Shown here: positions 1-64,000 of the stretch, piece by piece | How the letters are laid out: every line of letters starts with the position of its first letter | Position numbering within the stretch: the first letter of the stretch is position 1 | From: Alphaproteobacteria bacterium | GTDB taxonomy: Bacteria; Pseudomonadota; Alphaproteobacteria; SHVV01 | DNA length: 64,000 bases | Reading direction: 5' to 3' | Assembly: GCA_965261735.1 (NCBI GenBank) | Contig: OZ253470.1 | Location: 416,001-480,000 of the forward strand | The notes under the pieces: model-generated | Told to the model about the DNA's origin: nothing | What the model saw: the letters and a program-made list of their open reading frames with translations, nothing else | Databases searched by the model: none | Position numbers and translations under genes: made by a program

Positions 1-740
1 CCGGCGTCGAACAGGCTGTGAATGTCCCGCCGCAGCAAAAGACCGTTCTGCGCCTCGTGTGCACCGCCATCGCCGTAGGGGCGTATATGCGCCGCCTCCA
101 AAGCCGGCAGTGTCCGCTCTTGAGTGACCGCGCATCGCCGCCAATAGATATCCGTGACCAGCACGCGGAACGCGCCTTGCCCGAGGCGAGGACGAATGAG
201 ATGCGGCTCGCCAAATCGCGCCTGCTCCCCTGCCATGCCCGCCATCTGTGGCCGGCTGAGTCGATCGTTCACGGCTTCCCACAAAGCCAGTCCTTCGGCA
301 CTGTCTGTGTTGTAGGTCTTGAAAGCTACAATTCTCTGCGAGAAACTCGCCGGCGGGGGAATCCAGTCGCGTTCCGCGAAGAAGAAGGGCTGGGTCAAAA
401 TGCGGCACCCAATCTCGAAGTCGCTGCTATCGCCTGGATCCGCGTGGCGGAGACGGGCGATGCCAGCACGCATTTCCCGCCCTGAGTGGGCACCGTTCGC
501 TTCCTTGAATGCCTCCCAGGCGAGCGAGCACGGCAGCGCGTTCGCGTAGGCAAAGATACCGCCACCGACAATCAAGTTGCGCGGCGCGCGCAGCTTGAAC
601 AGAAACATTTCGCCCGGCTCGAGTGCACGGAATTTCGTGGCCGACGGCGCCCAGAAGTTCACCTCGTCGAGGTTCGGCTGCTGACGCAGCATCTCGAACC
701 AGTCTCCGTCCGTGACCGCAATGACGAGGTTGATGCCCAT
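1..740 (-). CDS. HNH endonuclease (putative modification-dependent restriction endonuclease), runs off the left edge
   Basis: Not in the ORF track. Manual translation from ATG 740: MGINLVIAVTDGDWFEML...EVNFWAPS...FLFKLRAPRNLIVGGG...RLGQGAFRVLVTDIYWRRCAVT...LEAAHIRPYGDGGAHEAQNGLLLRRDIHSLFDAG, open to base 1. Confidence 0.85.
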   Translation of the reverse strand, partial: MGINLVIAVTDGDWFEMLRQQPNLDEVNFWAPSATKFRALEPGEMFLFKLRAPRNLIVGGGIFAYANALPCSLAWEAFKEANGAHSGREMRAGIARLRHADPGDSSDFEIGCRILTQPFFFAERDWIPPPASFSQRIVAFKTYNTDSAEGLALWEAVNDRLSRPQMAGMAGEQARFGEPHLIRPRLGQGAFRVLVTDIYWRRCAVTQERTLPALEAAHIRPYGDGGAHEAQNGLLLRRDIHSLFDA

Positions 741-875
741 TCTATTCCGCCGCCTTCATCTCTCGGGCTTGTGCCGGTGCGGGAACCCTCGTCGACGAAC
801 GAACCCGAGCGGTCTGTCCGTCGTCAGATGATTTGCGACAGGGTTGTGCCGACATTGTCATGTATGGACGCCCCC

Positions 876-1112
876 GGTGTTGCAAGGGGAAAACTGATTT
901 GAATCGGCGGTAGAGCTTGCAGTCATGTATCCGGCCTTTTCGCTGCGGTACGCTGACCGCTGGCCCTGATGGAATCCGAAAGATCGACGCCCAGTCAGAC
1001 TAACGAGCTTGATGCTCGGACAATGCCTCGGGTTTGGCCGATCTCGGGTGGAACCCTGTTTCGCCATCAAATCGTCGTCACCCTCGCAATTTGATCCCGG
1101 TTTGCCAGCTGG
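876..1112 (-). ncRNA. Predicted bridge/seek RNA of the IS1111 element
   Basis: Contains segments matching the target flanks (994-1004, 1019-1025) and the donor junction (923-930, 967-972); RNA boundaries unknown. Confidence 0.7.
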
Positions 1113-2132
1113 CTATGCCGGCGTCGGTCGGTAGATACGCTCGTACCTGAGCAGTGCCCAGGCGACACGGGCTGCCTTATTGGCCATGGCGACCAGCACC
1201 ACGTTTGTCGGCCGCCGCGCCAGGAGCCGGTCGGTCCAGCCAGGCCCCGTGCCCGGCTTGGCGCGGCGCCAGCGCAGCACGGTTCGCGCACCATGCACGA
1301 GCAAGCGCCTGATATAGCCATCCCCGCGCTTCGATATCCGTCCCAGTCTATCCTTGCCGCCACTCGAGTGCTGCCGGGGCACCAGACCGAGCCAGGCCGA
1401 AAGCTGTCGGCCCGAGCGGAACTGTGCGCCATCGCCGATCGTCGCGACCAGCGCCGTCGCGGTGATGACACCGACGCCGGGGATCGTCGCAAGACGGCGG
1501 CTCGCCTCGTTGGAGCGGTGCCATGCCAAAAGCGTCACTTCCAGCTGCTTGATCCGGGCCTGAGCAGAACGGAGCTGCTCAACCAGAGAGCCAAGCGCCT
1601 CGCGTGCCAGAGGCGGCAGTCGCACATCGCCGGGATCTTCGATAATGGCAACCAGTTCCTCCACCTTCGACGCCCCCTGAGCGACGATCAGTCCGAACTC
1701 CGCACAGTGGCCGCGCAGCGCATTGATCACCATCGTGCGTTGACGGACCAACAGCTCTCGGGCCCGGTGCAGCATCAGAACCGACTGCTGCTCGGCGCTT
1801 TTCGCCGGTGCAAAGCGCATCGTCGGACGCGTCACTGCCTCACAGATCGTTTCCGCATCCGCTGCGTCGTTCTTATTCGTTTTGACGAAGGGACGAACGT
1901 ATTGAGGCGGAATCAGCTGAACTTTGTGCCCGTGTGCTTGCAGTTCCCGAGCCCAATAGTGCGCAGAGGCACAGGCTTCCATACCGACAAGACAGGATGG
2001 CAATCCGGCGAAGAACGCCAGCACCTTCCCGCGGCGCAGCTTCCGCCGTAGTACCGGTCGTCCCTCACCATCAGCACCGTGAACCTGGAACACCGTCTTT
2101 GCCAGATCGAACCCAATTGTCGTAATATCCAT
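1113..2132 (-). CDS. IS110/IS1111 recombinase (DEDD RuvC-like + Tnp domain)
   Basis: GFDLAK, MEAC, KTNKNDAADA, IPGVG, GLVPRQHSSGG, SKRGD motifs. Confidence 0.95.
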   Translation of the reverse strand: MDITTIGFDLAKTVFQVHGADGEGRPVLRRKLRRGKVLAFFAGLPSCLVGMEACASAHYWARELQAHGHKVQLIPPQYVRPFVKTNKNDAADAETICEAVTRPTMRFAPAKSAEQQSVLMLHRARELLVRQRTMVINALRGHCAEFGLIVAQGASKVEELVAIIEDPGDVRLPPLAREALGSLVEQLRSAQARIKQLEVTLLAWHRSNEASRRLATIPGVGVITATALVATIGDGAQFRSGRQLSAWLGLVPRQHSSGGKDRLGRISKRGDGYIRRLLVHGARTVLRWRRAKPGTGPGWTDRLLARRPTNVVLVAMANKAARVAWALLRYERIYRPTPA

Positions 2133-2340
2133 CGTGGACGCTCCCTCTGTCTGGGTTGTTCAACACACTCCAGTATGGCTCATCGTGAAGCCGTAGGGGG
2201 CGTCCATACCATCAGACCAACTGGGTCGGACCTGCAAGACCTACAACCAAGCGGCCTCAGGCTCCCGCCAACTCATGAACCACATTGGCCCGGCGCCGGC
2301 GCCGGGCCAATCATGTTTCGGCTGCCGCCGTGGACCAGTA

Positions 2341-2556
2341 GAATTCCCTGTTCTCCCGAACAAAATCCCTGTTCGCTCGAATGAATTCCCTGTTACATAG
2401 TTTAGGGAATTGGACCGAAAACACTAGCGTTTCTGCCATGTTTCAAACACAGGAAAGCTTCTGAATCCCTGCAAAAGAGAAAATTTTCCTGTAATTTCCC
2501 TGTTAAACAGGGAATTGGCCTCAGAGACGAGTTCGCGGGAGACTGCCTGCACAGCC
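2341..2556 (+). repeat. CCCTGTT repeat module with degenerate tRNA-3'-like att segment
   Basis: CCCTG at 2346/2367/2388 (21-bp period); palindrome TTCCCTGTTAAACAGGGAA 2496-2514; homologous to 43241-43435. Confidence 0.7.
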
Positions 2557-2945
2557 AGCCACCCCGGCGAAGCAGTCTCTTCATCGCATAGCTCGGCCAA
2601 GCCGCGGGAAACAGGGCCCGTTTCGCGGTCAAACGGAATTCTGAGCTCCTGAACCCGGGAGCATTTCCGGCCATTGCCGGGGTTCCCGGCGTGCGGTCTC
2701 CGCGAGCGCGATGCAAGGGTGAGTTTGGTGGCAACAGGGAATTTTTGCGATTACGGCCTCAAAACAGGGAGATTGTAGCGAACTGCCGACCAAAATGAAG
2801 AAATTATCTTTTTTTATCAATGACTTCTGAACTTTCCTGTTTTTCTGCAGAAGGGCAGTCGATATCAGGGAAGCAAATGAAGGGAACAGGAAATAATCCG
2901 GCCCGTCTTGCCGTAGTCGAGTGAGCGGGATGTGGGTGCCAATCC

Positions 2946-4535
2946 CTATTCCGGCGATGTTGCAATTCCGATTTGGACGGCTTGTTGCGACCAGGCGAGC
3001 GGTATTGGGCCCTTGAGGAGCTGTGTCAGTGTTACCCCTGCGGATTGGCGACCTTCAACAATCGCTCTTTGGATCTCCGGTGCCAGAAAGGCCAGGCGAA
3101 CGAGCTGGCGGCGATAGGGCGTATCCGGTGCTGTGACGAGCACGGGCAATCCGCCATCATCGTGGTGCAGCATGGCGTGTGCGGAGCGGAGCGCCTTGAC
3201 CAGAACAGGGTCCGGCATGTGTCCCGCACTTGGGCCCTTGAGAACCCAGGTCTCGCCACGACGCCGGACAAGGGGCAGATGCAGTCTGGCGAGACGCGCA
3301 TCCACAGGATCCGGCTCGAGGCGTTCGTGCGGCTCGAGGCGCTGGCGCATCGCGACGATCCGGTCGATCGGCAGCAAGCAGTGCAGCGACTGATCGTGGA
3401 GCTCGGCGCGGACAACAAGCGTGATGGGATCGTCCGGACATCCCGCGATCACGCGACGCAGCACGGTCGCGAGGGCGACTTCGAGCGGTGGGGCGGATAT
3501 GCGCCGGATGGCTGTGTCGGATGGATCGCGCCTTGCCCCTTGCTGCAGCGGTGCCGAGACATAGTAGCGATAGAGCCTGCCACCCCGCCCATAAGAGAAG
3601 GTCGGCGACATCGGCCGACCATCCGCGTCGAAGAGGCGCCCGGCCAGAGGGGCATTCGCCTTTTGCTCGCGATTCGATGCCCGGCGGCGGGTGTTCGCGT
3701 CGAGCCGCGCCTGGACGGCCGCGAAGAGATCGCCATCGATGATGGCCTGGTGCCGGCCGGGATGCGCCCTCCCCTTGTGGACGATCATGCCGCGATAGAC
3801 TCTGTTGCGCAGCAGTTGAAAGAGCGCGCCACGACTGAACGGCCGGCCGCCGGATAGTCGACCCGCCCGCGTCACGCGCCGCTTCGAACGGATGCCCCGG
3901 TCCTCAAGCCATCGCTGCAGCGCGTGCACGGAGCCGAGATCGATATAGGCCCCGAAGATGGTGCGCACGATCTCGGCCTCCTCCTGGTTGACCGCCAGGG
4001 CGCGCGTGCCATCCCCAGGCGGGTCGTAGCCAAGCGGCACAGTGCCGCCCATCCACATGCCCTTGGCCTTGGAGGCCGCGATCTTGTCGCGTATGCGCTC
4101 GCCCGTCACCTCGCGCTCGAACTGCGCGAAGGACAAGAGCACGTTCAGTGTCAGGCGGCCCATGCTGGTCGTGGTGTTGAAGGCCTGGGTGACGCTGACG
4201 AAGCTGGCCCGGCGGCGATCGAAGATCTCGATCATGCGTGCGAAGTCGGGCAAGGACCGGGTCAGGCGGTCAATCTTGTAGACGACGATGACGTCGACCT
4301 TGCCGGCTTCGATGTCGCAGAGAAGCCGCTTGAGCGCCGGGCGCTCCATGGACGCGCCGGAGAAGCCGCCATCGTCGTAGCGGGCCCGGACTGCTCTCCA
4401 ACCTTCGCCGGCCTGGCTCTTCACATACGCCGCGCAGGCTTCGCGCTGCGCATCGAGGGAGTTGAACGCCTGCTCAAGGCCTTCCTCGCTGCTCTTCCTC
4501 GTATAGAGGGCGCAGTGGAGACGGGGCCGGCTCAT
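2946..4535 (-). CDS. Large serine recombinase (resolvase + recombinase domains)
   Basis: CALYTRKSSEEG, YDDGGFSG, VYKIDRLTRS, FAQFERE; ATG 4535 overlaps the upstream stop (ATGA). Confidence 0.92.
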   Translation of the reverse strand: MSRPRLHCALYTRKSSEEGLEQAFNSLDAQREACAAYVKSQAGEGWRAVRARYDDGGFSGASMERPALKRLLCDIEAGKVDVIVVYKIDRLTRSLPDFARMIEIFDRRRASFVSVTQAFNTTTSMGRLTLNVLLSFAQFEREVTGERIRDKIAASKAKGMWMGGTVPLGYDPPGDGTRALAVNQEEAEIVRTIFGAYIDLGSVHALQRWLEDRGIRSKRRVTRAGRLSGGRPFSRGALFQLLRNRVYRGMIVHKGRAHPGRHQAIIDGDLFAAVQARLDANTRRRASNREQKANAPLAGRLFDADGRPMSPTFSYGRGGRLYRYYVSAPLQQGARRDPSDTAIRRISAPPLEVALATVLRRVIAGCPDDPITLVVRAELHDQSLHCLLPIDRIVAMRQRLEPHERLEPDPVDARLARLHLPLVRRRGETWVLKGPSAGHMPDPVLVKALRSAHAMLHHDDGGLPVLVTAPDTPYRRQLVRLAFLAPEIQRAIVEGRQSAGVTLTQLLKGPIPLAWSQQAVQIGIATSPE

Positions 4536-4945
4536 TTGGCGGATCGGAGGCCGAAGAAGCGCGGGCCATTCCAACGCGTGCCCGCGATCGCGGTCGCGGC
4601 CGCGGAGAGGCTCTTGAAGAGTTGACCCCCGTGGCGAAACCCCTCTTCTTCGACCGTGACCTGGACGATCCGCCCCCGCCATTCACGCCGCAGCGTGGTC
4701 CCGATCCCGAGCTCAAGACCTTCTGCCTGGACCCGCTGGCGGCGCTTGAGCTGGCGCCGTGTGTCACGATCGAGACCGCCGAGAGCCTCTGCCTGCAACC
4801 GCCAGGCCAGACAATAACGCAACAGCGCGGCCGAGCGCAGCTTCGGCGGGACACCGTAGCGGTTGCGCCAAACCTCTCGAAGCCCTTCGAGACCAAGGGG
4901 CGTGAGCGCCTCGATCTCGTCCGCAAGCGGCGCCTCGCCGGTCAT
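4532..4945 (-). CDS. DUF2924 family protein
   Basis: LAWRLQAEALGGL, GTTLRREWRG, SLSAAATAIAGTRWNGPRFFGLR. Confidence 0.88.
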   Translation of the reverse strand: MTGEAPLADEIEALTPLGLEGLREVWRNRYGVPPKLRSAALLRYCLAWRLQAEALGGLDRDTRRQLKRRQRVQAEGLELGIGTTLRREWRGRIVQVTVEEEGFRHGGQLFKSLSAAATAIAGTRWNGPRFFGLRSAK

Positions 4946-5238
4946 GTCACCGGTTGCTCGATGCGGTAGCGCCGCAGGCCCCCTTCTTTCTCGGACCGGA
5001 TGACGTGGCCCTTGCGTCGCAGCGCACCGGCGAGCCCGCCTCGAACCGAATGGGGCTGCCAGCCCGTTGCCTTACAGAGTTCGGCGATGGTCGCGCCGCC
5101 CGGGGCACTGAGATGGGCGACGAGAAGAGCGAGCTTCGTGGTCCCCGGCGGCTTCAGAGCTGTCGCCTTTGAGTTCTTGCGGTTGGTCGCCTTCGCAGCG
5201 CGCGATCCCGACTTTTTCCTTAACGGCTTGTTGGTCAT
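4942..5238 (-). CDS. DUF3489 family protein (HTH-like)
   Basis: TKLALLVAHL, GATIAELCKATGWQPHSVRG; RBS GGAGGAG before ATG 5238. Confidence 0.85.
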   Translation of the reverse strand: MTNKPLRKKSGSRAAKATNRKNSKATALKPPGTTKLALLVAHLSAPGGATIAELCKATGWQPHSVRGGLAGALRRKGHVIRSEKEGGLRRYRIEQPVT

Positions 5239-5419
5239 GGTGTTCTCCTCCGGTATTGCGGCGCAGATCGGCGCCGCTACCGGGGCAAGCCCGGGGTGGC
5301 CGGGCGTGGTCGCACTGACGCTCCTTTGCGCCGGCAAGTCCAGTGCTCTTGCACGACTCGGCGACTGCAACAGCCCGGCCTTACAGCGTCGAGCTCCGCA
5401 TTCAGGACACGTTCCGACA

Positions 5420-5992
5420 GCCCTTTCTTCGAGGCGTCGTCGCGGCCAACCATGCGCTTTGTAGCTGTGAAGACGGAGGAACAGCAGGCTCGGGGCAGGG
5501 AGTATGAGAAGCTGGCTCGGCAATGTGCGGCGGAGAATGCCGATCATGTCCGGTACCTGGCGCGCTTGATCGAGTTGGAGCTGATAGACCGCGAAGCCCG
5601 CATGGTCGAGCGACGCATCAAGGCGGCGAGGTTCCCTTCGATCAAGAGCCTGGAGAGTTTCGGCTTCGATGCGATCCCCACACTCAACAAGAAACTGGTT
5701 GTGGATCTGGCCCGCTCGGATTTTGTCGATCCACACGAGAACGTCATCGCGCTTGGCCCCAGCGGTGTCGGCAAATCCCATGTCGCCATCGCCCTGGGCG
5801 TGGCGGCATGCCAGCGAGGCATAAGAACCCGCTTCGCCACCGCCGCCGTGATTGTGCATGAACTCATCGAGGCCCACGACGAGAAGCGGCTCTTGCGCCT
5901 GCAAAGGCAACTTGCCAGCCACGAGTTGCTGATCATCGACGAACTCGGCTTCGTTCCTCTCTCGAAGACTGGCGCCGAGCTATTGTTCGAAC
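5420..5992 (+). pseudogene. istB: IS110 transposase scrap fused to an IS21 IstB ATPase fragment
   Basis: RPTMRFVAVKTEEQQARG joined to REYEKLARQCAAEN...GPSGVGKS...LLIIDELGFVP; cut at 5993 by an IS1595 end. Confidence 0.8.
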
Positions 5993-6214
5993 CTTGCCTA
6001 TCCGGTTTACACCCACACCCACTAGGGCTAGAATGGGCGCAAACCGGATATAGGGGAGCGCGCCATGGATGTTCTCGACCGCGCCGATCTCCCATTCCCG
6101 CATTCGCTACCCGAGTTCCAGCGACTTTTCCCCGATGATGCGGCCTGCGCCGCCTACCTGGAGAAAGCCCGCTGGGGAGACGGCTTTGCCTGCCCGCACT
6201 GCGGCACGGCGGGA
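5993..6214 (+). mobile_element. Truncated IS1595-family element (left end only)
   Basis: Near-identical to the start of 51521-52625; IR CTTGCCTATCCGG. Confidence 0.9.
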
Positions 6215-6661
6215 TCGCCGCCGACAGGATCGGTGCGCCCGGATCGCCGGCAACAATGCCATTCCGCGCCACCAACGCCGCCAATTGGTCCTCAATCATC
6301 CTGATCGGCGCGAAGATGGCCGTCCAGTCGAAGGCGAATTGCACGTCGAGCGGTTTCGAGTCACGCTCGACGGGTTGGGAGGGTTCCATATGGGGAATCC
6401 CGGTTAAAGATCGCGCAAATCAAGGACGAATAAGATCGGGTTAGCTGGAAGGTCAGAATGACAGAGGATGAAAAGAACGCGGAAAAGCTGCGGGTGCTTG
6501 AGCGGTACTCAGAACTGCAATCCACTATCGAATGCCTTCGCAGTCGGATTCTTCGGTGGCACGGCTATCTTTCGCAGGTCTATACCAATATCGAAGGTGT
6601 GAGGTGGCCTCGGTTTGTCGGACAGCTTGGCGGCTTGATTAAGGTGTATTCCAGTTGTCGT

Positions 6662-7597
6662 TCATGCCGCCAGAATCCCTTTGCATCGATCTCCTTGCCG
6701 TTGTTGTTGCGCCTGTGGGGATGTGGGCAAGGCGCGTAGCGGCTTGTCCATCATATCCACAGGCGGGGCGCCGCGGTAGGCCTCGGCCGGCGTTTCCCCC
6801 CCGAGCGCCGAGTGCGGCCTCTCGGTGTTGTAGAAGTCGATCCACTCGCCGATGACGCGCCGGGCCTCGAAGCCGTCGGCGAGCTCGCGCAGATAGACGG
6901 CCTCGTATTTGAGCGAGCGCCACAGCCGCTCAATGAAGATGTTGTCCAGGCACCGGCCCCTGCCGTCCATCGAGATCCGGATGCCGGTCTCCCGCAAGCG
7001 CCCGGTGAAGGCGAAGCCGGTGAACTGGCTGCCCTGGTCGGTATTGAAGATCTCCGGCGTGCCATGGCGGGCCAGCGCCTCGTCGAGCGCGTCTGTGCAG
7101 AAGCCCGCATCCAGGGTGTTCGACAGACGCCAAGCCAGCACATGCCGGTTGGCCCAGTCCATGATCGCCACCAGGTAAAGAAAGCCGCGCCGCACCGGGA
7201 TGTAGGTGATGTCGGCGCACCAGACATGGTTCGCCCGCTCGATCGTCAAGCCTCTGAGCAGATAGGGGTAGACCCGGTGCTCGGGATGCGGATCGCTGGT
7301 GCGCGGCGCCCGATAGATCGCCTGAAGCCCCATCAGGCGCATCAGACGACCGGCCCGGCGACGACCGACGCGCACGCCCTCGCGGCGTAGATGACGGACC
7401 ATCTGACGGGCGCCGTAGAACGGATACTTCAGGAACAACTCATCAATGCGCCGCATCAGCGCCAGGGTCTCCGGGCTCTCGCCCTTGGGCGTGTAATAGA
7501 GCGAGGAGCGTCCGATCGACAGCAAACGGCATTGACGGCTCAAGCTCAGCGCCGGGTGAGCGCGTATCACCATCGTTCGCCTCTCGGCCCGGCTCAT
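6662..7597 (-). CDS. IS3 OrfB (DDE integrase core)
   Basis: WCADITYI, FNTDQGSQF, DNIFIERLWRSLKYE. Confidence 0.95.
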   Translation of the reverse strand: MSRAERRTMVIRAHPALSLSRQCRLLSIGRSSLYYTPKGESPETLALMRRIDELFLKYPFYGARQMVRHLRREGVRVGRRRAGRLMRLMGLQAIYRAPRTSDPHPEHRVYPYLLRGLTIERANHVWCADITYIPVRRGFLYLVAIMDWANRHVLAWRLSNTLDAGFCTDALDEALARHGTPEIFNTDQGSQFTGFAFTGRLRETGIRISMDGRGRCLDNIFIERLWRSLKYEAVYLRELADGFEARRVIGEWIDFYNTERPHSALGGETPAEAYRGAPPVDMMDKPLRALPTSPQAQQQRQGDRCKGILAA

Positions 7598-7875
7598 CGA
7601 CCGGACCCTCGAGACAAAAAATCCCGCTCCACCGTCAACTCGCCGATCTTCGCGTGAAGATCACGGATCTCGCTCTCATGGTCCCGACGGCGGCGCTCGC
7701 CCCCGTTCGAAAACACTTCGCCAAGACCATCGATCGCCTGCCGCTTCCATGTGCTCACTTGGTTCGGATGAACCTGGTGCTGCGAGGCGATCTCCTGAAG
7801 CGTCCGGTCGCCACGAAGCGCCTCAAGCGCGATCTTCGCCTTCAGCTCCCCGGAAAACCTGCGTCTCTTACTCAT
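7594..7875 (-). CDS. IS3 OrfA (HTH)
   Basis: KRRRFSGELKAKIALEA...VHPNQVSTWK. Confidence 0.93.
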   Translation of the reverse strand: MSKRRRFSGELKAKIALEALRGDRTLQEIASQHQVHPNQVSTWKRQAIDGLGEVFSNGGERRRRDHESEIRDLHAKIGELTVERDFLSRGSGR

Positions 7876-8383
7876 CGCGTATCCCTCCTCAGTCGGCGGA
7901 ATACACCTTAAAAACCTGTCCGATTTTCCGGGGCCACCTCAGTGCCAAGGGCCTAGCCGACTGCATGCCGTTGCTGGATAACGTCGTTGAGGGAGCTGGT
8001 GATGTGCGGATCGTTGTCGACATTGATGGCTTGTCAAAGGCGATCCACGAGCGCCGCCAATTGGAAGAGTCGCTCAGGCGCATGAATCTCGGGGCGCTGA
8101 TACAGAGGCCCTAGTCCTGGCCTGCGGCGGCGGGCGTCAAGGGACTTTGGTCACTTTCGTATATAAATCCCATAAAAAGGCGATGTAGTTTAAGAGTCGA
8201 GATTAGGGCATTTTCTAAGCTTTTGATATTTCGCCTCTTTTCCCGTATACCGTTGATTTCTTTGGATTATTTGTTTTCATTCCATACGCCATGCGGTCGC
8301 TCGCGGCCACCGATATACAAAAAAACGCGGACTCGGCGAGATACGGGCGTGCATACCACCGGGGTGGGCGGAGCCTCCCCGGC

Positions 8384-8810
8384 TCAGCGACGACCGGCGA
8401 GACGGGCGATTGCATCGCGGAACGCCGCCGTGCGCGCCACCCCGTTATGGCTGGCGTTGGCGACTTCCATGAATGTTGCGGTGACACCACGCGCCTCGAG
8501 TGCCGCCATGTAGTCGCGCGCGAGCACAGGCATGGTGTTGGTGTCTTTGCTGCCCGTCAACGCGATAACCTCGACATTGGTGGAAACCGCATCCACAAAG
8601 GCGTGCGGAGAGCGGCTGCGGGCCCATGGGCGGCGGCCCCGCATCCGTCGCCACTTGCCTATGTTGCACGGACAGGCAGCGAGGACCGCCGCACCGACAA
8701 GTCCGGCGTACCGGCCGAGGATGACGGCGCCTATGGCGGCGCCCCCGGAATGACCGACAAATACGACGCGTTCGGCGCCATGGTGGGATTTCAGTTCGGC
8801 AATGGCACGT
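8384..8810 (-). pseudogene. Alpha/beta-hydrolase, N-terminally truncated
   Basis: GHSGG nucleophile elbow, GSKD and SHNG motifs. Confidence 0.6.
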
Positions 8811-8992
8811 AAATTTCCCTTGTCGGCGCCGGCGGCGATTAACTTGGTTTGGCGGTAGAATACATCCAGCACATCGGTTCAAGTTGAACGACGTGAAAAG
8901 GGAAACGGCAAACTGGCGTGTAACAGTGGCAATCAGTTGCACCAGCCGGGCCACGCGGCAGTATAAGAGGCTTGAAATGAGAGGTTCAGGAA

Positions 8993-9328
8993 ATGGCTAT
9001 CGATGAGACCGGGCTCACCAAAGGTCTGGTGAGAAAATTGAACGCGCTTCGGAAATCTGTCGGCGACGACCTCGCCGAAGAGGTCTTCGCAAGGTGGCTG
9101 GAGCGGGAGGCTGCCTCACAAGCCAGGAGCAAGCCAGATCCCGTGGCGATGAAGATCGTCGAGGCTCTCGCGGGCTTTGAGAATGACCCGAAGTTCAATC
9201 TCGGAAATTATGGCTACACACTGCGCCGCGCCAAAGGCAAGGGTGCGTCGGGCTTCATCGCATACAAGAATGAAAAGGCGGATAGAGCGCCGACCCCGTC
9301 TTCTGAAGTTGAGGAGCTCAGTCGATGA
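8993..9328 (+). CDS. Small hypothetical protein
   Basis: Plausible RBS; decayed paralog at 20567-20728. Confidence 0.65.
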   Translation: MAIDETGLTKGLVRKLNALRKSVGDDLAEEVFARWLEREAASQARSKPDPVAMKIVEALAGFENDPKFNLGNYGYTLRRAKGKGASGFIAYKNEKADRAPTPSSEVEELSR

Positions 9329-9645
9329 CCGCCTTTGATGACCGCAAAACAGCCGCCGAAGCCAAGTTCACGCATGATCAGGAGTTCCAGTTCAAGACCA
9401 TCGCGCGGCGCAACAAGCTGCTCGGCCTGTGGGCAGCGGAGCAAATGGGCATTTCTGGCGCGGATGCCGAAGCCTACGCCAAGCAGGTCGTGATCGCCGA
9501 TTTTGAAGAGCCGGGCGATGCCGATGTGTTGCGGAAGGTGCTCGGCGACCTGACTGACAAAGGGATCGCGACGGACGAGCACAAGGTGCGTCACGAGATG
9601 ACCCGCCTGCTCGAGGAAGCCAAAACGCAGGTTTCGATCGAATAG
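9325..9645 (+). CDS. DUF1476 protein, zeta-subunit F1Fo-ATPase inhibitor family
   Basis: MTAFDDR...EAKF.HD.E..FK..ARRNKLLGLWAA...DFEEPGD. Confidence 0.9.
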   Translation: MTAFDDRKTAAEAKFTHDQEFQFKTIARRNKLLGLWAAEQMGISGADAEAYAKQVVIADFEEPGDADVLRKVLGDLTDKGIATDEHKVRHEMTRLLEEAKTQVSIE

Positions 9646-9786
9646 AACGCGATCATTATCAACAGGCTGGCACCGCGGGATCCCGGTCCGTCAGCAACGC
9701 AAAGCTATGCAACCCCCGCAGCATATATTGGCCCGCATGGCCCTCGTGCCCCTACTCGCCGTCCAGTCCAGCCGCGTACCACCGAC

Positions 9787-9857
9787 GAACCGCCGTGTAC
9801 GGACCCGTACGCACGGTGGTGTGGGAGGGGTGGAGCCCTGAGGCTCCCCCTATGCCG
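9787..9857 (+). ncRNA. Group II intron domain V/VI remnant
   Basis: GAACCGCCGTGTACGGACCCGTACGCACGGTGGTGTGGGAGG followed by a DVI hairpin GGAGCC-CTGA-GGCTCC; no RT gene. Confidence 0.85.
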
Positions 9858-9950
9858 TCCCCTCAGCACCTGCCCGACGGATGCGTGTTCCAAATTCGTT
9901 GCCCGGTAGCGGCCGGCTTCTGTAAAACTCTGGCAACCGAATTGAAGAAG
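9858..9950 (+). pseudogene. C-terminal scrap of an oligopeptide ABC ATPase
   Basis: LPDGCVFQIRCPVAAGFC matches the P.GC.F..RCP.A...C motif. Confidence 0.5.
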
Positions 9951-10058
9951 TCGCGTCAAAGCGTCTTGTCGCAATCTCTGCGCTGCTGTCCTCGTGGCGG
10001 GCGTCGATCGACGCTCTGCGCGGCTCTTGCTGAATTGCTCAGTACGGGAGAAGGCAAT

Positions 10059-11756
10059 ATGAGACTGACATCGTTGGCGATCATGATGGTCGCCGCCCTG
10101 CTCGTATCCGGCACTGCGGCGGCCGAGCGAGGAAGTGACGGTCATGTCAGCATCATCTACTGGCAGGCCCCGTCGATCCTCAATCCGTATTTGTCGGGCG
10201 GTACGAAAGATCACGAGGCCGCATCGATGGTCCTGGAACCGCTTGCCCGATTCGACGAGTCGGGAAACCTTACTCCCTGGTTGGCTGCGTCTGTGCCAAC
10301 GGTGGGAAATGGCGGTGTGTCTGCTGACTTGAAGACCATTACATGGACGCTGCGTGACGGCCTCCTGTGGTCGGACGGAAGCCCGGTGACGGTCGCCGAT
10401 GTTGTGTTTACCGCCGAGTACTGCCGCGATACCGCCGGCGGCTGTTCGCAACTGGCGAAGTTTGACGAGGTGACCGAGGTCAAAGCGGTCGACGATCTGA
10501 CCGTGGAGGTCACCTTCGGGGTCCCCAAGCCTTATCCCTACGGCCCCTTCGTCGGTGCCACATCGCCGATCCTGCAGAAGGCGCAATTCGCGGATTGCAC
10601 CGGCGCCCGGGCTCCGGAATGTGCCGAAGCCAATTTCATCCCAATCGGCACCGGCCCGTTTCGAGTGACGGAGTTCCGGTCGAACGACGTGATCTCCCTG
10701 GAAGCCAACCCCCACTATCGCGATCCGGCAAAGCCGGCCTTCGCGACCGTTGCGTTCAAAGGCGGGGGCGATGCCGCGGCGGCGGCGCGCGCCGTTCTCG
10801 AAACCGGCGAATTCGACTATGCCTGGAACCTGCAACTCGCTCCAGATGTACTGCAGAGTATGCAGGCTGCGGGAAAGGGGGTGGTGGTTTCAAGTTTCGG
10901 CACTCTGGTCGAGCGGCTCTTGGTTAACCTGACCGATCCGGCTCCAGAGCTCGGCAACGCACGCTCCACCCGCGCCCATCCGCACCCGTTTCTGTCCGAA
11001 CGCGCCGTTCGCAAGGCCCTGTCGATGGCTATCGACCGTGAGCTTCTCGTTGAGGTCGGCTACGGCCAAGCCGCACGCCCGACCTGCAATGTCGTTCCGG
11101 CGCCAGAGGTCTACGCGTCGGCCGCGAACGAGGATTGTCTGGTGCAGGACATCGAAGACGCAAAGCGTTTGCTCGACGAAGCCGGCTGGCGGCCGGGGCC
11201 GGACGGGATACGGCAGAAGGACGGCGTACGGCTTTCGATCCTGTACCAGACCTCGACCAACGCGGTTCGACAGGATTTCCAGGCTCTGATCAAGCAATGG
11301 TGGTCCGAGATCGGAGTTGAGGTGGAACTCCGCGATATCGACGCCTCAGTGTTTTTCGGCGGTGACCCGGGCAGACCGGATACATACGAGAAATTCTTCG
11401 CCGATATCGAAATGTATGCGAACAACTTCGAGGGCACAGACCCGGAACCGTATCTCGGCGGCTGGCGCTGCGGCAACGAACCCCGGCCGGCCTCGCAGTG
11501 GCGGGGTGCGAACGTGCCACGCTACTGCAGCGAGGAATACGATCGGCTGCTTGGGGAAATGGCGAAGACTGGCGATCTCGATGAAAGGGCTCGCCTCGCC
11601 AAGGCAATGAACGACCTGCTGGTTCAGGACCATGTGTTGATCCCGCTGGTTCACCGCGGTCGCGTGTCAGCCCATGCGCACTCGCTGGGCGGTGTCCTGC
11701 TGAATACCTGGGACAGCGAGATCTGGAACATCGCCGATTGGTATCGGCTTCGATGA
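10059..11756 (+). CDS. ABC transporter substrate-binding protein, family 5 (peptide)
   Basis: Signal peptide, WSDGSPVTVADVVFT, PIGTGPF, VRKALSMAIDR. Confidence 0.92.
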   Translation: MRLTSLAIMMVAALLVSGTAAAERGSDGHVSIIYWQAPSILNPYLSGGTKDHEAASMVLEPLARFDESGNLTPWLAASVPTVGNGGVSADLKTITWTLRDGLLWSDGSPVTVADVVFTAEYCRDTAGGCSQLAKFDEVTEVKAVDDLTVEVTFGVPKPYPYGPFVGATSPILQKAQFADCTGARAPECAEANFIPIGTGPFRVTEFRSNDVISLEANPHYRDPAKPAFATVAFKGGGDAAAAARAVLETGEFDYAWNLQLAPDVLQSMQAAGKGVVVSSFGTLVERLLVNLTDPAPELGNARSTRAHPHPFLSERAVRKALSMAIDRELLVEVGYGQAARPTCNVVPAPEVYASAANEDCLVQDIEDAKRLLDEAGWRPGPDGIRQKDGVRLSILYQTSTNAVRQDFQALIKQWWSEIGVEVELRDIDASVFFGGDPGRPDTYEKFFADIEMYANNFEGTDPEPYLGGWRCGNEPRPASQWRGANVPRYCSEEYDRLLGEMAKTGDLDERARLAKAMNDLLVQDHVLIPLVHRGRVSAHAHSLGGVLLNTWDSEIWNIADWYRLR

Positions 11757-11759
11757 CAC

Positions 11760-12065
11760 CGCGACGGAGAGAGGTCTCGAGGTTTGCGCGCTTGAACGGC
11801 GGCGGTATGTTTGTCTGCTGTCCGGCGCATGAGCGTTTCCGATCCTGGGTCAATATCATGCCCGGAAACATTAAGAGCGCGATCGCTGGCACCTGCCGTA
11901 AGCTCGATCCCGGTAACGCCGAGCGCTGCCTCGCCAGCTTCGCTTGACGTGACAACTATCGCTACCAACACCAGACCGTGTTCCCCGCTTCGTCCATAGC
12001 GGCGTCTGACCGCAATCCATGCTCTATCGTCTCCTTGTTGCCGGATGACTGTCATGGATAAGCAG
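11760..12065 (+). pseudogene. Decayed IS1595 transposase C-terminus and right IR
   Basis: GNIKSAIAGTCRKL homologous to 21197-22132; end CATGGATAAGCAG. Confidence 0.7.
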
Positions 12066-12120
12066 ATGGACGACTTACCGTTCGCTGAGATCAAACTCGA
12101 TTTGAGATCGATTCCTGTCG

Positions 12121-12205
12121 ATTGACATCATCCGCGAGCGTAGCGGGCTCAGGGATGTGCGGTTGCATGATCTTCGCCACTCTTAGGCGTCGTGAGCTTT
12201 GGCGG
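12121..12205 (+). pseudogene. Tyrosine integrase scrap
   Basis: RSGLRDVRLHDLRHS followed by a stop. Confidence 0.55.
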
Positions 12206-12345
12206 CTCAAGTTTCCGAACCAATTACCGATCCTGAGCGTGGCCCCGGCGGCCCATCAGGCTGGCCACGTCATCAACTCCGGCCTTGCACGGCAGGCCAA
12301 GCCTGCATTACTTGCCGACCAGCAATGCCCTCTGTAACGGTAGAT

Positions 12346-14725
12346 TGAGGTGGCCCCGGAAAATCGGACAGGTTTTTAAGGTGTATTCCGCCGACTGAGG
12401 AGGGATACGCGATGAGTAAGAGACGCAGGTTTTCCGGGGAGCTGAAGGCGAAGATCGCGCTTGAGGCGCTTCGTGGCGACCGGACGCTTCAGGAGATCGC
12501 CTCGCAGCACCAGGTTCATCCGAACCAAGTGAGCACATGGAAGCGGCAGGCGATCGATGGTCTTGGCGAAGTGTTTTCGAACGGGGGCGAGCGCCGCCGT
12601 CGGGACCATGAGAGCGAGATCCGTGATCTTCACGCGAAGATCGGCGAGTTGACGGTGGAGCGGGATTTTTTGTCTCGAGGGTCCGGTCGATGAGCCGGGC
12701 CGAGAGGCGAACGATGGTGATACGCGCTCACCCGGCGCTGAGCTTGAGCCGTCAATGCCGTTTGCTGTCGATCGGACGCTCCTCGCTCTATTACACGCCC
12801 AAGGGCGAGAGCCCGGAGACCCTGGCGCTGATGCGGCGCATTGATGAGTTGTTCCTGAAGTATCCGTTCTACGGCGCCCGTCAGATGGTCCGTCATCTAC
12901 GCCGCGAGGGCGTGCGCGTCGGTCGTCGCCGGGCCGGTCGTCTGATGCGCCTGATGGGGCTTCAGGCGATCTATCGGGCGCCGCGCACCAGCGATCCGCA
13001 TCCCGAGCACCGGGTCTACCCCTATCTGCTCAGAGGCTTGACGATCGAGCGGGCGAACCATGTCTGGTGCGCCGACATCACCTACATCCCGGTGCGGCGC
13101 GGCTTTCTTTACCTGGTGGCGATCATGGACTGGGCCAACCGGCATGTGCTGGCTTGGCGTCTGTCGAACACCCTGGATGCGGGCTTCTGCACAGACGCGC
13201 TCGACGAGGCGCTGGCCCGCCATGGCACGCCGGAGATCTTCAATACCGACCAGGGCAGCCAGTTCACCGGCTTCGCCTTCACCGGGCGCTTGCGGGAGAC
13301 CGGCATCCGGATCTCGATGGACGGCAGGGGCCGGTGCCTGGACAACATCTTCATTGAGCGGCTGTGGCGCTCGCTCAAATACGAGGCCGTCTATCTGCGC
13401 GAGCTCGCCGACGGCTTCGAGGCCCGGCGCGTCATCGGCGAGTGGATCGACTTCTACAACACCGAGAGGCCGCACTCGGCGCTCGGGGGGGAAACGCCGG
13501 CCGAGGCCTACCGCGGCGCCCCGCCTGTGGATATGATGGACAAGCCGCTACGCGCCTTGCCCACATCCCCACAGGCGCAACAACAACGGCAAGGAGATCG
13601 ATGCAAAGGGATTCTGGCGGCATGAACCTTGCCTATCCGGTTAACGCCCATGACCGCTACATGTAGGGTGCCGCCACTCTCCCGAGTAAAGCTCGGCATA
13701 GGTTGGAGCAGAGGTGTCGCCCGCGATGCCGAGCAATGAGCGGAAGGCGTTGAACGGGTAGAACCGCCTGTTGAAGCGGAAGGTGAACTCGTTGAGGTAG
13801 GCTTGTAGGTGCTGGTGGCTAACGCCGTGGTGGATACCGATCAGCCACGTCTTCAGGTTGGCGAAAACCAGATGGATGATCGGCAGGTATTGCTCGGCAA
13901 CCTCTGGATCACCACACTCGGCAACAGCGAAGTGCTCATAGCCGCGCTTACCGAGGCCAGCATAGCCGCTCCAATCGTCAGTAACGATCAGCGATCGCGG
14001 CGCGACGGTGCTCTCGACGAACCCACAGAGCGACTCGGCGCTACGGTCGAGCACGACGTCGATGGCACAGGAGACGGGAACCTTGTGGTGAACACCACGG
14101 CCTTCCCCACGCGTTCGCCCGCCAACCCAGGTTTCGTCCACCTCAACATGGTTCTTGGGCTGTCCACCGATCCTGTCTTGGTTGGGCCGCACCATGCCCG
14201 AGCGGAGCTTGTGGAGAATTTGAAAGGCCGTCTCGTAGCGCGAAAGACCAAGTTGCCGCTGAAACTGCACGGCGGACATGCCGGGCGTCTGACTGGCGAC
14301 CAGATAAGCGGCCCAGAACCAGACGTTCAGCGGAGTGTGGCTACGCTCCATCACTGTTCCCACCGTCAGCCCGGTGTTCTGGCGGCACTTGCGGCAGCGC
14401 AGGACGCCAGGGCGGTTTTCAAAGTGGAACGGCTCTCCCGCCGTGCCGCAGTGCGGGCAGGCAAAGCCGTCTCCCCAGCGGGCTTTCTCCAGGTAGGCGG
14501 CGCAGGCCGCATCATCGGGGAAAAGTCGCTGGAACTCGGGTAGCGAATGCGGGAATGGGAGATCGGCGCGGTCGAGAACATCCATGGCGCGCTCCCCTAT
14601 ATCCGGGTTGCGCCCATTCTAGCCCTAGTGGGTGTGGGTGTAACCCGGATAGGCAAGGCATGAACGACAACTGGAATACACCTTAATCAAGCCGCCAAGC
14701 TGTCCGACAAACCGAGGCCACCTCA
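12346..14725 (+). mobile_element. IS3 family element, copy 2 (inverted), interrupted near its right end by IS1595
   Basis: Same termini and identical OrfA (12412-12693) and OrfB (12690-13625) as copy 1. Confidence 0.95.
13628..14657 (-). mobile_element. IS1595-family element with a 75-nt in-frame deletion (CDS 13641-14585)
   Basis: IR CTTGCCTATCCGG, 8-bp DR GCATGAAC; CPHC..CRKC Zn ribbon, VEVDETWVGG. Confidence 0.93.
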
Positions 14726-14910
14726 GTTGCCGAACGCCCTGACCAAGCGGCTGGTCAACCACGCTCCACCCAACGATGTCACGGAAGGCTACGCCGCCGA
14801 CTGGACCATCGGGCAATTACGCGATCCCGCGCAGAGAATCGCCGACCGTATCGAGGCGTTAACGATGAACGACCACGTACCCGCGGCGGAGACGTCATAG
14901 CACTCCCGCC

Positions 14911-15526
14911 GGTGCTGTCACGGTAACTGGCTGGTGTCAGCTGCGGGTGGCGAGTAGCTTCCTGTTATGAACAAGATCAGCTACCGCCGACATCGGTTTC
15001 CTGCAGAGATAATCCAGCGCGCCGTCTGGCTGTGTTTTCGGTTTCCGCTCAGTTACCGCGATGTGGAGGATCTGCTCGCTGAACGTGGTGTCGATGTTTC
15101 TTACGAGACGATACGGCGCTGGGCTTTAAAGTTTGGGCAGGCCTATGCCCGAAAACTGAGACAATCACGCCCTCGACCAGACGACCGGTGGCACCTTGAT
15201 GAGGTGTTTTCCTCCATCAACGGAAAACGGATGTATCTATGGCGGGCGGTGGACAGCGAGGGTGAGGTGCTGGATATCTTGGTTCAGTCCCGGAGGAACA
15301 AGAAAGCAGCACTCAAGCTGATGCGCAAACTGCGGCGCAAAGGTTTCTCTCCACCCACGCCGCCATCTACAACACCTTCAATGTCCAACGTCATCTGATC
15401 ACTCGCAAGACAATGCGCCAATTCCGCGGTGACGCGATGAACACGTGGCGGACCGTGACCGCTGCTGCCTGAGCCGCTCAGTTCAGACGTTCAACTGCGA
15501 CCTGCCTTCGTTAAGTTGACAGCACC
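14911..15526 (+). mobile_element. IS6 family element, internally deleted (about 190 bp)
   Basis: IR GGTGCTGTCA/TGACAGCACC; near-identical to 30177-30982. Confidence 0.92.
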
Positions 15527-15540
15527 GAGGGAGACGCGCT

Positions 15541-16329
15541 CTACCCGGTCCGACCGTAGAATCCAAGCCGCTCAGCATCGCTGAATGCGACGTCTGCTGC
15601 CTCGTAGTACGAAAACACCGCGATGATGCGCGCATGGCCTCCTTCGACCGTCGTCACGCGATGCGCCGTATTCTTGCCCCTGAAGACATTGAGCGTGCCG
15701 GACGACAGCGACAGAGTCCGCACGTGTCGGTCTTCGCCTGCCAGGAGGCGCGCTACACCGTCGTAGTTCGGGTCCGTGTCGCTCCGAAGGCCGCTGCGGT
15801 ACTGGAATTTGCCGCCCGACACCGGCGCCTGCAAGAGCATGGTCGTGGTGAATTCCGCCCGGTCGAAATGCCAGTTGAGGCGCTCTCCGGCGCGATAACA
15901 CATGACGTTGATCCGGCCCAGGGGATCCGCCATCGGGTATAGCCGAGGCTTGTCCATAGCCGCGGCCAGGAAGTCGATGAGCGGCTGCCATTCGTAAATC
16001 CGCGCGATCAGACTTCCGGGAACCTGGTCGCCGCAAATCGTGCGGTTGATCGTCGTGAACCGGCTGAACGCCGGGTGGCCCGCCTCCAGACCCCCGATCT
16101 CGTCATCGAAGTAGATGTTGTGTTCGCGCGCGTGGACAAAGGCGACGGAGTCGAAGAGCGGCTCCAACTCTGTGACGCAGGTACAAAGGGCCTCCGGCCG
16201 TATGAGCCCGGAGAGGCTGAACATGCCGGCATGGCGCAGCCCGTTCCGACAGCGGTCAACCAGGGCCTGTCTCCGCGCCTCGTCGAGAGTGCCCAGCGGC
16301 CAGCGATCGAGATCCAGAACCTGCCTCAT
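15541..16329 (-). CDS. Fe(II)/2-oxoglutarate oxygenase, BesD/HalD-like family
   Basis: HNIYF, LNWHFD, LQAP..GG.F, FRG..T.HRVT motifs. Confidence 0.75.
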   Translation of the reverse strand: MRQVLDLDRWPLGTLDEARRQALVDRCRNGLRHAGMFSLSGLIRPEALCTCVTELEPLFDSVAFVHAREHNIYFDDEIGGLEAGHPAFSRFTTINRTICGDQVPGSLIARIYEWQPLIDFLAAAMDKPRLYPMADPLGRINVMCYRAGERLNWHFDRAEFTTTMLLQAPVSGGKFQYRSGLRSDTDPNYDGVARLLAGEDRHVRTLSLSSGTLNVFRGKNTAHRVTTVEGGHARIIAVFSYYEAADVAFSDAERLGFYGRTG

Positions 16330-16353
16330 GCATCCTCGGGCGCCGATTGGGAG

Positions 16354-17802
16354 GATCGTGTCCCGCGGAGTGGTGTAAGAGCGTTGCGCTCTACGCGGCT
16401 CCCGGCGGGTAGGGCCGGGACGTTCAGGCTGCCACGGTGGGCAGCGTGATGGGGACACCATCGCTCAGCGGAGCGATGGATTCCAGCGTCATGTATCTCC
16501 TTGAGACGGCCCACTCGTCGTTCTGCTCGAGAAGGATGGCGCCGACGAGCCGTGTGATGGCGGCTTCGTTGGGAAAGATACCGACGACGTTGGTGCGACG
16601 CTTGACCTCGGCATGGAGCCGTTCGATCGGGTTTGTGGAGTGCAATTTCTGGCGGTGCTCCCTGGGGAAGCTCATGTAGGCGAGGACGTCGTGCTCGGCT
16701 TCGTCCATGAGAACTGCCAGCTTGGGCACCTTGGGCCTGAGCTGGTCGGCGACCTGGCGCCACTGGACCTTCGCGCTGTCGGCGTCCTCCTGGGCGAAGG
16801 CGGTGGCGACGAAGGCGGAGACGACGCGCCGGCCCTGGCGGCCGGCATGGGCCAGCAGGTTGCGGGCGAAGTGCACGCGGCAGCGCTGCCATGTGGCGCC
16901 GAGGATCCGGGTCGCGGCGGCCTTCAGGCCCTTGTGGTCGTCGGAGATCACCAGCTTCACGCCGCGCAGCCCGCGCCGGGCCAGCGAGCGCAGGAACTCG
17001 GGCCTGAAGGTCTCGGCCTCCGACGCGCCGATCGCCACGCCCAGGACCTCGCGGCGGCCTTGGTCGTTGACGGCCACAGCCACGGTCACCGCGACCGAGA
17101 CGATGCGTCCGGTCTGGCGCACCTTCACGTAGGTGGCGTCGAGCCACAGATAGGGCCAGTCGCCCTCCAGCGGTCGATCGAGGAAGCCGGTGACCTTATC
17201 GTCGATCTCGCCGCACAGCCTGGAGACCTGGCTCTTGGAGGCGCCCGACATCCCCATCGCCTGAACCAGATCGTCGACCGAGCGGGTCGACACCCCCTGG
17301 ATGTAGGCCTCCTGGATCACCGCAGCCAGCGCCTTCTCGGCCATCCGCCGCGGCTCCAGGAAGCCCGGGAAGTAGCTTCCCTTCCTCAGCTTCGGGATCT
17401 TCAGCTCGACCGTGCCGGCCCGCGTCTCCCAGGACCGGTCGCGGTAGCCGTTGCGATGGGTGATACGATCCGCCGAGCGCTCGCCGTGCCCGGCGCCGGT
17501 CAGGCCCTCAACCTCCAGTGCCATCAGCCGCTCGGCCGTGAAGCCGATCATCTCGCAAAGCAGATCGGCATCGGAGCTCTTCTCCAAAAGCGCGCGCAGG
17601 GTCATCATGTCCTGGGTCATCGTGGTTCTCCTTCGGGTCAGGTTGGTTTGCACTAGCCCAACCCTAAACCGGAACCGCGATGGCCTCCGCTGTGGATAGC
17701 CGGCTTGCCTACGCCAGACTCTCGGCGGTCGCTACGGCAAGCCGCCTACCCACAGCTAACAGAGGCTCCAACAACTCCTACACCACGTCCTGGGACACGA
17801 CC
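16354..17802 (-). mobile_element. IS256 family element (transposase 16424-17620)
   Basis: 8-bp DR ATTGGGAG; [39 protein letters not shown]. Confidence 0.95.
17689..17756 (+). repeat. 68-bp hairpin shared with the IS21 3' region (38465-38532, reverse complement)
   Basis: 56/68 identity with compensatory pairs; starts GCTGTGGATA. Confidence 0.8.
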
Positions 17803-18515
17803 ATTGGGAGTGGCATATTGTCGGGCGCCGGCTGACTGCCAGGATGAGGGTGCAGGCGAAACGGCTGCAGCGCAACGATGTCCTGAGCATAAGGTACAAG
17901 GTGGAATCCTCCGGGAAGCAGCAGCGCGATCTTCTGATCAACGGCGCAGGTGCTGACGGAATGAAGCCGGTGTACTGCATATATTGTACTTAAGCGCAGC
18001 GGCGGGTGTGGAAGCAAGGAGTGGCGACAGCTCTGTTTGGAACGCTTCAGGCCGGCTGCCTGCTGGCCGATGCCCGGGATGTGCCGTTGACCACGAAGAG
18101 GCTGCACGAGATCGAGGAGCAGTGCTTTCCCTGGCACTTTCTCTTCAGTCGATCCGTGTTCGTGCCGCAGAAGACGATACTTGTCGCCGAGGAAGAGGCG
18201 GAGTTGGTCAGCCTGGTGGAAGAACTTGATGAGACAGAGCCGAGTCTGAGGCCGACGGCGGGCCAGGGCGATGGCGCGATGGCGGGTGGAATGCGCCCAC
18301 GATCGACGACCTCAGCCGGGATACGGGACGAGAATTCGACCGGGCCGGGGTCCGCGAGACCACGGATGAAGACCGGGCGAGAGTTGAGCCTCTGACGGCG
18401 GCAGGACGTCTGATGGCGCAGGACGACCGGGGGCGGCTGGTCGACCGGGGGATTCACCGCAAGGCAAATGCTCGGCCTACAAAAATCACTTGTATCTGGT
18501 GGTAATCCGACTTCA

Positions 18516-18661
18516 TCAACTCGTCGGTATCATTCGGATAACTTTTCTTACTTGTAAACCTCTACCCCTTAAATCGCTTTTGATTTCTACTTCCATCTCG
18601 TCACCTTCCAGAATGCTGGTTCTCACATCGCCATCCAACACAGAAAAATGAAAAACGCATC
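18516..18661 (-). pseudogene. Cold-shock-domain C-terminal fragment (AT-rich)
   Basis: DAFFHFSVL...GDEMEVEIK...GRGLQVRKV*. Confidence 0.5.
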
Positions 18662-19187
18662 AGTACTATCCGACGTCGCTTCTGGCGATCCGAGCTGATG
18701 CCAGCGCGCCGTTGTCAGACTAACCGGGTCGGCCTATAGAACCTACGATCAAGGGCTCTCAGGCTGCGAGTTGACGCCAGATCACCGACATCCTGAAAGA
18801 TGGGAACGCCGCCGACCGCGTCGCCGAGGAAAGCTGCGCTGCGTTTGTGAGGAGACGGTAGTTCGGGACCGCGCCAGCGATCCTGCCATCACAGTTCATG
18901 TCGACCACGACGGAGGCGTCTTCGACCGCGAACGCGGCATCCACCGGAACTTAGTTCGGTAAAAGTGGCTGCGTGCCCCCGCAACCAAGGTGACCCGTTG
19001 CTTTGAATGCGTTTGACAGACTCTCCTCATTCGAGTCGTCACACCATCGCTGAGCGGTTTTTTGTTAAGGTCCCAAATGACGCCAGCCAGGGACAGTAGT
19101 TTGAACGTAAGCGTTTACGGAACGATGACGACCGCGTCAGGCTTCCGTGTTTGGCTATCCGGGTATGTACATGGAAGCATTGTCAAA

Positions 19188-19655
19188 CTAACTCGGCCAA
19201 ATCTTTTGGGCAATTGACTTGAACTGAGAAACACCCATCGATCCACGCTCGTTTCTCGATTTCGAGCCGGGCGCTATCAGTCGTTCAACGACCGGTCCGC
19301 GATCTGCTTCCCAAATTTCGAGTACTTCGTAGTCGCGGTGCATGAGAACGAGGACGACGCTGTCGAACTCTTTGCTGATATCAATCTTAGACACGCGCCC
19401 CCATTTTGCACCGTCGCGCTTCCACCGTCCCTTGATCTGAATTTTGCTTTTTTGTTTGCCTCTCCGCCGAAGGGCGTCATAGCCGGGGCTGCGGGCATCG
19501 GCAAGTTCGAGGCCGAGTTTCTCAGACGCCTCGAATTCTGCGATCTCTCCCGTCACACCCAAAGGCTTTCGGGTCTTCTCGTAGTACTCAACAGCCAGAG
19601 CCTTTACGTCTCGCAGAATATCTTTTTCGGTTCTCTTAATGATTGGTCCCTCCAT
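19188..19655 (-). CDS. DUF6998-like PD-(D/E)XK nuclease-fold protein
   Basis: GVTGEIAE, PGYDA, IQIKGR motifs. Confidence 0.6.
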   Translation of the reverse strand: MEGPIIKRTEKDILRDVKALAVEYYEKTRKPLGVTGEIAEFEASEKLGLELADARSPGYDALRRRGKQKSKIQIKGRWKRDGAKWGRVSKIDISKEFDSVVLVLMHRDYEVLEIWEADRGPVVERLIAPGSKSRNERGSMGVSQFKSIAQKIWPS

Positions 19656-19789
19656 GACCGGCCAAAAGAATGATGCTGCAAGTTGCGTGGTGCAATAGGT
19701 AGCTCACCTATAGGCCATGGGTCTTTGGGAATGTGCCTCCTCGTTCATCAACACATCGACCCGATCGGCGATGTGTTGTTCTGGGGCGC

Positions 19790-20436
19790 AGGCCGACCAG
19801 GATGCCCGCATGGGTGAGCGCGCTGCCCGAGGCGCAGACCACGGCGTCGAAGGGCATGCCGGGGGTCTGGTCCACGATCTCTTCGGCGGCGAGCACGTAG
19901 CCGAGTCCACCGAGCGGCGGATGCCCGGGGGCGGAATGGATCACGTAGGGCCGGCGGCCCTCGCCCGCGAGCGCCGCCGCACGGCGCTCCATCGCCGCGT
20001 CCGCCGCCGCTTCGTCCTCGCCCTCGGGGAAGGCGTGGAGGGTTGCGCCCAGCACGCGGTCGAGCAGCAGGTTGCCGGAGGTGCGGTAGAGCGCGCCCAT
20101 GCCGTCCACCCGATCTTCAAGTTGGATGTGGGCCTCCATCCCGAGCCGCCGCGCAGCCGCGGCGGCGATGCGCACCAGGTTCGACTGAACCGCGCCGGTG
20201 ACCAGCACCGTATCGGCGCCGCGTGCCTCAGCCTCGCCGAAGTGGAACTCGAGCTGGCGCACCTTGTTGCCGCCGAACGCGAAGCCGGTGCAGTCGTCGC
20301 GCTTGATCCAGAGATCGATGCCGAGCACAGCGCCGAGGTTCAGAGCGGGATCGAGCGGCGTCGGCGCATAGCCGAGCCGCGCCCGCGGGAAGCGGGCGAT
20401 GCCGGCAAGGGAGGTGGGCATGACGGGAACAGGCAT
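19790..20436 (-). pseudogene. D-cysteine desulfhydrase/ACC deaminase family PLP enzyme, C-terminally truncated
   Basis: PTPL, IKRDDCTG.AFGGNKVRQLEF, GAVQSN, ASGSALTHAG then loss of homology. Confidence 0.85.
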
Positions 20437-20566
20437 GTCCGGTGGCTTCTCCGGGGAAGTGTCTCAGTTTGCGCCCAGACAGGCGCCCTCGCCGGGCGGC
20501 CGATGCAAGCGGATTTTGCCGCCCGCGGCGATAACGCGCCCCCCGGTATTGAAGTCGGCGGCGGTC

Positions 20567-20728
20567 CCACGATCTTCATTGCCATGGGATCGGGTTTTTC
20601 CTTGGCTTGTAAATCAGCCTGGCGCACCAGCCACTTTGCGAAGACCTCTTCAGCGTGCCCGCCGCCGACAGAAGCGCATTCAATTTTCTCATCGGACCTT
20701 CGGTGAGTACGGTTTCATCGATAGCCAT
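20567..20728 (-). pseudogene. Decayed paralog of 8993-9328
   Basis: Identical GAGAGGTTCAGGAAATGGCTATCGATGA start; KPDPMAMKIV. Confidence 0.75.
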
Positions 20729-21123
20729 TTCCTGAACCTCTCACTTCCAACTTCTTTCACCGTAGAGTAGCGGGGCTTTGATAGGACAGATTGCCACTGT
20801 TCCGCGGCGGTTACGGGTAATGGCCTGCACGCCTAATAATCACTTTCGTATCTAATCCTCTAAGAATAAGTCAAATTCCGCTACTACATTACCGTCGGCA
20901 GGAGATTCGATTCTATACCGCCCCTCTTTCACGAAGCGTCTCAACTTTTTTACGAGACATTATGTGACGTTTCCGATCTATTTCCCGCCGCCGGATTGTG
21001 GTGATCCCAAAGGCAGTCACGTTATTGAACGGCCGTGCCGCGAATTAGCATAAATCTCAAACTCAAGCGGTGGCGGTTTGCCGCGGGCCCAGTGCGTGGT
21101 TGCGAAACTGGCGCAATGTTTTT

Positions 21124-22150
21124 CCTGCTTATCCGTGACACTCCGCTTCGGAAGGCATATGTTCTTGGTATGTTCCTGACGAGGGAGGTTACGGATATGG
21201 GGTTCAAGGTTGCATCGCGGGTGCGCGGGTTGAGCGACGAGGCGTTTCGCGAAGCCTTCGGCGCCGAGGAGCAGTGCCGCTTGGCATTGTCCCGGCTGCG
21301 CTGGCCGGACGGCTTCGTCTGCCCCGCCTGCGGCCATCGCAGGCATTGTGTGCTGGCGGGCCGGAGCCTCTACCAATGCTACCGGTGCAAGAAGCAGACA
21401 TCCTCCACGGCGGGCACGATCTTCCACGCCACCAAGCTGCCGCTGACGCTGTGGTTCGCGGCCGTCCACCTGATCGTAACGGCGAAGAACGGGATTTCCT
21501 CGGTCGAGCTGGGGCGCCGTCTCGGGGTCAAGCAGCCGACCGCCTGGACCATGAAGCACAAGATCATGGCGGTGATGGCGCGGCGCGAGGCAGACACGCC
21601 GCTGTCGGGGCGGGTGGAGATGGACGATGCTTACCTCGGCGGCGCGCGCGCCGGCGGCAAGCGGGGCCGTGGCGCGCCGGGCAAGACGCCCTTCGTGGCG
21701 GCGGTCTCCACCAGCCCCGAGGGCCGGCCGCGCAAGGTCAAGCTGGTCCCGGTCAAGGGCTTCCGCAAGCGCGAGATCGCGCGCGGCGCCAAGCGCTGGC
21801 TGGCCCCCGGAAGCGAGGTCCTCACCGACGGCCTGCGCTGCTGGAACGCGCTCGACGGGGTCGTCGGAAGCCATCGCGCGATCCGCACCGGCTCCGGGCG
21901 GCAGGCCGCCCGCATGGCGCCCTTCAAATGGGTCAACACGACGCTCGGCAACATCAAGAGCGCGATCACCGGAACCTACCGCAAGCTCGGCCCCGATCAT
22001 GCCCAACGCTACCCCGCCAGCTTCGCCTGGCGATACAACCGGCGCTACCAGCTCAACACCATGATCCCGCGCTTCGTTCACAGCGCCGCACGAACCCAAC
22101 CCATCCCATACCGGGCGCTCATCGCTGGATGACTTTCATGGATAAGCAGG
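21124..22150 (+). mobile_element. IS1595-family element (transposase 21197-22132) inserted in an IS6 remnant
   Basis: IR CCTGCTTATCC/GGATAAGCAGG, 8-bp DR ATGTTTTT; VEMDDAYLGG. Confidence 0.93.
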
Positions 22151-22158
22151 ATGTTTTT

Positions 22159-22282
22159 TGGGGAATCAGATGGCGTTGGACGTTGAAGCTGTTGTAAACG
22201 ATGACGTAGGTAGAGAGAAACCGCTGCGCTGATCGAGCCGATTTGAAACGCTGCATTCGTCGTTCCCGCTGCCGGATCGGCG
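22159..22282 (-). pseudogene. IS6 transposase C-terminal remnant (continues at about 21050-21123)
   Basis: PIRQRERRMQRFKSARSAQRFLS...YNSFNVQRHLI. Confidence 0.75.
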
Positions 22283-22334
22283 CTCCGGAAACCGGCGACA
22301 TTTTGGAAATGCAGGACAGCAAGGAGCGCCATTC

Positions 22335-23084
22335 ATGACAGTCAGGATATTGCTGCCGCTGCTGGCGATCGCCGCCGCCGCGGCATTCATCCCGGACAGC
22401 CGCGCCGAGTCTCCGGCCACCCCGGGCCTCGACAGGGAGTCGGTCCGCAAGATCGTCAGGGAATACCTGCTCGAACATCCCGAGGTCATCGAAGAAGCCA
22501 TCCAGGTTCTGCGGGCCAAGCGGGAATCGCGGACGCAGGACCGCGTCCGCGCCGCGCTCCGCGAGCACGACAAGGCGTTGCGGTCCCACCCGATGTCGCC
22601 GGTCTCGGGCAACCCGAAGGGCGATGTCACCCTCGTCGAGTTCTTCGACTACCAGTGCGGCTATTGCAAACAGTCGCTGAAGCCGGTGAGGGACCTGCTG
22701 GAGACCGACAGGCAGCTGCGCGTCGTCTGGAAGGAGTTTCCCATCCTCGGTCCGGTCTCGCGGTTCGCGGCCCGGGCGGCGATGGCCTCCAGGAAGCAGG
22801 GCCGGTACCTCGAATTCCATGTCGCCGTCATGGGCTCGCGCGGGAAGCTGACGGAAGACAGGGTCATGGCCATTGCCGGCAGCGCCAGTCTCGACGTCCA
22901 ACGCCTTCGCCGCGACATGGAGGATCCCGCCATCGAGAACTACCTCGACGAAACGATCCGCCTGGCCCGGGTCCTCGGCATCCGCGGGACTCCTGCGTTC
23001 GTGATCGGCGACACCCTGGTTCCGGGCGTCGTCGGCGGTGCCCGTCTGAAGGAACTCATCGCCAAGGCCCGGTCGGGCAGCTAA
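22335..23084 (+). CDS. DsbA family thiol-disulfide oxidoreductase (ScsC/Com1-like)
   Basis: Signal peptide, EFFDYQCGYCK, KEFPILG, GIRGTPAF. Confidence 0.92.
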   Translation: MTVRILLPLLAIAAAAAFIPDSRAESPATPGLDRESVRKIVREYLLEHPEVIEEAIQVLRAKRESRTQDRVRAALREHDKALRSHPMSPVSGNPKGDVTLVEFFDYQCGYCKQSLKPVRDLLETDRQLRVVWKEFPILGPVSRFAARAAMASRKQGRYLEFHVAVMGSRGKLTEDRVMAIAGSASLDVQRLRRDMEDPAIENYLDETIRLARVLGIRGTPAFVIGDTLVPGVVGGARLKELIAKARSGS

Positions 23085-23326
23085 GGCCGCGGTCGGCCGT
23101 AAGCTGGCGCAGCCGGAACGCACGGTCGTCGCGACCGTGGACGACGCGGGGTTGGAGATGCGCGCAAGCGTGCGATCAAGCGGACGACCTTCTCCACGGC
23201 CTAACGGAACGTTTACCCCATCGGTTACCCTTCACCCCTTCACGGCGACAGACATGCGCTGTGATTGTACTCCGCGTGATTCCCAATAGATTCCCAACAT
23301 GCTATACTTGCCATGTTGGTGGAATC

Positions 23327-23362
23327 AAAAACCCCTGAAAACATCAGTGTCTTCAGGGGTTT
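23327..23362 (-). terminator. Intrinsic terminator-like hairpin downstream of the tRNA fragment
   Basis: AAACCCCTGAA/TTCAGGGGTTT stem with a T run on the minus strand. Confidence 0.55.
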
Positions 23363-23366
23363 GATT

Positions 23367-23412
23367 TGGTTGCGGGGTTGGATTTGAACCAACGACCTTC
23401 AGGCTATGAGCC
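23367..23412 (-). pseudogene. 3' half of initiator tRNA-Met (att-like remnant)
   Basis: GGCTCATAGCCTGAAGGTCGTTGGTTCAAATCCAACCCCGCAACCA; no D-arm or 5' acceptor strand. Confidence 0.8.
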
Positions 23413-23421
23413 GGATTGTCA

Positions 23422-23467
23422 TGTCAACGGCGGCGGGAATATGTACCGGCGCGGCGGCGCAAAAATG
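23422..23467 (+). mobile_element. IS21-family terminal IR remnant (continues at 24846 to about 24940)
   Basis: TGTCA start, tandem GGCGGCG-N-A(T/A)ATGTACC repeats once the IS1111 is removed. Confidence 0.65.
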
Positions 23468-24845
23468 ATGGAGTGGACGCCTCCTCCCGACGGCATCTGC
23501 ATGTGCCAAGGTGGTGTTGTAGTTCGACCCCCTGAAGGAGGAGGCATCCGTGGAACAGGTTACCATCGTCGGGATTGATTTGGCGAAGCGCAGCTTTCAG
23601 CTTCATGGTGCTGGGGCGGACGGCTCTGTCGCGTTCCGCAGGAAGCTGAGCCGGGAGAGATTGCTTGAGTTTCTCGCTTCTCAGCCGCGCTGCGTGGTCG
23701 CGATGGAGGCTTGCGCGGGCGCTCATCAATGGGGCCGCGAGATCGGACAGCTCGGCCACGATGTGAGGTTGCTCCCGCCGATCTACGTCAAGCCGTTCGT
23801 GAAGCGGCATAAGAACGACATGGCGGACGCAGAGGCGATCTGCGAGGCGGCGCAGCGCCCGACGATGCGCTTCGTGGCGGTGAAGACGGAAGAACAGCAG
23901 GCCAGGGGAATGTTGTTCCACACGCGCGACCTTCTGGTGCGCCAGCGCACGCAGACGATCAACGCGTTGCGGGGCCACCTGGCGGAGTTCGGCGTCGTCG
24001 CGCCGCAGGGACCGGCTCATGTCGATCGGCTGGCATCGGCCCTCCAGGATCCAGGTTCAGGGCTGCCGGGATCGGTCCGTGAGCTGGGCGCCCTTCTGTT
24101 CGATCGGATCGAGGACCTCGATGCGAAGATCGCTGGATTGAGGAGGGAGCTCCGCGCCCGCGCGTGTCAGGACGAAGAGGCGGCACGGGTCATGACGATC
24201 CCCGGCATTGGGCCGATCACCGCAACGGCAGTCCAGGCCTTCGCACCGCCGATGGAGAGCTTCCGGCGCGGCCGCGACTTCGCGGCCTGGCTCGGGCTCG
24301 TGCCGCGACAGTACACGACCGGCGGCAAGCCAAGGCTTGGCAGGATATCGAAGATGGGCCAACGCGATCTGAGGCGGCTGTTGATCACGGGCGCCATGGC
24401 TGTGGTCAGCTGGGCGGCTCGTCGTGGCGAAACGAACGCCCCCTGGCTGGCCAGGATGCTCGCCCGCAAGCCGAGAATGCTGGTCGCGGTGGCGCTGGCC
24501 AACCGGATGGCACGCATCGTCTGGGCGGTGACGACGAAGAAGGAGAGCTACCGGGCTCCCGCCGCCGCCTGAGAGGGCGGCGAAAGGCGGAGAGCCGTCG
24601 GGGATGTGGGCAGGTCGGAGGACAGGTAAGGGCAAACGGTCGATCGAGACGGGATCGGGAAAACCAGTCGTGGTACACGGAGCTTTCAAGCCCGCAAAAA
24701 TGATCTTGGACCCGGCCCGCGCATCTCCATACAGGCCCGCGGCGTCAAACCAGCCGCATCATGAGGCCGGACAGATGACTAAACCTGACCGCATGTGCCG
24801 AACCGTCCGAAGAAAGGCTTGCATCAACGGAGGCGTCCACAGATG
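23466..24845 (+). mobile_element. IS110 family, IS1111 group element (transposase 23550-24572)
   Basis: Subterminal IRs GTGGACGCCTCC 23473-23484 / GGAGGCGTCCAC 24829-24840, TG cores; GIDLAK, KNDMADA, GLVPRQYTTGG. Confidence 0.93.
24573..24828 (+). ncRNA. Predicted bridge/seek RNA
   Basis: Target guides CGTGGTACA 24669-24677 and CGCAAAAATG 24693-24702; donor guides near 24725-24733 and 24771-24778. Confidence 0.78.
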
Positions 24846-24944
24846 TACCACGGGCTCGGTGGTAGCTTGTCCGCGTAGTCCATGGGAGGGACCCGCGCGC
24901 GGGGCGACGCGCCCTCCGCGCGATCGAAGGCAGGCTGCGATTGT

Positions 24945-25565
24945 CTCGCGCGGTGAACAGCGCACGCGATGTCGTCGCGCAGAAAACCAAAGGCGTCCCA
25001 CTTTTTAACGCGTCGGCGGCGCTCAAGCATGCTCTCGATGACGAAACTTTCGCCAGTCTGCCAGGCAAACTGCCGGACTTGGAAGCCAGATTGAATGCCG
25101 CCCTCGGCTGGCATGTCAAACAGCTCGCCGATGAAAAGCTGAGACTAAAAGCACTGGCGTCACGTTTCTTTCTACCTGCTGAGGACCTCACCGTATCGGC
25201 GACCTGTCCGCTCTGCGCCCAACACCTGACAACGGAGCATCAGCTTGCCCTCGCGGCTGAGCTCGGCGCCCTGAAGGTCGACGCGGACGCTGCGGAACGC
25301 GCTATTGATGACGCGTGCTCGGACATCCACAAAACGCTTCTCGTCCTTTTGCCACAACCAATTCAGGACCAATTCGCAAAGCTTGCATCAATGAACCCCG
25401 CCGCAGATTACGGGATCGCCGTTCGAGACCGGTTCGTGAGGCCAACGCCTTTCTCCGATGTGCTTGTCGGCATTGCCCGGTCGGTCGAGAGCCAAATCGC
25501 ATCGCAGACCAAATCGCTACCCGGCTTCCAGCATCCGCCATTCGAGCCGCGGTCTAAGCCGGAGC
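24945..25565 (+). pseudogene. Internal fragment of a coiled-coil ATPase-like protein with a CPLC zinc-hook-like motif
   Basis: Helical sequence around ATCPLCAQ; no start or Walker motifs. Confidence 0.45.
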
Positions 25566-26135
25566 CCGGCCGAACCGCTGGAGGCCGTGATCCGGCGTCG
25601 CGGATCGAGCCGCCGGTTTACCGGCAAAAGCATCTCCTTCACCGCGCTCTCGACGATCCTGGACCGGACCGACCGCGCCATTGCCGCGGACTTTCTGGCC
25701 CCCTCCGGAGCGTCCCTCTGCGACCTCTATCTGATCGTCAACGCCGTCGACGGGCTCCCCGCAGGAACCTACGCATACAGGCCCGCGCACGGCGGGCTGG
25801 AGCCGCTCCGCGAGGGAACGTTTCGGGAGGAAGCGACGGCCTTGGCGCTGGGGCAGGACCTGGCGGGCGAGGCCAGCGTCAACCTCTACTTCCTCGCCAA
25901 CCTGCAACGCGTGACGGCGCGCTTCGGCGATCGCGGCTATCGCGCGGCCGAGCTCGAAGGGGGGATACGGGGCGGCAGGGTCTATCTCGCCGCCTATGCG
26001 CTGGGACTGGAGGCCACGGGGCTGACCTTCCTCGATGACGACGTGACCGCATTCTTCTCGCCCCACGCGGCCGACAAATCGGTCATGTTCCTCGCGGCCG
26101 TGGGCCGGCCGGGCCGGCCTTACGCCGTTTCCTGA
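25566..26135 (+). pseudogene. SagB/nitroreductase family, C-terminal half
   Basis: VIRRRGSSRRF, GDRGYRAAELEGG, GLTFLDDDV. Confidence 0.75.
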
Positions 26136-26158
26136 GCGGGGTATCTGGTGTCGAGCCG

Positions 26159-26590
26159 ATGGCGTCCAAATTAGTGACGGTTTTCGGGGGATCGGGATTC
26201 CTCGGCCACCGGATCGTGGAACACCTGGCCGCAGCGGGGCACGACGTGCGTGTGGGCGTGCGCCATCCCGACCGCGCCGCCTTCCTGCGGCGGCTCGACG
26301 CGGACGGCCGGATCGAGCTGGTGCACGCAGATGTATGGGACGAGGCGACGGTCACACGGGCGGTGAACGGCGCGACTTCGGTCATCAACACCGTCGGCCA
26401 CTATGTCGAGAAAGGAGGCACGACATTCGATAGGATCCACGGCGAAGGAGCCCTGCACGTCGCCAGGCAGACGAAGCAGGCGGGGGTCCTGCGACTGATC
26501 CATATCTCAGGCCTGGGCGCCGATCCCGGGTCGGACTCGCCTTACGTCCGTGCCCGGGGGACCGGAGAAAGCCTCGTCAAGGAGGCCTTC
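26159..26590 (+). pseudogene. NDUFA9-like NAD-dependent epimerase, truncated
   Basis: VTVFGGSGFLG, HISGLGAD, SPYVRARG; collides with the opposite-strand nuclease. Confidence 0.8.
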
Positions 26591-27124
26591 GGCCCGCCGC
26601 GCGATCGAGAGAGATTCGTTTGCCCAGTCGAGCGGCGCCGGCGATGCCAGCCAGGCCTGTCGCCGATCGGGCGCAATCCTCGCATGCAGAAGCTTTCCGA
26701 ACGGATGGATGTCACCGACCCAGTGACCGAGGAACTTGAGCGCTGCCAGCTTTTGGCCGTCCGATGTTTCCCGCGCGGATAGCACGGCGACATCGTGCGC
26801 GATGGCCGTGAAGAGGCAGCGGTCGGTCTCATGGCAATCCGGATCGCCGATGACGATCCAGCTCCTGGGGACGTTGATGTAGTGCTCGGGCCGGCGCGCC
26901 CTTTGCGCCGGAACCCGGAAGTCCGGCCAGACGCAGGACTCGCGGAAGGTCCTGATCCGGTCGTCCGTCTCGAGCGCGATTAGGAAGTTGACGCGCTCCT
27001 TCGCGCCGGGAGGGAGCTCCCGGTAGGCGATCTCGCAGACCGCCTCATGGCCATCGGCGCCGAAGCCAGATGCCCCCGTCGGGTGGCAGACCGCCAAAGC
27101 GGCGACCAGGACAAGAAAACGCAT
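26590..27124 (-). pseudogene. S1/P1 nuclease, internally deleted and truncated
   Basis: Signal peptide, FGADGH, WPD, HYIN, FLGHWVGDIH, WANES. Confidence 0.8.
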
Positions 27125-27281
27125 TCCGTCTCTCCGGATCACGATGGGCTAACGCCCGCCGTCGACCCCATACCGAGCGTCCACGTGACCGCCGCCGTTC
27201 CCCCGGCGATCGCACCCTCGCGGCCGCTGCCCGGGAGAGAGCACTCGGTGCCGGAGCCCCGTCCACACGGAGATCGCAACC

Positions 27282-27521
27282 ATGACCACCAACATCACGG
27301 ACCAACACCGCCACGCCTTCTAGACACTGGCCAGCGGCCGCTATGAGAATTTCGCCCTCGTCTCCTGCTTCTGCGCAGGGGAACCGGCAGCGGCCATCGC
27401 CACCGTCACCGTCCACCCCGCCGGCGAGGACGGCGGCGAGGACGCATACCTCATCACCCCGTTCTTCATCTCGATCATGCCGGGAATACGACTGACCGAC
27501 CACGACGGCCGCGAGCCATAA
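27282..27521 (+). pseudogene. Small hypothetical protein with an internal TAG
   Basis: RBS GGAGA; MTTNITDQHRHAF*TLASGRYENFALVSCF... Confidence 0.45.
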
Positions 27522-27637
27522 CCGGGATGCCCCTGCGCTCGCCGATCGAGACCTGTTGGACAAAGCGGCGGCCGCGTCCGTTCACCCGGCCTCAGCGCAA
27601 CTCGCCTCCTTGCGGGCGGGAGCACGGATATGGAGGA

Positions 27638-28474
27638 TTATGCGGGCGCGGCCCGCGGTATCAGGCTGGTCCGATGTCGATGCGCTCGCCCCAGGGCTCG
27701 CGGTATCGATCGCCGTGCGGGGGGGGCCCAGACGACCCAGGCCACAGGATATGGGGGCGCGGCCTCGGGGTAGCTGTCGCATTCCATATCGGTCAGGTAG
27801 AGGCAGCAGTTTGGATGCACCCCATGCTCATGGAGCCATGCGAAGCCGGGCCGGAAATCGGTCCCGCCGCGGCCCTTGATCGTGATGCTGTCCGGTAGTT
27901 CCCCGGCGGAATACTCGGCCGCGTCCTGCAGCACCGCGTCGACCTGAAGGACGAAGATGCTGTCCGGTTGCAGTTCGGCGGCGATTTCGCGGACCTCGGC
28001 CCAGAACAGGGCCAGCGTTTCGCCCGGCAGCGAGGCGGAGGTATCGATGATGATGGCGATGGCATCGATGCCCTTCGAGTGCATCGAGGGCAGATAGAGG
28101 CCGCTGTCGATGAAACGCCGGTTGGGAACGCTCCAGCTATAATCGCGGCGCGCGGCATCGGTCATGTAGCGGCGCAACAGCGACCGCCAGTCGAGGATGC
28201 TCCGGTGTGCTTGCCGGATCGTCTCTTCGACCGCGCCTGGCGCGTTGCCTTGCGCCCGTGCGAGGCTCGCGGCTTGGTGCATGGCCTCGTCCCACGCCTG
28301 CTCCTCGGCGGGTGTGTCCAGAGGCGATTCGCCGGACTGGCCGGTGGCATCGTCGCGGCGTTCGTCCGCGTCCATGACCTCGCCGGCCCTGGGGGCCTCG
28401 TCGCTACGCTCCTCGGCCCCCAGGGCCGGAACGGAAACCTCATTCAATGTCATCGAGTCTCTCTCTGCGGTCAT
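27638..28474 (-). pseudogene. DUF2201/VWA-like protein lacking the N-terminal peptidase domain
   Basis: DWRSLLR, DYSW..PNRR, IDTSAS, GRGGTDFRP, YLTD. Confidence 0.75.
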
Positions 28475-28554
28475 CGGTTTTCACCTCCACCGCCCTACAG
28501 AAATTCCAAAGGTTGCTGGTGTCTCAGTGATGTTGGCAGAGAGGGCGGGTCCAC

Positions 28555-28650
28555 GAGACGATCCGCATGACGCCGGCGATGATGCTTGGCGTGGCCGATC
28601 ATATTTGGAGCGTGGGCGAGTTGATCGAGGTCGCTGCGAGCTCGGATTTC
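28555..28650 (+). pseudogene. IS1-family transposase C-terminal scrap
   Basis: TPAMMLGVADHIWSVGEL. Confidence 0.55.
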
Positions 28651-28778
28651 CTAAATAGGACAGCGCCATCGCTTGGGCGGGTTGACTATGATCGGGGACA
28701 AGGAGGAGGTTGCCGCGCCGGCAAACTCCCGGGTAATGACTGTGCTGCAAAGGCGCAGTGCAGATAGGGAGCAGTCCA

Positions 28779-29780
28779 ATGTCGAAACTGACCATGCCAC
28801 TGGCGGCGGCACTGATGGTTGCCGGTGCCCTTGTCCTTGCGCGGGGCGCAGATGCGGCCTGCGGCAAGGTGACGATCGCGGAGATGACCTGGGCCTCGGC
28901 TGGGGTGGCGGCCCATGTCGAGGACATCATCCTCAAGGAGGGCTACGGTTGCGATACCGAGGTGGTGCCGGGCGACACGGTGCCCACCGTCACCTCTATG
29001 ACGGAGAAGGGCGAGCCAGACATCGCGCCCGAGGTCTGGATCAACTCCGCGCGCGAGGTCGTCGAGGCGGCGGTGGCGGAGGGCCGGCTCACGATCGCCG
29101 GCGAGATCCTCTCCGACGGCGGCGAGGAAGGCTGGTGGGTGCCCACCTATGTGGTGGAGCAGAATCCGGAACTCACCACCCTGCAGGAAGTCATCAAGCG
29201 GCCCGACCTCTTCCCCGACAAGGAAGAGCCGGGCAAGGGGCGCTTCTACGGCTGCCCGCCGGGCTGGGCCTGCGAGATCGTCAACCGCAACCTCTACATG
29301 GCCTATGGCCTGGACGACGCCGGGTTCACGCTGTTCAACCCCGGCTCGGGCGAGGGGCTGGCGGGTGCCATCGCCAGCGCCTATGAACGCGGCAACCCGA
29401 TCTTCGCGTACTACTGGGCGCCGACCGCGCTGCTCGGCAACTACCCGATGGTCAAGCTCGGCGGGATGGAGCACGACCCCGCGACGTGGCCGTGCATCAT
29501 CGACAAGGATTGCGCCGACCCGCAGCCCAACATGTATGCTAAATCGGTGGTGATCACGGTGGTGACCTCGAGCTTCGCCGAGAGCGCACCCGAGGCCTTC
29601 GAGTTCGTTTCCAACGTCTCCTGGTCCAATTCCTTCCTTAACGGCCTGCTCGCATGGAAGGACGAAAATCAGGCGACCACGCGGGAAGCGGCGGAGCACT
29701 TCCTCAAGAACAATGAGGACGTGTGGGGCGCCTGGGTGCCTGCCGAGGTCGCGGCGAAGGTCAAGGCGGCTCTGATGTAG
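28779..29780 (+). CDS. Glycine betaine/proline/histidine-type ABC substrate-binding protein (OpuAC/ProX family)
   Basis: CGKVTIAEMTWAS, PDIAPEVW, GCPPGWAC, YYWAPT. Confidence 0.9.
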   Translation: MSKLTMPLAAALMVAGALVLARGADAACGKVTIAEMTWASAGVAAHVEDIILKEGYGCDTEVVPGDTVPTVTSMTEKGEPDIAPEVWINSAREVVEAAVAEGRLTIAGEILSDGGEEGWWVPTYVVEQNPELTTLQEVIKRPDLFPDKEEPGKGRFYGCPPGWACEIVNRNLYMAYGLDDAGFTLFNPGSGEGLAGAIASAYERGNPIFAYYWAPTALLGNYPMVKLGGMEHDPATWPCIIDKDCADPQPNMYAKSVVITVVTSSFAESAPEAFEFVSNVSWSNSFLNGLLAWKDENQATTREAAEHFLKNNEDVWGAWVPAEVAAKVKAALM

Positions 29781-30176
29781 CCTGGCGGCTGGTCAGTCGC
29801 CGATCGGAAGAGGCCGCGCGGCCCTCTCCCCCGCCCCGTCCCGGCACGAGTGGGAACGGCATGTCCTCGGGGGTGAACCGTGACCGACTGGGTCCTGAAT
29901 TTTCCTACTCTCGACATTGACCGCCGCCCGGCAGCGCGGAGCGGCCGATCAACAGCCTACTGATTGTGCGCATTCAAGATCAGGCCCTTCGCGCGTTTCG
30001 CCAGTCGCGAGGGGATATCCGGCAAGCAGGCCACCCGCAATGCTTTCGGATATCCGCACCGCGGACTGGCGCAGCGAATCCTTCGCCAGATGCGCGTAGC
30101 GCGCCGTCGTCTCGACCTGCGTGTGTCCGGGTAGGTGTTATTCGGCGCCGAACCTTGGCCCGTCAGACTCTGGCAA

Positions 30177-30982
30177 GGTGCTGTCAACTTAACGAAGGCA
30201 GGTCGCAGTTGAACGTCTGAACTGAGCGGCTCAAGCAGCAGCGGTCACGGTCCGCCACGTGTTCATCGCGTCACCGCGGAATTGGCGCATTGTCTTGCGA
30301 GTGATCAGATGACGTTGGACATTGAAGGTGTTGTAGATGGCGGCGTGGGTGGAGAGAAACCTTTGCGCCGATCCTGATGACTTGAAGCCCTGCATCCTGC
30401 GTTCTCGTTGTCGAACCGGCAGGTGCGAATTCTCCGCCCGATTGTTGCTCCGTCCGCCGGTAACGTGTTTCCCCGTCATGTTGAGATCACGCAATGCTGC
30501 CCCGTAAGATGGCAGTTTATCGGTCACCACCTTATTCGGCGCATACCCCTGCTTCTTGAGCAGTTTGCGCATCAGCTTGAGTGCTGCTTTCTTGTTCCTC
30601 CGGGACTGAACCAAGATAGCCAGCACCTCACCCTCGCTGTCCACCGCCCGCCATAGATACATCCGTTTTCCGTTGATGGAGGAAAACACCTCATCAAGGT
30701 GCCACCGGTCGTCTGGTCGAGGGCGTGATTGTCTCAGTTTTCGGGCATAGGCCTGCCCAAACTTTAAAGACCAGCGCCGTATCGTCTCGTAAGAAACATC
30801 GACACCACGTTCAGCGAGCAGATCCTCCACATCGCGGTAACTGAGCGGAAACCGGAAACACAGCCAGACGGCGCGCTGGATTATCTCTGCAGGAAACCGA
30901 TGTCGGCGGTAGCTGATCTTGTTCATAACAGGAAGCTACTCGCCACCCGCAGCTGACACCAGCCAGTTACCGTGACAGCACC
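30177..30982 (-). mobile_element. IS6 family element, complete (transposase 30231-30926)
   Basis: IRs; WHLDEV, YLWRAVD, VTDKL.SY, NNRAENSH. Confidence 0.95.
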
Positions 30983-31174
30983 TTGGGGCGGAGCTACAGA
31001 GCTCACGGTGGCGCCTAAGCGCACTGACCTAGGCGACTTTCCGAACTACCGGACGCACCGCCACCGCCTCTACGGCGAACAGGAAGGCGTGTGTGTCGGC
31101 TGCGACACGCACTTCCCGTTCCGGGTGATGGACGTTGACCACATGCTGCCCCGCTCCAAGGGCGGGACCGACCA
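30983..31174 (+). pseudogene. HNH domain fragment
   Basis: LYGEQEGVCVGC...VDHMLPRSKGGTDH. Confidence 0.7.
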
Positions 31175-31955
31175 TCACGGTGAGCATGCGGAACTTCCTC
31201 CCATCGTGTGTTCGATCCATGACGAAGTCATAGGACCAGACGTGATGGGGCCAGCACGGCCGCAGACGGATGCAGGATCCGTCGTTGAGCCACAGCCGGC
31301 CCCGTTTCGGTTGCTTCTGTGGGACCTTCAGCCCCTCCCGCCGCCAGATGCGCTGGACCCGCTTGGCGTTCACGTGCCAACCTTCGGTCCTGAGCAAGGC
31401 AGTGATCCGCCGATAGCCATATCTGCCATACTGGCTGGCCAAGCGGATGATCGCGGCCGTGAGTGCCTCTTCATCATCCCAACCACGGGGTCTCTTGCGC
31501 TGGGTTGAGCGATGTTGGCCTGCAACAGCACAGGCACGTCGCTCGGAGATTCCCAATTCGGCCTGGAGATGATCAACACACTGCCGGCGACGGGCGGGGC
31601 TTAGCAATTTCCCTCAAGCGCCTCTTTCAAGATCAGCTTATCCAACGTCAGATCCGAGATCGCCTTCCGGAGACGGCCATTCTCCTTCTCCAGGTCCTTC
31701 AGACGCTTGGCCTGGTCAGTACGAAGGCCGCCATATTCCTTGCGCCAGCGATAGTAACTCTGCTCCGATACGCCGAGCGTGCGACAAGCTTGACCAATGG
31801 ACTGGCCCTGCGCCAAGGCCACCTCGGCTTCGCGCAACATGCTGATAATCTGTTCTGGGGTGTAGCGTTTACGGCTCATTTTGTCCTCCTTTCGAGGGGG
31901 CAAAATGCGCCAAACTCTCTTAACAAATCTGGACCACTTTTAGGGGGTCACTCCA
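31175..31955 (-). mobile_element. IS3 family (IS407-like) element, truncated in orfB; orfA 31601-31879
   Basis: MSRKRYTPEQII, YGRYGYRRI, WSYDFV; TG terminus at 31955. Confidence 0.88.
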
Positions 31956-32112
31956 TTGCCGTGGCACGCCGAATGTGGAGCCCATCACGCTATACTCAGC
32001 CACGTCTCGTGGGCCCGCAGACGCCGCACCTAATGCACGACGCAGATCTGCCCGCGAGGTTCGGCATGAAGCGCGCGCCGCGGCCGAAACTCGAACACCA
32101 AGGAGAGGAGCC

Positions 32113-33048
32113 ATGACCCGCAACATGATGATCGGTGGCGCCCAACTCGGGCCCATCATGCGCAACGAGCCGCGCCAAGTCGTGGTATCGCGGCTTCTGG
32201 AGCTGTTACGCGAAGCCCACGGTCGCGGCTGCGACATCGTCATCTTCCCCGAACTCGCGCTGACGAGCTTCTTCCCCCGCTGGTGGATGGAGGACGAGCG
32301 CGAAGTCGAGTCGTTTTTCGAGCGCGAGATGCCCTCGCCCGCCACCCTGCCGCTATTCGAGGAGGCCAAGGCGCTGGGCGTCGGCTTCTACCTCGGCTAT
32401 GCCGAAACGACCGAAGAAAAGGGCGAGACCAAGCACTACAACACGGCGATCCTGGTCGACAAGGGCGGGGCCATCGTCGGTAAGTATCGCAAGGTCCACC
32501 TGCCGGGACACGCCGATCACAAGCCCGACTGGCCCTTCCAGCACCTGGAGAAGCGCTACTTCGACGTGGGCGATCTCGGCTTCGGCACATGGCGCACGAT
32601 GGGTGGCGTCTTCGGCATGTGCATCTGCAACGACCGGCGCTGGCCGGAGACATATCGGGTGCTGGCGCTCAAGGGGGCGGAAGTCGTGCTTCTCGGCTAC
32701 AACACGCCAGCGAACATGCCGTGGGAGCCGATCTATAGCGACCTCACGGCCTTCCACAATCATCTGTGCATGCAGGCGGGCGCCTATCAGAACGGTGCCT
32801 GGGTGGTGGGCGTGGCCAAGGCGGGCATCGAGGAAGGCTGCGACCTGATCGGTGGCTCCATCATCGCCGCGCCGTCGGGCGAGATCGTCGCTCAGGCCGC
32901 CACCAAAGGGGACGAGCTGATCGCCGCCCGCTGCGATCTGGACCTCTGCGTGCGCGCACAGGACGCCATGTTCAATTTCGCCGTCCATCGGCGGATCGAG
33001 CACTACAAGATCATCACCGAACAGACGGGGGTCACCCCGCCGGAATAG
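32113..33048 (+). CDS. N-carbamoyl-D-amino acid amidohydrolase (nitrilase superfamily)
   Basis: AQLGPI, FPELALTSFFPRW, YRKVHLPGH, QHLEKRYF, ICNDRRWPE. Confidence 0.9.
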   Translation: MTRNMMIGGAQLGPIMRNEPRQVVVSRLLELLREAHGRGCDIVIFPELALTSFFPRWWMEDEREVESFFEREMPSPATLPLFEEAKALGVGFYLGYAETTEEKGETKHYNTAILVDKGGAIVGKYRKVHLPGHADHKPDWPFQHLEKRYFDVGDLGFGTWRTMGGVFGMCICNDRRWPETYRVLALKGAEVVLLGYNTPANMPWEPIYSDLTAFHNHLCMQAGAYQNGAWVVGVAKAGIEEGCDLIGGSIIAAPSGEIVAQAATKGDELIAARCDLDLCVRAQDAMFNFAVHRRIEHYKIITEQTGVTPPE

Positions 33049-33158
33049 GGCAAGGCCGAACGCGGTTGCGGCCACCGGGCCGCCCCGACAACTCCCCGTA
33101 CCACGGCTCGCAAATCCAAATCGACACCCCGATTGGTCGGTGGTAGCTTCGTTTCACT

Positions 33159-33845
33159 ATGGACGAAGAGCTTAGCAAGGCCCTGAGCCGGGTCTTCTCC
33201 GCCGATTCCGACCTCTACAAGAAGCGGGGATTCCAGCGCCGAATTGGCTTTGGCGAATGGCCCGCGCTCATCAATATCGATCTCGCGAACGCCTGGACGC
33301 GCCCCGGCAACGCGTTCAGTTGCGACGGCATGGACGTGATCATTCCGAGCGTCCAGAAGCTGCTGGCGGCGGCGCGCGCCAAGCGCATTCCCATCGTCTA
33401 CACGACCACCGCCTATGCCGTCACCGAAGGGCCGAATACCGACATGGGCCTGTGGCATCTCAAGATTCCGCTGGCCGTCTTGAAGCTCGGCACCGAGGGC
33501 GTTGCCATCGACGAGCGCATCGCGCCGCAGGCCGGCGAGCATGTTATCGTCAAGAAGCGGGCCAGCGCCTTTCACGGCACCTATCTCGCCGGCTTCCTGA
33601 GGGCGGCCGGGGTGGATACGGTCATCATCACCGGTACGACCGTCAGCGCGTGCGTCCGCCACACGACCGAAGATGCGATCGCCGAGGGGTTCCGGCCGAT
33701 TGTCGTCCGCGAGGCGGTGGGCGACCGGGTGGCCGGCGTCGTCGACTGGAACCTCTTCGACATTGACGCGAAGTTCGGCGACGTGGAGCCCCTCGAGCGG
33801 GTGCTCGACTACCTCGGTCAGGCCAAGGTGGAAACCGGTGCTTGA
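33159..33845 (+). CDS. Isochorismatase-family amidohydrolase (N-carbamoylsarcosine amidase/maleamate amidohydrolase-like)
   Basis: RIGFG..PALINID, KKRASAFHGT, SACVRHT..DA. Confidence 0.85.
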   Translation: MDEELSKALSRVFSADSDLYKKRGFQRRIGFGEWPALINIDLANAWTRPGNAFSCDGMDVIIPSVQKLLAAARAKRIPIVYTTTAYAVTEGPNTDMGLWHLKIPLAVLKLGTEGVAIDERIAPQAGEHVIVKKRASAFHGTYLAGFLRAAGVDTVIITGTTVSACVRHTTEDAIAEGFRPIVVREAVGDRVAGVVDWNLFDIDAKFGDVEPLERVLDYLGQAKVETGA

Positions 33846-33899
33846 ATCCGCGACGGCGCCGACTGCGCATGCACCGTTACAGGCGAACGGGGGCTTGAC

Positions 33900-34038
33900 T
33901 TGATTCGGATGGGCGTGGATGTCGGGGGAACGTTCACCGACCTCGTACTCGTCAACGACGAGAAGGGGACGATAGACCTCAACAAGGTTCCCACCACCCC
34001 GGATGACCCCTCGATCGGTACCATTGGCGGGGCACTAG
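33900..34038 (+). pseudogene. Hydantoinase/oxoprolinase A subunit N-terminus, cut by IS1182
   Basis: GVDVGGTFTDL...KVPTTPDDPS. Confidence 0.85.
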
Positions 34039-35685
34039 GAGCGTGCGCCGTAGAAGTTTTGATGTTGGGTGATTGGCGCGCGGCCGCCGGAGAGGTGGGA
34101 TTTTGGCCCGAGTGTGGATATCTGGCCCGCCCGACTCTGGGATGGAAATCCCAGACCGGAAGGCCGGAAGGGAAGAGATTCGCGTTTCATACGCGGTCGA
34201 TGGGCACTGCGCGCCCCGGATCAAGTGCGTTGGCAGGCCAGCACCTGCCTCAGCACGTGGCCACCGTCCCCATCCGCTTGATGTTCAACGCCAAGCACAC
34301 GAGGTCCCACTCGCCGCGCACCTTCGCCAAGCCTCGCAGGCTGAATCGTCGGAATCCGAGCACCTCCTTGATCCACCCGTTCGGCGCCTCCGAGAGCCAC
34401 TTGCGTTGCGCGTACCGGGCTTTGCCCGCGGGACTCGCCAGTTTCTCACCCATGCGGTGCGTGGCAGGGAGCCGGGCCGGGTCGACCGCCACCTGGGACT
34501 TGCCTTCACGCCCCAGCGCTACGTGCGCGTCGATGCCGCGATCTTCCAGCTCCAACAGATCCGGCTCGTTGCAGTAGCCCGCATCGGCCAGTACCACCGC
34601 AGGCTCGACCCCAAACGTCTCGTTGATCTCGTCGAGCATCCCCACCAGCTGACCCTGGTCGCTGGCCTGTGGCCCCACCTGAGTCGCGACGATGATCTGG
34701 TGCTCCCCATCGACCGCCATCTGCGCGTTGTAGCACTGCTGGAACCCCTCGCTGCTGGTCTTCATGATCTGGCTCTCGGGATCGGTGAAATTGCTCTGCG
34801 CCTTCGGCTCGGGCTCGCCGTAGGCCCGCTTGTAAGGCCGCCCGCCCCGGGGATTGCGGTCCTGCCCCGGCTCGCGCCCGCGCTCATCGTCGCGCCCGCG
34901 TTGCGCCGCCTCCAAACGCGCTTTGGCTGCCTGGATCGCCGCCAGGCGCTTCTCCCTGCGTTGCAACTCCTCGGGCAACTCGTCGCCCCGGAAATCCTCG
35001 CCCCAACGCTCGTCTTCTTCGGCGTCCACCATCCCCGCCGTCGTCAGCAGCGCCTCGATCTCCGCCTGCAAGCGAGCCGCCTCTTTGCCCATCCGCTCAT
35101 AGCTCATCGCCTTGCGCTTGCTCGCGTTCGCTCGCACCTTCGTCCCGTCGACCGAGAGCTTGCCGAACCGCGCCAGTCCCATCTCGCGCGCCACCTGCAC
35201 CACCCCCACAAACAGCTCGCTGAACTCCGCCAGATGTCGGCGTCGGAACTCACATACCGTGCGATGTTGCGGGAAGTTGCCCGCCGCGAGCATCCTAAAC
35301 GCTACATCCTCCTCCAGCTTCCTCGCCACCGCGCGCGAGGAGAATGTGCCCGTCGCGTAGGCATAGATCAGCACCTTGACCATCATCGACGGCTCGTAGG
35401 GGGCGTTGCGTCGACCGTCCCCCTCGTAGGGCGCATAGAACGCCGTCAAGTCCAGTGCATCGACCACATCGCTGACGTGATGAGCCAGGTGCCCTGGGGA
35501 AACCCACTCCTGCAAGTCCGGCGGCAAAAGCAAGGGTTGGTCCGGCTGGTAGGCACGAAACGTGGTCGGCATCGGGAGTTCCCACACGCAACTGGCGTAT
35601 CGGATCATACTTCCCCCTGCGCAAATCCACCCACAACCCGTCCGCTATCAACTTTGCCGCGCGGACCTTTCTGCGGCGCACGCTC
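34039..35685 (-). mobile_element. IS1182 family element (transposase 34250-35572)
   Basis: IR GAGCGTGCGCCG, CTAG on both flanks; LLPPDL, VDGTKVRANAS, NFTDPES, LADAGY. Confidence 0.92.
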
Positions 35686-35738
35686 CTAGCGGCCTTTCGA
35701 CGGCAACGACGATCCCGCCGCGTGAAATCCGCTGGCGT

Positions 35739-35996
35739 ATGGACCCGTTTCTTGATTTTCTGGGTCACCCGATTACTACTCACGGCAGTGCATTCGCGTT
35801 CGGAGTGGCATCGCCGTACATCGTGAGGATTATCGTGTTTTTCAGACGGATGTTAGGGGTGCTTGAGGCTATCCGAGATCATCTCGCTGCGAGTCGAGTC
35901 CAGCAAGCGCGGATAGAGCAGTCGTTGGACAAAATCGAGCGCCTTGTCGAAGATGGCAAGATCGCCGAGAACGCTACCAGGCCTTCATCAAACTGA
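35739..35996 (+). CDS. Small hypothetical membrane/coiled-coil protein
   Basis: Hydrophobic N-half followed by a heptad-like tail. Confidence 0.4.
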   Translation: MDPFLDFLGHPITTHGSAFAFGVASPYIVRIIVFFRRMLGVLEAIRDHLAASRVQQARIEQSLDKIERLVEDGKIAENATRPSSN

Positions 35997-36208
35997 TTGT
36001 TACTCTCGGTTATAATTCTCAAACGCCCCCCTGTTTGCCGCGTCGTCAAGTCTTGTATGTAAGTCCCTAATATTGGGGGGAAAAGGTTGCCTGCTTGACA
36101 ACAGCCACGCTCGATGGCGATCAGGCCAAAACCTGCACGCGCGAGAGACGCCGGCACCGCTGCGTCTGCCAGGCGAACGCCGGGAGTGCGCGAGGGCGGC
36201 CGACAGGC

Positions 36209-36420
36209 TTCAGGCCCCGGCCAGTTCGTCGATCCGGTCGGCGATGCGCTGCGCGCCCTCGCGCAGTCGCTCCATGGTCCAGTCCGCCGCATGGCCCCCG
36301 GTCACATCCCGGGGCCGGGCGCTGTTGACCAGCCGCCCGGTCAGTTTGCCGGGCAGCTCCAGCTCGTGCTCCGCCACGGCGATGAAGCACGTGCGAAGCG
36401 CGTGGAACCAGAACCGCGGC
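36209..36420 (-). pseudogene. Tyrosine integrase C-terminal remnant
   Basis: FWFHALRTCFIAVAE...RLVNSARPRDVTGGHAADW...QRIADRIDEL. Confidence 0.65.
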
Positions 36421-36432
36421 AGATTTTATCCA

Positions 36433-38356
36433 CTAGCGATGATACTCGCGTAATAGGATTAGAACCCTGTCCAGACCGGTCTGTGTTGTTTTCCAATGGA
36501 ACGGCGTCTGGTCGCGGGTGCGCACCTTAAGTGCCGCACGGTAGGCGGCCACGGCCTGCTCTAGCAGGCTGCTGAAAAAGTCCTCGCCTTTGCAGTTGTG
36601 ACATGATTCTGTGATTCCTTCGAGTGATGGAGGATGGCATGCGGGGTCGAGATCAAAGCAGTGGCAATTTATTCAGCTACGTAGACTTGGAAGAGCGTGT
36701 TCCGGATGATCATCCGCTGCGTCTGATCCGTGAGATCGTGAACGACGTATTGGGGTCTCTATCTTCGGAGTTCGAGACGCTTTATTCCCACATGGGTCGC
36801 CCATCGATCCCGCCGGAGAAGCTTCTTCGAGCGTTACTGTTGCAGGCGTTTTATTCGATCCGCTCGCAGCGTCAGCTGATGGAGCAGCTAAACTTCAACA
36901 TGCTGTTTTGCTGGTTTGTGGGGCTTGGGCTGGACGATGGCGTGTGGGACGCCAGCGCGTTCTGCCACAACCGGGACCGTCTTCTGGAGGCGGAGGTTTC
37001 GGGGCAGCTGCTTGCGGGGGTTATCCAGCACCACAAGGTAGGGGGACTATTGAGCCGGGATCATTTTTCGGTAGACGGAACATTGATCGAGGCCTGGGCG
37101 TCGATGAAGAGCTTTCGTCCCAAAGGTGAGGACGATGGCGACGGGGGATCGGGGCGCAACGCCGCGCGGGATTTTCATGGCGAGAAACGCTCGAACGCGA
37201 CCCATGCAAGCACCACTGATCCGGACGCCCGGCTTTATCGCAAGGGTAATGGCCGGGAAAGCAAGCTGTGTTACATGGGCCATGCGCTGACGGAGAACCG
37301 CCATGGTCTGGCAGTCGGCGGCGGCGTGACCATTGCGTCGGGCACGGCGGAACGCGAAGCCGCCTTTGATCTGATCGACAGGCATCGCCCGGTGGAGAGT
37401 AGAGGCGGGCGGCGTCGGATCACGGTGGGCGGGGACAAGGGTTTTGACGTCGCGGATTTTGTCGAGGAACTGCGGCACCGCAAGGTGACCCCCCATATCG
37501 CCGTCCAGGACCACGTCACCAAGACCGGCAAGCGGCGCAAGACCAAGATAGACGGGCGCACGACGCGCCATCCCGGTTACGGCGTCAGCCAACGTTGCCG
37601 CAAGCGCATCGAGGAGGTCTTCGGCTGGGTCAAGACGAGCGCGGGATTGAGCAAGACCAAATTCCGGGGCCGCCACCGGGTCGACGCTTCGTTCACCCTG
37701 GCCTTGGCCGCCTACAACCTCGTCCGACTACCCAGACTGCTGGCGGAGGCGCCAACATGACGGGCGATGCCGGCACGCCGCTGACCGCAAAGTGGCAGAT
37801 CATCGAACTGGACGAAGCCCAGGGCATCGGATCGGTCGAGATTGAAGACGGTTTCACCCTAAGACACGAAATCTCATTTCATTTCGGCGATGAATCCGAG
37901 TTCAAGGCCCGGCAATGATGACTTTTTCAGCAGCCTGCTAGATATTTTTGCCCTCCGCCTCGTTGCCCCAAAGCCATCAGGGCACCACCGAGATTGTTTT
38001 GTGTTGTTGACCAATCGTGAGGCTCACGCTCGCGGGTACGAACCTCGAGCGCCGCACGGTAGGCAACCACGGCTTGCTTCAGGAATCTGGTGCCTGTGTC
38101 AGTATCTTGCTCTGCTAGTGCCTTCAAGGTGTTACCCAATTTGGTCTGTATGGACGCCCAATCGAGCGGGGCCTGTTCCCGAAGGAGTTCCTTGAGCGCC
38201 GCCCGATGGGCGACCACGGCCTGCTTCAGAAGGTCGGGGTCTTTCTTCCCGTAGCCTAAGGCCCACAAGGCGTCGCCGAGATTGGTCTGTAATGCCCAAT
38301 CGAGCGGGACCTGTTCGCGCTTGTACACCTCAAGCACCGCGCGGTAGGCGGCCACG
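36433..38356 (-). pseudogene. TPR-repeat protein split by IS5 and truncated by IS21
   Basis: Repeats of QAV.AYRAAL.V.TRE..P.DW...Q.NLG on both sides of the IS5. Confidence 0.8.
36565..37937 (+). mobile_element. IS5 family element (transposase 36639-37760, short passenger ORF 37757-37918)
   Basis: IR CAGGCTGCTGAAAAAGTC, CTAG DR; HFSVDGTLIEAWAS, DKGFD, RKRIEEVFGW. Confidence 0.93.
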
Positions 38357-38572
38357 TGTCAATTGCGACTGAAAATTTCCCACTTTTGTCGATCGAAATA
38401 TTTCTCACTTTGAGCGTTCGGTCGTACCCCCAGACGCGGTGTTTGGGGTGTCGGACTTGGTCGAGCTGTAGGTAACCGGGTTGGCGCAGCGACCGCCAAG
38501 AGTCTGGCGGCGACAACCCGGTTATCCACAGCGGGCGGGTGTCACCGCTCCTGTCTCCGTTTGAGCCGGCGA

Positions 38573-39370
38573 TCACGCGGCGGCTCTTTTCCTGCGTCGA
38601 TCCGAGCCGGACTGCAGCAGGTTCTGATGCTCCTTCATCCGGTAGCTGTTGCCCCGGATGTTGACGATGTGGCAGTGGTGCACAAGGCGGTCGATGAGAG
38701 CCGCCGCCATGACCTCGTCGCCGAGCACGCCACCCCAGTCCTCGAAACCCTTGTTCGACGTCAGCACAGTCGACGCCCTCTCGTGCCGGGCGTTGATGAG
38801 CTGGAAGAAGAGCACGGCGCCGTCCTGGTTGACCGGCAGGTAGCCGATCTCGTCGACCACCAGCAGGGCCGGATGGGTGAGCACGCGCAGCCGCCGGGTC
38901 AGATTGCCGGCGGCCTTGGCCTCGGTGAGGGACTCGATCAGCGCCGCGAGCGTGCCGTAGTAGACGCGCCGGCCGGCCTCGGCCGCCGCGATCGCGAGGC
39001 TGATCGCCAAGTGCGTTTTCCCGACGCCTGGTGGGCCGAGCAGGATCACGTTCTCGCCGCGGTCCAGGAAGCCGAGCTCGTGCAAGCTCTCGATCTGCTC
39101 GCGCTTGATGCTGGGCTGGAAGGCGAAGTCGAACTGATCGAGCGTCTTCACAGCCGGCAGCCGCGAAGAGCGCATGGCGGTCTGGAGACGGCGGTTGTTG
39201 CGCAGCACGATCTGGGCGTTCAGCAACTGCTCGATGGCCTCGGCCGCCGAGATCGTGCCGCCGTCGGCGTCCGAGAGGATGCCGTCGACGGCCTCCAGCG
39301 CGCCCGGCATCTTGAGGTCCGCCAGCATTGCCCGCAGCCGGTCGCGCCGGGCCGGCGCCGGAGCGTTCAT
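38573..39370 (-). CDS. istB: IS21 helper ATPase IstB
   Basis: GPPGVGKT, LVVDEIGY, TSNK, IDRLVHH, GNSYR. Confidence 0.93.
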   Translation of the reverse strand: MNAPAPARRDRLRAMLADLKMPGALEAVDGILSDADGGTISAAEAIEQLLNAQIVLRNNRRLQTAMRSSRLPAVKTLDQFDFAFQPSIKREQIESLHELGFLDRGENVILLGPPGVGKTHLAISLAIAAAEAGRRVYYGTLAALIESLTEAKAAGNLTRRLRVLTHPALLVVDEIGYLPVNQDGAVLFFQLINARHERASTVLTSNKGFEDWGGVLGDEVMAAALIDRLVHHCHIVNIRGNSYRMKEHQNLLQSGSDRRRKRAAA

Positions 39371-39931
39371 TGCAGCGCCTCCGCATAGACACTAAGCGGT
39401 CGCTGCTCGACCTTCACGGTTGCCGGCAGTCGCCGCGGCGCGGGCTCCGGAGCATGCCGGACGCCGAGACGTCGATAGGGATGGTTCGCCAAGGGGAGAA
39501 GCACCGCTCGCTCGTCGCGCTCGAAGCGGTCGACAGGACGCTCCCCGGTCGTGGCATGCCGGCGGACGTTGGCTGTGCCCTCCAGCCAGCGCACGGCCTG
39601 CTCGTTGAGATCGTTGTCATTCGCAAACGAGCGGCCGTAGAAGAAGCTCTCGCGGATGTAGCGGATCGGGCGCTCCACTTTGCCCTTGGTCTGGGCCCGA
39701 TAGGGTCGGCACGAGCGCGGCATGAACCCCCAGTGCGCGGCGAACCGCAGAAACTCCTCGTTCAGCACCAGGCCGCCGCCGGCCCCGCGGTCGTCGGACA
39801 GCACCACGGCGCGCATCTGGTCGAACAGCAGCTCCTCCGGAACCCCGCCGAACCGGTCGAAGGCGCTCTCCAGACCTTCCATCAGGACCGGCATGGTCTG
39901 CCGAGTATAGAAGTGCAGCCACAGCAGCCGG
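39367..39931 (-). pseudogene. istA: IstA transposase, C-terminal half
   Basis: FGGVPEELLFDQM, CRPYRAQTKGKVER. Confidence 0.88.
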
Positions 39932-40035
39932 GTGAAGGCGTCGTTGGGCGACACCGTGGCAAACACCTTGCGTACGAACAGGGACAGGTCCGAGCGCAGG
40001 ATGGCATCGAGTTCAATGTAGCTCACCGCCGTCAC
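39932..40035 (-). pseudogene. N-terminal stub of a probable terminase large subunit-like gene
   Basis: ILRSDLSLFVRKVFATVSP directly after the DUF5681 gene. Confidence 0.55.
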
Positions 40036-40493
40036 CGTCCTCTCCTGCAGGTTTACGGCTGGCTTCGCCATTCTCTTGATGGTTCTCCCGACGCTTCCGT
40101 GCGCCGTGTGGCTTCTGCACCACTCCGGCCTGCCGCAACACCTTCTCGTCGTGCGCCTTCACGATCTCGGTGTCGGCCGCGTCCAGCCTGGTGGCCGCTT
40201 CGGCCATCTCTTCGTCGTCGTTGTAGAGCCGGGCGAGTCCGATCAAACTATCGAGCGCACGCACCTCCCCGCCGAGCGCCTTCTCGCGCAGCCGCATCAG
40301 GGCTGCATGCTGGGTCGATACGGTTTTGGCCTTGCCGTGATGGGTGACGCGGATCGGTTCCTCCAGCGTTTTTCAGATCCGTCGAGAAGTTGCGGCTTCC
40401 CCTGGGCCGGCCCCTTGGATTGCCGGATTGCCCCTTCTTGAACAGCGAGTGCCTGGGTGGCTTGCCATAGCCGACATCTTGGTCACGTCCCAT
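40013..40493 (-). pseudogene. DUF5681 protein (terminase small subunit-like), frameshifted near 40370
   Basis: VGYGKPP...FKKGQSGNPRGRPRG; second frame KALGGEVRA. Confidence 0.75.
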
Positions 40494-40502
40494 GTGAACC
40501 TC

Positions 40503-41801
40503 CTATTCGAGATCGGTCAGCGTTCTACCGCTATTCAGGTGCACGGGATCGTCCTCCGTGAACGTGCGGTATCGTCTCAGTGCGGTGTCGATGTATCCGG
40601 GGTCGACCTCAACGCCGTAACCGCGGCGCCCCGCGCGTTCGGCGGCGATGATGGTAGTACCCGATCCCGCAAAGGGGTCGAGCACGATCCCGCCGCGGCG
40701 CGAGCAATCGAGAACGGCGTCCTCGACCATGGCGACCGGTTTGACCGTCGGGTGCATTGCCAGTTGAGCGTCCCGATCGTTGCCGAATACGTTGACCCCG
40801 GCATAGTCCCAGACGTTCGTGCGGTTGCGCCCGTAGGCGCCGAGGTCGATGTTGTTGATGTGCGGCCCGGTCCCGGCCTTGAATACCGGGATGAACTCGT
40901 GCTTGGACCGATAGAGGGCGCCCATCCCGCCGTTCGTCTTGTTCCAGACGCAAATGTTCTTCAGCTCGGTGTAGACGCCACGCCCCACCGTCAACAGCTC
41001 GCGGATATGGCGCCAGTCCATGCAGATGTAATGGATGGCGCCGTCGCGGCTGTGCGTGTACAGGTGCTGCAGGACGGTTTCGAGGAAGTTTGAGAATTCG
41101 GCCTCGGACATCTCGCCCGATGCCATGGCGAACTCCTTGTGTCGCACACGCCCAAGTCCGCAGACATTGCCGTCGATCGGGACGTTGTAGGGTGGGTCCG
41201 TGAACACCATTTGGGCCAATTCGCCGTCGAGCAGCGTCTCGAAGGAACGCGGGTCCCTTGCATCCCCACACAGGAGCCGATGCTTGCCGAGTTGCCAGAG
41301 ATCGCCCGGAGCGGTCAGCGGCGGTGCATCGGCTTCGATCTCCGGCATAAGGTCTGCGTCGTCATCCGCCTCCACGGGGCCGATGATGAGCCCGTCGATC
41401 TCAGCCGTGTTGAAACCGGTAACCTCGATATCGAAGTCGAGCTCGATCGCGGTGAGCGCTTTGAGCTCGATCGAGAGAAGCTCCTCGTCCCAGCCGGCCA
41501 GCTCGGCCAGGCGGTTGTCGGCAATGATGTAGGCACGAACCTGTGCTTCGGTGAGGTCGCCCAGCCGGATCGCCGGAATCTCCTCCAGCCCGAGCAGCTT
41601 CGCCGCTTCCAGACGCCCGTGGCCCGCCACGACCCGCCGGCTCTCGTCGATGAGTACTGGGTTCGTCCAGCCAAAGATCTGGATCGACTGAGCAATCTGC
41701 CGGATCTGCTCCTTCGTATGCGTACGGGCGTTACCCGCATACGGCTTCAGGGTGGAGACCGCTATACGCTCGACCTTTAGGTCGCGAATGCGCTCAGACA
41801 T
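40503..41801 (-). CDS. ParB/Srx-like N-domain fused to an N4/N6 DNA methyltransferase
   Basis: NARTH, FGWTNPVL, AGHGR, ADNRLAE; TDPPY, HPTVKP, LDPFAGSGTT. Confidence 0.9.
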   Translation of the reverse strand: MSERIRDLKVERIAVSTLKPYAGNARTHTKEQIRQIAQSIQIFGWTNPVLIDESRRVVAGHGRLEAAKLLGLEEIPAIRLGDLTEAQVRAYIIADNRLAELAGWDEELLSIELKALTAIELDFDIEVTGFNTAEIDGLIIGPVEADDDADLMPEIEADAPPLTAPGDLWQLGKHRLLCGDARDPRSFETLLDGELAQMVFTDPPYNVPIDGNVCGLGRVRHKEFAMASGEMSEAEFSNFLETVLQHLYTHSRDGAIHYICMDWRHIRELLTVGRGVYTELKNICVWNKTNGGMGALYRSKHEFIPVFKAGTGPHINNIDLGAYGRNRTNVWDYAGVNVFGNDRDAQLAMHPTVKPVAMVEDAVLDCSRRGGIVLDPFAGSGTTIIAAERAGRRGYGVEVDPGYIDTALRRYRTFTEDDPVHLNSGRTLTDLE

Positions 41802-41988
41802 CGGATGAACTCCGGGTGTCGCCGAAATCGTCGGGAACGGCGTTGCATGACGCTGCCGGAACGCCGGCGTCAGGGATGGTCGATTGGAACTCGGCTCTTT
41901 GCCTTGGCGCGTCGTACCGGATCACCGGTCACCTCCCTGTCTCCGTTGACTGGAGACCCAAGGTGGCGTGATCCTTGGCTGGTTTCAT

Positions 41989-42657
41989 TCAAAATAATTG
42001 GCGTCTTTTCCGATATGCGGACGAGAGGGTTTGGACCGAGCGCCAGGAGTCCTCGCCATAGTAATAGTATCTCGCACCGATACGAGCAGCGAGCTCTGCC
42101 GGCGGATAGCGCAGGTGGGTCCAGCCGGCGGCATGACCTTCACGGGCTTTCCTCTTGATGAGGTTCTCCGTGTAGCGCCTGTACAGACCATTGACGATCA
42201 TATCGCGCTGACGCTTGTCGATTGGCGGCAGTGGCTGTCGACCCAGGGGCGGCTTGATATTCCCGGCGAGGAACTTACAGAGGTAGTCCAGAAGAACATT
42301 CGGGATCTCGCCTGCGTCTTCACGTCGCAAGACGTCGGCCAGCTCCGGGCCGCTGATAAAATCGCCCGACTGTATTCGTTTCGTGATGTGCCCCAGGTAG
42401 CGCCGGTGGGTCTCTCCGAGGTGTTGACTTTTTGAGTTGGGGACTTTCGGCCGACCTCTCCGTCTCCTGACTTCCCCGGCGAGGAATCGGCATAAGTAGT
42501 CCAAGAAGATTTTCGGAAAGGGGAGATTGTCCTTGTTTCGGAGGGCGTCCGCAAGGTTCTCACCGTCGATGTAGTCGCCCTTCTCGATGCGTCTTATTAA
42601 CCAATCGAAGCGATCAGAATTTATCCTAAATTCTGCCATCGTTTCTCTCTTGAACAA
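41989..42657 (-). CDS. Hypothetical protein with an internal duplication
   Basis: GDYIDGENLADALR..FLDYLCRFLAG..GR repeated as GDFISGPELADVLR..LLDYLCKFLAG..GR. Confidence 0.65.
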   Translation of the reverse strand: MFKRETMAEFRINSDRFDWLIRRIEKGDYIDGENLADALRNKDNLPFPKIFLDYLCRFLAGEVRRRRGRPKVPNSKSQHLGETHRRYLGHITKRIQSGDFISGPELADVLRREDAGEIPNVLLDYLCKFLAGNIKPPLGRQPLPPIDKRQRDMIVNGLYRRYTENLIKRKAREGHAAGWTHLRYPPAELAARIGARYYYYGEDSWRSVQTLSSAYRKRRQLF

Positions 42658-43240
42658 TTCTTCGGCACCTGGCTGGTGACCAATTTGCCGAAATCTCTAT
42701 GAGCGAACAGATGACCGCCTCCGATTTGAGTGGTCAGGTTTGTTCGTTAGTGTGTGATTGCCGTAGGTCAACGGCAACGATGGTTCCTGGATCCTATCCG
42801 CGACGACGAGCACTTGCGTTGAACCCCTCACCGCCCGGACTCCCGCCGGGTGGCGAGGGGGGAGGCACAGCTAACTCGGTGCATCTGACGCTGCTGGATG
42901 TGCCGAACTAGATCGGTATCGCGCTTCTGCTGCTTCCGCCGCTGATGGCCATGACGCCCGTAGCGGTGCCGCCGGCCAACGCAACGATCCCCATGGCGCT
43001 GCCGCCGCCGCAGTGGCATGAGGCTCTGTGAATCGGCTTGATGTGCATGTCAGTCAATAGGCGTCCTCAGTTCCGTGGTATTCAATCTCAGTTCTGCCTG
43101 AATTCTTTCAGCGTCTCTGAAATCAGCATACCGCGTTGGATTCTCAACCCCGCTTCCAATCACGATGAACTCGTACCCCAACTCCTGACACGCCGTCTTA
43201 TCCCAGGGTCCGTCACCAAAGTAGGTTCTTCGTGCTGGAA

Positions 43241-43435
43241 AATTCCCTGTTAGGCCAATAATAATTCCCTGTTCCGTGGCGTAGGGAATTAGGTCTCTAT
43301 TCCCTATGATATCAACGCCTTAGACGGCCCACTCCCGCCGATTTAAGGTCGAATCTGCAATAATTCCCTGTATTTTCCCTGTTTAACAGGGAATTGGCGC
43401 AGAGACAGGTTCGCAGCAGACTGCGTCCACCGCCA
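43241..43435 (+). repeat. CCCTGTT repeat module and att-like end (GGTTCG...CCGCCA)
   Basis: CCCTG at 43245/43267, palindrome TTCCCTGTTTAACAGGGAA 43375-43393; abrupt AT-rich DNA after 43435. Confidence 0.7.
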
Positions 43436-43575
43436 CTCAACTTCTACAATCAATTGATATTAAACAATAAATATCTAAACAAATTTTTAGGAACCCCCAT
43501 TAGTTCCCACAAATAGGCTGAGAATCAACGGGACCCGGTAAGCACTCACAAGACGAATAGGCCAACTCGTGTTAG

Positions 43576-45219
43576 CCCGCATTTCCCAGGTAGCTCATCT
43601 ATTTGATGCCGTTTCCACTTGATTTTGTTATAAGAATCATAGGTTTAGGCTAGATAGAGGGTGGATCGCATGCGGAACCCGGAGGGTGAATCGGATCGGC
43701 GGCCTCTGCGGCCTTGTTTAGACCGTCGCCTGAAGCTGGAGTTCCACGGTTCACGGGTCACGTCGGACGCCGGTCTGCTCGCCTATCGGGAACTCGATGA
43801 TATCCTTGGCCTCACCGCCCTGGCGAGCAATGTCCTGGCTGACAGCCGGACGGGCAAGAACGGCTGGCACGACGTTGTCGGACTGCTGCGTCAGTCCGTC
43901 TATGGACGTCTCGCCGGATATGAGGACGTGAACGACGCCGACCGGTTGGGGCGCGATCCTGCGATGCGGTGGATCGTCGGCGGAAAGGCCGTCGAGCGCG
44001 GCGGCGCATCGACCAGCCAGATGAGCCGCTTGGAGACCGAGTTGCTGTCCAAGGACGAGAACCTCACCTCCCTTGCCGACCTGTCCGGGCTTTGGATCGA
44101 CCGGGTTCACGACCGCCGGCCGCCGGTCAAGATCATTCTCGATATGGATTCCAGCGTCAGCCCGACCTACGGTGACCAGGAGGGCACGGCCTACAACGGT
44201 CACTTTGGCTGCACCTGTTATCATCCCCTGTTCCTGTTCAATCAGTTTGGCGACCTGGAGCGATGTCGCCTACGTCCCGGCAACGTTCACAGTGCCGATG
44301 GATGGCGCGACGTTCTGGAGCCGGTGGTAGAACGCTACAAGGCCACGAAGGTTCGGCTCTATTTTCGCGGTGACGCGGCGTTTGCCTCGCCGGACATTTA
44401 CGAATACCTCGAAGCCGAGGGCTTTCTGTATGCGATCCGCCTTCCGGCCGACACGGTTCTCCAGGAAAGCATCGCCCACCTGTTGACCCGGCCCGTTGGT
44501 CGGCCGCCCAACCATGTTCGCCGCTACTACACCAACTTCAGCTATCAGGCCGGTTCGTGGAACAAGAAACGTCGTGTGGTTGCCAAGGTCGAATGGCATC
44601 CCGGCGAACTGTACCCCCGCGTCGGCTTCATCGTCACCAACCTGAGCCGTCCTGCCGAGCGGGTGGTTGCGTTCTACAATCAGCGCGGCACCGCCGAGCA
44701 ATGGATCAAGGAAGGCAAGAACGCCATCAAGTGGACGCTTGTCCTGCCGCAAGTTCGACCACAATGCCGTCCGGCTCCAGCTGCATGCACTGGCCTATAA
44801 CCTCGGCAACTTCATGCGCACCCTGGCGTTGCCCGATTCCGTGGAGCAGTGGTCGCTGACGACGCTGCGGGAGAAGCTGATCAAGATCGGCGCGAAGATC
44901 GTCCGCCACGGCCGCTACGTCATCTTCCAGATGGCCGAGGTCGCCATCCCGAGAGACCTCTTCGCCGACATCCTGCGCCGCATCGACCGGCTCAGACCGA
45001 CGCGCACTCCGGCATGACCGACGGCATCCCGCTCATCCACGCAGACGACAGGATCGGTGCATCTGGTATGCAGCAGAAGAGTCCGTTTGCCCCGCCACCC
45101 CCGCCAATTGTCCCTCCATCCGATGGAATCGGATTACAGGCGGCCGCAGGACGCAAGCCAGTTGCAATGCGAGCGGTTCCGAGTCACGATCAACTCGGTG
45201 TACAAATGGGTAACCTCGG
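43576..45219 (+). mobile_element. IS1380 family element, transposase 43661-45017 frameshifted near 44737
   Basis: VTSDAGLL, GYEDVNDA, LDMDSS, RGDAAF, YNQRGTAEQWIKE; ends approximate. Confidence 0.9.
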
Positions 45220-45387
45220 CTAAAAGGTGACTGGCCGGGCTCTTGATCGCCAAATCGGCTCGACGAAGGGGCGAATCGCTATGCAGACTGCCGAATCAGG
45301 ACCGGGTTCGCATTCAACGCCATATTTGCTACGCTACCGGTGATGCAAATGGTCATTCAGGGAATCTCGGATTAACGGGCACCAGGG

Positions 45388-46899
45388 ATGGAGAGCGTGA
45401 CTCACGCCAATGAGCGCGACTCGGCCGCCATTCGGGCCGGGCTCGACCATCCGGTGATCGACGGCGACGGCCACCTGGTCGAAATCGGCCCGGTGCTGCT
45501 CGATTTCCTCAAGGACGTGGCCGGCCCCGAGATGGTGCAGCGCTACGTCGATACGGTGAGCCGGAAGGACGGATCGAACCACCGCTGGTACCGGATGACG
45601 CCCGAGGAGCGGGTCCATCAGCGCGCGAGCCGGCCTTCGTTCTGGGCCGTCCCGACGGCCGCCACCCATGACCGCGCCGCCGTCATGCTGCCGGCGCTGC
45701 AGCGCGAGCGCCTCGACATCTACGGCATCGACTACGCGTTCCTCTATCCGACCGAGGGTTTGGGAATGGCGCTCTTTGCCGAAACCGACATGCGGCTGGC
45801 GGCGATTCGTGCCTACAATATGATGAATGCCGAGCTGTTCGCGCCGCACGGCGCGCGCCTCGCGCCGGCGGCGCTCATTCCCATGAACACACCCGAGGAG
45901 GCGATCGCCGAGCTCGATTTCGCGGTCGGCGAGCTCGGCATGCGGGCGATAATGATCGTCGGCACGGTGCGCCGCCCGATTCCGGCGGCGCTCGCCGCCG
46001 CGCCGAAAGTTCCACTCAACCACCTCGCGACCTGGATCGATCCCCTGGCGCTCGACAGCGCCTACGACTACGACCCGGTGTGGCAAAGGATCGTCGATCT
46101 CAAGCTCGCCGCTACCGACCATGGATTCGCCGCCCGCTGGGCCCACCGCAGGTCGATCTCGAGCTTCAACTACAATCACATCGGCCATTTCTCGGATTCG
46201 GCGGCGGCGTTTGCCAAGGCGCTGTTCTTCGGCGGGGTGACGCGCCGCTTCCCGACGCTCAAGTTCGCCTTCCTCGAATGCGGGGTGGGGTGGGCGTGCG
46301 GCCTGTACAACGATCTCGTCGGGCACTGGGAGAAGCGCAGCCGCATGGCACTGGAGAGGAACCTCGACCCCGCAAGGATCGACCGCGCTCTGTTCGCCGA
46401 ACTGGTCGAACGCTACGGCGACGAGCGCGCGCGCTCAAAGCTCGACATCCTGCGGTTGCGCGACGGGGTCTACCTCGAAAGCCATCCCGAGACGGCCGAA
46501 ACGCTCGACGAATGGGCTGCCTGCGGAATCGCCCGGGCCGAGGACATCCACGACCTCTTCGTGCCCAATTTCTACTTCGGCTGCGAGGCCGACGATCCGA
46601 TGAACGCCCTCGCCTTCGATACGCGCCTCAACCGGTTCGGTGCGCGTCTCAAGCCGATCCTGAGTTCGGACATCGGCCACTGGGACGTACCCGACGCGAC
46701 AAAGGTCCTGGTCGAGGCCTATGAGCTGGTCGAGCGCGAGCTGATAGCGCCCGAGGACTTCCGCGACTTCGCGTTCACAAACGCGGCCGAACTGCACAGC
46801 GGGCTCAATCCGCATTTCTTCAAGGGCACGGCGGTCGAGGACGCGGTCAGCGCCTGGCAGGGCTCGCGCCCCAGCGGTGAGGCCGCCGCGCGCGCCTGA
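45388..46899 (+). CDS. Amidohydrolase family protein (amidohydro_2-like)
   Basis: VIDGDGH, LYPT, AYN, FLECGVGW, SSDIGHWD. Confidence 0.85.
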   Translation: MESVTHANERDSAAIRAGLDHPVIDGDGHLVEIGPVLLDFLKDVAGPEMVQRYVDTVSRKDGSNHRWYRMTPEERVHQRASRPSFWAVPTAATHDRAAVMLPALQRERLDIYGIDYAFLYPTEGLGMALFAETDMRLAAIRAYNMMNAELFAPHGARLAPAALIPMNTPEEAIAELDFAVGELGMRAIMIVGTVRRPIPAALAAAPKVPLNHLATWIDPLALDSAYDYDPVWQRIVDLKLAATDHGFAARWAHRRSISSFNYNHIGHFSDSAAAFAKALFFGGVTRRFPTLKFAFLECGVGWACGLYNDLVGHWEKRSRMALERNLDPARIDRALFAELVERYGDERARSKLDILRLRDGVYLESHPETAETLDEWAACGIARAEDIHDLFVPNFYFGCEADDPMNALAFDTRLNRFGARLKPILSSDIGHWDVPDATKVLVEAYELVERELIAPEDFRDFAFTNAAELHSGLNPHFFKGTAVEDAVSAWQGSRPSGEAAARA

Positions 46900-47102
46900 C
46901 CCCTCGGCCGGGGCTGAGGCCGCCGGCGCGGGCAAATGATGGGCGCGCTAGGCGACAACGCTGCGCTCGGTAGTCAGGGCGAGTCGGCACGGTATCCTGA
47001 CAAGCGTCGGTCAGATCGGATTTAGTACAGCAGCTGTTGAATACGTAACCCGGCCACGCAGGCCGAACAGACCCAACTTTCGAACAGGCAAGGGAGGAAG
47101 TC

Positions 47103-48140
47103 ATGACAATAGATTTTCAGCGCCTGACCTCGCTGCTGGTGGGAGTTATAGCCGCCGGCGCCATGGCCGTGGCGTCACCGGCGGTGGACGCGCAGGCTAC
47201 CTACGAAGCCGCCAAGAAAGAGGGCAAGCTCGTCTACTATTCCGGCCAGCCGATCGAGCTGCTGCAGACTCTGAAGGGCGATTTCCAGAGCAAGTATCCG
47301 GGGATCGACGTCGATTTCTACCGCGGCGACGCCCGGCAGTACGTCCAGCGCTTCGAGACCGAATCGAAGACCGGCCGACACGTCGTCGACGTGATGCTGT
47401 CGACCGTCGTGACCACGCCGCGCTGGGTGGAGCAGGGCCTGCTGGCAGCGTACGTTTCGCCGGGGCAGGCGGACTATCCGCCCGCGCTCAGGGACGCCAA
47501 CGGCTACAACAATCCGTACGCCATGAACAACACGAGCTTCGCCTGGAACACCAACCTGGTGAAGCCCGGCGAGGAGCCCAAGACCTGGAACGACCTGCTC
47601 GATCCGAAGTGGAAGGGCAGGATGGGCATGCTGGATCCATTGGGGGGCGGCGGTTCCCGCAGCTGGGTCGTCACGATGCGTCAAGAGCTCGGCGAAGAGA
47701 AGTGGCTCGACTACATGAATAAGCTCGCCGCCCAGAAGCCCAAATATGGGCGCTACATGCAGGTGCGCGAGATGCTCATGTCGGGCGAGATCGCCATTCA
47801 CATCGCCGCCTATCCCCAATTCACCGAGCCGGTGAAGATCGACGGGGCTCCCGTCGATTGGGGAGTGCCGGAATGGATGACGGTCTTGGGCCTGGTTACC
47901 AGCCTGTCGGCCAACGCGCCGCACCCCAATGCGGGCAAACTGTTCATCGACTACATGATGTCGGACTCGGCGCAGAAAATCCTCGGCGACTCAGGAAGAG
48001 TCCCCGCCAAGCCGGAATTGATCGGCGGTGGCTACGCCAAGCTCAAGGGCGCCAAGCTCGTACCCAACGCCATGCCGGCCGAGGTCGTGTCGGAGGAGTA
48101 CTTCCAGGAGAATATCAGGAGGATTTTCGGCAAAAAGTAA
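47103..48140 (+). CDS. ABC substrate-binding protein (AfuA/PotD-like)
   Basis: AAKKEGKLVYYS, PKTWNDLLDPKWKG, APHPNAGKLF. Confidence 0.88.
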   Translation: MTIDFQRLTSLLVGVIAAGAMAVASPAVDAQATYEAAKKEGKLVYYSGQPIELLQTLKGDFQSKYPGIDVDFYRGDARQYVQRFETESKTGRHVVDVMLSTVVTTPRWVEQGLLAAYVSPGQADYPPALRDANGYNNPYAMNNTSFAWNTNLVKPGEEPKTWNDLLDPKWKGRMGMLDPLGGGGSRSWVVTMRQELGEEKWLDYMNKLAAQKPKYGRYMQVREMLMSGEIAIHIAAYPQFTEPVKIDGAPVDWGVPEWMTVLGLVTSLSANAPHPNAGKLFIDYMMSDSAQKILGDSGRVPAKPELIGGGYAKLKGAKLVPNAMPAEVVSEEYFQENIRRIFGKK

Positions 48141-48306
48141 GTATCGCTTGAATCGGCGGTCGCGACACCGGCCGCCGATTCACACCACCTCGGGAGGTTA
48201 GCGAGGAGTAACGCTGCACCTTCTGCGGCGCGCAAAATGCGCCCCCGAGCTTTCCCATGCCGGCAAAAGGCCGGCACTCGGCACCGAGATCAGCGGCCTC
48301 GACTTG

Positions 48307-48780
48307 TCAGAGCCGCTTGATGACACCCGTGTTCGCCAGCTCGGGGAGCGCCGCCGCGTATTCATCGAGCGCACGAACCCCGGCGGGCGTCAAAGCGTAG
48401 GTGCCGTATGAGACCCGCTCGAACCAGCCGTAGACGTCGCGCTGCAGGACGCGCGGCGCGCGCCCGACGCCGGTCGCCGCCCTCACCGCCGGCCACCCGC
48501 GCCGGCCCCTCGTCGAGCGCGACTGCGCGGCGCAGAGCGTCCTGGCGATAAGCGGTCATGATCGCCCGCCGGTTCGTGCCGCCGCGGTTGGGATCGCCCA
48601 CCCGGCGCTCGAACTCGCCCACCAGGCGCGCCCTCCGGCGCTTGTTCGGCGGCGGCCGATAGGGTGCCGGGTCGAGGTATACCTCCACTCGCGCCGGCCC
48701 GGCACCGCCGCCGCGCACCGTAATCAGCCCAAGGCCGATCATTCGGCAGAGCTTGACAACGTCGCGCCGCCGCCGCGGAA
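48307..48780 (-). pseudogene. DUF2161 family protein, truncated and frameshifted
   Basis: LCRMIGLGL, EFERRVGDPNRGG, MTAYRQDAL; other frame DVYGWFERV. Confidence 0.75.
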
Positions 48781-49096
48781 GAGCTGGGCCGTTTGCCGCC
48801 TTCCCGGCGCGCGCGGTGGTGGACCGAAAGGCGAGCGCAACGGTATGTATCGGCACGGGCACTATACGAAGGAAGCCGTGAAGGAGCGCCGTTTCCTCCG
48901 GGAGCTTATCCTGAAATCCCGCGGAGCCCTCCCAAGCGCGGCCGAGCTATGAGCAGCGGGAGTGGATAAAGCGCGACACGTTGCCGATGAGCCGGCGGCA
49001 AAGGCCGCCACGCTGCGCTTGGCCGGTGCCGGTGGCCGGCTTCGGCAACGGGGCGGTCCTTAAGCCGTGTACTCCTACGGCGAATAAAAGCCGCTC

Positions 49097-50698
49097 TCAG
49101 CGGGCCGGCTTAAAATACTCGTAGGACAGGCCGGCGCTCGGCCAGCCGCTGTAGGGCACCCAATTGGTGACGTTCTTGCTGGCGCCGAACAGCGCGTTGA
49201 CATACATCACCGGGATTAGCGTGTAGGTATCCTTCAGACTGTACATGAGGTCCTGGAACATCTTCTCCCGCTTCACCATGTCTGTTTGCTGCGCCACGGC
49301 GGCGTACTTATCGTCCCACGGCACATTGGCGACTAACTTTTTGCCATTGGCCGACACGAAGTTCCTCATTTGGCCGACCGGGAACGAAGACCGCGGGACA
49401 CGGAATGTGTACGCCGCGCCCACCGCCTCGTCCGGGCGGCCGTAGGCAACCGGTCCGAACGCCCCCCACTCGGTCGAGACGAGTTCTGTTTCGACGCCGA
49501 TCTTCTTCCAATAGTCGGCTAGGACCTGCGCCATCTTGGGCAACCACTGGGCCCCGGCGAGCGGTAACGTGTAGAACCTTATTTTGAATCCGTCCGGATA
49601 GCCCGCCTCGGCGAGCAGGCGCTTGGCTTCCTTGGGATCATGGGGTGTCTGGTTGTTTCTTGCCCACGCTTCATCCCAGCCGAAACCCTCCGGGAACGCC
49701 GGAAATACGGGGGTTAGCCGGCCCTTGCCAAGGGCCATGAACTCAAGCAGTTCTTCGCGGTCGATCGCCGTGGCGAGGGCCTTGCGGACGTTCCTGATAG
49801 CTGTAGCGCGGTTGAGCGTCTTGGCGCGCTCCTCCCAGGTGCCGAGGAAGCTCACGAACACCACGATCGAGTTCGGCACGTCCAGCACCTGGTTGCCGCT
49901 GGCTAAGATCTCCTTGGCCGAGTCGAAGCCGATGTCCGCGAGATCCACTTCGCCGCGCTTGAGCATGGCGACGCGGGTGCTCTCTTCGGGCACCAGTATC
50001 ACCCGCAAGCGGTCGAATCCGGGCGTTGGCCGATAGGGATGGCCGCTCACCGCCTCATAGAGGAAGTAGGAGCCCGTCTTGTGCTCGATCAACTTCCATG
50101 GGCCGCTGCCGATCGGGTTCTTGCGGAACCCCTCGTCGCCCACTTCGTCGGTGTACTTCTTCGGCGTGATCGCCGCCACCACCGTATCGCCGGGGCCCAG
50201 GGCTTCGATGAAGTCGGGCCACGGACTGTTCAGATGAAAGATGATCTTGTACGGACCGACGACCTCGGTCGATGCGATGTTATTCACGAAGTGACCGCCG
50301 AAGGAGCCCGTTCCCCTCTCCATCCGCTTGGTGAAGTGGTTGGCAACATCTTCGGCGGTCACATCATCGCCGTTGTGCCACTTCATCCCTTTACGGATGT
50401 TGAAGGTGTAGGCCTTGCCATCGGCGGACACCGTCCAGCTCTCTGCGATGCCCGGGATCGGTTTGCGGTCGCGGCTCATCGTCACCAGATGGTCGTACAA
50501 CGGCGCCTGATACTGGTGCATGGCGAAGCCGCCGTCGATGGGATCGATTTTTTCGCCGGTGAAGGTGCCGACCGCGACCCTCAGTTCGGTCTGGGCTGCC
50601 GCCGTTCCCATCGGCCAGGCAAAACCCAGCGTTAGGGCAACCAAGAGGATCGGCACCAAAGCGATGCGCCCCATTCGGAAAATTCGGGAACTACACAT
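49097..50698 (-). CDS. ABC substrate-binding protein, family 5
   Basis: WHNGDDVTAEDV, PIGSGPW, VRKALATAIDR, LLAEAGYPDGF. Confidence 0.9.
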   Translation of the reverse strand: MCSSRIFRMGRIALVPILLVALTLGFAWPMGTAAAQTELRVAVGTFTGEKIDPIDGGFAMHQYQAPLYDHLVTMSRDRKPIPGIAESWTVSADGKAYTFNIRKGMKWHNGDDVTAEDVANHFTKRMERGTGSFGGHFVNNIASTEVVGPYKIIFHLNSPWPDFIEALGPGDTVVAAITPKKYTDEVGDEGFRKNPIGSGPWKLIEHKTGSYFLYEAVSGHPYRPTPGFDRLRVILVPEESTRVAMLKRGEVDLADIGFDSAKEILASGNQVLDVPNSIVVFVSFLGTWEERAKTLNRATAIRNVRKALATAIDREELLEFMALGKGRLTPVFPAFPEGFGWDEAWARNNQTPHDPKEAKRLLAEAGYPDGFKIRFYTLPLAGAQWLPKMAQVLADYWKKIGVETELVSTEWGAFGPVAYGRPDEAVGAAYTFRVPRSSFPVGQMRNFVSANGKKLVANVPWDDKYAAVAQQTDMVKREKMFQDLMYSLKDTYTLIPVMYVNALFGASKNVTNWVPYSGWPSAGLSYEYFKPAR

Positions 50699-51520
50699 TT
50701 GATCTCTCCCTTTGATTGTTGCGCAGGGCACGTCTTTTCGCTGCGCGCCACATATCATTGACTCCCGACCGCGCTGTAGCGCTGGCCGGCGCCGCAAAAG
50801 CCTCTAACCACTCTGACTCATCGCCTCGGCAGCGGCCGGATCCAGGGTACATCAAGCGGCGGCCGCCGATACGTCGATGAGTGGGGCAATAGCATCAACG
50901 GAAGCGTCGAGAGCGTCAAGCGCGTTCACCAATGGCTCCGGCGCCGCAGCCCTGTCGCAGGCCACAGCCGGGCCTATGCTCCGCTACCGGCGCGAAGCGT
51001 CGCATCAGGCGAGTGACCCCGCGGGGCGAGGGCTGCCCGGCTTCCGGCCAGTTCCCCGTCTCCTTCCACCCCACCGAGGGCGTGTTCTTGCTAGTGCGGC
51101 ACGATGCCGCGGCGGGCTTGAGCATGACCTGTACCTACGATCTCAAGCACAATGCCTACCGCCGTATCGAGGGCACCGAGCTACCACTGCTCGGCTCGAG
51201 CGCTGAGGCGGCGATAGCTAGGCGCAATTTCCTTCTTCACGACATTCGTTTTGTATTCTGGACGATCCAGACAGCCGCCAACCTCCGCTCGTTCGCGCGA
51301 CGCCGTCCGAGCTATGACGAGATGGCTGCCAAGCTTGTTGAGGGCGAGCCAACGCGGAGATTACACGGTTTCAGCCAGGCCACTATCCGGCAAATCTTGT
51401 TGGGCATATACCCTCCAGCGAAACGGCGGAACATCGGCGGCCTTTAGAACCGCGCTTCTGTCTAATGTCCGGCTGTGGCTAAGAGGCGAAGTTCGGATTA
51501 GGTCGCCGGTGCGACCGCTC

Positions 51521-52625
51521 CTTGGCTATCCGGTTTACACCCACACCCACTAGGGCTAGAATGGGTGCAACCCGGATATAGGGGAGCGCGCCATGGATGT
51601 TCTCGACCGCGCCGATCTCCCATTCCCGCATTCGCTACCCGAGTTCCAGCGACTTTTCCCCGATGATGCGGCCTGCGCCGCCTACCTGGAGAAAGCCCGC
51701 TGGGGAGACGGCTTTGCCTGCCCGCACTGCGGCACGGCGGGAGAGCCGTTCCACTTTGAAAACCGCCCTGGCGTCCTGCGCTGCCGCAAGTGCCGCCAGA
51801 ACACCGGGCTGACGGTGGGAACAGTGATGGAGCGTAGCCACACTCCGCTGAACGTCTGGTTCTGGGCCGCTTATCTGGTCGCCAGTCAGACGCCCGGCAT
51901 GTCCGCCGTGCAGTTTCAGCGGCAACTTGGTCTTTCGCGCTACGAGACGGCCTTTCAAATTCTCCACAAGCTCCGCTCGGGCATGGTGCGGCCCAACCAA
52001 GACAGGATCGGTGGACAGCCCAAGAACCATGTTGAGGTGGACGAAACCTGGGTTGGCGGGCGAACGCGTGGGGAAGGCCGTGGTGTTCACCACAAGGTTC
52101 CCGTCTCCTGTGCCATCGAGGTGCGTCATCGAAAGCCGGGCACCAAGCTCGACAACCGGAAAGACGGACGCTATGCCGGACGCGTTCGGCTCGCCGTCGT
52201 GCTCGACCGTAGCGCCGAGTCGCTCTGTGGGTTCGTCGAGAGCACCGTCGCGCCGCGATCGCTGATCGTTACTGACGATTGGAGCGGCTATGCTGGCCTC
52301 GGTAAGCGCGGCTATGAGCACTTCGCTGTTGCCGAGTGTGGTGATCCAGAGGTTGCCGAGCAATACCTGCCGATCATCCATCTGGTTTTCGCCAACCTGA
52401 AGACGTGGCTGATCGGTATCCACCACGGCGTTAGCCACCAGCACCTACAAGCCTACCTCAACGAGTTCACCTTCCGCTTCAACAGGCGGTTCTACCCGTT
52501 CAACGCCTTCCGCTCATTGCTCGGCATCGCGGGCGACACCTCTGCTCCAACCTATGCCGAGCTTTACTCGGGAGAGTGGCGGCACCCTACATGTAGCGGT
52601 CATGGGTGTTAACCGGATAGGCAAG
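51521..52625 (+). mobile_element. IS1595-family element, complete (transposase 51593-52612)
   Basis: IRs CTTG(G/C)CTATCCGG, 8-bp DR GACCGCTC. Confidence 0.95.
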
Positions 52626-53060
52626 GACCGCTCTACCCCTGAAAGCCGACCATCGGGCGTAACGTCGGCCTTGCCCCGATTTCGTCTGCTCCACCCGAGG
52701 GAGCAGACCATCCTTTCGATCCAGCCGTTCGTCTGGTCCTGACCCTATCCGGACGTCGCTCGAGATGACATCAGCTACCGTTTGAAATCGGCAGTAGCGC
52801 GACAAGTGACGTGTAGCGGCCCCGGGCTTGATGCGGCGCCGCCGAGCTGTTGAGACTCTGGGCAACGCGAGGGTGGCGCCGGTCCCAGCGCCTTCTCTCG
52901 AATCGAAGGTGTGAGCTGACGGGCTAATCCTGAGGTGTGGGCACTACCGGTTTTACATACGCGAACGGCCACACCGTCAAATACACCCTCTGTGCATCCG
53001 AAGGCGTCGACATCAAGCAGGGGCACGACATGCCGGCGCACCAAGTGGCGCGGATCATGC

Positions 53061-53231
53061 TCACCCGTCGGGCGGCGTTCGCATCGCCTTTCTGAGCCGC
53101 CGGACTTCCCACCAGACCCAGATGCCGCCGCCGATGACGAGCACGAGTACAAGCACCATCACCGTTTTTATGAATAGGTTCCAGATCAAAAGGAGCAAGA
53201 CCGCGCCTAAGGCGATCCACAAGCGAAACAT
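53061..53231 (-). CDS. 56-aa small membrane protein
   Basis: RBS GAAAGGA; MFRLWIALGAVLLLLIWNLFIKTVMVLVLVLVIGGGIWVWWEVRRLRKAMRTPPDG*. Confidence 0.6.
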   Translation of the reverse strand: MFRLWIALGAVLLLLIWNLFIKTVMVLVLVLVIGGGIWVWWEVRRLRKAMRTPPDG

Positions 53232-53668
53232 ATTCTTGTCCTTTCTCGGTCGTCGGCGTTGGTTCAGCTCTCAACGGCTACGACGTCGGGATCGTGGTCT
53301 CGCTCCCTGATATCGACTCTGCCGAGGTCGAAATCTGCGTTGAGAAAGTCGATTTCCACAGCGCGGGCAAGCCTGGCACCGATCGCATGCTGCTCGATGA
53401 CGGAACTGGTGGGTTCAGCAAACGAACGTTTTCGAGAGCGAACGTATGTTTAGCGGCCGAAAACAGACGCTCTCGCAGGCTTTACGTCACGTCCGGAGAT
53501 GAACCAGAAGGAGGCACTGGCGATCTGTTCGGATATCCAGGGGTTTCCGTACACGCGGGATCGTCCGGATAAAACCCAGCACTAGATACTGGACGTGCCG
53601 CGCATGAAAGGGGCGAGATCAACCAAACACGCATCTGCGACAGCCGCTCAGTTGGAAAGCCCCTGTGG

Positions 53669-55054
53669 TTATTTTCGAAAGTCCGCGTAATCGGCACGTT
53701 GCCCGCGATTGCTTTCGTTTGATCTGGTGGCGTCGGTCTCGCGCCAGGTCTTGGCTTGCATTATGCCGAACGGACGGCGGACCGAGTTGGGCGCAATACC
53801 GGCGCGGAGCGCGCTGAGGACGCCGGCCGCTTCCCAGTAGTTTTCGACGACGAATAGCTGGTGGGGTTGCCACGGCAATATCGTCAGATCGTTGCGCATG
53901 ACGCCGCGCCCCTCGCGGATGGCGATGACCGGGATGCCTTGTTCCAGGGCGGCCAGCGTCGGTAGCCCGATGCAGCCATCCGGTAGGATCAGGCACGAGA
54001 CGTTCTCTGCGGTTAGCACGTCGGCGACCCGCATCTCGACCGGGTCGACGACGATGCGTGGGCTTTGCTTAAGTCCTTTGAGTACGCATTGCAGGAACGA
54101 CGACGAGATCGCTTCCGCGGCCATGCGGGGATCGACCCGGCCGGGATCCGCGAACAGGATGTCGCGCGACTCCATCATCGGCGCGTGAGCGGACGGCACG
54201 TCGAAGACGTGCGCGACAGCGTGGGTCAACATCGCCTCGACGCCGCCCCACGGATTGATCATGTCGCCGTTGCTGTCGAAATAGCGGTCGTGATAGCCCT
54301 CCGGCACGTCAATCAGCGATGAAATCGCGATCGCGTCGTAACTGTCTCGCGTCTCGCGCAGCAGCTCGAACAGTCGGCCGATGCCACGGCCCGACCCGGC
54401 GGCCCGGCCCGACGCGGTATAGCTGGCTTCCAACTCCAAAGGTGGGTCGAGTCTATAGATCCCAGCGCATTCGAGCCCATAAATGGCGCGCGCCGCCTCC
54501 ACGGTGTTGAGGGCGAGGTTCTCGATCATCTCGTCCGAACGGGCATCAATCACTACGAGCACGCGATTGGCGCGCACCGGCCTGAGCCCTATGGTTCCCA
54601 TCAACAGGCGGCAAATCACGCTGCCTTCGACGTAGGAGGCGTTCGCGGGAATCTCGTTGATGTCGCTGGCGTTGACGACGTTGGGGTGGGTGATGAGGTG
54701 ATCGCAGCAGGTAGCGAACAGCTGCGCCGCCGGGGTCGCGTCACCGGCGTGGCCGCCGACCTCCGCGCCGATCCCCGTCGGCACTAGATAGACTGCGTTG
54801 AAACCGCTAGCCGATTCGGCCGACCGCCGTTCGAACGCGAAGATCGTGCGCTCGCCTAACCGCTCGACGTCACGCGCGCCGACTAGGCAGCCGATCTCGC
54901 ACTGGTATTGGCCGTCCTCGATGGCGGTGACGGCAAGGCGCACCGGAACCTCCCCCTCCGCGACGCGGAGAGACAGCGCCTTTTCCATGTGCCCGATTAG
55001 ACCGGCGTGACCGGGCGCCAGCGGGATGGCGACGCGCAGTTCACGCAACTGCAC
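53669..55054 (-). CDS. DUF3326 family protein
   Basis: VPTGIGAEVGGHAGDA, LITHPNVVN, YVEGS, HAP, DPRMAAE, CVLKGL. Confidence 0.82.
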   Translation of the reverse strand: MQLRELRVAIPLAPGHAGLIGHMEKALSLRVAEGEVPVRLAVTAIEDGQYQCEIGCLVGARDVERLGERTIFAFERRSAESASGFNAVYLVPTGIGAEVGGHAGDATPAAQLFATCCDHLITHPNVVNASDINEIPANASYVEGSVICRLLMGTIGLRPVRANRVLVVIDARSDEMIENLALNTVEAARAIYGLECAGIYRLDPPLELEASYTASGRAAGSGRGIGRLFELLRETRDSYDAIAISSLIDVPEGYHDRYFDSNGDMINPWGGVEAMLTHAVAHVFDVPSAHAPMMESRDILFADPGRVDPRMAAEAISSSFLQCVLKGLKQSPRIVVDPVEMRVADVLTAENVSCLILPDGCIGLPTLAALEQGIPVIAIREGRGVMRNDLTILPWQPHQLFVVENYWEAAGVLSALRAGIAPNSVRRPFGIMQAKTWRETDATRSNESNRGQRADYADFRK

Positions 55055-56204
55055 GGTCGGCGATCCCAGACAGTTGGGCGAACTCTTCGAACGAATCCTC
55101 GCGGACCAGTTTCAGCGACCCGTCGCGCCGGCGCAGGTAGATCGACGGCAGGCCAACGCCGTTGAAGCGGTGGGCCTTGGAAATCGTGTAGGCCCCCATA
55201 TTGAGAAACGTCAACCGCGACCCGACCGCAAGCGGCATGTCGAACGCGTATTCGCCGAAAACGTCCCCCGCCATGCAGGTACATCCGGCAAGTATATAGC
55301 CGTGCAATCCGCCGGCCACGTGGCCCAAAATGTCCGGTTCGAACTGAAACTCGAAAACCTCGGGCATGTGGTTGACCGCCGTGTCCAAGACCGCGATCTG
55401 GAGATCGTCCCCTCCGAGGATGTCGTGCACCGTCGCCTCGATCGTTCCCGCGCGGCGGACCAGCGCCGCGCCCGGTTCGATGAAGACGTCGAGGCCGAAG
55501 CGTTGGCGGAAGATCGCGACCGCGTCAAAAAAATCGGCTAGGTCGTCCGCCTCGATGAACAGGTAGCCACCGCCCAGGTTGATCCAGTCCATGCGCTCCA
55601 ACACGTGCGGGATCACGTCCTCGATGTGGCGCGCGGTCGCCAGCAGGCTGGCAAAGTCGGTCTCGTCGCAATTGGTATGAAAATGCAAGCCGCCGATGCC
55701 CTCGAGCCGGCCGGGGTCGGACCTGGCTAGCTCGGCCAGATCGTGGACCGGCACGCCGAGCTTGGAATTGCGCCGGCAAGGGTCGTAGCGCTGGTCGCGC
55801 ACGAAGGAAAGTTGCGGATTGATGCGGAGCCCCTGGCGGGTCCGGGACGAGGCCTTCTTACCCAGCCGCTCCCACTGCGATAGCGAGTTGAAGGTCACGG
55901 ACGCGAGGCGGTCGCCGAATACCTCCAAGGTTTCCGCTTTGACTAAGGGGCTAATCAAATGCAAGGGCCCCCCGTCGCCACACAGGCGCTCGATCAGCTT
56001 GAGCTCGTAGGGCGAACTGCAAGCAAAACCGTCCACATTTTGCGACACGGGTTGCAGGACGTCGGACAACGCGCATGCCTTGGGGGAATAGAGCAATTTG
56101 CACGAGGCTTGGTCCGCGATCTCGCGAACCGCCGCCAGGTCCGCTTCCAGGGTCTTTTGGTCGATCACGAAGGCCGGCGTTGCGATGGGCGTCGCCAAAG
56201 TCAT
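55041..56204 (-). CDS. nspC: Carboxynorspermidine/carboxyspermidine decarboxylase
   Basis: TPAFV, GLRINP, YDPC...SKLG, GLHFHTNCE, NLGGG, EPG, HMPEV, TCMAGD, FNGVGLPSI. Confidence 0.85.
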   Translation of the reverse strand: MTLATPIATPAFVIDQKTLEADLAAVREIADQASCKLLYSPKACALSDVLQPVSQNVDGFACSSPYELKLIERLCGDGGPLHLISPLVKAETLEVFGDRLASVTFNSLSQWERLGKKASSRTRQGLRINPQLSFVRDQRYDPCRRNSKLGVPVHDLAELARSDPGRLEGIGGLHFHTNCDETDFASLLATARHIEDVIPHVLERMDWINLGGGYLFIEADDLADFFDAVAIFRQRFGLDVFIEPGAALVRRAGTIEATVHDILGGDDLQIAVLDTAVNHMPEVFEFQFEPDILGHVAGGLHGYILAGCTCMAGDVFGEYAFDMPLAVGSRLTFLNMGAYTISKAHRFNGVGLPSIYLRRRDGSLKLVREDSFEEFAQLSGIADRAVA

Positions 56205-56208
56205 TCCC

Positions 56209-57369
56209 TCAATCCAATATCACGTGCGGAACGAAACGGGCATCCGGGCTCGTCACTAGGTTTCGGTCCTCGCGAATGCACAACCCCGCCGATCGGCCGG
56301 CCACCATCCAACAGCCGACGAGAGGATAGATGCCGTCGAATTCCGGCAGCGGGTGAAACGCCTGGACGATGTAGCCCTCCTCACCATAGGGGCCGCCACG
56401 GCGCAACGCTACGTCGTCTTCGCCATGGATCTCGACGTTCCAACCCTGGCGCGAAAGCAACGGCTTGCGGACAAAATTGGGCGGCAGGTCCGCCGCCCGC
56501 GGATCGCCCTCGAAATAGGAAGGCAGCAGGTTGGGGTGGCCCTCGAACATTTCCCACAAGAAGGGGAGCAGGCCCTTGTTGGCGAGGACCGCTTTCCACG
56601 GCGGCTCGAGGAAATGAACGTCGCTCGTCGGCAGGTAGCGTGCGAAATCCTCGCCCATTATCCATTCCCAGGGATAAAGCTTGAACATCGAGGAAATGAC
56701 CTCGTCTTCGAGGTCGGTGAAGTGCCCCTGCAAGTCGACCCCGATATCCTTCATGGCGATGAAGCGCGTCTCGAGACCCGCATCCCGCGCACAGTCCTCG
56801 AGATAGTCGATGGTCCCCTTGTCGTCCTCGATCTCTTCGATGCAGGCGAAATGAAGCAGTCCCTCGACGCCGAGATTGGCAATCGCGCCGAGCAGGTCCT
56901 CGTAGAGTTCGTTGAACTGATCGCATTCCTTGGGGATGAGGTCCAGGGCCGCCGCCTGTTCCAGCCACAGCCACTGGAATTCCGAGGACTCGTAGAGCGC
57001 CGTCGGCGTATCCGCATTGTATTCAAGCAGCTTGGCGTCGCCGGTGCCGTCGTAGGAAAAGTCCATGCGCCCGTACAGGTCCTTCTCCCGGCCGCGCCAG
57101 CTATCGGCGACATAGTCCCAATAGGACTCCGGAATGCGAAGCCGGCGAAAGATCGTATCGTCGGCCACGGCCCGGTCCAACAGCTCGTGGCACATGCCCT
57201 CGATGGCGTCGCCGCAGCGTTCGATGTCGTCTTCGATCTGCCTCAGCGTGAAGCGGTAATAGACGCTTTCGTCCCAATAGCGCACACCGCCCGCTTCGTC
57301 GCGTTCGAACGCGTGGTCGAGCGCCGTCCGTTCGAGATCCGGGCGCGCGGCTACAGGAACGCGCTGCAT
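56209..57369 (-). CDS. Glutathionylspermidine synthase-like ATP-grasp ligase (YgiC/YjfC family)
   Basis: YWDES, YGRMDF, LEYNADTPT, KLYPWE, EPPWK, HPNLLP, KPLLSRQG. Confidence 0.92.
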   Translation of the reverse strand: MQRVPVAARPDLERTALDHAFERDEAGGVRYWDESVYYRFTLRQIEDDIERCGDAIEGMCHELLDRAVADDTIFRRLRIPESYWDYVADSWRGREKDLYGRMDFSYDGTGDAKLLEYNADTPTALYESSEFQWLWLEQAAALDLIPKECDQFNELYEDLLGAIANLGVEGLLHFACIEEIEDDKGTIDYLEDCARDAGLETRFIAMKDIGVDLQGHFTDLEDEVISSMFKLYPWEWIMGEDFARYLPTSDVHFLEPPWKAVLANKGLLPFLWEMFEGHPNLLPSYFEGDPRAADLPPNFVRKPLLSRQGWNVEIHGEDDVALRRGGPYGEEGYIVQAFHPLPEFDGIYPLVGCWMVAGRSAGLCIREDRNLVTSPDARFVPHVILD

Positions 57370-57414
57370 GCGGAGTGAACGGGGACGGCCGGGCGGGTGC
57401 GCGACGCGGCCGGA

Positions 57415-58107
57415 TCAGGCGCCGCGTTGTGCCCTGAGACGCGCCAGCACGTCGCCGCCCTTCGCGCCACCATCGACGATCCCGGCGGCTTTGAGCTTGT
57501 CGTCGAGACTGACCTCTTCGGTCGAAAGGGCGAGTTCGTTGGCGGCTTCGAACCTCGCAGCGCGTTCCGACTGTTTCGTTTTCAGCCGTTGCAAACTGTC
57601 GAGGGCGCCCTGCATGCTCGAACCGGCACCGGCGTGGCGTGCCGCGACCGCGGCCTGGGCGCGTTGGACCGTTTCCGTCGCCTTGACCGTGTCGACCTGC
57701 TGCTTGAGCCGTTTCAGGTTGGCCTCGGTTTGGCCGACGGCGCGGCGAAGTTGCGCCTCGTTGTTGGCGAAGGACTTGGCGAGGCCTTCTTCGCCGGCGA
57801 GTTCGGCTTCCAGCCCGGCGATCTTGTCAGCGATCTCCGTCGCCAGGGTTTCGTCGCCCTTGTCGAGCGCCTGCATGGCGTAGCCTTCATATTCCTTGAT
57901 CGAGGCCTTTAGGGATTCGACCTTCTTGTCGGCGATCTTGCGCTTGGCGATGATTCCGGTCAGAGCTTCCTTCGAGCGGATGAGTCCGTTATCGGCGTCG
58001 CGGATTTCCTGGTCGAGGATGCGCAGCGCCTGACTGTCGACGATCGCCTCGCCGGCTTCGTTGACGCCGCCGCGGATGGCCGTCGCGACTTTTGCCCAAA
58101 TATTCAA
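57415..58107 (-). CDS. PspA/IM30 family protein (YjfJ-like)
   Basis: TTG start after GAAGGAG; NIWAKVATAIRGG, LRILDQEIRDA, long coiled coil, VLARL. Confidence 0.9.
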   Translation of the reverse strand: MNIWAKVATAIRGGVNEAGEAIVDSQALRILDQEIRDADNGLIRSKEALTGIIAKRKIADKKVESLKASIKEYEGYAMQALDKGDETLATEIADKIAGLEAELAGEEGLAKSFANNEAQLRRAVGQTEANLKRLKQQVDTVKATETVQRAQAAVAARHAGAGSSMQGALDSLQRLKTKQSERAARFEAANELALSTEEVSLDDKLKAAGIVDGGAKGGDVLARLRAQRGA

Positions 58108-58156
58108 ATGCCTTACTCCTTCGTCAGATTCGTTGCGCGTGTTGCGGCGCAAATGT

Positions 58157-58780
58157 TCAAGCGACCTTCTTCAGGTCCGATTGGTAGGCCTCGGCGACCT
58201 GCATCGCGTTGTCGGCCAGTGTTTCGATTTCGAAAATGACCGATTGCAAAATCGAACCCGCGTTGAGTGCGCCGAACAGTTCGTAATAATCCTTTCCGTC
58301 GGGCCCCGTGCGGATACCGAAGGTCGACAACGCCAAGAGCTTGTGGGTCTTCAGGATCGTGGCATTGAATTCGGCGGGGTCCGCCACGTTATCCACGGGC
58401 CAAAGCAGGGTATCGACCAGGATCTGCCCACCGCTGACGCTCATGAGGAGGGGCAGATCGCCGAACTCCGTCATGGTGATGAGAATCCCCGGATCGGCAC
58501 CTTCCACAAGTTCGACGATAAAATCGCCGGACGACGCAGGCTCCGATTGAGCCAACGCCGCACATAGGGTCTCTGTAGTCCAGTTTTCGTCTTGGCTCAT
58601 GGTTCTCTTCCTAATGGTTCTTGGAATGAAGGGAATAACGCCCTCCCTGAGCGCCGCCTGACAGTCCTTGAGGACCCTGACGAATTGGGGTGGAATCCAA
58701 ATCTCGCACTTGACGAAGCCCCGCTCGCGCAAGCGCGCGCGGTAGCGGGACTGATAATAGGATGACTTTTTCGTTGCCAT
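58157..58780 (-). CDS. yjfI: YjfI/DUF2170 protein with an N-terminal basic extension
   Basis: EFGDLP, GGQILV, LKTHKLLALSTFG, YELFGAL, EIETLADN; alternative ATG at 58600. Confidence 0.82.
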   Translation of the reverse strand: MATKKSSYYQSRYRARLRERGFVKCEIWIPPQFVRVLKDCQAALREGVIPFIPRTIRKRTMSQDENWTTETLCAALAQSEPASSGDFIVELVEGADPGILITMTEFGDLPLLMSVSGGQILVDTLLWPVDNVADPAEFNATILKTHKLLALSTFGIRTGPDGKDYYELFGALNAGSILQSVIFEIETLADNAMQVAEAYQSDLKKVA

Positions 58781-58800
58781 CAGGCCAGCCGCTTTGGTCC

Positions 58801-58826
58801 TTTACATGTAACATATAACATGTAAA
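58801..58826. promoter_or_regulatory. Putative operator, two ACATGT boxes
   Basis: TTTACATGT-N8-ACATGTAAA in the divergent intergenic region. Confidence 0.55.
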
Positions 58827-58952
58827 ATAGAAACCAAGAGTTTTTTGATGAGACAGGAACGAAGCGCCGGGAATTGTGCATCGACAGGAGCTTGTAGCCA
58901 GATGCACGAGCGGGTTGGCAAGGACAAGCGCCGATCGACTTGGCTGACTTGA

Positions 58953-60065
58953 ATGCACATCATTCTGTCGCGAGTCGCGAAACGCATCTTCGCCAGGATC
59001 GTCGGGCTGAGTTGGGATGCGGTCCTCGTCCTCGCGGCCTGCCATTTCGCCATATCTTGGGGCGTGATAGCCCTTGCCGGCAGCGAGGAAATAACCGAGG
59101 TCGGCATATTTTGGTACTTTTACCTCACCACTGCCACCACCGTGGGTTATGGCGACTACTCGCCGGCAACCTCGGCCGGACGACTGGTCACCGTGTTGTG
59201 GGTCATGCCCGGCGGCATCGCGCTGTTTACGACGGTCATCGCCAAAGCGGTGCAACAGGTATCCGACCGATGGAGGAAAGGCGTGCGCGGACAATCGAGT
59301 TACGAGAATCTGGCGGCTCACATCGTCATTCTCGGCTGGCATGGCTTCCAGACCCAGCGGATGGTCGATCAACTCCGCGGCGACATTGGCGAAAAGGACC
59401 GTGAAATAGTCTTGTGCACGACCCAGGACATCGACAACCCGATGCCCGATCAGGTGCGCTTCGTCCGCGGCGCCGAGCTCAACACGCCGGACGTGCTGAC
59501 CCGCGCCGGTGTGGCCACGGCCGGGTACATCATCGCCCTCGGCCATGACGACAGCGAGACCCTCGCCGCCGCCTTGGGAGCCGCTGCGGTCAACCACGAC
59601 GCCCATATCGTCGCCTATTTCGACCACGAGAGTTTCGCGAATCTCCTTAAGGCCCATTGTCCGCTCGCCGAATGCAACGTGTCGCTGTCGATCGAGCTCA
59701 TGGTGCGCTCGGCCCAGGATCCCGGTTCGAGCCGCGTCCAGCGCCAATTGCTGTCGACCCTGGAAGGACCGACCCAATTTAGTCTCACGGTGCCGCAGGA
59801 CGCCGACGCGGTGAGTTACGGCGCCCTGTTCGCGAAGTTGAAGGAAAACCACGACGCGACCTTGATTGGCGTCGCCGAAAGCGCCTTGGGCGACGACCTC
59901 ATCCTCAACGCGCCGTCGGGTTACCGGGTCGATCCCGGAACGATTGTCTATTTCCTGGCGGCGCGGCGGATCGAGCCGGGCGAGATCGATTGGCCGGCGC
60001 TAAGGGCAGGGCAGGCCATGCCTCGCATCGCTAACACGTCGCCAAACCCAGGATGCTCGACATGA
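58953..60065 (+). CDS. 2-TM potassium channel with RCK domain
   Basis: TTVGYGD selectivity filter, HIVILGW Rossmann-like RCK. Confidence 0.9.
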   Translation: MHIILSRVAKRIFARIVGLSWDAVLVLAACHFAISWGVIALAGSEEITEVGIFWYFYLTTATTVGYGDYSPATSAGRLVTVLWVMPGGIALFTTVIAKAVQQVSDRWRKGVRGQSSYENLAAHIVILGWHGFQTQRMVDQLRGDIGEKDREIVLCTTQDIDNPMPDQVRFVRGAELNTPDVLTRAGVATAGYIIALGHDDSETLAAALGAAAVNHDAHIVAYFDHESFANLLKAHCPLAECNVSLSIELMVRSAQDPGSSRVQRQLLSTLEGPTQFSLTVPQDADAVSYGALFAKLKENHDATLIGVAESALGDDLILNAPSGYRVDPGTIVYFLAARRIEPGEIDWPALRAGQAMPRIANTSPNPGCST

Positions 60066-60076
60066 TCGGCGGCACT

Positions 60077-60754
60077 ATGAAATCGCTCTTCAAGAGCGGT
60101 GTGCGCGACGTCAGGAACAAATTCTCCAAACGCGGCGAGGACGATGAATTGCCGATGCCGTTGGGCTTGCGCATCGGCGCGGCGGTCGATATCGACACTT
60201 TGCCGTTGCGCATGCACGCCGACGACCTGCATGTCGAGTTGCCGGAGGAAACGATCCTGATCGTCGCACAGGGATTTGTCGATCTCGGCGACGACGCGTA
60301 CGTGCACCGCTATTACGGCGAGGACGACACGATGATCCAGGTGCTCACGGTCAACGGCGTCGCCGACCAGCATGTCGAGGAAGTCACCCTTTATGTGCCG
60401 TACAAAAGCTTCTATCCGGGTAGCCAGGGGGAATGGGCGCAATGGACCGCGAAGGGGGGTAAGATGGGCGCGCCCACCTACCGGTTCGACGACGGCACGG
60501 AGTATGAACGTATTTGGTTCGACACCACGCCGGGCCACGCCGATCCGGTGGTGTTCACCGAGGAAGTTTACGAAGATGCCGAAACCGGAGAGGCGAGCGA
60601 CGTCGTCCAGCAGGTCATGCTGTTCGGCCGCAACCTGGAAGAGGGAAAAAAGAACGAGTACCTCTTGATAACGGTCGAGGCCTACGAAGGGGAAAGGACC
60701 GTGGAGCTCATGGTCGGCGTGGACCTCGACCTCTCCACGGTGAAAGTCATTTGA
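60077..60754 (+). CDS. yjfK: YjfK/DUF2491 family protein
   Basis: PLGLRIG, QGFVDLG, HRYY, YERIW, EYLL. Confidence 0.75.
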   Translation: MKSLFKSGVRDVRNKFSKRGEDDELPMPLGLRIGAAVDIDTLPLRMHADDLHVELPEETILIVAQGFVDLGDDAYVHRYYGEDDTMIQVLTVNGVADQHVEEVTLYVPYKSFYPGSQGEWAQWTAKGGKMGAPTYRFDDGTEYERIWFDTTPGHADPVVFTEEVYEDAETGEASDVVQQVMLFGRNLEEGKKNEYLLITVEAYEGERTVELMVGVDLDLSTVKVI

Positions 60755-60828
60755 CGGGAAAGGTCGGAACCGGCGGCCCAACGAACGTCGCCAAAAACAC
60801 CGGCCGAGAGTCCGGAAAGGGGTTTTGA

Positions 60829-61242
60829 ATGGTTGCGCAGCTCAACCTATATTTGACGGAGTTGCCGGAGTTCTTGGCGTTCCTCGTCGTCTCCCTCATC
60901 CTGATGATCGTATTCGTCGCGGTCTATACCAACGTCACTCGGCACAACGAGATCAAGCTGATCAAGGAGAACTCGGTCGCCGCCGCGGTCGCCTTTTCGG
61001 GCAGCATGATCGGTTTCGCTCTGCCGCTGGCGAGCGCCATGATCAGTTCACGCACGATCCTTGAGATGATCATCTGGGGCGTGGTCGCGCTGATCGTGCA
61101 GATCCTCGTCTATCTCCTCGTGCGGCTGCCGATGCCGCGGGTATCGCAGCGTATCGAGAACAACGAGATCGCCGCCGGCATCTGGCTCGGCGCCTCGTCG
61201 CTCAGCGCCGGCATCCTGAATGCCGCCAGCATGACCCCGTGA
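60829..61242 (+). CDS. yjfL: DUF350 membrane protein (YjfL-like)
   Basis: T.HNE..LIK.N..AAA, GFALPLASA, WG..AL.VQ, GILNAASM. Confidence 0.88.
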   Translation: MVAQLNLYLTELPEFLAFLVVSLILMIVFVAVYTNVTRHNEIKLIKENSVAAAVAFSGSMIGFALPLASAMISSRTILEMIIWGVVALIVQILVYLLVRLPMPRVSQRIENNEIAAGIWLGASSLSAGILNAASMTP

Positions 61243-61258
61243 GAAAGGAGTGCGTTCG

Positions 61259-61789
61259 ATGAAACGCTCGACCATCATCACAGTGGCCCTGCTCGGGGTG
61301 GGCGCACTGGCCCTGACCCTCAGCCTCTTCGGCGAATCGAAAGAAGAAGTCCTCACCTACGAATCGGTGGAGGCGTGCATCGCCGCCGGGGTTCAGGACG
61401 AATCGATATGCCGCGCCGAATTCGACAAGGCCACGGCGTTGCACGAGGAGGTCGCCCCGCGTTACCAAGCATCCTCAGCGTGCTACGCCGAATTCGGCTA
61501 CGACCGGTGTTATCGACGGCGAACCTCCACCGGTTCGCTCTGGTTGCCGTTCATGGTCGGCTACATGCTGGCGCCGCGCGGTCGCTCGGCGTTGATTTAT
61601 TCGCAGCCGCTCTACCGCCCCAGCAACGCCCCCAACCAGTTCCACACCAGCCGCGGCGTCAACGTTGGAAACGTGTCCGCCACCGGCCGCGCGCAGGTTG
61701 CCAAGTCCCAGCTCAGCCAGCCTCAAGCGCGCACCCGCACGGTCGCGCGCGGTGGTTTCGGCGCCCGGTCGAGGAGTTCAGCAAGCTAG
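61259..61789 (+). CDS. yjfM: DUF1190 protein (YjfM/YgiB-like)
   Basis: Four conserved Cys, APRY, PFMVGY, QPLY, TVARGGFG tail. Confidence 0.85.
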   Translation: MKRSTIITVALLGVGALALTLSLFGESKEEVLTYESVEACIAAGVQDESICRAEFDKATALHEEVAPRYQASSACYAEFGYDRCYRRRTSTGSLWLPFMVGYMLAPRGRSALIYSQPLYRPSNAPNQFHTSRGVNVGNVSATGRAQVAKSQLSQPQARTRTVARGGFGARSRSSAS

Positions 61790-62179
61790 TTGATGTGCTT
61801 GGCCCGGTGGAGGCCTCGCTCGCGGTCGTCTCGTGGTGCTCGGCGTGGGCGCCTTCGGCCACCGCCCGCGCGCGATCGCCCGTCGCGCGAACGCGGTGTG
61901 CCAGTCCGCGCTGCTGCCCGCGCGGATGTCGGTGGCCACCTCCAGCAGTTCGTTGACGTCGGCGCCCCCCTAACAGCATCACCAGAACGGTCGAGAAGTC
62001 GAAGGCCTCCTGCGTGCCGTCATTCCAATAGTGAAACGTCGCGGGTTCCTTCTGCGCGGCCGCTTCTGCGCCGGCCATTTGACACCGCGCCCGCGCCCGC
62101 GACTGGGACGAGCAGGCGGCGCGGTCTGACGACCGGCGACGCGCGCTCGGCTTGTGCAAGGCGCTCCGCCCAGCGTTCC

Positions 62180-63544
62180 TCACTTGTTGTCCGCGCGGGC
62201 ACAAACGACGATTCGCCGAGCCACCTCCACATTCATCACCAGGGCAACGACACCCAGGGCGAACAGGGGCTGATTCAACACCGCGCCGAGGAAGATGACG
62301 AACACCCGCACGTCCCGGCCCAGCCGAAAGTATGAGGCGCCTTGCAGTCTTTGCGCCATCAACCCGTCATACTTGTCCGCCGTATAGCTGTTAAGGAACG
62401 ACCCCACAATCGCCGCGAACCCCAGCACGACGGATAGGCTCGTGCCGGTCGCGGCAAATTCGTGCCACATCAGGCCGAACAAGAGAACGGCATCGGCATG
62501 GCGGTCGAGGACCGCGTCGAACCAACCGCCAAACTCGCTCTGCGAATGCTTCAGCCGGGCGATCTCGCCATCGCAACCGTCGACGACCGAGGCCAGTTGA
62601 GCCAACGCGCCACCGGCGGCCAGAGCAGGATAGCCGCTCACAGCCATCAATCCGGCGGCACCGCACGACAGCATCCATGAGATCAGAGAGATTTGGTTGG
62701 GCGTCACCGTTGTGCGCACCAGATAACGGCTCAACCACCGGGAAGCCGGCCGGTTGAGGTGGCGCGACACCGGCCCGTCCCGGGCCTTGCGGCCCTGGTC
62801 GCGCATCAGACGTCGTTCGGCTTCACGCAAGGCCTCGGGCGTGTCCACGTCGAGCCATGACATTCCCGTCACATCGACGGTTCTCGCCCGGCCTTCGCCC
62901 GCCAGCTCCCTGAGCCCGTCGGAAAGCCCATGCTTGTTGCTTGCCGCCGCGCGCTCGAGTCCCTCGAACAGGCCGGGCGTGCAAAGCATGACCCCGGTAT
63001 CGGCAGCGTCCCAAAAGCCAAGATTTTTCTCGATCGCCTGAATGCGTCCGTCGTCGATAGTGACCCGAGTGACATCGTCGAGATCGAAAATGGCATCCTT
63101 GTCGCGGTCCACGGCGAGGCGCATTTCCCCTAATGCGGGTGGATCGTCGGCCAGAGCCCGCGCGATCCCGGGATCGAAAAGATGATCGATCATGACCAGG
63201 AAGAAGGGCGCCTCGCCGGTGCGACCTTTGGCCGCCAGGGCACTGGCTCCGTTGCCACGCTCCCAGTCCCCGGCTTCGATGAAGTCAATCGTGACGGCGC
63301 GCCGCCGGGCGATGTCGAAAAAATGCCCCCTGACCATTTCGGCCTCATGACCGAGGGTGACGAGGAACCGCCGGATGCCGGTGTCCAGCAATGTGCAGAC
63401 GACCCGTTCGGCGAGGGTCAATCCGAGCACCCTGGTCAGGGGTTTCGGTGCCTTGGCTTGCGGCCGAAGTCTCGATCCCCATCCGGCGGCCAGGATCAGC
63501 GCCATCTCGGGTGTCACGCTGGTCAAATCAGTGTTGTTCAGCAC
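62180..63544 (-). CDS. Bifunctional NTP transferase / CDP-alcohol phosphotransferase (IPCT/DIPPS-like)
   Basis: LAAGWGSRL..PKPL, GNGAS, DTG, DVDTP; DGPVSRHLNR, TPNQ, DGCDGEIAR..GGWFDAVLD; start uncertain. Confidence 0.85.
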   Translation of the reverse strand: MLNNTDLTSVTPEMALILAAGWGSRLRPQAKAPKPLTRVLGLTLAERVVCTLLDTGIRRFLVTLGHEAEMVRGHFFDIARRRAVTIDFIEAGDWERGNGASALAAKGRTGEAPFFLVMIDHLFDPGIARALADDPPALGEMRLAVDRDKDAIFDLDDVTRVTIDDGRIQAIEKNLGFWDAADTGVMLCTPGLFEGLERAAASNKHGLSDGLRELAGEGRARTVDVTGMSWLDVDTPEALREAERRLMRDQGRKARDGPVSRHLNRPASRWLSRYLVRTTVTPNQISLISWMLSCGAAGLMAVSGYPALAAGGALAQLASVVDGCDGEIARLKHSQSEFGGWFDAVLDRHADAVLLFGLMWHEFAATGTSLSVVLGFAAIVGSFLNSYTADKYDGLMAQRLQGASYFRLGRDVRVFVIFLGAVLNQPLFALGVVALVMNVEVARRIVVCARADNK

Positions 63545-64000
63545 CCAAAACGTCCGCGATTTCATTGCACAGCTCCCGGCTCGAGGCCGCGACCAGGCTG
63601 ACGCGGTCGGTCAAGCCTTCCGGCGCCGCCAGGGGCGCGCCATCGGGGCCGACAACCCAGCCCCCCGCCTCGATCACCAACCGTGCGGCGGCGAGGTAGC
63701 TTTCCGCAGTCAGACGGCGACGCGCATCCACATGGGCGTCGGTAGCGCCCGCAGCAACCAAGGAGAGGGCTCGAGACGCGCAACCGTAGCACCGCACTCC
63801 CCTGGCGGCAGCCATCAGGCGGGCGAGGCCCGGCGACGGAGAATGATGATTGAGTTCGACCGAGATCGTGGCCCCGGCGATGTTGCGCAGATTCGAGGTT
63901 TCAAGCCGGTCGCTCCTACGCCAGGCGCCGGAGCCCTTGATGGCGATCAGGGGCGTGTCCTGATCGAGCGGCCCAACCAGGGCCGCTTCTACCCAATCGG
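63528..64000 (-). CDS. Inositol monophosphatase family protein (C-terminal part)
   Basis: RCYGCAS..L..VAAG..DA.VD, AAARLVIEAGG. Confidence 0.75.
   Translation of the reverse strand, partial: DWVEAALVGPLDQDTPLIAIKGSGAWRRSDRLETSNLRNIAGATISVELNHHSPSPGLARLMAAARGVRCYGCASRALSLVAAGATDAHVDARRRLTAESYLAAARLVIEAGGWVVGPDGAPLAAPEGLTDRVSLVAASSRELCNEIADVLGAEQH

Follow-up and report, generated by a model that had tools for sequence, protein, structure and literature searches.

A 41-kb interval in an alphaproteobacterial genome lies between the decayed front end and the intact integration end of small, phage-like, tRNA-targeting elements

In the window analyzed here (a 64,000-nt stretch of Alphaproteobacteria bacterium, GCA_965261735.1, OZ253470.1:416001-480000), the 41-kb interval from 2557 to 43435 is bounded by two parts of small, phage-like elements whose insertion sites are the ends of tRNA genes: an intact integration end on the left and a decayed front end on the right (Table 1). 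We put it at about even that the interval comprises remnants of one mobile-element family, piled up and decayed in an island rich in insertion sequences (IS), and that it contains no 41-kb cargo element. A sequence-only reading had proposed a single integrative element at this location, and much of its anatomy was borne out. Pfam scans and open reading frame (ORF) alignments recovered the genes it named where it had placed them, with both modules on the minus strand; its end points are no more than 5 bases away from the breakpoints in homology (2551|2552 and 43436); and the inner edges are indeed IS debris, with IS-end fragments and an IstB-like fragment on the left and a truncated IS21 on the right. 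Its contrast between an intact recombinase side and a decayed packaging side also holds, since the recombinase, DUF2924, and DUF3489 genes are uninterrupted, while DUF5681 is frameshifted and the terminase is reduced to 43 codons. Its estimates of size and content did not survive: intact relatives span 3-10 kb, and the supposed 35 kb of cargo is accreted IS and composite transposons, in which none of the element's middle remains.

Table 1. Features of the window, ordered by position (nucleotides counted from its first base).
Feature	Coordinates	Strand	Description
IS110-family element	847..2225	-	Transposase_20, DEDD_Tnp_IS110; interrupts the left module's parent element
Left module	2243..2551	+	phased ACAGGGAA/TTCCCTGT boxes; 9+9 palindrome at 2496-2514; tRNA-3'-end-like core
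Symmetric candidate recombination site	2523..2580		17-nt arms, 76% complementary; centre at breakpoint 2551|2552
Recombinase-proximal arm of trio element	2552..2945	-	further boxes at 2735, 2765, 2866
Large serine recombinase (LSR)	2946..4682	-	578 aa, uninterrupted; Resolvase and Recombinase domains
DUF2924 protein	4532..4945	-	137 aa, intact; Pfam 3.3e-37
DUF3489 protein	4942..5238	-	98 aa, intact; domain at the ORF's end, 2.3e-20
Trio upstream (promoter) region	5239..5395	-	common to other copies up to 5354-5395
IS debris	5386..5991		two IS-end fragments (5386-5497) and IstB-like fragment (about 5500-5991)
Interior	5992..38342		IS and composite transposons; passenger genes and gene fragments between
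IS3 pair	6600-7941 / 12346-13687	inverted	1282-nt arms, 100% identical, around two passenger genes
IS6 pair	14911-15526 / 30177-30982	inverted	encloses 14.6 kb
IS21, truncated inside istA	38343..39940	-	99.6-99.9% identical to 10 other copies
Putative terminase large subunit stub	39943..40071	-	first 43 codons; cut by IS21
DUF5681 gene	40013..40493	-	split by frameshift near 40248-40297
ParB-methyltransferase (ParB-MTase)	40503..41801	-	ParB_N + N6_N4_Mtase; 432 aa, intact, clade B
orf222	41989..42657	-	no family match
Right module	43235..43436	+	box and core plan as in left module; core terminates ...CCACCGCCA
Flank beyond right module	43437..43572		AT-rich, unique in genome
IS	43573-45197		follows AT-rich flank

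The left half is one co-oriented unit of DUF3489, DUF2924, and LSR genes (hereafter, the trio), of whose upstream region 116-157 nt are retained. The LSR has the architecture of an integrase-type serine recombinase, with a resolvase catalytic domain (PF00239, 1.6e-37, aa 58-210) followed by a Recombinase domain (PF07508, 9e-16, aa 234-329) and a length within the expected range of about 450-700 aa, and it falls in the PHROG integrase family phrog_95 (1.5e-96). It is 92% identical over all 578 aa to a copy at genome position 229404-231137, and the DUF2924 protein is 99% identical to copy A.

The repeat modules reported beside both halves are present, and together they hold all ten exact ACAGGGAA boxes of the window (five at 2344-2741 and five at 43243-43393), compared with 1.2 expected by chance and with no shuffle out of 100 that reached ten. 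A direct repeat shared by the two modules (2480-2519 and 43359-43398) is 88% identical. Their designation as att modules was correct as to the repeats but not as to the left-hand target, which belongs to a neighboring copy and not to a chromosomal site. This left module is 96-97.5% identical to two other copies in the genome, its core terminates ...CACAGCCA, and by alignment it is a terminal arm from another copy of the element, to which the trio is joined at the symmetric site centred on 2551|2552. The inner 8 nt of that site form a perfect pair (GAGACTGC/GCAGTCTC), and the predicted crossover is placed at or near ...GCCA, with a margin of a few bases. The IS110-family element beyond it is one of about 10 copies (98-99.7% identity). 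Trio ends are found at the same base in seven of the eight module cores in the genome (five from family 1 and two from family 2). The right module is the sole free core, with no trio attached and no dyad across 43436; it has the box motif and core plan of the arms used by family-1 recombinases, and family-2 ends lack boxes. Its inner edge, 43234|43235, is a recurrent breakpoint, at which other DNA is joined in loci L003, L005, and L013 and a tyrosine integrase region in L002. Many relatives' loci have a similar cluster of boxes between the stop codon of the recombinase and a tRNA gene; the window has no tRNA gene, and the recombinase end of its trio abuts a tRNA-end-like core instead. Rfam searches with both modules returned chance-level matches alone, all under the gathering scores.

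On the right, the 43-codon stub is 70% identical over 23 aa to the N-terminus of a terminase large subunit (TerL) that comes after ParB-MTase and DUF5681 in locus L102; because the stub is so short, there is modest support for its assignment as the start of a TerL gene. The DUF5681 N-terminal motif is found in the ORF at 40248-40493 (4.1e-08), and the ORF at 40013-40297 matches the following part of the single DUF5681 gene in locus L135. DUF5681 was considered as a small terminase and set aside, given that the best E value of its profile against PDB sequences was 0.49; its AlphaFold model (pLDDT 70.6) had no PDB match at E ≤0.001 in Foldseek, and in PHROGs it corresponds to the unnamed family phrog_26239 alone. 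Among the 101 genomes searched, orf222 was found in the window's own genome only, and no close intact copy of the ParB-MTase was recovered (none above 63% identity in metagenome contigs, none above 59% in 100 relatives). A sister copy in the same genome, L215, has a TerL gene followed by a portal remnant, with an integrase beside it, and in L002 a tyrosine integrase adjoins an orf222-type element; from this portal remnant and the adjoining tyrosine integrase, the right half may be an ordinary prophage end.

The gene association that the sequence-only reading had invoked is genuine and widespread. We confirmed 514 relatives of the recombinase (one genome per species) and found 253 of the ParB-MTase in metagenomes. 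In 46 of the 80 loci from relatives, at most 6.5 kb separates the ParB-MTase from the LSR trio; in the window the ParB-MTase and DUF5681 genes lie 35 kb from the trio and lack the close linkage seen in these relatives. DUF2924 is directly 5' of the recombinase in nearly all of these 80, and 48 of 70 loci have a tRNA gene in convergent orientation after the recombinase. Three metagenome contigs (L150, L177, and L191) show precisely the uninterrupted order ParB-MTase, DUF5681, TerL, DUF3489, DUF2924, LSR, and TerL also stands directly or nearly directly before the trio in L063 and L082, which are capsid-less versions of the element. Many relatives are 3-10 kb long with no portal or capsid gene found, and their cargo varies (L031, L069). 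In a search intended to size the elements, none of 32 loci had a significant tRNA 3'-end repeat upstream, and none of 14 divergent-type elements had a pseudo-tRNA motif at its far end. The family-2 trio (44% aa identity to family 1) is a discrete 2.96-kb unit that keeps both of its boundaries in at least three contexts, namely a module, tRNA-Ser(cga), and tRNA-Ser(gct), which indicates that a trio can arrive alone. A literature search yielded no description of a DUF3489-DUF2924-LSR/ParB-MTase element family.

Between the halves, 68% of the DNA has another genome copy at ≥90% identity, vs. 12% of the right flank. Some of these segments are duplicated elsewhere at 100%, and for one IS-end segment of the window as many as 316 further copies exist at ≥90%. 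In addition to the IS3 and IS6 pairs, IS1595 copies, IS256, and IS110- and IS5-type elements are present. No element or phage genes were found in this interior, and no phage structural families were detected in 22 interior and flanking ORFs (PHROG) or in 56 window ORFs (Pfam), so the head, tail, and lysis modules of an intact prophage are absent from the window. TerL relatives match three places in the genome, none of them in the window. Genomes of the same family match at only about 65-86% nucleotide identity outside the IS copies and are rearranged, with adjacent interior genes lying 180-315 kb apart in relatives G001 and G004.

In our view, an origin of the two halves in different copies is slightly more probable than an origin in a single copy. 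Family members combine the integration trio with a packaging-type module (ParB-MTase, DUF5681, and often TerL), and the recombinase would attach the element to a tRNA gene at its 3' end or, alternatively, to the tRNA-end-like core that a resident copy carries on its terminal arm, giving rise to arrays. The left half would then consist of an entire trio joined at 2551|2552 to another copy's terminal arm, and the right half would be a phage-like member's front end (its terminal arm, orf222, ParB-MTase, the frameshifted DUF5681, and the TerL stub), with the 34.5 kb between them built by insertion of IS and composite transposons and by deletion. Such an origin is suggested by the seven occupied cores and the dyad centred on the breakpoint, by the integrase and portal remnant beside orf222-type elements, and by a repeated interior free of phage genes. 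It is also suggested by lineage: the nearest intact relatives of the trio (L001, L012, and L015; 90-92% aa identity, at tRNA-Gln) have two DUF5681 genes and a ParB-MTase of clade A (52% identical to the clade-B protein of the window), divergently oriented. This mismatch comes near to refuting a single element, but it is not decisive, because modules shuffle among relatives; clade-B ParB-MTases pair with recombinases of both major clades, as delineated in a quick IQ-TREE tree, which speaks against reading the mismatch as separate origins. At L002, identity to the window is 99.9% in the orf222 region and only 94% in the trio, and these two parts therefore have different histories.

Derivation of both ends from one copy falls somewhat short of even in our estimate. 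A single ancestral element, reaching from 43436 to 2552, would have comprised the arm, orf222, ParB-MTase, DUF5681, TerL, a middle section, DUF3489, DUF2924, and LSR, and would have been either about 8-10 kb long or a prophage of roughly 40 kb, its middle then lost and the remainder inflated by IS and composite transposons. The order, orientation, and end geometry of the halves are exactly those of the co-oriented loci L063, L082, L150, L177, and L191, and to this extent the earlier one-element reading fits, although the ParB-MTase clade of the trio's relatives does not. With about six family-1 trios in 5 Mb, a co-oriented one 35 kb downstream of the ParB-MTase end would be improbable as a chance event unless elements cluster strongly. 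The box motif common to both ends, the IS debris at both inner edges, the mostly repeated interior, and the frequent proximity of ParB-MTase and trio among relatives are likewise as expected from one element, and L002 offers a parallel, in which orf222, IS debris, a small phage-type HNH remnant, and, directly downstream of it, a family-1 trio follow one another on one strand. (A 63-aa frame upstream of that HNH remnant was considered as a terminase C-terminus and set aside for want of Pfam or PHROG support.) Against a single origin, the missing middle has left no trace at the inner edges or, for TerL, anywhere in the window; trios elsewhere reach module cores alone; the L002 identities are discordant; and the right module is bordered by a breakpoint that recurs with other partners.

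It is very unlikely that the 41-kb interval can still be excised as a unit, with the LSR acting on the 43436 arm and the 2552 junction and the IS-borne genes as cargo. The intact trio with its upstream region and the direct orientation of two sites of the same core and box plan would be compatible with such mobility, but the right site has no dyad partner half, and with TerL and DUF5681 broken no packaging step would remain. Serine integrases normally require a directionality factor for excision, and none is known in the interval. Twelve of the 16 public entries listed contain part of 2300-5600 (shares 0.20-0.65); all 12 are assembled contigs, which cannot reveal circles or rare junctions and thus permit no inference on habitat or excision. 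A misjoining of the halves through collapsed IS copies is extremely improbable: IS copies as numerous as those in this genome can mislead assemblers, but the genome is a single 5.03-Mb contig (98% completeness), which suggests a long-read assembly, and no part of the window looks chimeric.

The window copy is wreckage, but informative: it and its relatives delineate an element that is very common in Alphaproteobacteria. A broader interpretation, which we regard as rather doubtful, is that both termini preserved in the window belong to a class of 3-10 kb elements that is widespread in Alphaproteobacteria and as yet undescribed. In these, the LSR, with DUF2924 and DUF3489 as dedicated DNA-binding partners, would act on arm-type boxes and capture tRNA 3' ends; the capsid-less units would be packed into the head of a helper phage or gene transfer agent via the ParB-MTase, DUF5681, and their own terminase; and the tRNA-like core would be the landing pad for the next copy. 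Three features would be of wider interest if confirmed: a serine integrase that seemingly depends on arm sites in phase and on two small proteins as partners; a recombinase of the serine and not the tyrosine type that targets tRNA 3' ends precisely; and capsid-less units with a terminase, which would be candidate phage or gene-transfer-agent satellites. Arrays would arise from element ends that resemble their own target, and these arrays then serve as IS sinks.

The window-family LSR resembles phiC31/Bxb1/TP901-1-type integrases in its domains, its length of about 580 aa, and its phrog_95 membership, as does the dyad symmetry of its site about the predicted crossover and the lack of a long direct target repeat in family elements. 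The sites of those integrases are short and simple and have no accessory arms, whereas phased ACAGGGAA boxes flank the crossover in the window, where the LSR and its proposed partners would occupy box arrays; two small conserved proteins, DUF2924 and DUF3489, are co-encoded with the LSR, and tRNA genes are targeted at their 3' ends (48 of 70 loci). Like phage satellites and tRNA-targeting islands (PICI, P4-like elements, and tycheposons), the family is small and tRNA-proximal, encodes an integrase, has variable cargo, and includes many members without capsid genes. In contrast to these elements, it has the large subunit of terminase and a ParB-MTase in place of known hijacking genes, and DUF5681 gave no link to small terminases. 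Composite transposons and IS accretion zones resemble the filling of the interior (the IS3 arms, the IS6 pair, and the segments duplicated at 100%); they account for this filling and not for the two bounding modules. In the part of its description available, the temperate phage WO of Wolbachia, a large-serine-recombinase prophage of Alphaproteobacteria, has a recombinase immediately 3' of a DUF2924 protein, and the halves in the window share this logic, as judged by gene order alone. Differences from WO include the lack of structural genes in the window, the many relatives of 3-10 kb in which no portal or capsid gene was found, and DUF3489, DUF5681, and box arms, which do not figure in that part of the WO description; the likeness extends to the sister copy L215, in which the portal remnant follows TerL.

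The window (bases 416001-480000 of a single 5.03-Mb contig) holds a decayed instance of an interesting and apparently undescribed element family. The interval 2557..43435, which the sequence-only reading had proposed as a 41-kb integrative element split by IS activity around its cargo, most likely forms no unit. What that reading had observed is right in all particulars: two minus-strand modules, each beside a repeat module and each with IS debris at its inner edge, and all of the genes were found. The genes present are, on the left, the trio of large serine recombinase (LSR), DUF2924, and DUF3489, and on the right, orf222, a ParB_N/N4-N6 methyltransferase (ParB-MTase), DUF5681, and the beginning of a terminase large subunit (TerL). 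No family match to orf222 was found in Pfam or PHROGs, and no link between DUF5681 and small terminases was found using PHROGs, its profile against PDB sequences, or its AlphaFold model searched with Foldseek against the PDB.

Features at the two ends of the interval (window coordinates) and copies of the second trio type (family 2)
Feature	Position	Strand	Remarks
LSR	2946-4682	-	578 aa, uninterrupted
DUF2924 protein gene	4532-4945	-	uninterrupted
DUF3489 protein gene	4942-5238	-	uninterrupted
IS debris	5386-5991		inner edge of left trio side
Truncated IS21	38343-39940		adjoins TerL stub
TerL, initial 43 codons only	40071-39943	-	ends at start of truncated IS21
DUF5681 gene	40493-40013	-	frameshift-broken
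ParB_N/N4-N6 methyltransferase	40503-41801	-	intact
orf222	41989-42657	-	no family match
Family-2 copy	locus L005		beside module core
Family-2 copy	locus L007		at tRNA-Ser(cga)
Family-2 copy	locus L006, genome 482242-484946		at tRNA-Ser(gct), 2.2 kb past window's right edge

Exact ACAGGGAA boxes occur ten times in the window, five at 2344-2741, five at 43243-43393, and none outside (1.2 are expected by chance, and 0 of 100 shuffles attain ten); a AACAGGGA field in this genome has been read as the attachment-site arms of a serine-recombinase element. In both modules, distal boxes are followed by a perfect 9+9 palindrome (TTCCCTGTT/AACAGGGAA) and then by a conserved core of ∼45 nt, which has the 3′ end ...GCCA and resembles a tRNA T-arm and acceptor 3′ end; no RNA gene was found in the core by ARAGORN or Rfam. 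Eight such cores are present in the genome. In five, one common sequence follows ...CACAGCCA, namely the recombinase-side end of the family-1 trio (the left-hand window type); in two, the family-2 trio end (family 2 having 44% aa identity) follows ...CCGCCA; and the right module is the only core that runs into unique DNA. A 17-nt imperfect dyad is centred on the left junction (2551|2552), where the copies cease to match, giving it the appearance of a serine-integrase site. No dyad was found across 43436 in the right module.

The gene association that had been proposed for these proteins is real. Recombinase relatives were obtained by scanning one genome per species (514 confirmed), and in the best 80 loci of these, DUF2924 and usually also DUF3489 are encoded upstream of the recombinase. 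In 46 of these 80 loci (39 divergent, 7 co-oriented), a ParB-MTase is encoded at most 6.5 kb upstream, and 42 of the 66 loci with upstream sequence of ≥3 kb have one. Of the 70 loci long enough to include it, 48 have a convergent tRNA gene within 900 nt past the recombinase (Ser 40, Gln 4, Arg 2, Asn 1, Val 1), and in many of these loci box clusters occupy the stretch from the recombinase stop to the tRNA gene. Flanking direct repeats of the tRNA end were not found, as expected for a serine recombinase. In locus L035, the whole ∼5.3-kb unit, comprised of two DUF5681 genes and a ParB-MTase divergent from DUF3489, DUF2924, and LSR, sits between sulfatase genes and a tRNA-Ser. The cargo of one relative (L031:6275-9085), located between its DUF5681 genes and its trio, consists of LysR, hydrolase, and PNPOx genes. 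Two further loci (L121:14600-18934 and L122:5338-8865) have a different LSR, then two RepB/ParB_N genes, and in L121 this LSR adjoins a box-and-core module at the element/chromosome boundary.

With the window ParB-MTase as anchor, 253 relatives were confirmed in metagenomes, and a recombinase is also present in 21 of the best 80 of these loci. The exact order that had been proposed (ParB-MTase, DUF5681, TerL, DUF3489, DUF2924, LSR) occurs in L150, in 5.6 kb adjoining a tRNA-Met, and again in L177 and L191. Members without capsid genes, as had been proposed, do exist: TerL and the trio of L063 and L082 are 2.5-3.7 kb apart, with unnamed reverse-strand ORFs in the gap, among which no portal or capsid family was found. 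Four loci (L137, L168, L173, and L208) have a permuted order (trio, boxes, ParB-MTase), the outcome that tandem copies or circular forms would produce. In L137, an unrelated metagenome contig, five ACAGGGA boxes (9075-9236; four at exact 21-nt spacing) are located 765 nt upstream of the ParB-MTase and 1.85 kb downstream of the trio. In L069 (3479-4957), an ADP-ribosylglycohydrolase fused to a phosphatase domain is carried as cargo after TerL.

According to excerpts of a published account, the packaging genes of phage WO begin where the ParB-MTase, DUF5681, and TerL module stands here (PMC10299305). The element is not described in the excerpts returned by a full-text literature search on the three DUF names, and nothing closer was among the papers listed for satellites, serine recombinases, terminase, and Alphaproteobacteria.

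Sequence comparison suggests that the trio can move alone. A 2.96-kb family-2 unit, encoding only DUF3489, DUF2924, and LSR (L005:14931-17900, L006, L007, and L011), has both boundaries constant to within ∼10 nt in at least three contexts, with 97-98% identity; a fourth copy is truncated. In L005, this unit lies exactly between a 107-nt family-1 end remnant and a module core, and it therefore entered a junction that was already there. The unit has the appearance of a minimal autonomous serine-recombinase element. Based on this anatomy, we propose that the LSR would carry out recombination between a symmetric, element-borne site and a tRNA gene 3′ end, and that the phased boxes are putative binding sites for accessory proteins. 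The obvious candidate binders would be DUF2924 and DUF3489, small proteins always co-encoded with the LSR; an excerpt of a published account gives a partial match of DUF2924 to the RAMA DNA-binding domain (PMC11342252). Because a tRNA-end-like core is present at some element ends, a resident copy could itself become a target, which would explain the occupied cores.

That the two halves of the interval were once a single element copy is plausible, but we lean against it. Their order, orientation, and end geometry match those of co-oriented relatives, family-1 trios are scarce in the genome (only about six), and the box motif is common to both ends of the interval, while family-2 ends have none. 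A parallel pattern is present on one strand of L002: orf222, IS debris including an IS21 fragment, an HNH remnant (a small phage-type gene with 72-75% nt identity to two further HNH-type ORFs of this genome), and a family-1 trio. However, the orf222 region of L002 is 99.9% identical to that of the window over 1126 nt, whereas the trio is just 94% identical, and this orf222 region runs into a tyrosine-integrase gene. In all comparisons, a breakpoint falls at the inner edge of the right module (43234|43235), beyond which the module runs into other DNA in L003, L005, and L013. Furthermore, the closest intact relatives of the trio (L001 in the same genome, L012 and L015 in others; 90-92% aa) are at tRNA-Gln and have a divergently oriented clade-A ParB-MTase with two DUF5681 genes, whereas the window ParB-MTase belongs to clade B (52% identity). 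Because modules in this family clearly shuffle, judging by the pairing of clade-B ParB-MTases with recombinases from each major clade of a quick tree, this phylogenetic mismatch is weak evidence. An orf222-type copy (L215, genome 2241647-2247927) has a single 492-aa ORF joining an orf222 fragment to TerL without its first ∼57 residues, and beyond an IS there is a portal remnant (phrog_12, 1.9e-10), then a tyrosine-integrase-like gene. Thus, the right half may represent the terminus of an ordinary prophage. No trace of the missing middle of the element is left in the window. The sequence-only interpretation is supported in part. A recD2-type helicase occurs near L215, and likewise beside the module in L013 (another genome).

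The ∼35 kb regarded as cargo proved to be repeated IS DNA, scattered metabolic genes, and fragments, and its composition indicates accretion rather than element-selected cargo. In this extremely IS-rich genome, 68% of the interior (5388-39940) has another copy at ≥90% identity and 45% has three or more, compared with 12% having another copy in the right flank. Two IS3 copies (6600-13687; 1282-nt inverted arms, 100% identical) enclose genes for an ATPase inhibitor subunit zeta (9325-9645) and a family-5 solute-binding protein (9795-11756), and together are likely a composite transposon. An inverted IS6 pair (14911-15526 and 30177-30982; 99%) encloses 14.6 kb, and a 3-kb segment including an OpuAC gene (28181-31175) has a 100% identical duplicate at genome 4320181-4323175. 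IS1595, IS256, IS110, IS5-type, and IS21 elements are also present. At 36473-38356, a ∼61-102-nt unit is repeated in four diverged copies (66-77%) with a spacing of 138-147 nt, all to one side of an IS5-type element. For high-copy IS segments at 5984-6220 (IS1595-type end), 12343-14668, and 51520-52626, overlapping copies elsewhere number up to 175 and 316 (≥90% identity).

Follow-up and report, generated by a model that had tools for sequence, protein, structure and literature searches.

The window (the whole stretch of 64,000 nucleotides that was analysed) contains an intact insertion sequence of the IS1111 group of the IS110 family, which interrupts one terminal inverted repeat of an IS21-family element (Table 1). 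Its transposase gene is preceded by 84 nt of non-coding DNA (23466-23549) and followed by 271 nt (24573-24843). The predicted translation has the Pfam domains PF01548 (53.6 bits) and PF02371 (84.9 bits), corresponding to a DEDD (RuvC-like) N-terminal domain and a C-terminal domain, and it scored 318.5 bits (cut-off 140, residues 6-332 covered) with the model NF033542, 'IS110 family RNA-guided transposase'. The motif GLVPRQYTTG is present in the context WLGLVPRQYTTGGK. Passages of PMC11187229 describe IS1111 transposases of 330-350 amino acids with a GL-P----S(t)G motif, and elements with subterminal repeats of 11-13 bp, extensions of 7 bp at the left and 3 bp at the right end and a long non-coding region after the transposase gene. 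The two subterminal inverted repeats of the present element match at 12/12 positions, and of the 74 related loci whose ends could be detected most have the same end architecture. The IS1111 identity given in the initial annotation thus agrees with the domains, the NF033542 score, the protein length, the motif, the 12-bp repeats and the 7-nt and 3-nt extensions.

The element boundaries follow the 7-nt/3-nt extension convention; since ATG is shared, a shift of up to 3 nt is possible. Metagenome contigs connect 23464 with 24843, omitting exactly 1378 nt, in agreement with these boundaries. No target duplication was generated; deletion of the 1378 nt restores the empty site, with the ambiguity confined to the shared core.

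Table 1 Positions in the window of the IS1111-group element, its predicted RNA and the interrupted IS21 end
Feature	Position	Strand	Remarks
Outer 44 nt of the IS21-family right terminal inverted repeat	23422-23465	+	terminus TGTCAACGG at 23422; reads from the terminus inward
Direct repeat R1	23429-23447	+	GGCGGCGGGAATATGTACC
Direct repeat R2, split by the element	23453-23465 (left half) and 24844-24849 (right half)	+	right half TGTACC
IS1111-group (IS110 family) insertion sequence	23466-24843	+	1378 bp, intact; four genomic copies 97-100 % identical
Left end	23466-23484	+	7-nt extension TGATGGA (starts with core TG); 12-bp subterminal inverted repeat GTGGACGCCTCC at 23473-23484
Transposase gene	23550-24572	+	340 aa, GTG start; ribosome-binding site GGAGGAGG upstream
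Predicted seekRNA/bridge-RNA core	24638-24790	+	RNAalifold covariation fold; predicted ends
Predicted RNA, outer stem	24638-42/24786-90
Predicted RNA, target arm stems	24652-59/24711-18 and 24664-67/24706-09		distal hairpin 24680-83/24690-93
5' target segment	24669-24677	+	CGTGGTACA; 9/9 with 24844-24852; complementary to right flank and core, top strand; hypervariable block 1
3' target segment	24693-24704	+	CGCAAAAATG then AT; complementary to left flank and core, bottom strand; hypervariable block 2
Donor segment	24725-24733	+	CTCCATACA; CTCCAT complementary to ATGGAG (23468-23473) in the left end
Predicted RNA, donor arm stems	24734-37/24765-68 and 24739-43/24753-57
Donor segment	24771-24778	+	ACAGATGA; right end ACAGA, core TG and next left-end base A
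Right end	24819-24843	+	-35-like TTGCAT 24819-24824; 12-bp subterminal inverted repeat GGAGGCGTCCAC 24829-24840; 3-nt extension AGA
Inner part (79 nt) of the remnant IS21 right inverted repeat	24844-24922	+	98.7 % over 79 nt to full-length host

The interrupted IS21 end

The ends of IS21-family elements are terminal inverted repeats ending in TG...CA, each with two direct repeats approximately 23 bp apart (passages of PMC10122671). At the present locus R1 starts at 23429 and R2 at 23453, i.e. 24 bp apart, and 40-46 nt of the same IS21 end precede the element in all four of its genomic copies. The host of the copy called A3 (genome positions 4173193-4177125) is a 2557-bp element with both IstB (NF038214, 283.2 bits, cut-off 200) and IstA (NF033546, 263.3 bits, cut-off 160), IstB reading toward the insertion, and its left end has the cognate repeat pair GGCGGAGGAATAATGCTCCAC and GGCGGCGCAAAATTGTGCCAC. 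The bases outside its two termini, where IS21-family elements have a short target duplication of about 5 bp, show no obvious repeat. Since this host with IstA and IstB shares the end, the flank reconstructed at the present locus is indeed an IS21 end, as had been proposed; the proposal is refined in two respects: it is the right inverted repeat, at its inner repeat R2, that is targeted, and the IS21 copy in the window is a solo remnant of 123 nt (44 and 79 nt) with neither IstA nor IstB behind it. The likeness to the full IS21 ends at 24922, and contigs from other samples diverge beyond this position. An IS21 body extending to the right with IstA first was considered and rejected, the ORFs there (e.g. 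24941-26038) having no IS21 domains and the end being a right-end remnant. To the right of the remnant lies a nitroreductase ORF (25458-26135), and the pentamer TGTCA (23417-23421) directly precedes the IS21 terminus. Despite a resemblance to the 3' half of a tRNA, ARAGORN found no tRNA adjoining the element.

Guide segments and the predicted RNA

Two words in the non-coding region downstream of the transposase gene repeat the sequences on either side of the element. The word CGCAAAAATG (24693-24702) equals the left flank at 23458-23467, and the identity extends to 12/12 positions through 23469, taking in the first two element bases, AT. The word CGTGGTACA is the reverse complement of the right flank TGTACCACG. 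These matches, given as 10/10 and 9/9 in the initial annotation, were reproduced, and each word has exactly two occurrences in the window, one in the flank and one in the non-coding region (chance expectation 0.16 and 0.14, respectively). In the predicted RNA the match to the top strand comes first (5'), followed by the match to the bottom strand, with an overlap at TG; the same order, with overlap in the target, is described for IS1111 seekRNAs in passages of PMC11187229. Copy A3 has one mismatch in the left target and copy A4 one in the right target (TGTACCGCG); therefore either perfect pairing is dispensable or the flanks mutated afterwards.

The two donor segments are likewise present where they had been placed, and they correspond to the element's own ends. 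The CTCCAT match reaches the core only with a 1-nt bulge. The segment CTCCATACA shows conservation wherever the left end does, and the consensus fold places it in the multiloop, a location of donor words which Durrant et al. note for IS1111. The other segment covaries with the right end: families A and D5 combine ACAGATGA with ...ACAGA/TG, and family B combines ACACACGA with ...ACACA/CG.

The single-sequence fold of 24629-24803 had no advantage over shuffles (z = -0.84), and the evidence for a fold was therefore taken from covariation. The RNAalifold consensus of 36 non-coding regions has 30 pairs, 15 of them with compensatory changes, and 97.3 % of cells paired, compared with 22.7-46.6 % with slid partners; none of 500 shuffles was as high. 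Covariation thus supports folding of the region into a scaffold like that of seekRNAs and bridge RNAs with the target words in loops. The likeliest product of the 3' non-coding region is a seekRNA/bridge RNA, which would be produced and bound in the cell. Rfam gave no family on the non-coding region, either for the whole window at gathering scores or for 24560-24860 at E up to 1, so that either Rfam contains no bridge-RNA model or the present group is beyond the reach of such a model. Parts of the element, among them 24638-24768, are represented in contigs from RNA libraries, contigs being unable to reveal transcription, strand or ends.

The element would be expected to pass through a circular intermediate, at whose junction TTGCAT (24819-24824), 17 nt and GA (24842-43) would be joined to TGAT (23466-69), giving GATGAT. 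The letters of the proposed junction TTGCAT-N17-GATGAT are in the sequence as claimed; their agreement with the sigma-70 consensus is weak (7/12, under the threshold of the scan itself), and at most a weak candidate promoter may form on the circle. Families A, B, D5 and C all have TTGCAT or TTGCAA at a constant distance from the element end. Scanning of the linear region 23300-25000 found no sigma-70-like site, and the circle joint was absent from the contigs of four sequencing runs, in which rare forms are lost.

Genomic copies and related elements

Mapping of the element in the genome gave four copies, all (4/4) at the same position and in the same orientation within R2, and the genomic contexts outside the TGTCAACGG terminus all differ. 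Only the A3 host keeps IstA and IstB; the other three of the four are decayed IS21 pieces, and it is therefore not a given that the IS21 was functional at the time of insertion. Allowing up to 3 mismatches to the 19-nt empty site, the genome has twelve such sites. None is perfect (0/12); all twelve have 1-3 mismatches and lack an insertion at the position in question. Metagenome contigs of two runs do contain the exact empty site.

This distribution could have arisen if one IS21 already carrying the element had transposed as a composite, with the element as cargo and the hosts decaying later, so that four homing events did not take place. The element does lie inside IS21 termini, and the four hosts are of one IS21 subtype in four genomic contexts. 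Such a history predicts like divergence inside and outside the element, whereas copies A2, A3 and A4 are identical at all 1376 element positions and differ at 3-5 of their 100 flanking IS21 bases, which favours independent homing. Gene conversion between the copies might leave the same trace. Empty sites exist, and relatives of the element occupy other repeats of other IS21 subtypes. Transposition as a composite is accordingly regarded as very unlikely, and R2 as having been occupied repeatedly and independently.

The first IS1111 element of the window, on the minus strand at about 862-2215, is organised in the same way and has guide words of its own, which differ from those above and match its own flanks, so that the parallel drawn between the two elements was confirmed. 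Families A, D5, B and C have a common scaffold in which the two target blocks vary in step with the flanks, and the suggestion of a natural reprogramming pair was not only borne out but extended to at least four guide variants in the genome. Among 80 elements, 62.5 % had exact matches of at least 7 nt to their own left flank and 22.5 % to their own right flank, compared with 9.7 and 2.9 %, respectively, in swapped-flank controls (n=3426). The matches of many relatives are short, 5-8 nt.

Recognition of the site by the transposase protein, with the non-coding words as passive footprints such as captured copies of the target, would accord with these short matches, the guide role here being predicted from sequence. 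Against it, the words lie in opposite orientations within loops of a covariation-supported fold, and they change with the flanks while the transposases stay 81-97 % alike at the DNA level. Related IS1111 elements have, moreover, been retargeted experimentally by altering these words, according to passages of PMC11187229. Protein recognition is thus very improbable, and guidance by the predicted RNA is preferred.

The seven closest foreign relatives (L035-L040 and L042) and a fifth local element, D5, adjoin IstA or IstB inside IS21 end repeats. They sit in R1 and R2 of right ends and in the inner repeat of left ends, in other IS21 subtypes, and their guide, CGCAA(A/T)ATTG, follows targets of the form ...AA(A/T)AT/TG; in D5 and these relatives the match to the right flank is limited to TGACCC (6 nt). 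In the tree the IS21-end-targeting elements (10 rows, including the eight named) form one branch with support 98/92, and insertion into IS21 ends is a habit of this whole clade. Many of the relatives come from MAGs of possibly one campaign and L036-L038 share one context, and there are therefore fewer independent events than rows. The foreign loci number 80, of which 3 are without recognisable ends and 3 have ends too close to a contig end. The flank-match test further omits L041, L043, L044, L045, L048, L051, L054, L055, L056, L093, L098 and L109, whose subterminal repeats match at no more than 8/12 positions or which are nested, as well as the local copy L015. The tree also omits L063 and L088 (doubtful ends) and L087 (ORF below 300 aa), and its row L076, a wrong ORF on a very long branch, is to be disregarded. 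L047, L049 and L070 were excluded from the IS21-end count because the IS21 genes in their flanks do not adjoin the element within a terminal repeat.

Possible consequences for IS21 and relation to known systems

Taken as a whole, the locus is with high probability an intact RNA-guided IS1111 element which is programmed for, and homes to, R2 of the IS21 right end and which probably disables that end. Two loop segments of the RNA would pair with the two target strands around the TG core and two further segments with the joined ends of the element itself. The target thus programmed is GCGCAAAAA/TGTACCACG, which in one IS21 subtype forms the inner direct repeat of the right-hand terminal inverted repeat. 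By homing to every R2 copy the element would use the end of another transposon as a multi-copy landing pad. By homology R2 is a putative IstA-binding site; the insertion splits it and moves it 1.4 kb away from R1, and the IS21 end would probably be off until the element excises. Inactivation is considered probable by analogy with IS5376, because the IstA of that element requires two complete direct repeats at each end for integration (passages of PMC10122671).

The homing could also be real and neutral, the IS21 repeat being a safe, multi-copy, travelling landing pad with neither antagonism nor co-evolution, and the chances of this are only somewhat below even. Three of the four hosts are already dead fragments, and elements of the IS110/IS1111 type choose repeated non-essential sequences such as REP, attC and the inverted repeats of the Tn21 family. 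R2 is split here, however, whereas the IstA of IS5376 needs both repeats of an end complete (passages of PMC10122671), and the sole full-length IS21 of the targeted subtype is occupied while an untargeted subtype has 10 identical IstB copies, which is a correlation only. A bolder and rather doubtful reading is that the whole IS1111 clade consists of hyperparasites of IS21, whose guides co-evolve with the IstA-binding repeats and which switch the host off reversibly. The repeats of the different IS21 subtypes would then be AAAAA/TGTACC, AAAAT/TGACCC and AATAT/TGACCC, and perhaps also GGAATAA/TG at genome position 4311631. If this were true, it would constitute an RNA-guided conflict of transposon against transposon, able to shape which IS21 lineages remain active in a genome. 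At this locus the disabling of one transposon by another can be put to the test, which bears on the balance of insertion-sequence load in IS-rich genomes.

IS4321 and IS5075 of the IS1111 family reportedly insert in the terminal inverted repeat of Tn21-family transposons, as Partridge and Hall are said to have described in 2003; the length of this repeat is 38 bp. Like the present element they have subterminal inverted repeats, and within the terminal inverted repeat of a foreign transposon they always insert at one position and in one orientation. They differ in the host, which is a Tn21-family (Tn3-type) repeat and here a direct repeat in the multi-repeat end of an IS21, and in their guide words. 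An IS1111-attC group, which Post and Hall reportedly described in 2009, is said to target the attC site of integron cassettes; it is likewise specialised on a recombination or binding site of another mobile system, attC in its case and a putatively transposase-binding IS21 repeat in the present one. An IS21 target seems to be unreported for IS1111: a full-text literature search found no mention of IS21-end direct repeats as such a target, and ISfinder, the supplementary target tables of the papers or the 2003 work of Partridge and Hall may list it. The present element would thereby add a target class, the putative transposase-binding direct repeats of IS21-family ends.

RNA guidance of this kind has been described before (Siddiquee 2024; Durrant 2024), and since programmable seekRNA/bridge-RNA recombination is established, no new principle is added. 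ISEc11, ISKpn4, ISPa11 and ISPst6 belong to the IS1111 family and their seekRNA has been shown experimentally; according to passages of PMC11187229, they share with the present element the non-coding region after the transposase gene, the order and overlap of the matches, the transposase size and the GL-P----S/TG motif, and differ in the target, these passages making no mention of IS21. Natural reprogramming between close relatives is reported in the same text for ISEc11 and ISXne4. IS621, of the IS110 group, also has a DEDD/RuvC-like recombinase, a bispecific RNA (predicted in the present case) and a dinucleotide core, and in its handshake guides the bases right after the core match the post-exchange partner, as AT after TG does here (passages of PMC11208160 and PMC11208158). 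A promoter is likewise rebuilt across the circle junction of IS621, where the present element has a putative one. As given there, IS621 differs in that its left end contains the RNA, its target matches come in reversed order, the core is CT, the subterminal repeats are very short and the donor guides lie in a simple internal loop instead of a multiloop. For the guide rules of IS1111 the genome provides a compact natural data set, with four scaffolds that have common ends and differing guides, and with occupied sites carrying a single distal mismatch as well as unoccupied ones mismatched next to the core.

The IS1111 element and the IS21 end that it interrupts

The predicted transposase of the window element scored 318.5 bits against NF033542, 'IS110 family RNA-guided transposase' (cut-off 140), and contains the motif GLVPRQYTTG, an instance of the GL-P----S(t)G signature which the available text of Siddiquee et al. 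(PMC11187229) gives for IS1111 transposases of 330-350 aa. The element ends, TGATGGA + GTGGACGCCTCC ... GGAGGCGTCCAC + AGA, form a perfect subterminal inverted repeat of 12 bp with extensions of 7/3 nt, as in the family, and a non-coding region of 271 nt lies 3' of tnp. At the sequence level the element passed each membership test for the IS1111 group, and it belongs to this already known kind of system; the domains, motif and ends all bear out the initial annotation.

Features of the window (nucleotide positions)
Feature	Position	Strand	Remarks
IS1111 element	23466-24843		1378 bp; limits by the IS1111 7/3-nt extension convention
Transposase ORF	23550-24572		340 aa; PF01548 + PF02371
CGCAAAAATG, left flank	23458-23467		match extends through AT to 12/12
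CGCAAAAATG, non-coding region	24693-24702
CGTGGTACA, non-coding region	24669-24677		reverse complement of TGTACCACG
TGTACCACG, right flank	24844-24852
Hypervariable blocks	24668-24679 and 24694-24705		two sides of one internal loop (predicted fold)
Donor word CTCCATACA	24725-24733
Donor word ACAGATGA	24771-24778
TTGCAT	24819-24824		followed by 17 nt, then GA
'First IS1111' (family C)	about 862-2215	minus	ends TGATGGTATGGACGCC...GGCGTCCATACA; core TG
tRNA-like sequence	23366-23415	minus	T-arm, acceptor end, possible CAT anticodon
TGTCA and IS21 terminus TGTCAACGG	23417-23426
Further IstB match	5500-5991	plus
Further IstB match	38624-39328	minus

A search of the genome with the element DNA as query found four copies, A1 in the window and A2-A4 at 97 % identity to it. 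All four have the same 40-46 nt before them, starting at the TGTCAACGG terminus, and the same 60-79 nt after them, and occupy the same IS21-end sequence. Matches to the helper ATPase IstB (PF01695) adjoin several of the occupied ends, reading towards them. The A3 host is a complete element (2557 bp without the insertion) encoding IstB (NF038214, 283 bits, cut-off 200) and the transposase IstA (NF033546, 263 bits, cut-off 160; rve and Mu-transpos_C_2), and related repeats, GGCGGAGGAATAATGCTCCAC and GGCGGCGCAAAATTGTGCCAC, are present at its left end. Since this host has both genes, with IstB directed towards the ends, the sequence interrupted by the insertion is R2, the inner of the two direct repeats in the right terminal inverted repeat of an IS21-family element, confirming the IS21 terminal repeat which had been proposed as target. 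The starts of the outer repeat, R1, and R2 are 24 bp apart; for IS21 ends, two direct repeats with a spacing of 23 bp are given in the available text of PMC10122671.

The IS21 in the window is only a remnant, of which 44 nt remain on the outer side of the insertion and 79 nt on the inner side, and a domain search found no IS21 domains in the sequence after it. The A2 host (60 nt left inside the insertion) and the A4 host (internal deletion) have also decayed. The pentamer TGTCA directly before the terminus in the window repeats the first five bases of that terminus; the other three hosts have no such duplication. The sequence adjoining the terminus resembles a tRNA 3' half, in which ARAGORN called no tRNA; its approximately 11 scattered genome copies (92-97 % identity) could be repeated integration-site remnants or a tRNA-derived repeat. 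One of the two further IstB matches in the window is partial and the other belongs to a set of 10 IstB copies with identical scores, from a different and apparently expanding IS21 subtype that the window element does not target.

Guide words and predicted guide RNA

A reading of positions 23200-25100 reproduced each coordinate of the initial annotation, including both guide matches, the first of which proved longer than the 10 nt reported, and both donor words. Each target word occurs exactly twice in the 64-kb window, at the flank and in the non-coding region, with chance expectations of 0.16 and 0.14. In the 5' to 3' direction the match to the top strand comes first and that to the bottom strand second, with an overlap at TG, the same order as reported for IS1111 seekRNAs. 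Of 80 elements, 62.5 % matched their own left flank and 22.5 % their own right flank exactly over 7 nt or more, compared with 9.7 and 2.9 % in swapped-flank controls (n = 3426), and the longest matches were those of the window element (10 and 9).

In an alignment of 3' non-coding regions (36 rows: the element, 32 foreign relatives and three further local families), two hypervariable blocks break a strongly conserved scaffold. RNAalifold predicted 30 pairs in six helices, with compensatory changes in 15 pairs; 97.3 % of cells were paired, compared with 22.7-46.6 % when partners were slid by 1-3 columns, and none of 500 shuffles reached the observed covariation. In this predicted fold the internal loop, closed by a small hairpin, holds both target words, and the donor words lie in junction strands around the second arm. 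No Rfam family matched the non-coding region, and its single-sequence fold was unremarkable.

The proposed circle junction TTGCAT-N17-GATGAT stood in its letters and spacing, GA meeting the first element bases TGAT only if the element is circular, but as a promoter it is a weak match to the sigma-70 consensus (3/6 + 4/6). The position of this putative promoter is kept in families A, B and C and in D5, with a weak match.

Guide variants and relatives in IS21 ends

The genome contains 38 PF02371 matches. The element DNA query also found D5 (one copy, 86 %), family B (14 copies, spread over diverse loci outside the window, 81 %) and family C, which includes the 'first IS1111' and accounts for 11 of the 38 matches, some truncated. 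Scaffold and ends are common to the families, and the target blocks vary in step with the flanks, as expected of the natural reprogramming suggested for the two window elements; the local families form a useful natural series of guide variants.

Target words and flanks of the local families (^, junction)
Family	5' target word	3' target word	Flanks
A	CGTGGTACA	CGCAAAAATG	...GCAAAAA^TGTACCACG
B	CATCCGAACG	GTAACCG	...AAC^CGTTCG...
C	GGCATTGTC	GTTAGTCTGA	...GTTAGTC^TGACAATGCC

Changes in the donor word accompany changes in the right end: ACAGATGA occurs with ACAGA^TG and ACACACGA with ACACA^CG. Family B has a CG core, not TG, with the donor word changed to match, and its target match is short and degenerate.

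From genome contigs, 80 foreign loci encoding relatives were kept. In the seven closest (L035-L040 and L042; 83-85 % amino acid identity, all Alphaproteobacteria MAGs) IstA or IstB always adjoins the element, which is inserted in the end repeat ATCGGCGT(C/G)CAA(A/T)AT^TGACCCCC; at right ends this repeat is R1 or R2, at left ends the inner one. D5 likewise lies inside such a repeat. The left guide of these elements and D5, CGCAA(A/T)ATTG, tracks the A/T difference of the targets; the right guide matches TGACCC only. Altogether, IstA or IstB was within the examined flanks of 12 of 81 loci, the remaining four of these 12 (L043, dropped as nested, L047, L049 and L070) not being end insertions. L070, with a CG core, has the IstA match of an IS21-family element on one side and the IstB match on the other, and is not in the terminal repeat of that element. 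In the transposase tree (64 rows, midpoint rooting only, row L076 faulty) a branch with support 98/92 separates the 10 IS21-end rows from all others, and none of 500 label shuffles was as clustered, a result inflated by near-copies.

A full-text literature search, outside which ISfinder and supplementary target tables lie, did not turn up IS21 ends among the reported targets of IS1111, nor did the available text of PMC11187229, PMC11208160 and PMC11208158. IS21 ends are probably an unreported target class for IS1111.

Insertion history and effect on IS21

Over 1376 positions A2, A3 and A4 show no difference, and A1 differs from them at 36, whereas the 100 flanking IS21 bases of A2-A4 differ mutually at 3-5 positions. 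Such identity of elements within IS21 ends that had already diverged argues for recent independent insertions; gene conversion among the copies is the alternative. Twelve genome sites are within three mismatches of the 19-nt empty site, none of them perfect. The AAAATTG site at 2249776, with a single mismatch beside the core, and four left-end inner repeats with two mismatches are empty; one distal mismatch is tolerated at occupied sites (A3 left, A4 right). The exact empty site was found in contigs of two sequencing runs, which join 23464 to 24843 and skip 1378 nt. Contigs of two other runs hold empty variants in which G or T precedes the core. The same runs have D5-type letters exactly at 24668-24681 and 24700, within the guide blocks.

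As in the rest of the IS1111 group, insertion at the TG core of R2 is very probably guided by a seekRNA/bridge RNA and is site- and orientation-specific. The RNA would be transcribed from the non-coding region and then processed, and a circular intermediate may rebuild a promoter across its junction. Insertion in R2 would disable the IS21 end, because IstA requires two complete repeats per end for IS5376 integration (available text of PMC10122671). A serious alternative, which we regard as quite possible, is that R2 is a neutral 'landing pad', occupied without meaningful effect on IS21.

Further IS21 ends in the same genome were affected by other elements or adjoin IS1111-type sequences. An empty near-cognate IS21 right end at 2249742-2249860 (locus L031, 2242000-2250200) has IstB reduced to the last 43 model positions, with an IS256-type (Mutator family) transposase gene after it, indicating that this IS21 was truncated by another element. 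At 4279550-4279960 (L022) an IS21 left end (TGTTAACGGCGGAGG..., from 4279946) abuts a truncated IS1111-like fragment ending at query position 975, which seems to be reciprocal nesting, IS21 having inserted into an IS1111-type element. At 4311577-4311700 an IS21 left end has a tandemly duplicated outer repeat, after which comes an IS1111-type left end (ATGGAGTGGACGCC...) inserted at ...GGAATAA^TG; this element, which soon breaks off, may represent one more guide variant, directed at a different IS21 repeat.

Follow-up and report, generated by a model that had tools for sequence, protein, structure and literature searches.

Operons that join a CesT/Tir-type gene to PspA have already been described, and a 'third group' of them, according to the accessible part of the source, contains a GSP-synthetase-like ligase, a K+ channel with an intracellular ligand-sensing domain, DUF350, DUF1190 and DUF2491 (Ravi et al. 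2024, PMC11237479). The wiring of PspA to a ligase and a K+ channel, put forward in the original prediction, is thus in print and not new. Six of the families treated here are grouped, as had been predicted, in the yjfI-yjfJ-yjfK-yjfL-yjfM-yjfC cluster of E. coli K-12, which carries no channel, decarboxylase or DUF3326 gene. In Pseudomonas aeruginosa, the biofilm-associated bac cluster, where BacA is followed by the PspA-family protein BacB, has biofilm, rhamnolipid and virulence phenotypes, and the accessible part of that account mentions no polyamine-synthesis cassette. As for the ligases, a peptide-spermidine ligase activity has been published in vitro for YjfC/YgiC (cited as Pederick 2023), which are reported to be without GSP synthetase activity. 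The RefSeq product name of E. coli YjfC also gives peptide-spermidine ligase. The statement that these ligases have no established substrate is therefore outdated.

We compared these systems with a cluster in the window, by which we mean the whole stretch of 64,000 nucleotides that was analysed. ORF positions and Pfam matches confirmed nine intact genes at the predicted coordinates, and in the profile search all nine proteins exceeded the curated cut-offs of their own Pfam families over nearly their full length. The features are as follows.

53669-55054, minus strand: DUF3326 protein, 461 aa (PF11805, 298.4 bits)
55041-56204, minus strand: NspC-like PLP decarboxylase, 387 aa (PF02784 and PF00278 over cut-off; Orn/DAP/Arg decarboxylase fold)
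56209-57369, minus strand: YjfC/YgiC-type ATP-grasp acid-amine (peptide-polyamine) ligase, 386 aa (GSP_synth PF03738, 438 bits)
57415-58152, minus strand: PspA/IM30-family (YjfJ/BacB-like) protein (PF04012, 168.6 bits, residues 17-244)
58157-58780, minus strand: YjfI/BacA (DUF2170, CesT/Tir-like chaperone fold; PF09938, 150.4 bits, residues 66-201)
58803-58824, no strand: tandem palindrome, candidate operator, conserved in the divergent promoter region
58953-60065, plus strand: two-TM K+ channel with a cytoplasmic RCK domain (Ion_trans_2 48 bits, TrkA_N 24.8 bits)
60053-60754, plus strand: YjfK (DUF2491), soluble (PF10679, 189.2 bits)
60829-61242, plus strand: YjfL (DUF350), four-TM inner-membrane protein (PF03994, 130.6 bits)
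61250-61789, plus strand: YjfM (DUF1190), signal-anchored or lipoprotein-type (PF06693, 120.9 bits)

Five genes on the minus strand and four on the plus strand form the two divergent arms that had been predicted. The coordinates also bear out the tight spacing claimed for the last three genes of the ligase arm: the decarboxylase starts 4 nt past the ligase stop (gap 56205-56208), and the DUF3326 and decarboxylase genes overlap by 14 nt (55041-55054). On the other arm, the K+ channel and DUF2491 genes overlap by 13 nt. The DUF2170 and PspA-family ORFs are adjacent on the same strand, 4 nt apart, with the DUF2170 gene first, and the other five families of the 'third group' all lie within 53669-61789. 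Although the core of the window cluster has the same families as the 'third group' and yjfIJKLMC in the accessible descriptions, it is arranged as two divergent arms, its ligase gene follows pspA and not yjfM, and an NspC-like plus DUF3326 cassette is added. The main text of Ravi et al. 2024 (PMC11237479) contains none of the terms 'carboxynorspermidine', 'NspC' and 'PF11805'. The new part is the distal decarboxylase and DUF3326 pair; the core cluster and the activity of YjfC were already known.

The PspA arm resembles the bac cluster of P. aeruginosa in the order of its first two genes and in YjfI, which matches the BacA model NF050185 full-length, N-terminal extension included (231 bits, residues 1-206), but remains under the equivalog cut-off of 300; it also matches the BacA-type structure PDB 8q8o (E 9.7e-30). 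The basic N-terminal extension of 65 aa ahead of the DUF2170 domain is absent from the 133-aa YjfI of E. coli, and gave a sub-threshold MazE-like match (E 0.014). We assign the PspA-family protein as a YjfJ-type paralogue; the classical PspA equivalog was ruled out for 57415-58152, with TIGR02977 scoring 19 bits against a cut-off of 242.95. The TTG at 58152 probably places its start some 15 codons too far upstream, because the Pfam match begins at residue 17 and homologues in most loci cover 0.93-0.95 of the query. The tandem palindrome lies some 22 nt ahead of yjfI and, on the plus strand, overlaps a promoter-like TTTACA-16-TAAAAT; it is kept in all 14 aligned loci, the window included. It is the sole site in the window, where none is expected, and the sole site in the 5.03-Mb genome at up to 2 mismatches, with a control pattern giving 0 matches.

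The ligase, single-copy in the genome, aligns with the solved YjfC (PDB 7uk6, E 6e-117, residues 5-384) and YgiC (PDB 7uk8, E 4.7e-112), by which it is classed as a full-length orthologue of these E. coli enzymes. The same ATP-grasp (GSP_synth) fold joins a carboxylate to a polyamine amine in glutathionylspermidine/trypanothione synthetases, which the window ligase matches weakly (E 1e-31 to 1e-38) and whose amidase domain it lacks.

The best PDB matches of the neighbouring decarboxylase are four CANSDC structures, with 9eaf on top (E 2.3e-73). Its K42 is invariant in 35 homologues and aligns with a lysine of 9eaf; by its position it would be the PLP lysine. Against the NspC equivalog TIGR01047 it scored 275.6 bits, below the cut-off of 409.05, and we class it as a broad CANSDC-family PLP enzyme of the alanine-racemase fold, NspC-like rather than an NspC equivalog; the genome has no other nspC-like gene. 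The enzyme shares its family with the CANSDH/CANSDC pathway, but the CANSDH gene is missing: PF16653 (Sacchrp_dh_C) had 0 matches in the window genome (98% complete, single contig), whereas control genomes known to carry CANSDH did match. Among five other chromosomes with the decarboxylase-DUF3326 pair, four were likewise without Sacchrp_dh_C, and the NspC-like gene was below cut-off in all five. The sub-threshold decarboxylase and the lack of CANSDH leave the 'norspermidine-type' label unsupported. CANSDH is usually the neighbouring gene of CANSDC, and here DUF3326 holds that position.

The DUF3326 protein, encoded by a single-copy gene, is of the long form with an N-terminal domain of about 85 aa, and it matches PF11805 over profile positions 2-336 of 337; no NCBIfam model matches it. 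Its AlphaFold2 model (pLDDT 94.1) has generic Rossmann-like and GT-B-like neighbours only (top Z 10.7), and none of these structure matches is a solved relative that points to its chemistry. In a locus survey of the best 80 of 307 confirmed DUF3326 relatives, a decarboxylase gene directly adjoins DUF3326 in 78 loci, 59 of them with an NspC-like and 19 with an AdoMetDC-like partner; one of the two loci without a decarboxylase alongside has just 302 bp of upstream sequence. The small ORFs upstream of DUF3326 proved to be PF02675 in 10 of 10 cases tested. Both types also occur fused to DUF3326, as AdoMet_dc-DUF3326 (P0123, P0256) and as DUF3326-Orn_DAP_Arg_deC (P0272, P0275). All six AdoMet_dc-like partners tested score 22-29 bits against the SAM decarboxylase cut-off of 75.65, yet these partners keep an invariant Ser and His, which we take to be the pyruvoyl-forming Ser and the catalytic His; for these two reasons they are probably retargeted decarboxylases and not AdoMetDC. 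The pairing with a decarboxylase is obligate in the clade of closest DUF3326 loci, and the two unrelated decarboxylase types are interchangeable, with no fewer than three switches of partner type on a DUF3326 tree of 81 rows. Near the three most distant DUF3326 genes of the class sample (41-45% identity) tblastn found no decarboxylase or ligase, and a Pfam scan found no decarboxylase among the neighbours of two of them. Cyanobacterial DUF3326 adjoins fed3/DUF650, and the pairing rule thus belongs to the closest clade and not to the whole DUF3326 family.

A comparable pair has been studied genetically. The DUF3326 protein PavB and the NspC-like-domain protein PavA are encoded adjacently, both are needed for a symmetric triamine intermediate, and deletion of either abolishes N-(5-aminopentyl)pentane-1,5-diamine (bioRxiv 10.64898/2026.06.12.731819). 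What they share with the window cassette is DUF3326 membership and an adjacent CANSDC-like domain. PavA has an N-terminal Rieske oxygenase domain, whereas the window decarboxylase is stand-alone with decarboxylase domains only, and the JmjC-like hydroxylase PavC has no similar gene in the window cluster. A pavettamine (PavABC) cluster was rejected, as Pfam gave no Rieske or cupin/JmjC match in the nine proteins.

The cassette adjoins a ligase in 19 of the best 80 DUF3326 loci. In a class sample of 401 genomes, 11 carry DUF3326, 58 carry the ligase and 8 have the two side by side; the linkage of nspC/DUF3326 to the ligase is hence not unique to this genome. A compact DUF350-DUF1190-ligase-AdoMetDC-like-DUF3326 unit without PspA is found in three genomes of one family and in three loci. 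A further locus (L029) carries a cluster that matches the window at 90.1% identity across 5.1 kb, up to a point 73 nt inside nspC. It keeps the first ~22 nspC codons, and past the breakpoint come an AdoMetDC-like gene and then a DUF3326 gene 59% identical to that of the window. This is an in-place cassette exchange.

Could the cassette be an independent mobile polyamine pathway that merely landed beside the yjf cluster, with the ligase using housekeeping spermidine and no dedicated coupling between them? In 59 of the best 80 loci the pair occurs without any ligase, so a dedicated role with the ligase is not the general rule. Transposases lie beyond DUF3326 both in the window (IS1595, at about 1 kb) and in L029 (DDE), which is compatible with simple hitch-hiking. 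The genome has an adjacent canonical speD-speE pair elsewhere, which could supply the ligase with spermidine independently of the cassette, and E. coli yjfIJKLMC works without a cassette. Against this, the cassette is on the ligase strand behind a 4-nt gap, two unrelated cassette types sit at exactly one position past the ligase, one has been swapped for the other in place with the rest of the cluster about 90% identical, and the cassette adjoins the ligase in 8 of the 11 DUF3326-bearing class-sample genomes, including compact ligase-centred units. We consider independent arrival unlikely. The claim that a polyamine is wired to the ligase has support from context for a recurrent, same-strand, decarboxylase-based pathway 4 nt from the ligase, and is unsupported for norspermidine and for YjfM as the acceptor.

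Our best explanation, to which we give moderate confidence as a whole, is a yjf/bac-type envelope-stress cluster with a mobile amine cassette that feeds the ligase. The ligase arm would have gained the two genes at its distal end, as an amine-biosynthesis cassette, and they most likely make the amine that the ligase uses. DUF3326 and the CANSDC-family PLP decarboxylase may catalyse consecutive steps, DUF3326 performing the condensation that forms the C-N bond, a step attributed in canonical pathways to carboxy(nor)spermidine dehydrogenase, and the decarboxylase then stripping the carboxyl group, to give a polyamine, probably a triamine. The cytoplasmic ligase would couple this amine to a peptide carboxylate, and the resulting peptidyl-polyamine, or the free polyamine, could act at the membrane with DUF350, DUF1190, the K+ channel and the PspA polymer.

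Conceivably, the cassette makes instead a non-polyamine amine, such as a building block of a cofactor or secondary metabolite, and the ligase forms an amide with it; methanofuran synthesis, with its tyramine-glutamate ligation, offers the MfnA/MfnD parallel. Four of the 19 AdoMetDC-type loci have a gene for 4-HFC-P synthase (MfnB) no more than 3 kb away, a class-III aminotransferase gene is present in one locus (L043), DUF3326 is fused to AMP-binding and carrier domains (P0274) or to methyltransferase/SET domains (P0273), and no fold match from the structure comparison fixes its chemistry. We nevertheless find this reading improbable: the solved structures nearest to the PLP partner are carboxy(nor)spermidine decarboxylases, the ligase orthologue, according to the accessible part of its description, uses spermidine in its characterised activity, the same locus L043 holds PotA/PotD-like transporter genes, and the sole experimental data on DUF3326 concern a triamine (bioRxiv 10.64898/2026.06.12.731819).

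In the channel arm, the K+ channel has two hydrophobic segments and the TVGYGD filter, YjfL shows four hydrophobic peaks, and no hydrophobic segment was found in the sequence of YjfK. In six Chloroflexota loci without ligase and without PspA, Ion_trans_2 plus RCK channels lie 0.3-3.1 kb downstream of an NspC-like plus DUF3326 pair, a second association of a K+ channel with a polyamine module. YjfM has 4 Cys, one hydrophobic segment (residues 9-27) and a basic tail (11 K+R, 0 D+E) with the predicted RGGFG motif, which is kept in 15 of 15 YjfM sequences, the window included, and as RGG[FY]G in E. coli YjfM. Since the single hydrophobic segment is N-terminal and a lipobox cysteine stands in the N-terminal stretch of 9 of the 14 listed homologues, the tail is predicted to be extracytoplasmic and so apart from the ATP-dependent ligase. 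Against PADLOC 2.0 models, eight of the nine cluster proteins had no match, and the two marginal matches of the PspA-family protein (E ~1e-4) probably reflect coiled-coil similarity. Attachment of the polyamine to the YjfM tail, or gating of the RCK channel by a conjugate in membrane stress or phage attack, as originally proposed, is therefore highly improbable: the conserved motif, the Chloroflexota channels and the constant presence of DUF1190 beside the ligase (yjfM-yjfC, ygiB-ygiC, compact units) speak for it, but the acceptor is topologically disfavoured for a soluble ligase, homologues differ in their terminal residue and in what follows RGGFG, and the lack of any meaningful defence match leaves the phage role unsupported.

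More tentatively, and with considerable doubt, the cassette-fed cluster may be carried one step further: DUF3326 could represent a new class of polyamine synthase replacing the dehydrogenase, and the cluster a self-contained, YjfI-regulated triamine pathway that restores the envelope. If so, DUF3326 would form a secondary-amine bond in concert with PLP- or pyruvoyl-dependent decarboxylases alike, and the N-terminal domain of YjfI would control expression by binding to the unique palindrome. These marine Alphaproteobacteria would then make a bespoke triamine that YjfC ligates to a peptide, the peptidyl-triamine would be handled by the envelope proteins DUF350 and DUF1190, and the conjugate, together with the K+ channel and the PspA polymer, would bring back cation balance and membrane integrity once the envelope has been damaged.

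In our analysis of the locus at 53669-61789, we found nine ORFs, all of them intact, which form two divergent arms; every one passes the Pfam curated cut-off. The ORF coordinates and the Pfam matches bear out the predicted nine-gene layout, including a 4-nt gap and a 14-nt overlap among the last genes of the minus-strand arm.

Gene content of the two divergent arms at 53669-61789
Minus strand, in order of transcription: YjfI/BacA (DUF2170); PspA-family protein; GSP_synth ATP-grasp ligase; alanine-racemase-fold PLP decarboxylase; DUF3326 protein
Plus strand: 2-TM K+ channel (TVGYGD filter, TrkA_N/RCK domain); DUF2491; DUF350; DUF1190

The core wiring of this cluster is not new, because E. coli K-12 carries the same six families as yjfI-yjfJ-yjfK-yjfL-yjfM-yjfC, a "third group" of PspA operons has already been described, the ligase is a clear YjfC/YgiC orthologue (PDB 7uk6, E 6e-117), and the P. 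aeruginosa BacA model fits the whole of YjfI (231 bits, cut-off 300), which also matches the structure 8q8o. In the survey that described the third group, such PspA systems were proposed as monitors of polyamines or polyamine conjugates (Ravi et al., 2024; PMC11237479). The view that the ligase family has no established substrate is outdated, as peptide-spermidine ligase activity of YjfC/YgiC is cited in later papers, and the RefSeq product name for E. coli YjfC is "peptide--spermidine ligase". NCBIfam holds no model for DUF3326, DUF2491 or DUF350. The cluster is thus a real and known kind of PspA-ligase-channel system, and the new part is a recurrent, exchangeable amine-biosynthesis cassette, composed of the decarboxylase and DUF3326 genes at the distal end of the ligase arm. 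Convergent to the cluster and just past yjfM, a gene at 62180-63565 (minus strand) encodes a fusion of nucleotidyltransferase and CDP-alcohol phosphatidyltransferase domains, which may be a phospholipid head-group enzyme adjoining a membrane-stress cluster.

We surveyed the neighbourhoods of DUF3326 relatives, which number 6214 proteins at E<=1e-5 among 8000 scored candidates; at E<=0.001 there are about 1,188 clusters at 50% identity. A scan of the genome collection confirmed 307 relatives, and the best 80 loci (49-89% identity) were typed by tblastn using the window proteins and AdoMet_dc-family ORFs from those loci. A decarboxylase gene lies directly beside DUF3326 in 78 of these best 80 loci, being NspC-like in 59 (57 upstream and 2 downstream) and of the AdoMet_dc family, directly upstream, in 19; neither type was found in the other two, one of which has just 302 bp of upstream sequence. 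The small ORFs upstream of DUF3326 matched PF02675 in all ten tested, and the six AdoMet_dc-like partners scored reached 22-29 bits against the true SAM decarboxylase cut-off of 75.65. These partners keep an invariant Ser and an invariant His, which we take to be the pyruvoyl-forming Ser and the catalytic His. Decarboxylase and DUF3326 are also found fused in single proteins, with AdoMet_dc preceding DUF3326 in P0123 and P0256 and DUF3326 preceding Orn_DAP_Arg_deC in P0272 and P0275. On a DUF3326 tree of 81 rows (quick IQ-TREE, SH-aLRT support only), the decarboxylase type switches at least three times, the two partnerless rows being excluded from the count. Among the three most divergent DUF3326 genes of the class sample (41-45% identity), tblastn found no decarboxylase or ligase nearby, and a Pfam scan of the neighbours at two of these loci found no decarboxylase; the cyanobacterial DUF3326 adjoins fed3/DUF650. 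The pairing is therefore a property of this DUF3326 clade and not of the whole Pfam family.

Several further arrangements were noticed around DUF3326. The protein P0273 fuses it with NNMT-type methyltransferase and SET domains, and P0274 with carrier protein and AMP-binding (adenylation) domains; an AMP-binding gene also lies near an NspC-like and DUF3326 pair at locus L024. One chromosome (OZ245330.1) carries two identical AdoMetDC-like and DUF3326 copies about 370 kb apart (L037/L038). At six loci from several phyla (L020, L022, L039, L043, L051, and L070), the AdoMetDC-like and DUF3326 genes are directly preceded by two genes, the first for an AAA_15/AAA_21 ATPase; these lie about 0.4-2.7 kb upstream of DUF3326. 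For the second of them, a weak HNH match was seen in three of the four loci scanned (L039, L043, and L051; not L070), L020 and L022 being outside that scan, and a 4-HFC-P synthase (MfnB) gene is found farther upstream in four of the six. In PADLOC, the two genes match Septu PtuA and PtuB at both loci scanned (L043 and L070); the fixed place of a defence pair in several phyla is odd.

The cassette can be exchanged in place. Locus L029, from another genome, shares 90.1% identity with the window across 5.1 kb that include yjfM, the ligase gene and everything between them, and the similarity ends 73 nt into the nspC-like gene; past this point lie an AdoMetDC-like gene and then a DUF3326 of only 59% identity to that of the window. 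In L029 (9463-9530, against window 56131-56204), the initial ~22 codons of the nspC-like gene survive upstream of the AdoMetDC-like gene, a remnant that locates the breakpoint at which the cassette was replaced in place. In each of the two genomes, a transposase gene is found shortly past the cassette.

Transposase genes beyond the cassette
Window 51593-52612, plus strand: IS1595-family transposase, about 1 kb past the DUF3326 end
L029, equivalent position: DDE_Tnp_1 transposase

Hence either of two unrelated decarboxylases, together with a DUF3326 of its own, can occupy one position of one cluster, which argues that both cassettes supply the same kind of product to that cluster.

The nearest solved relatives of the window decarboxylase are carboxynorspermidine decarboxylases (9eaf, E 2.3e-73), and its score against the NspC equivalog model (275.6 bits) is below the cut-off of 409.05. 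It is the sole NspC-like gene in the window genome, a single contig of 5.03 Mb that is 98% complete, and the Sacchrp_dh_C domain, hallmark of carboxynorspermidine dehydrogenase (CANSDH), is absent from that genome, while control genomes match; a canonical speD-speE pair of adjacent genes is present elsewhere. In the five other chromosomes checked that carry the NspC-like and DUF3326 pair, the sole NspC-like gene is in every case below the equivalog cut-off, and Sacchrp_dh_C is absent in four. With a decarboxylase below the NspC cut-off and no Sacchrp_dh_C in the genome, the norspermidine-type synthesis of the original prediction is unsupported. As CANSDH is absent, the decarboxylase would need another upstream enzyme, and the gene overlapping it encodes DUF3326.

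In the confident AlphaFold2 model of DUF3326 (pLDDT 94.1), a small alpha/beta domain at the N-terminus precedes a Rossmann-like core, into which a further alpha/beta domain is inserted; the first strand of the core leads into a glycine-rich loop. Against the PDB, Foldseek returned a single match at E<=0.001, with a TM of 0.23, and a wider structural search (VIA) returned generic Rossmann, GT-B C-domain, lumazine-synthase, and flavodoxin-like folds (top Z 10.7, 140 aligned residues), with saccharopine reductase (Z 8.7) among many equals. Deriving the chemistry from fold matches was ruled out, the structural neighbours being all generic; a PDB profile search gave no solved sequence relative, and the ESM Atlas no usable match. 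A complex prediction of DUF3326 with the NspC-like decarboxylase scored 0.00 in two runs without controls and counts neither way. The sole experimental data on a DUF3326 protein come from a 2026 preprint, which reports that in Paraburkholderia the formation of N-(5-aminopentyl)pentane-1,5-diamine needs both PavA (a Rieske domain with an NspC-like decarboxylase) and PavB (a DUF3326 protein) (bioRxiv 10.64898/2026.06.12.731819). The window cluster is not a pavettamine cluster, as the Rieske and JmjC parts are missing. From the genetics of PavA and PavB and the absence of CANSDH, we infer, rather than demonstrate, that DUF3326 would perform the C-N bond-forming step, with the decarboxylase handling the product or the substrate of that step.

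The survey of the cassette's linkage to the ligase revealed a recurrent minority variant, so that the arrangement is not confined to a single genome. Within the window's own family, DUF3326 is present in three of eight genomes and the ligase in six; in the class sample of 401 genomes, DUF3326 occurs in 11, the ligase scores over cut-off in 58, and the two are adjacent in eight, as verified on genomic DNA. Three of these eight cases are NspC-type (the window, a relative with all nine genes, and another that has no channel), two are full clusters with an AdoMetDC-type cassette, and three, all of one family, are a compact DUF350-DUF1190-ligase-AdoMetDC-like-DUF3326 unit in which PspA, YjfI, the channel, and DUF2491 are all missing. 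Across the best 80 loci, the ligase lies within 1.5 kb of DUF3326 in 19; PspA is present in 15, and all nine genes are present in 10. A second, independent association is that with channels, since tblastn placed Ion_trans_2 and RCK channels 0.3-3.1 kb downstream of the NspC-like and DUF3326 pair at six loci of Chloroflexota that have neither ligase nor PspA. Some K+ channels are blocked by polyamines.

Slo-like RCK and Ion_trans_2 channel loci (Pfam match in both of two tested)
L024: 11461-12528
L025: 14349-15413
Also L027, L031, L032, and L035

The unit travelling with the cassette is DUF350-DUF1190-ligase, which hints at an intracellular product: a small peptidyl-polyamine may be made in the cell and then handled by the envelope proteins DUF350 and DUF1190. 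The YjfM tail had been proposed as the ligase acceptor, and all 15 cluster homologues do share its RGGFG motif (RGGYG in E. coli). YjfM has a single N-terminal hydrophobic segment, and a lipobox cysteine is seen in the N-terminus of nine of the 14 homologues listed, by which the tail (11 basic and no acidic residues) is predicted to be extracytoplasmic. Modification by a soluble ATP-grasp enzyme is therefore disfavoured, and the residues following the motif vary. The suggested role in phage attack found no support either, as none of the nine cluster proteins has a meaningful match to the PADLOC defence models.

The divergent intergenic region of 172 bp contains a tandem palindrome, TACATGTWAYAYNTWACRTGYR, at 58803-58824, ~22 nt upstream of yjfI and overlapping a promoter-like site. 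All 14 aligned loci keep it, and it is the sole such site in the window and in the whole 5.03-Mb genome. The palindrome may serve as the cluster's operator, to which the N-terminal extension of YjfI/BacA perhaps binds; YjfI here has a basic extension of 65 aa, as in BacA, whereas E. coli YjfI (133 aa) is without it. For these 65 residues, the one family match was MazE-like and fell below threshold (E 0.014, 15.8 bits against 22), and DNA binding by them is a guess. A terminator scan gave sites no more frequent than in shuffled sequences.

In the full-text literature searched, the three papers that mention DUF3326 do not deal with yjf/PspA clusters, and the combination of a carboxynorspermidine decarboxylase with PspA, DUF350, DUF1190, and DUF2491 was undescribed. 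The cassette terms are absent from the main text of Ravi et al. (PMC11237479); it mentions "AdoMet decarboxylase and polyamine oxidase" in dyad-less variants, which may overlap the AdoMetDC-like and DUF3326 unit. The portion consulted of a JBC 2023 paper on SpeD neofunctionalisation does not mention DUF3326-like partners. Beyond gene identity and linkage, our account is inferential throughout.

DUF3326 becomes a candidate for the missing enzyme of a polyamine route in view of its pairing in 78 of the best 80 loci, the fusions in either order, the lack of CANSDH, and the genetic study of PavAB; the cassette likely assigns it a role. Such a DUF3326 route would be widespread, extending over marine Chloroflexota (SAR202-type), Alphaproteobacteria, and other phyla. 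Genes of the yjf/bac type occur in E. coli, and in P. aeruginosa they influence biofilm and virulence traits. A cluster variant encoding its own amine supply is a natural experiment on the substrate of the YjfC-type ligase, and through the cassette the natural substrate of these enzymes can be approached directly.
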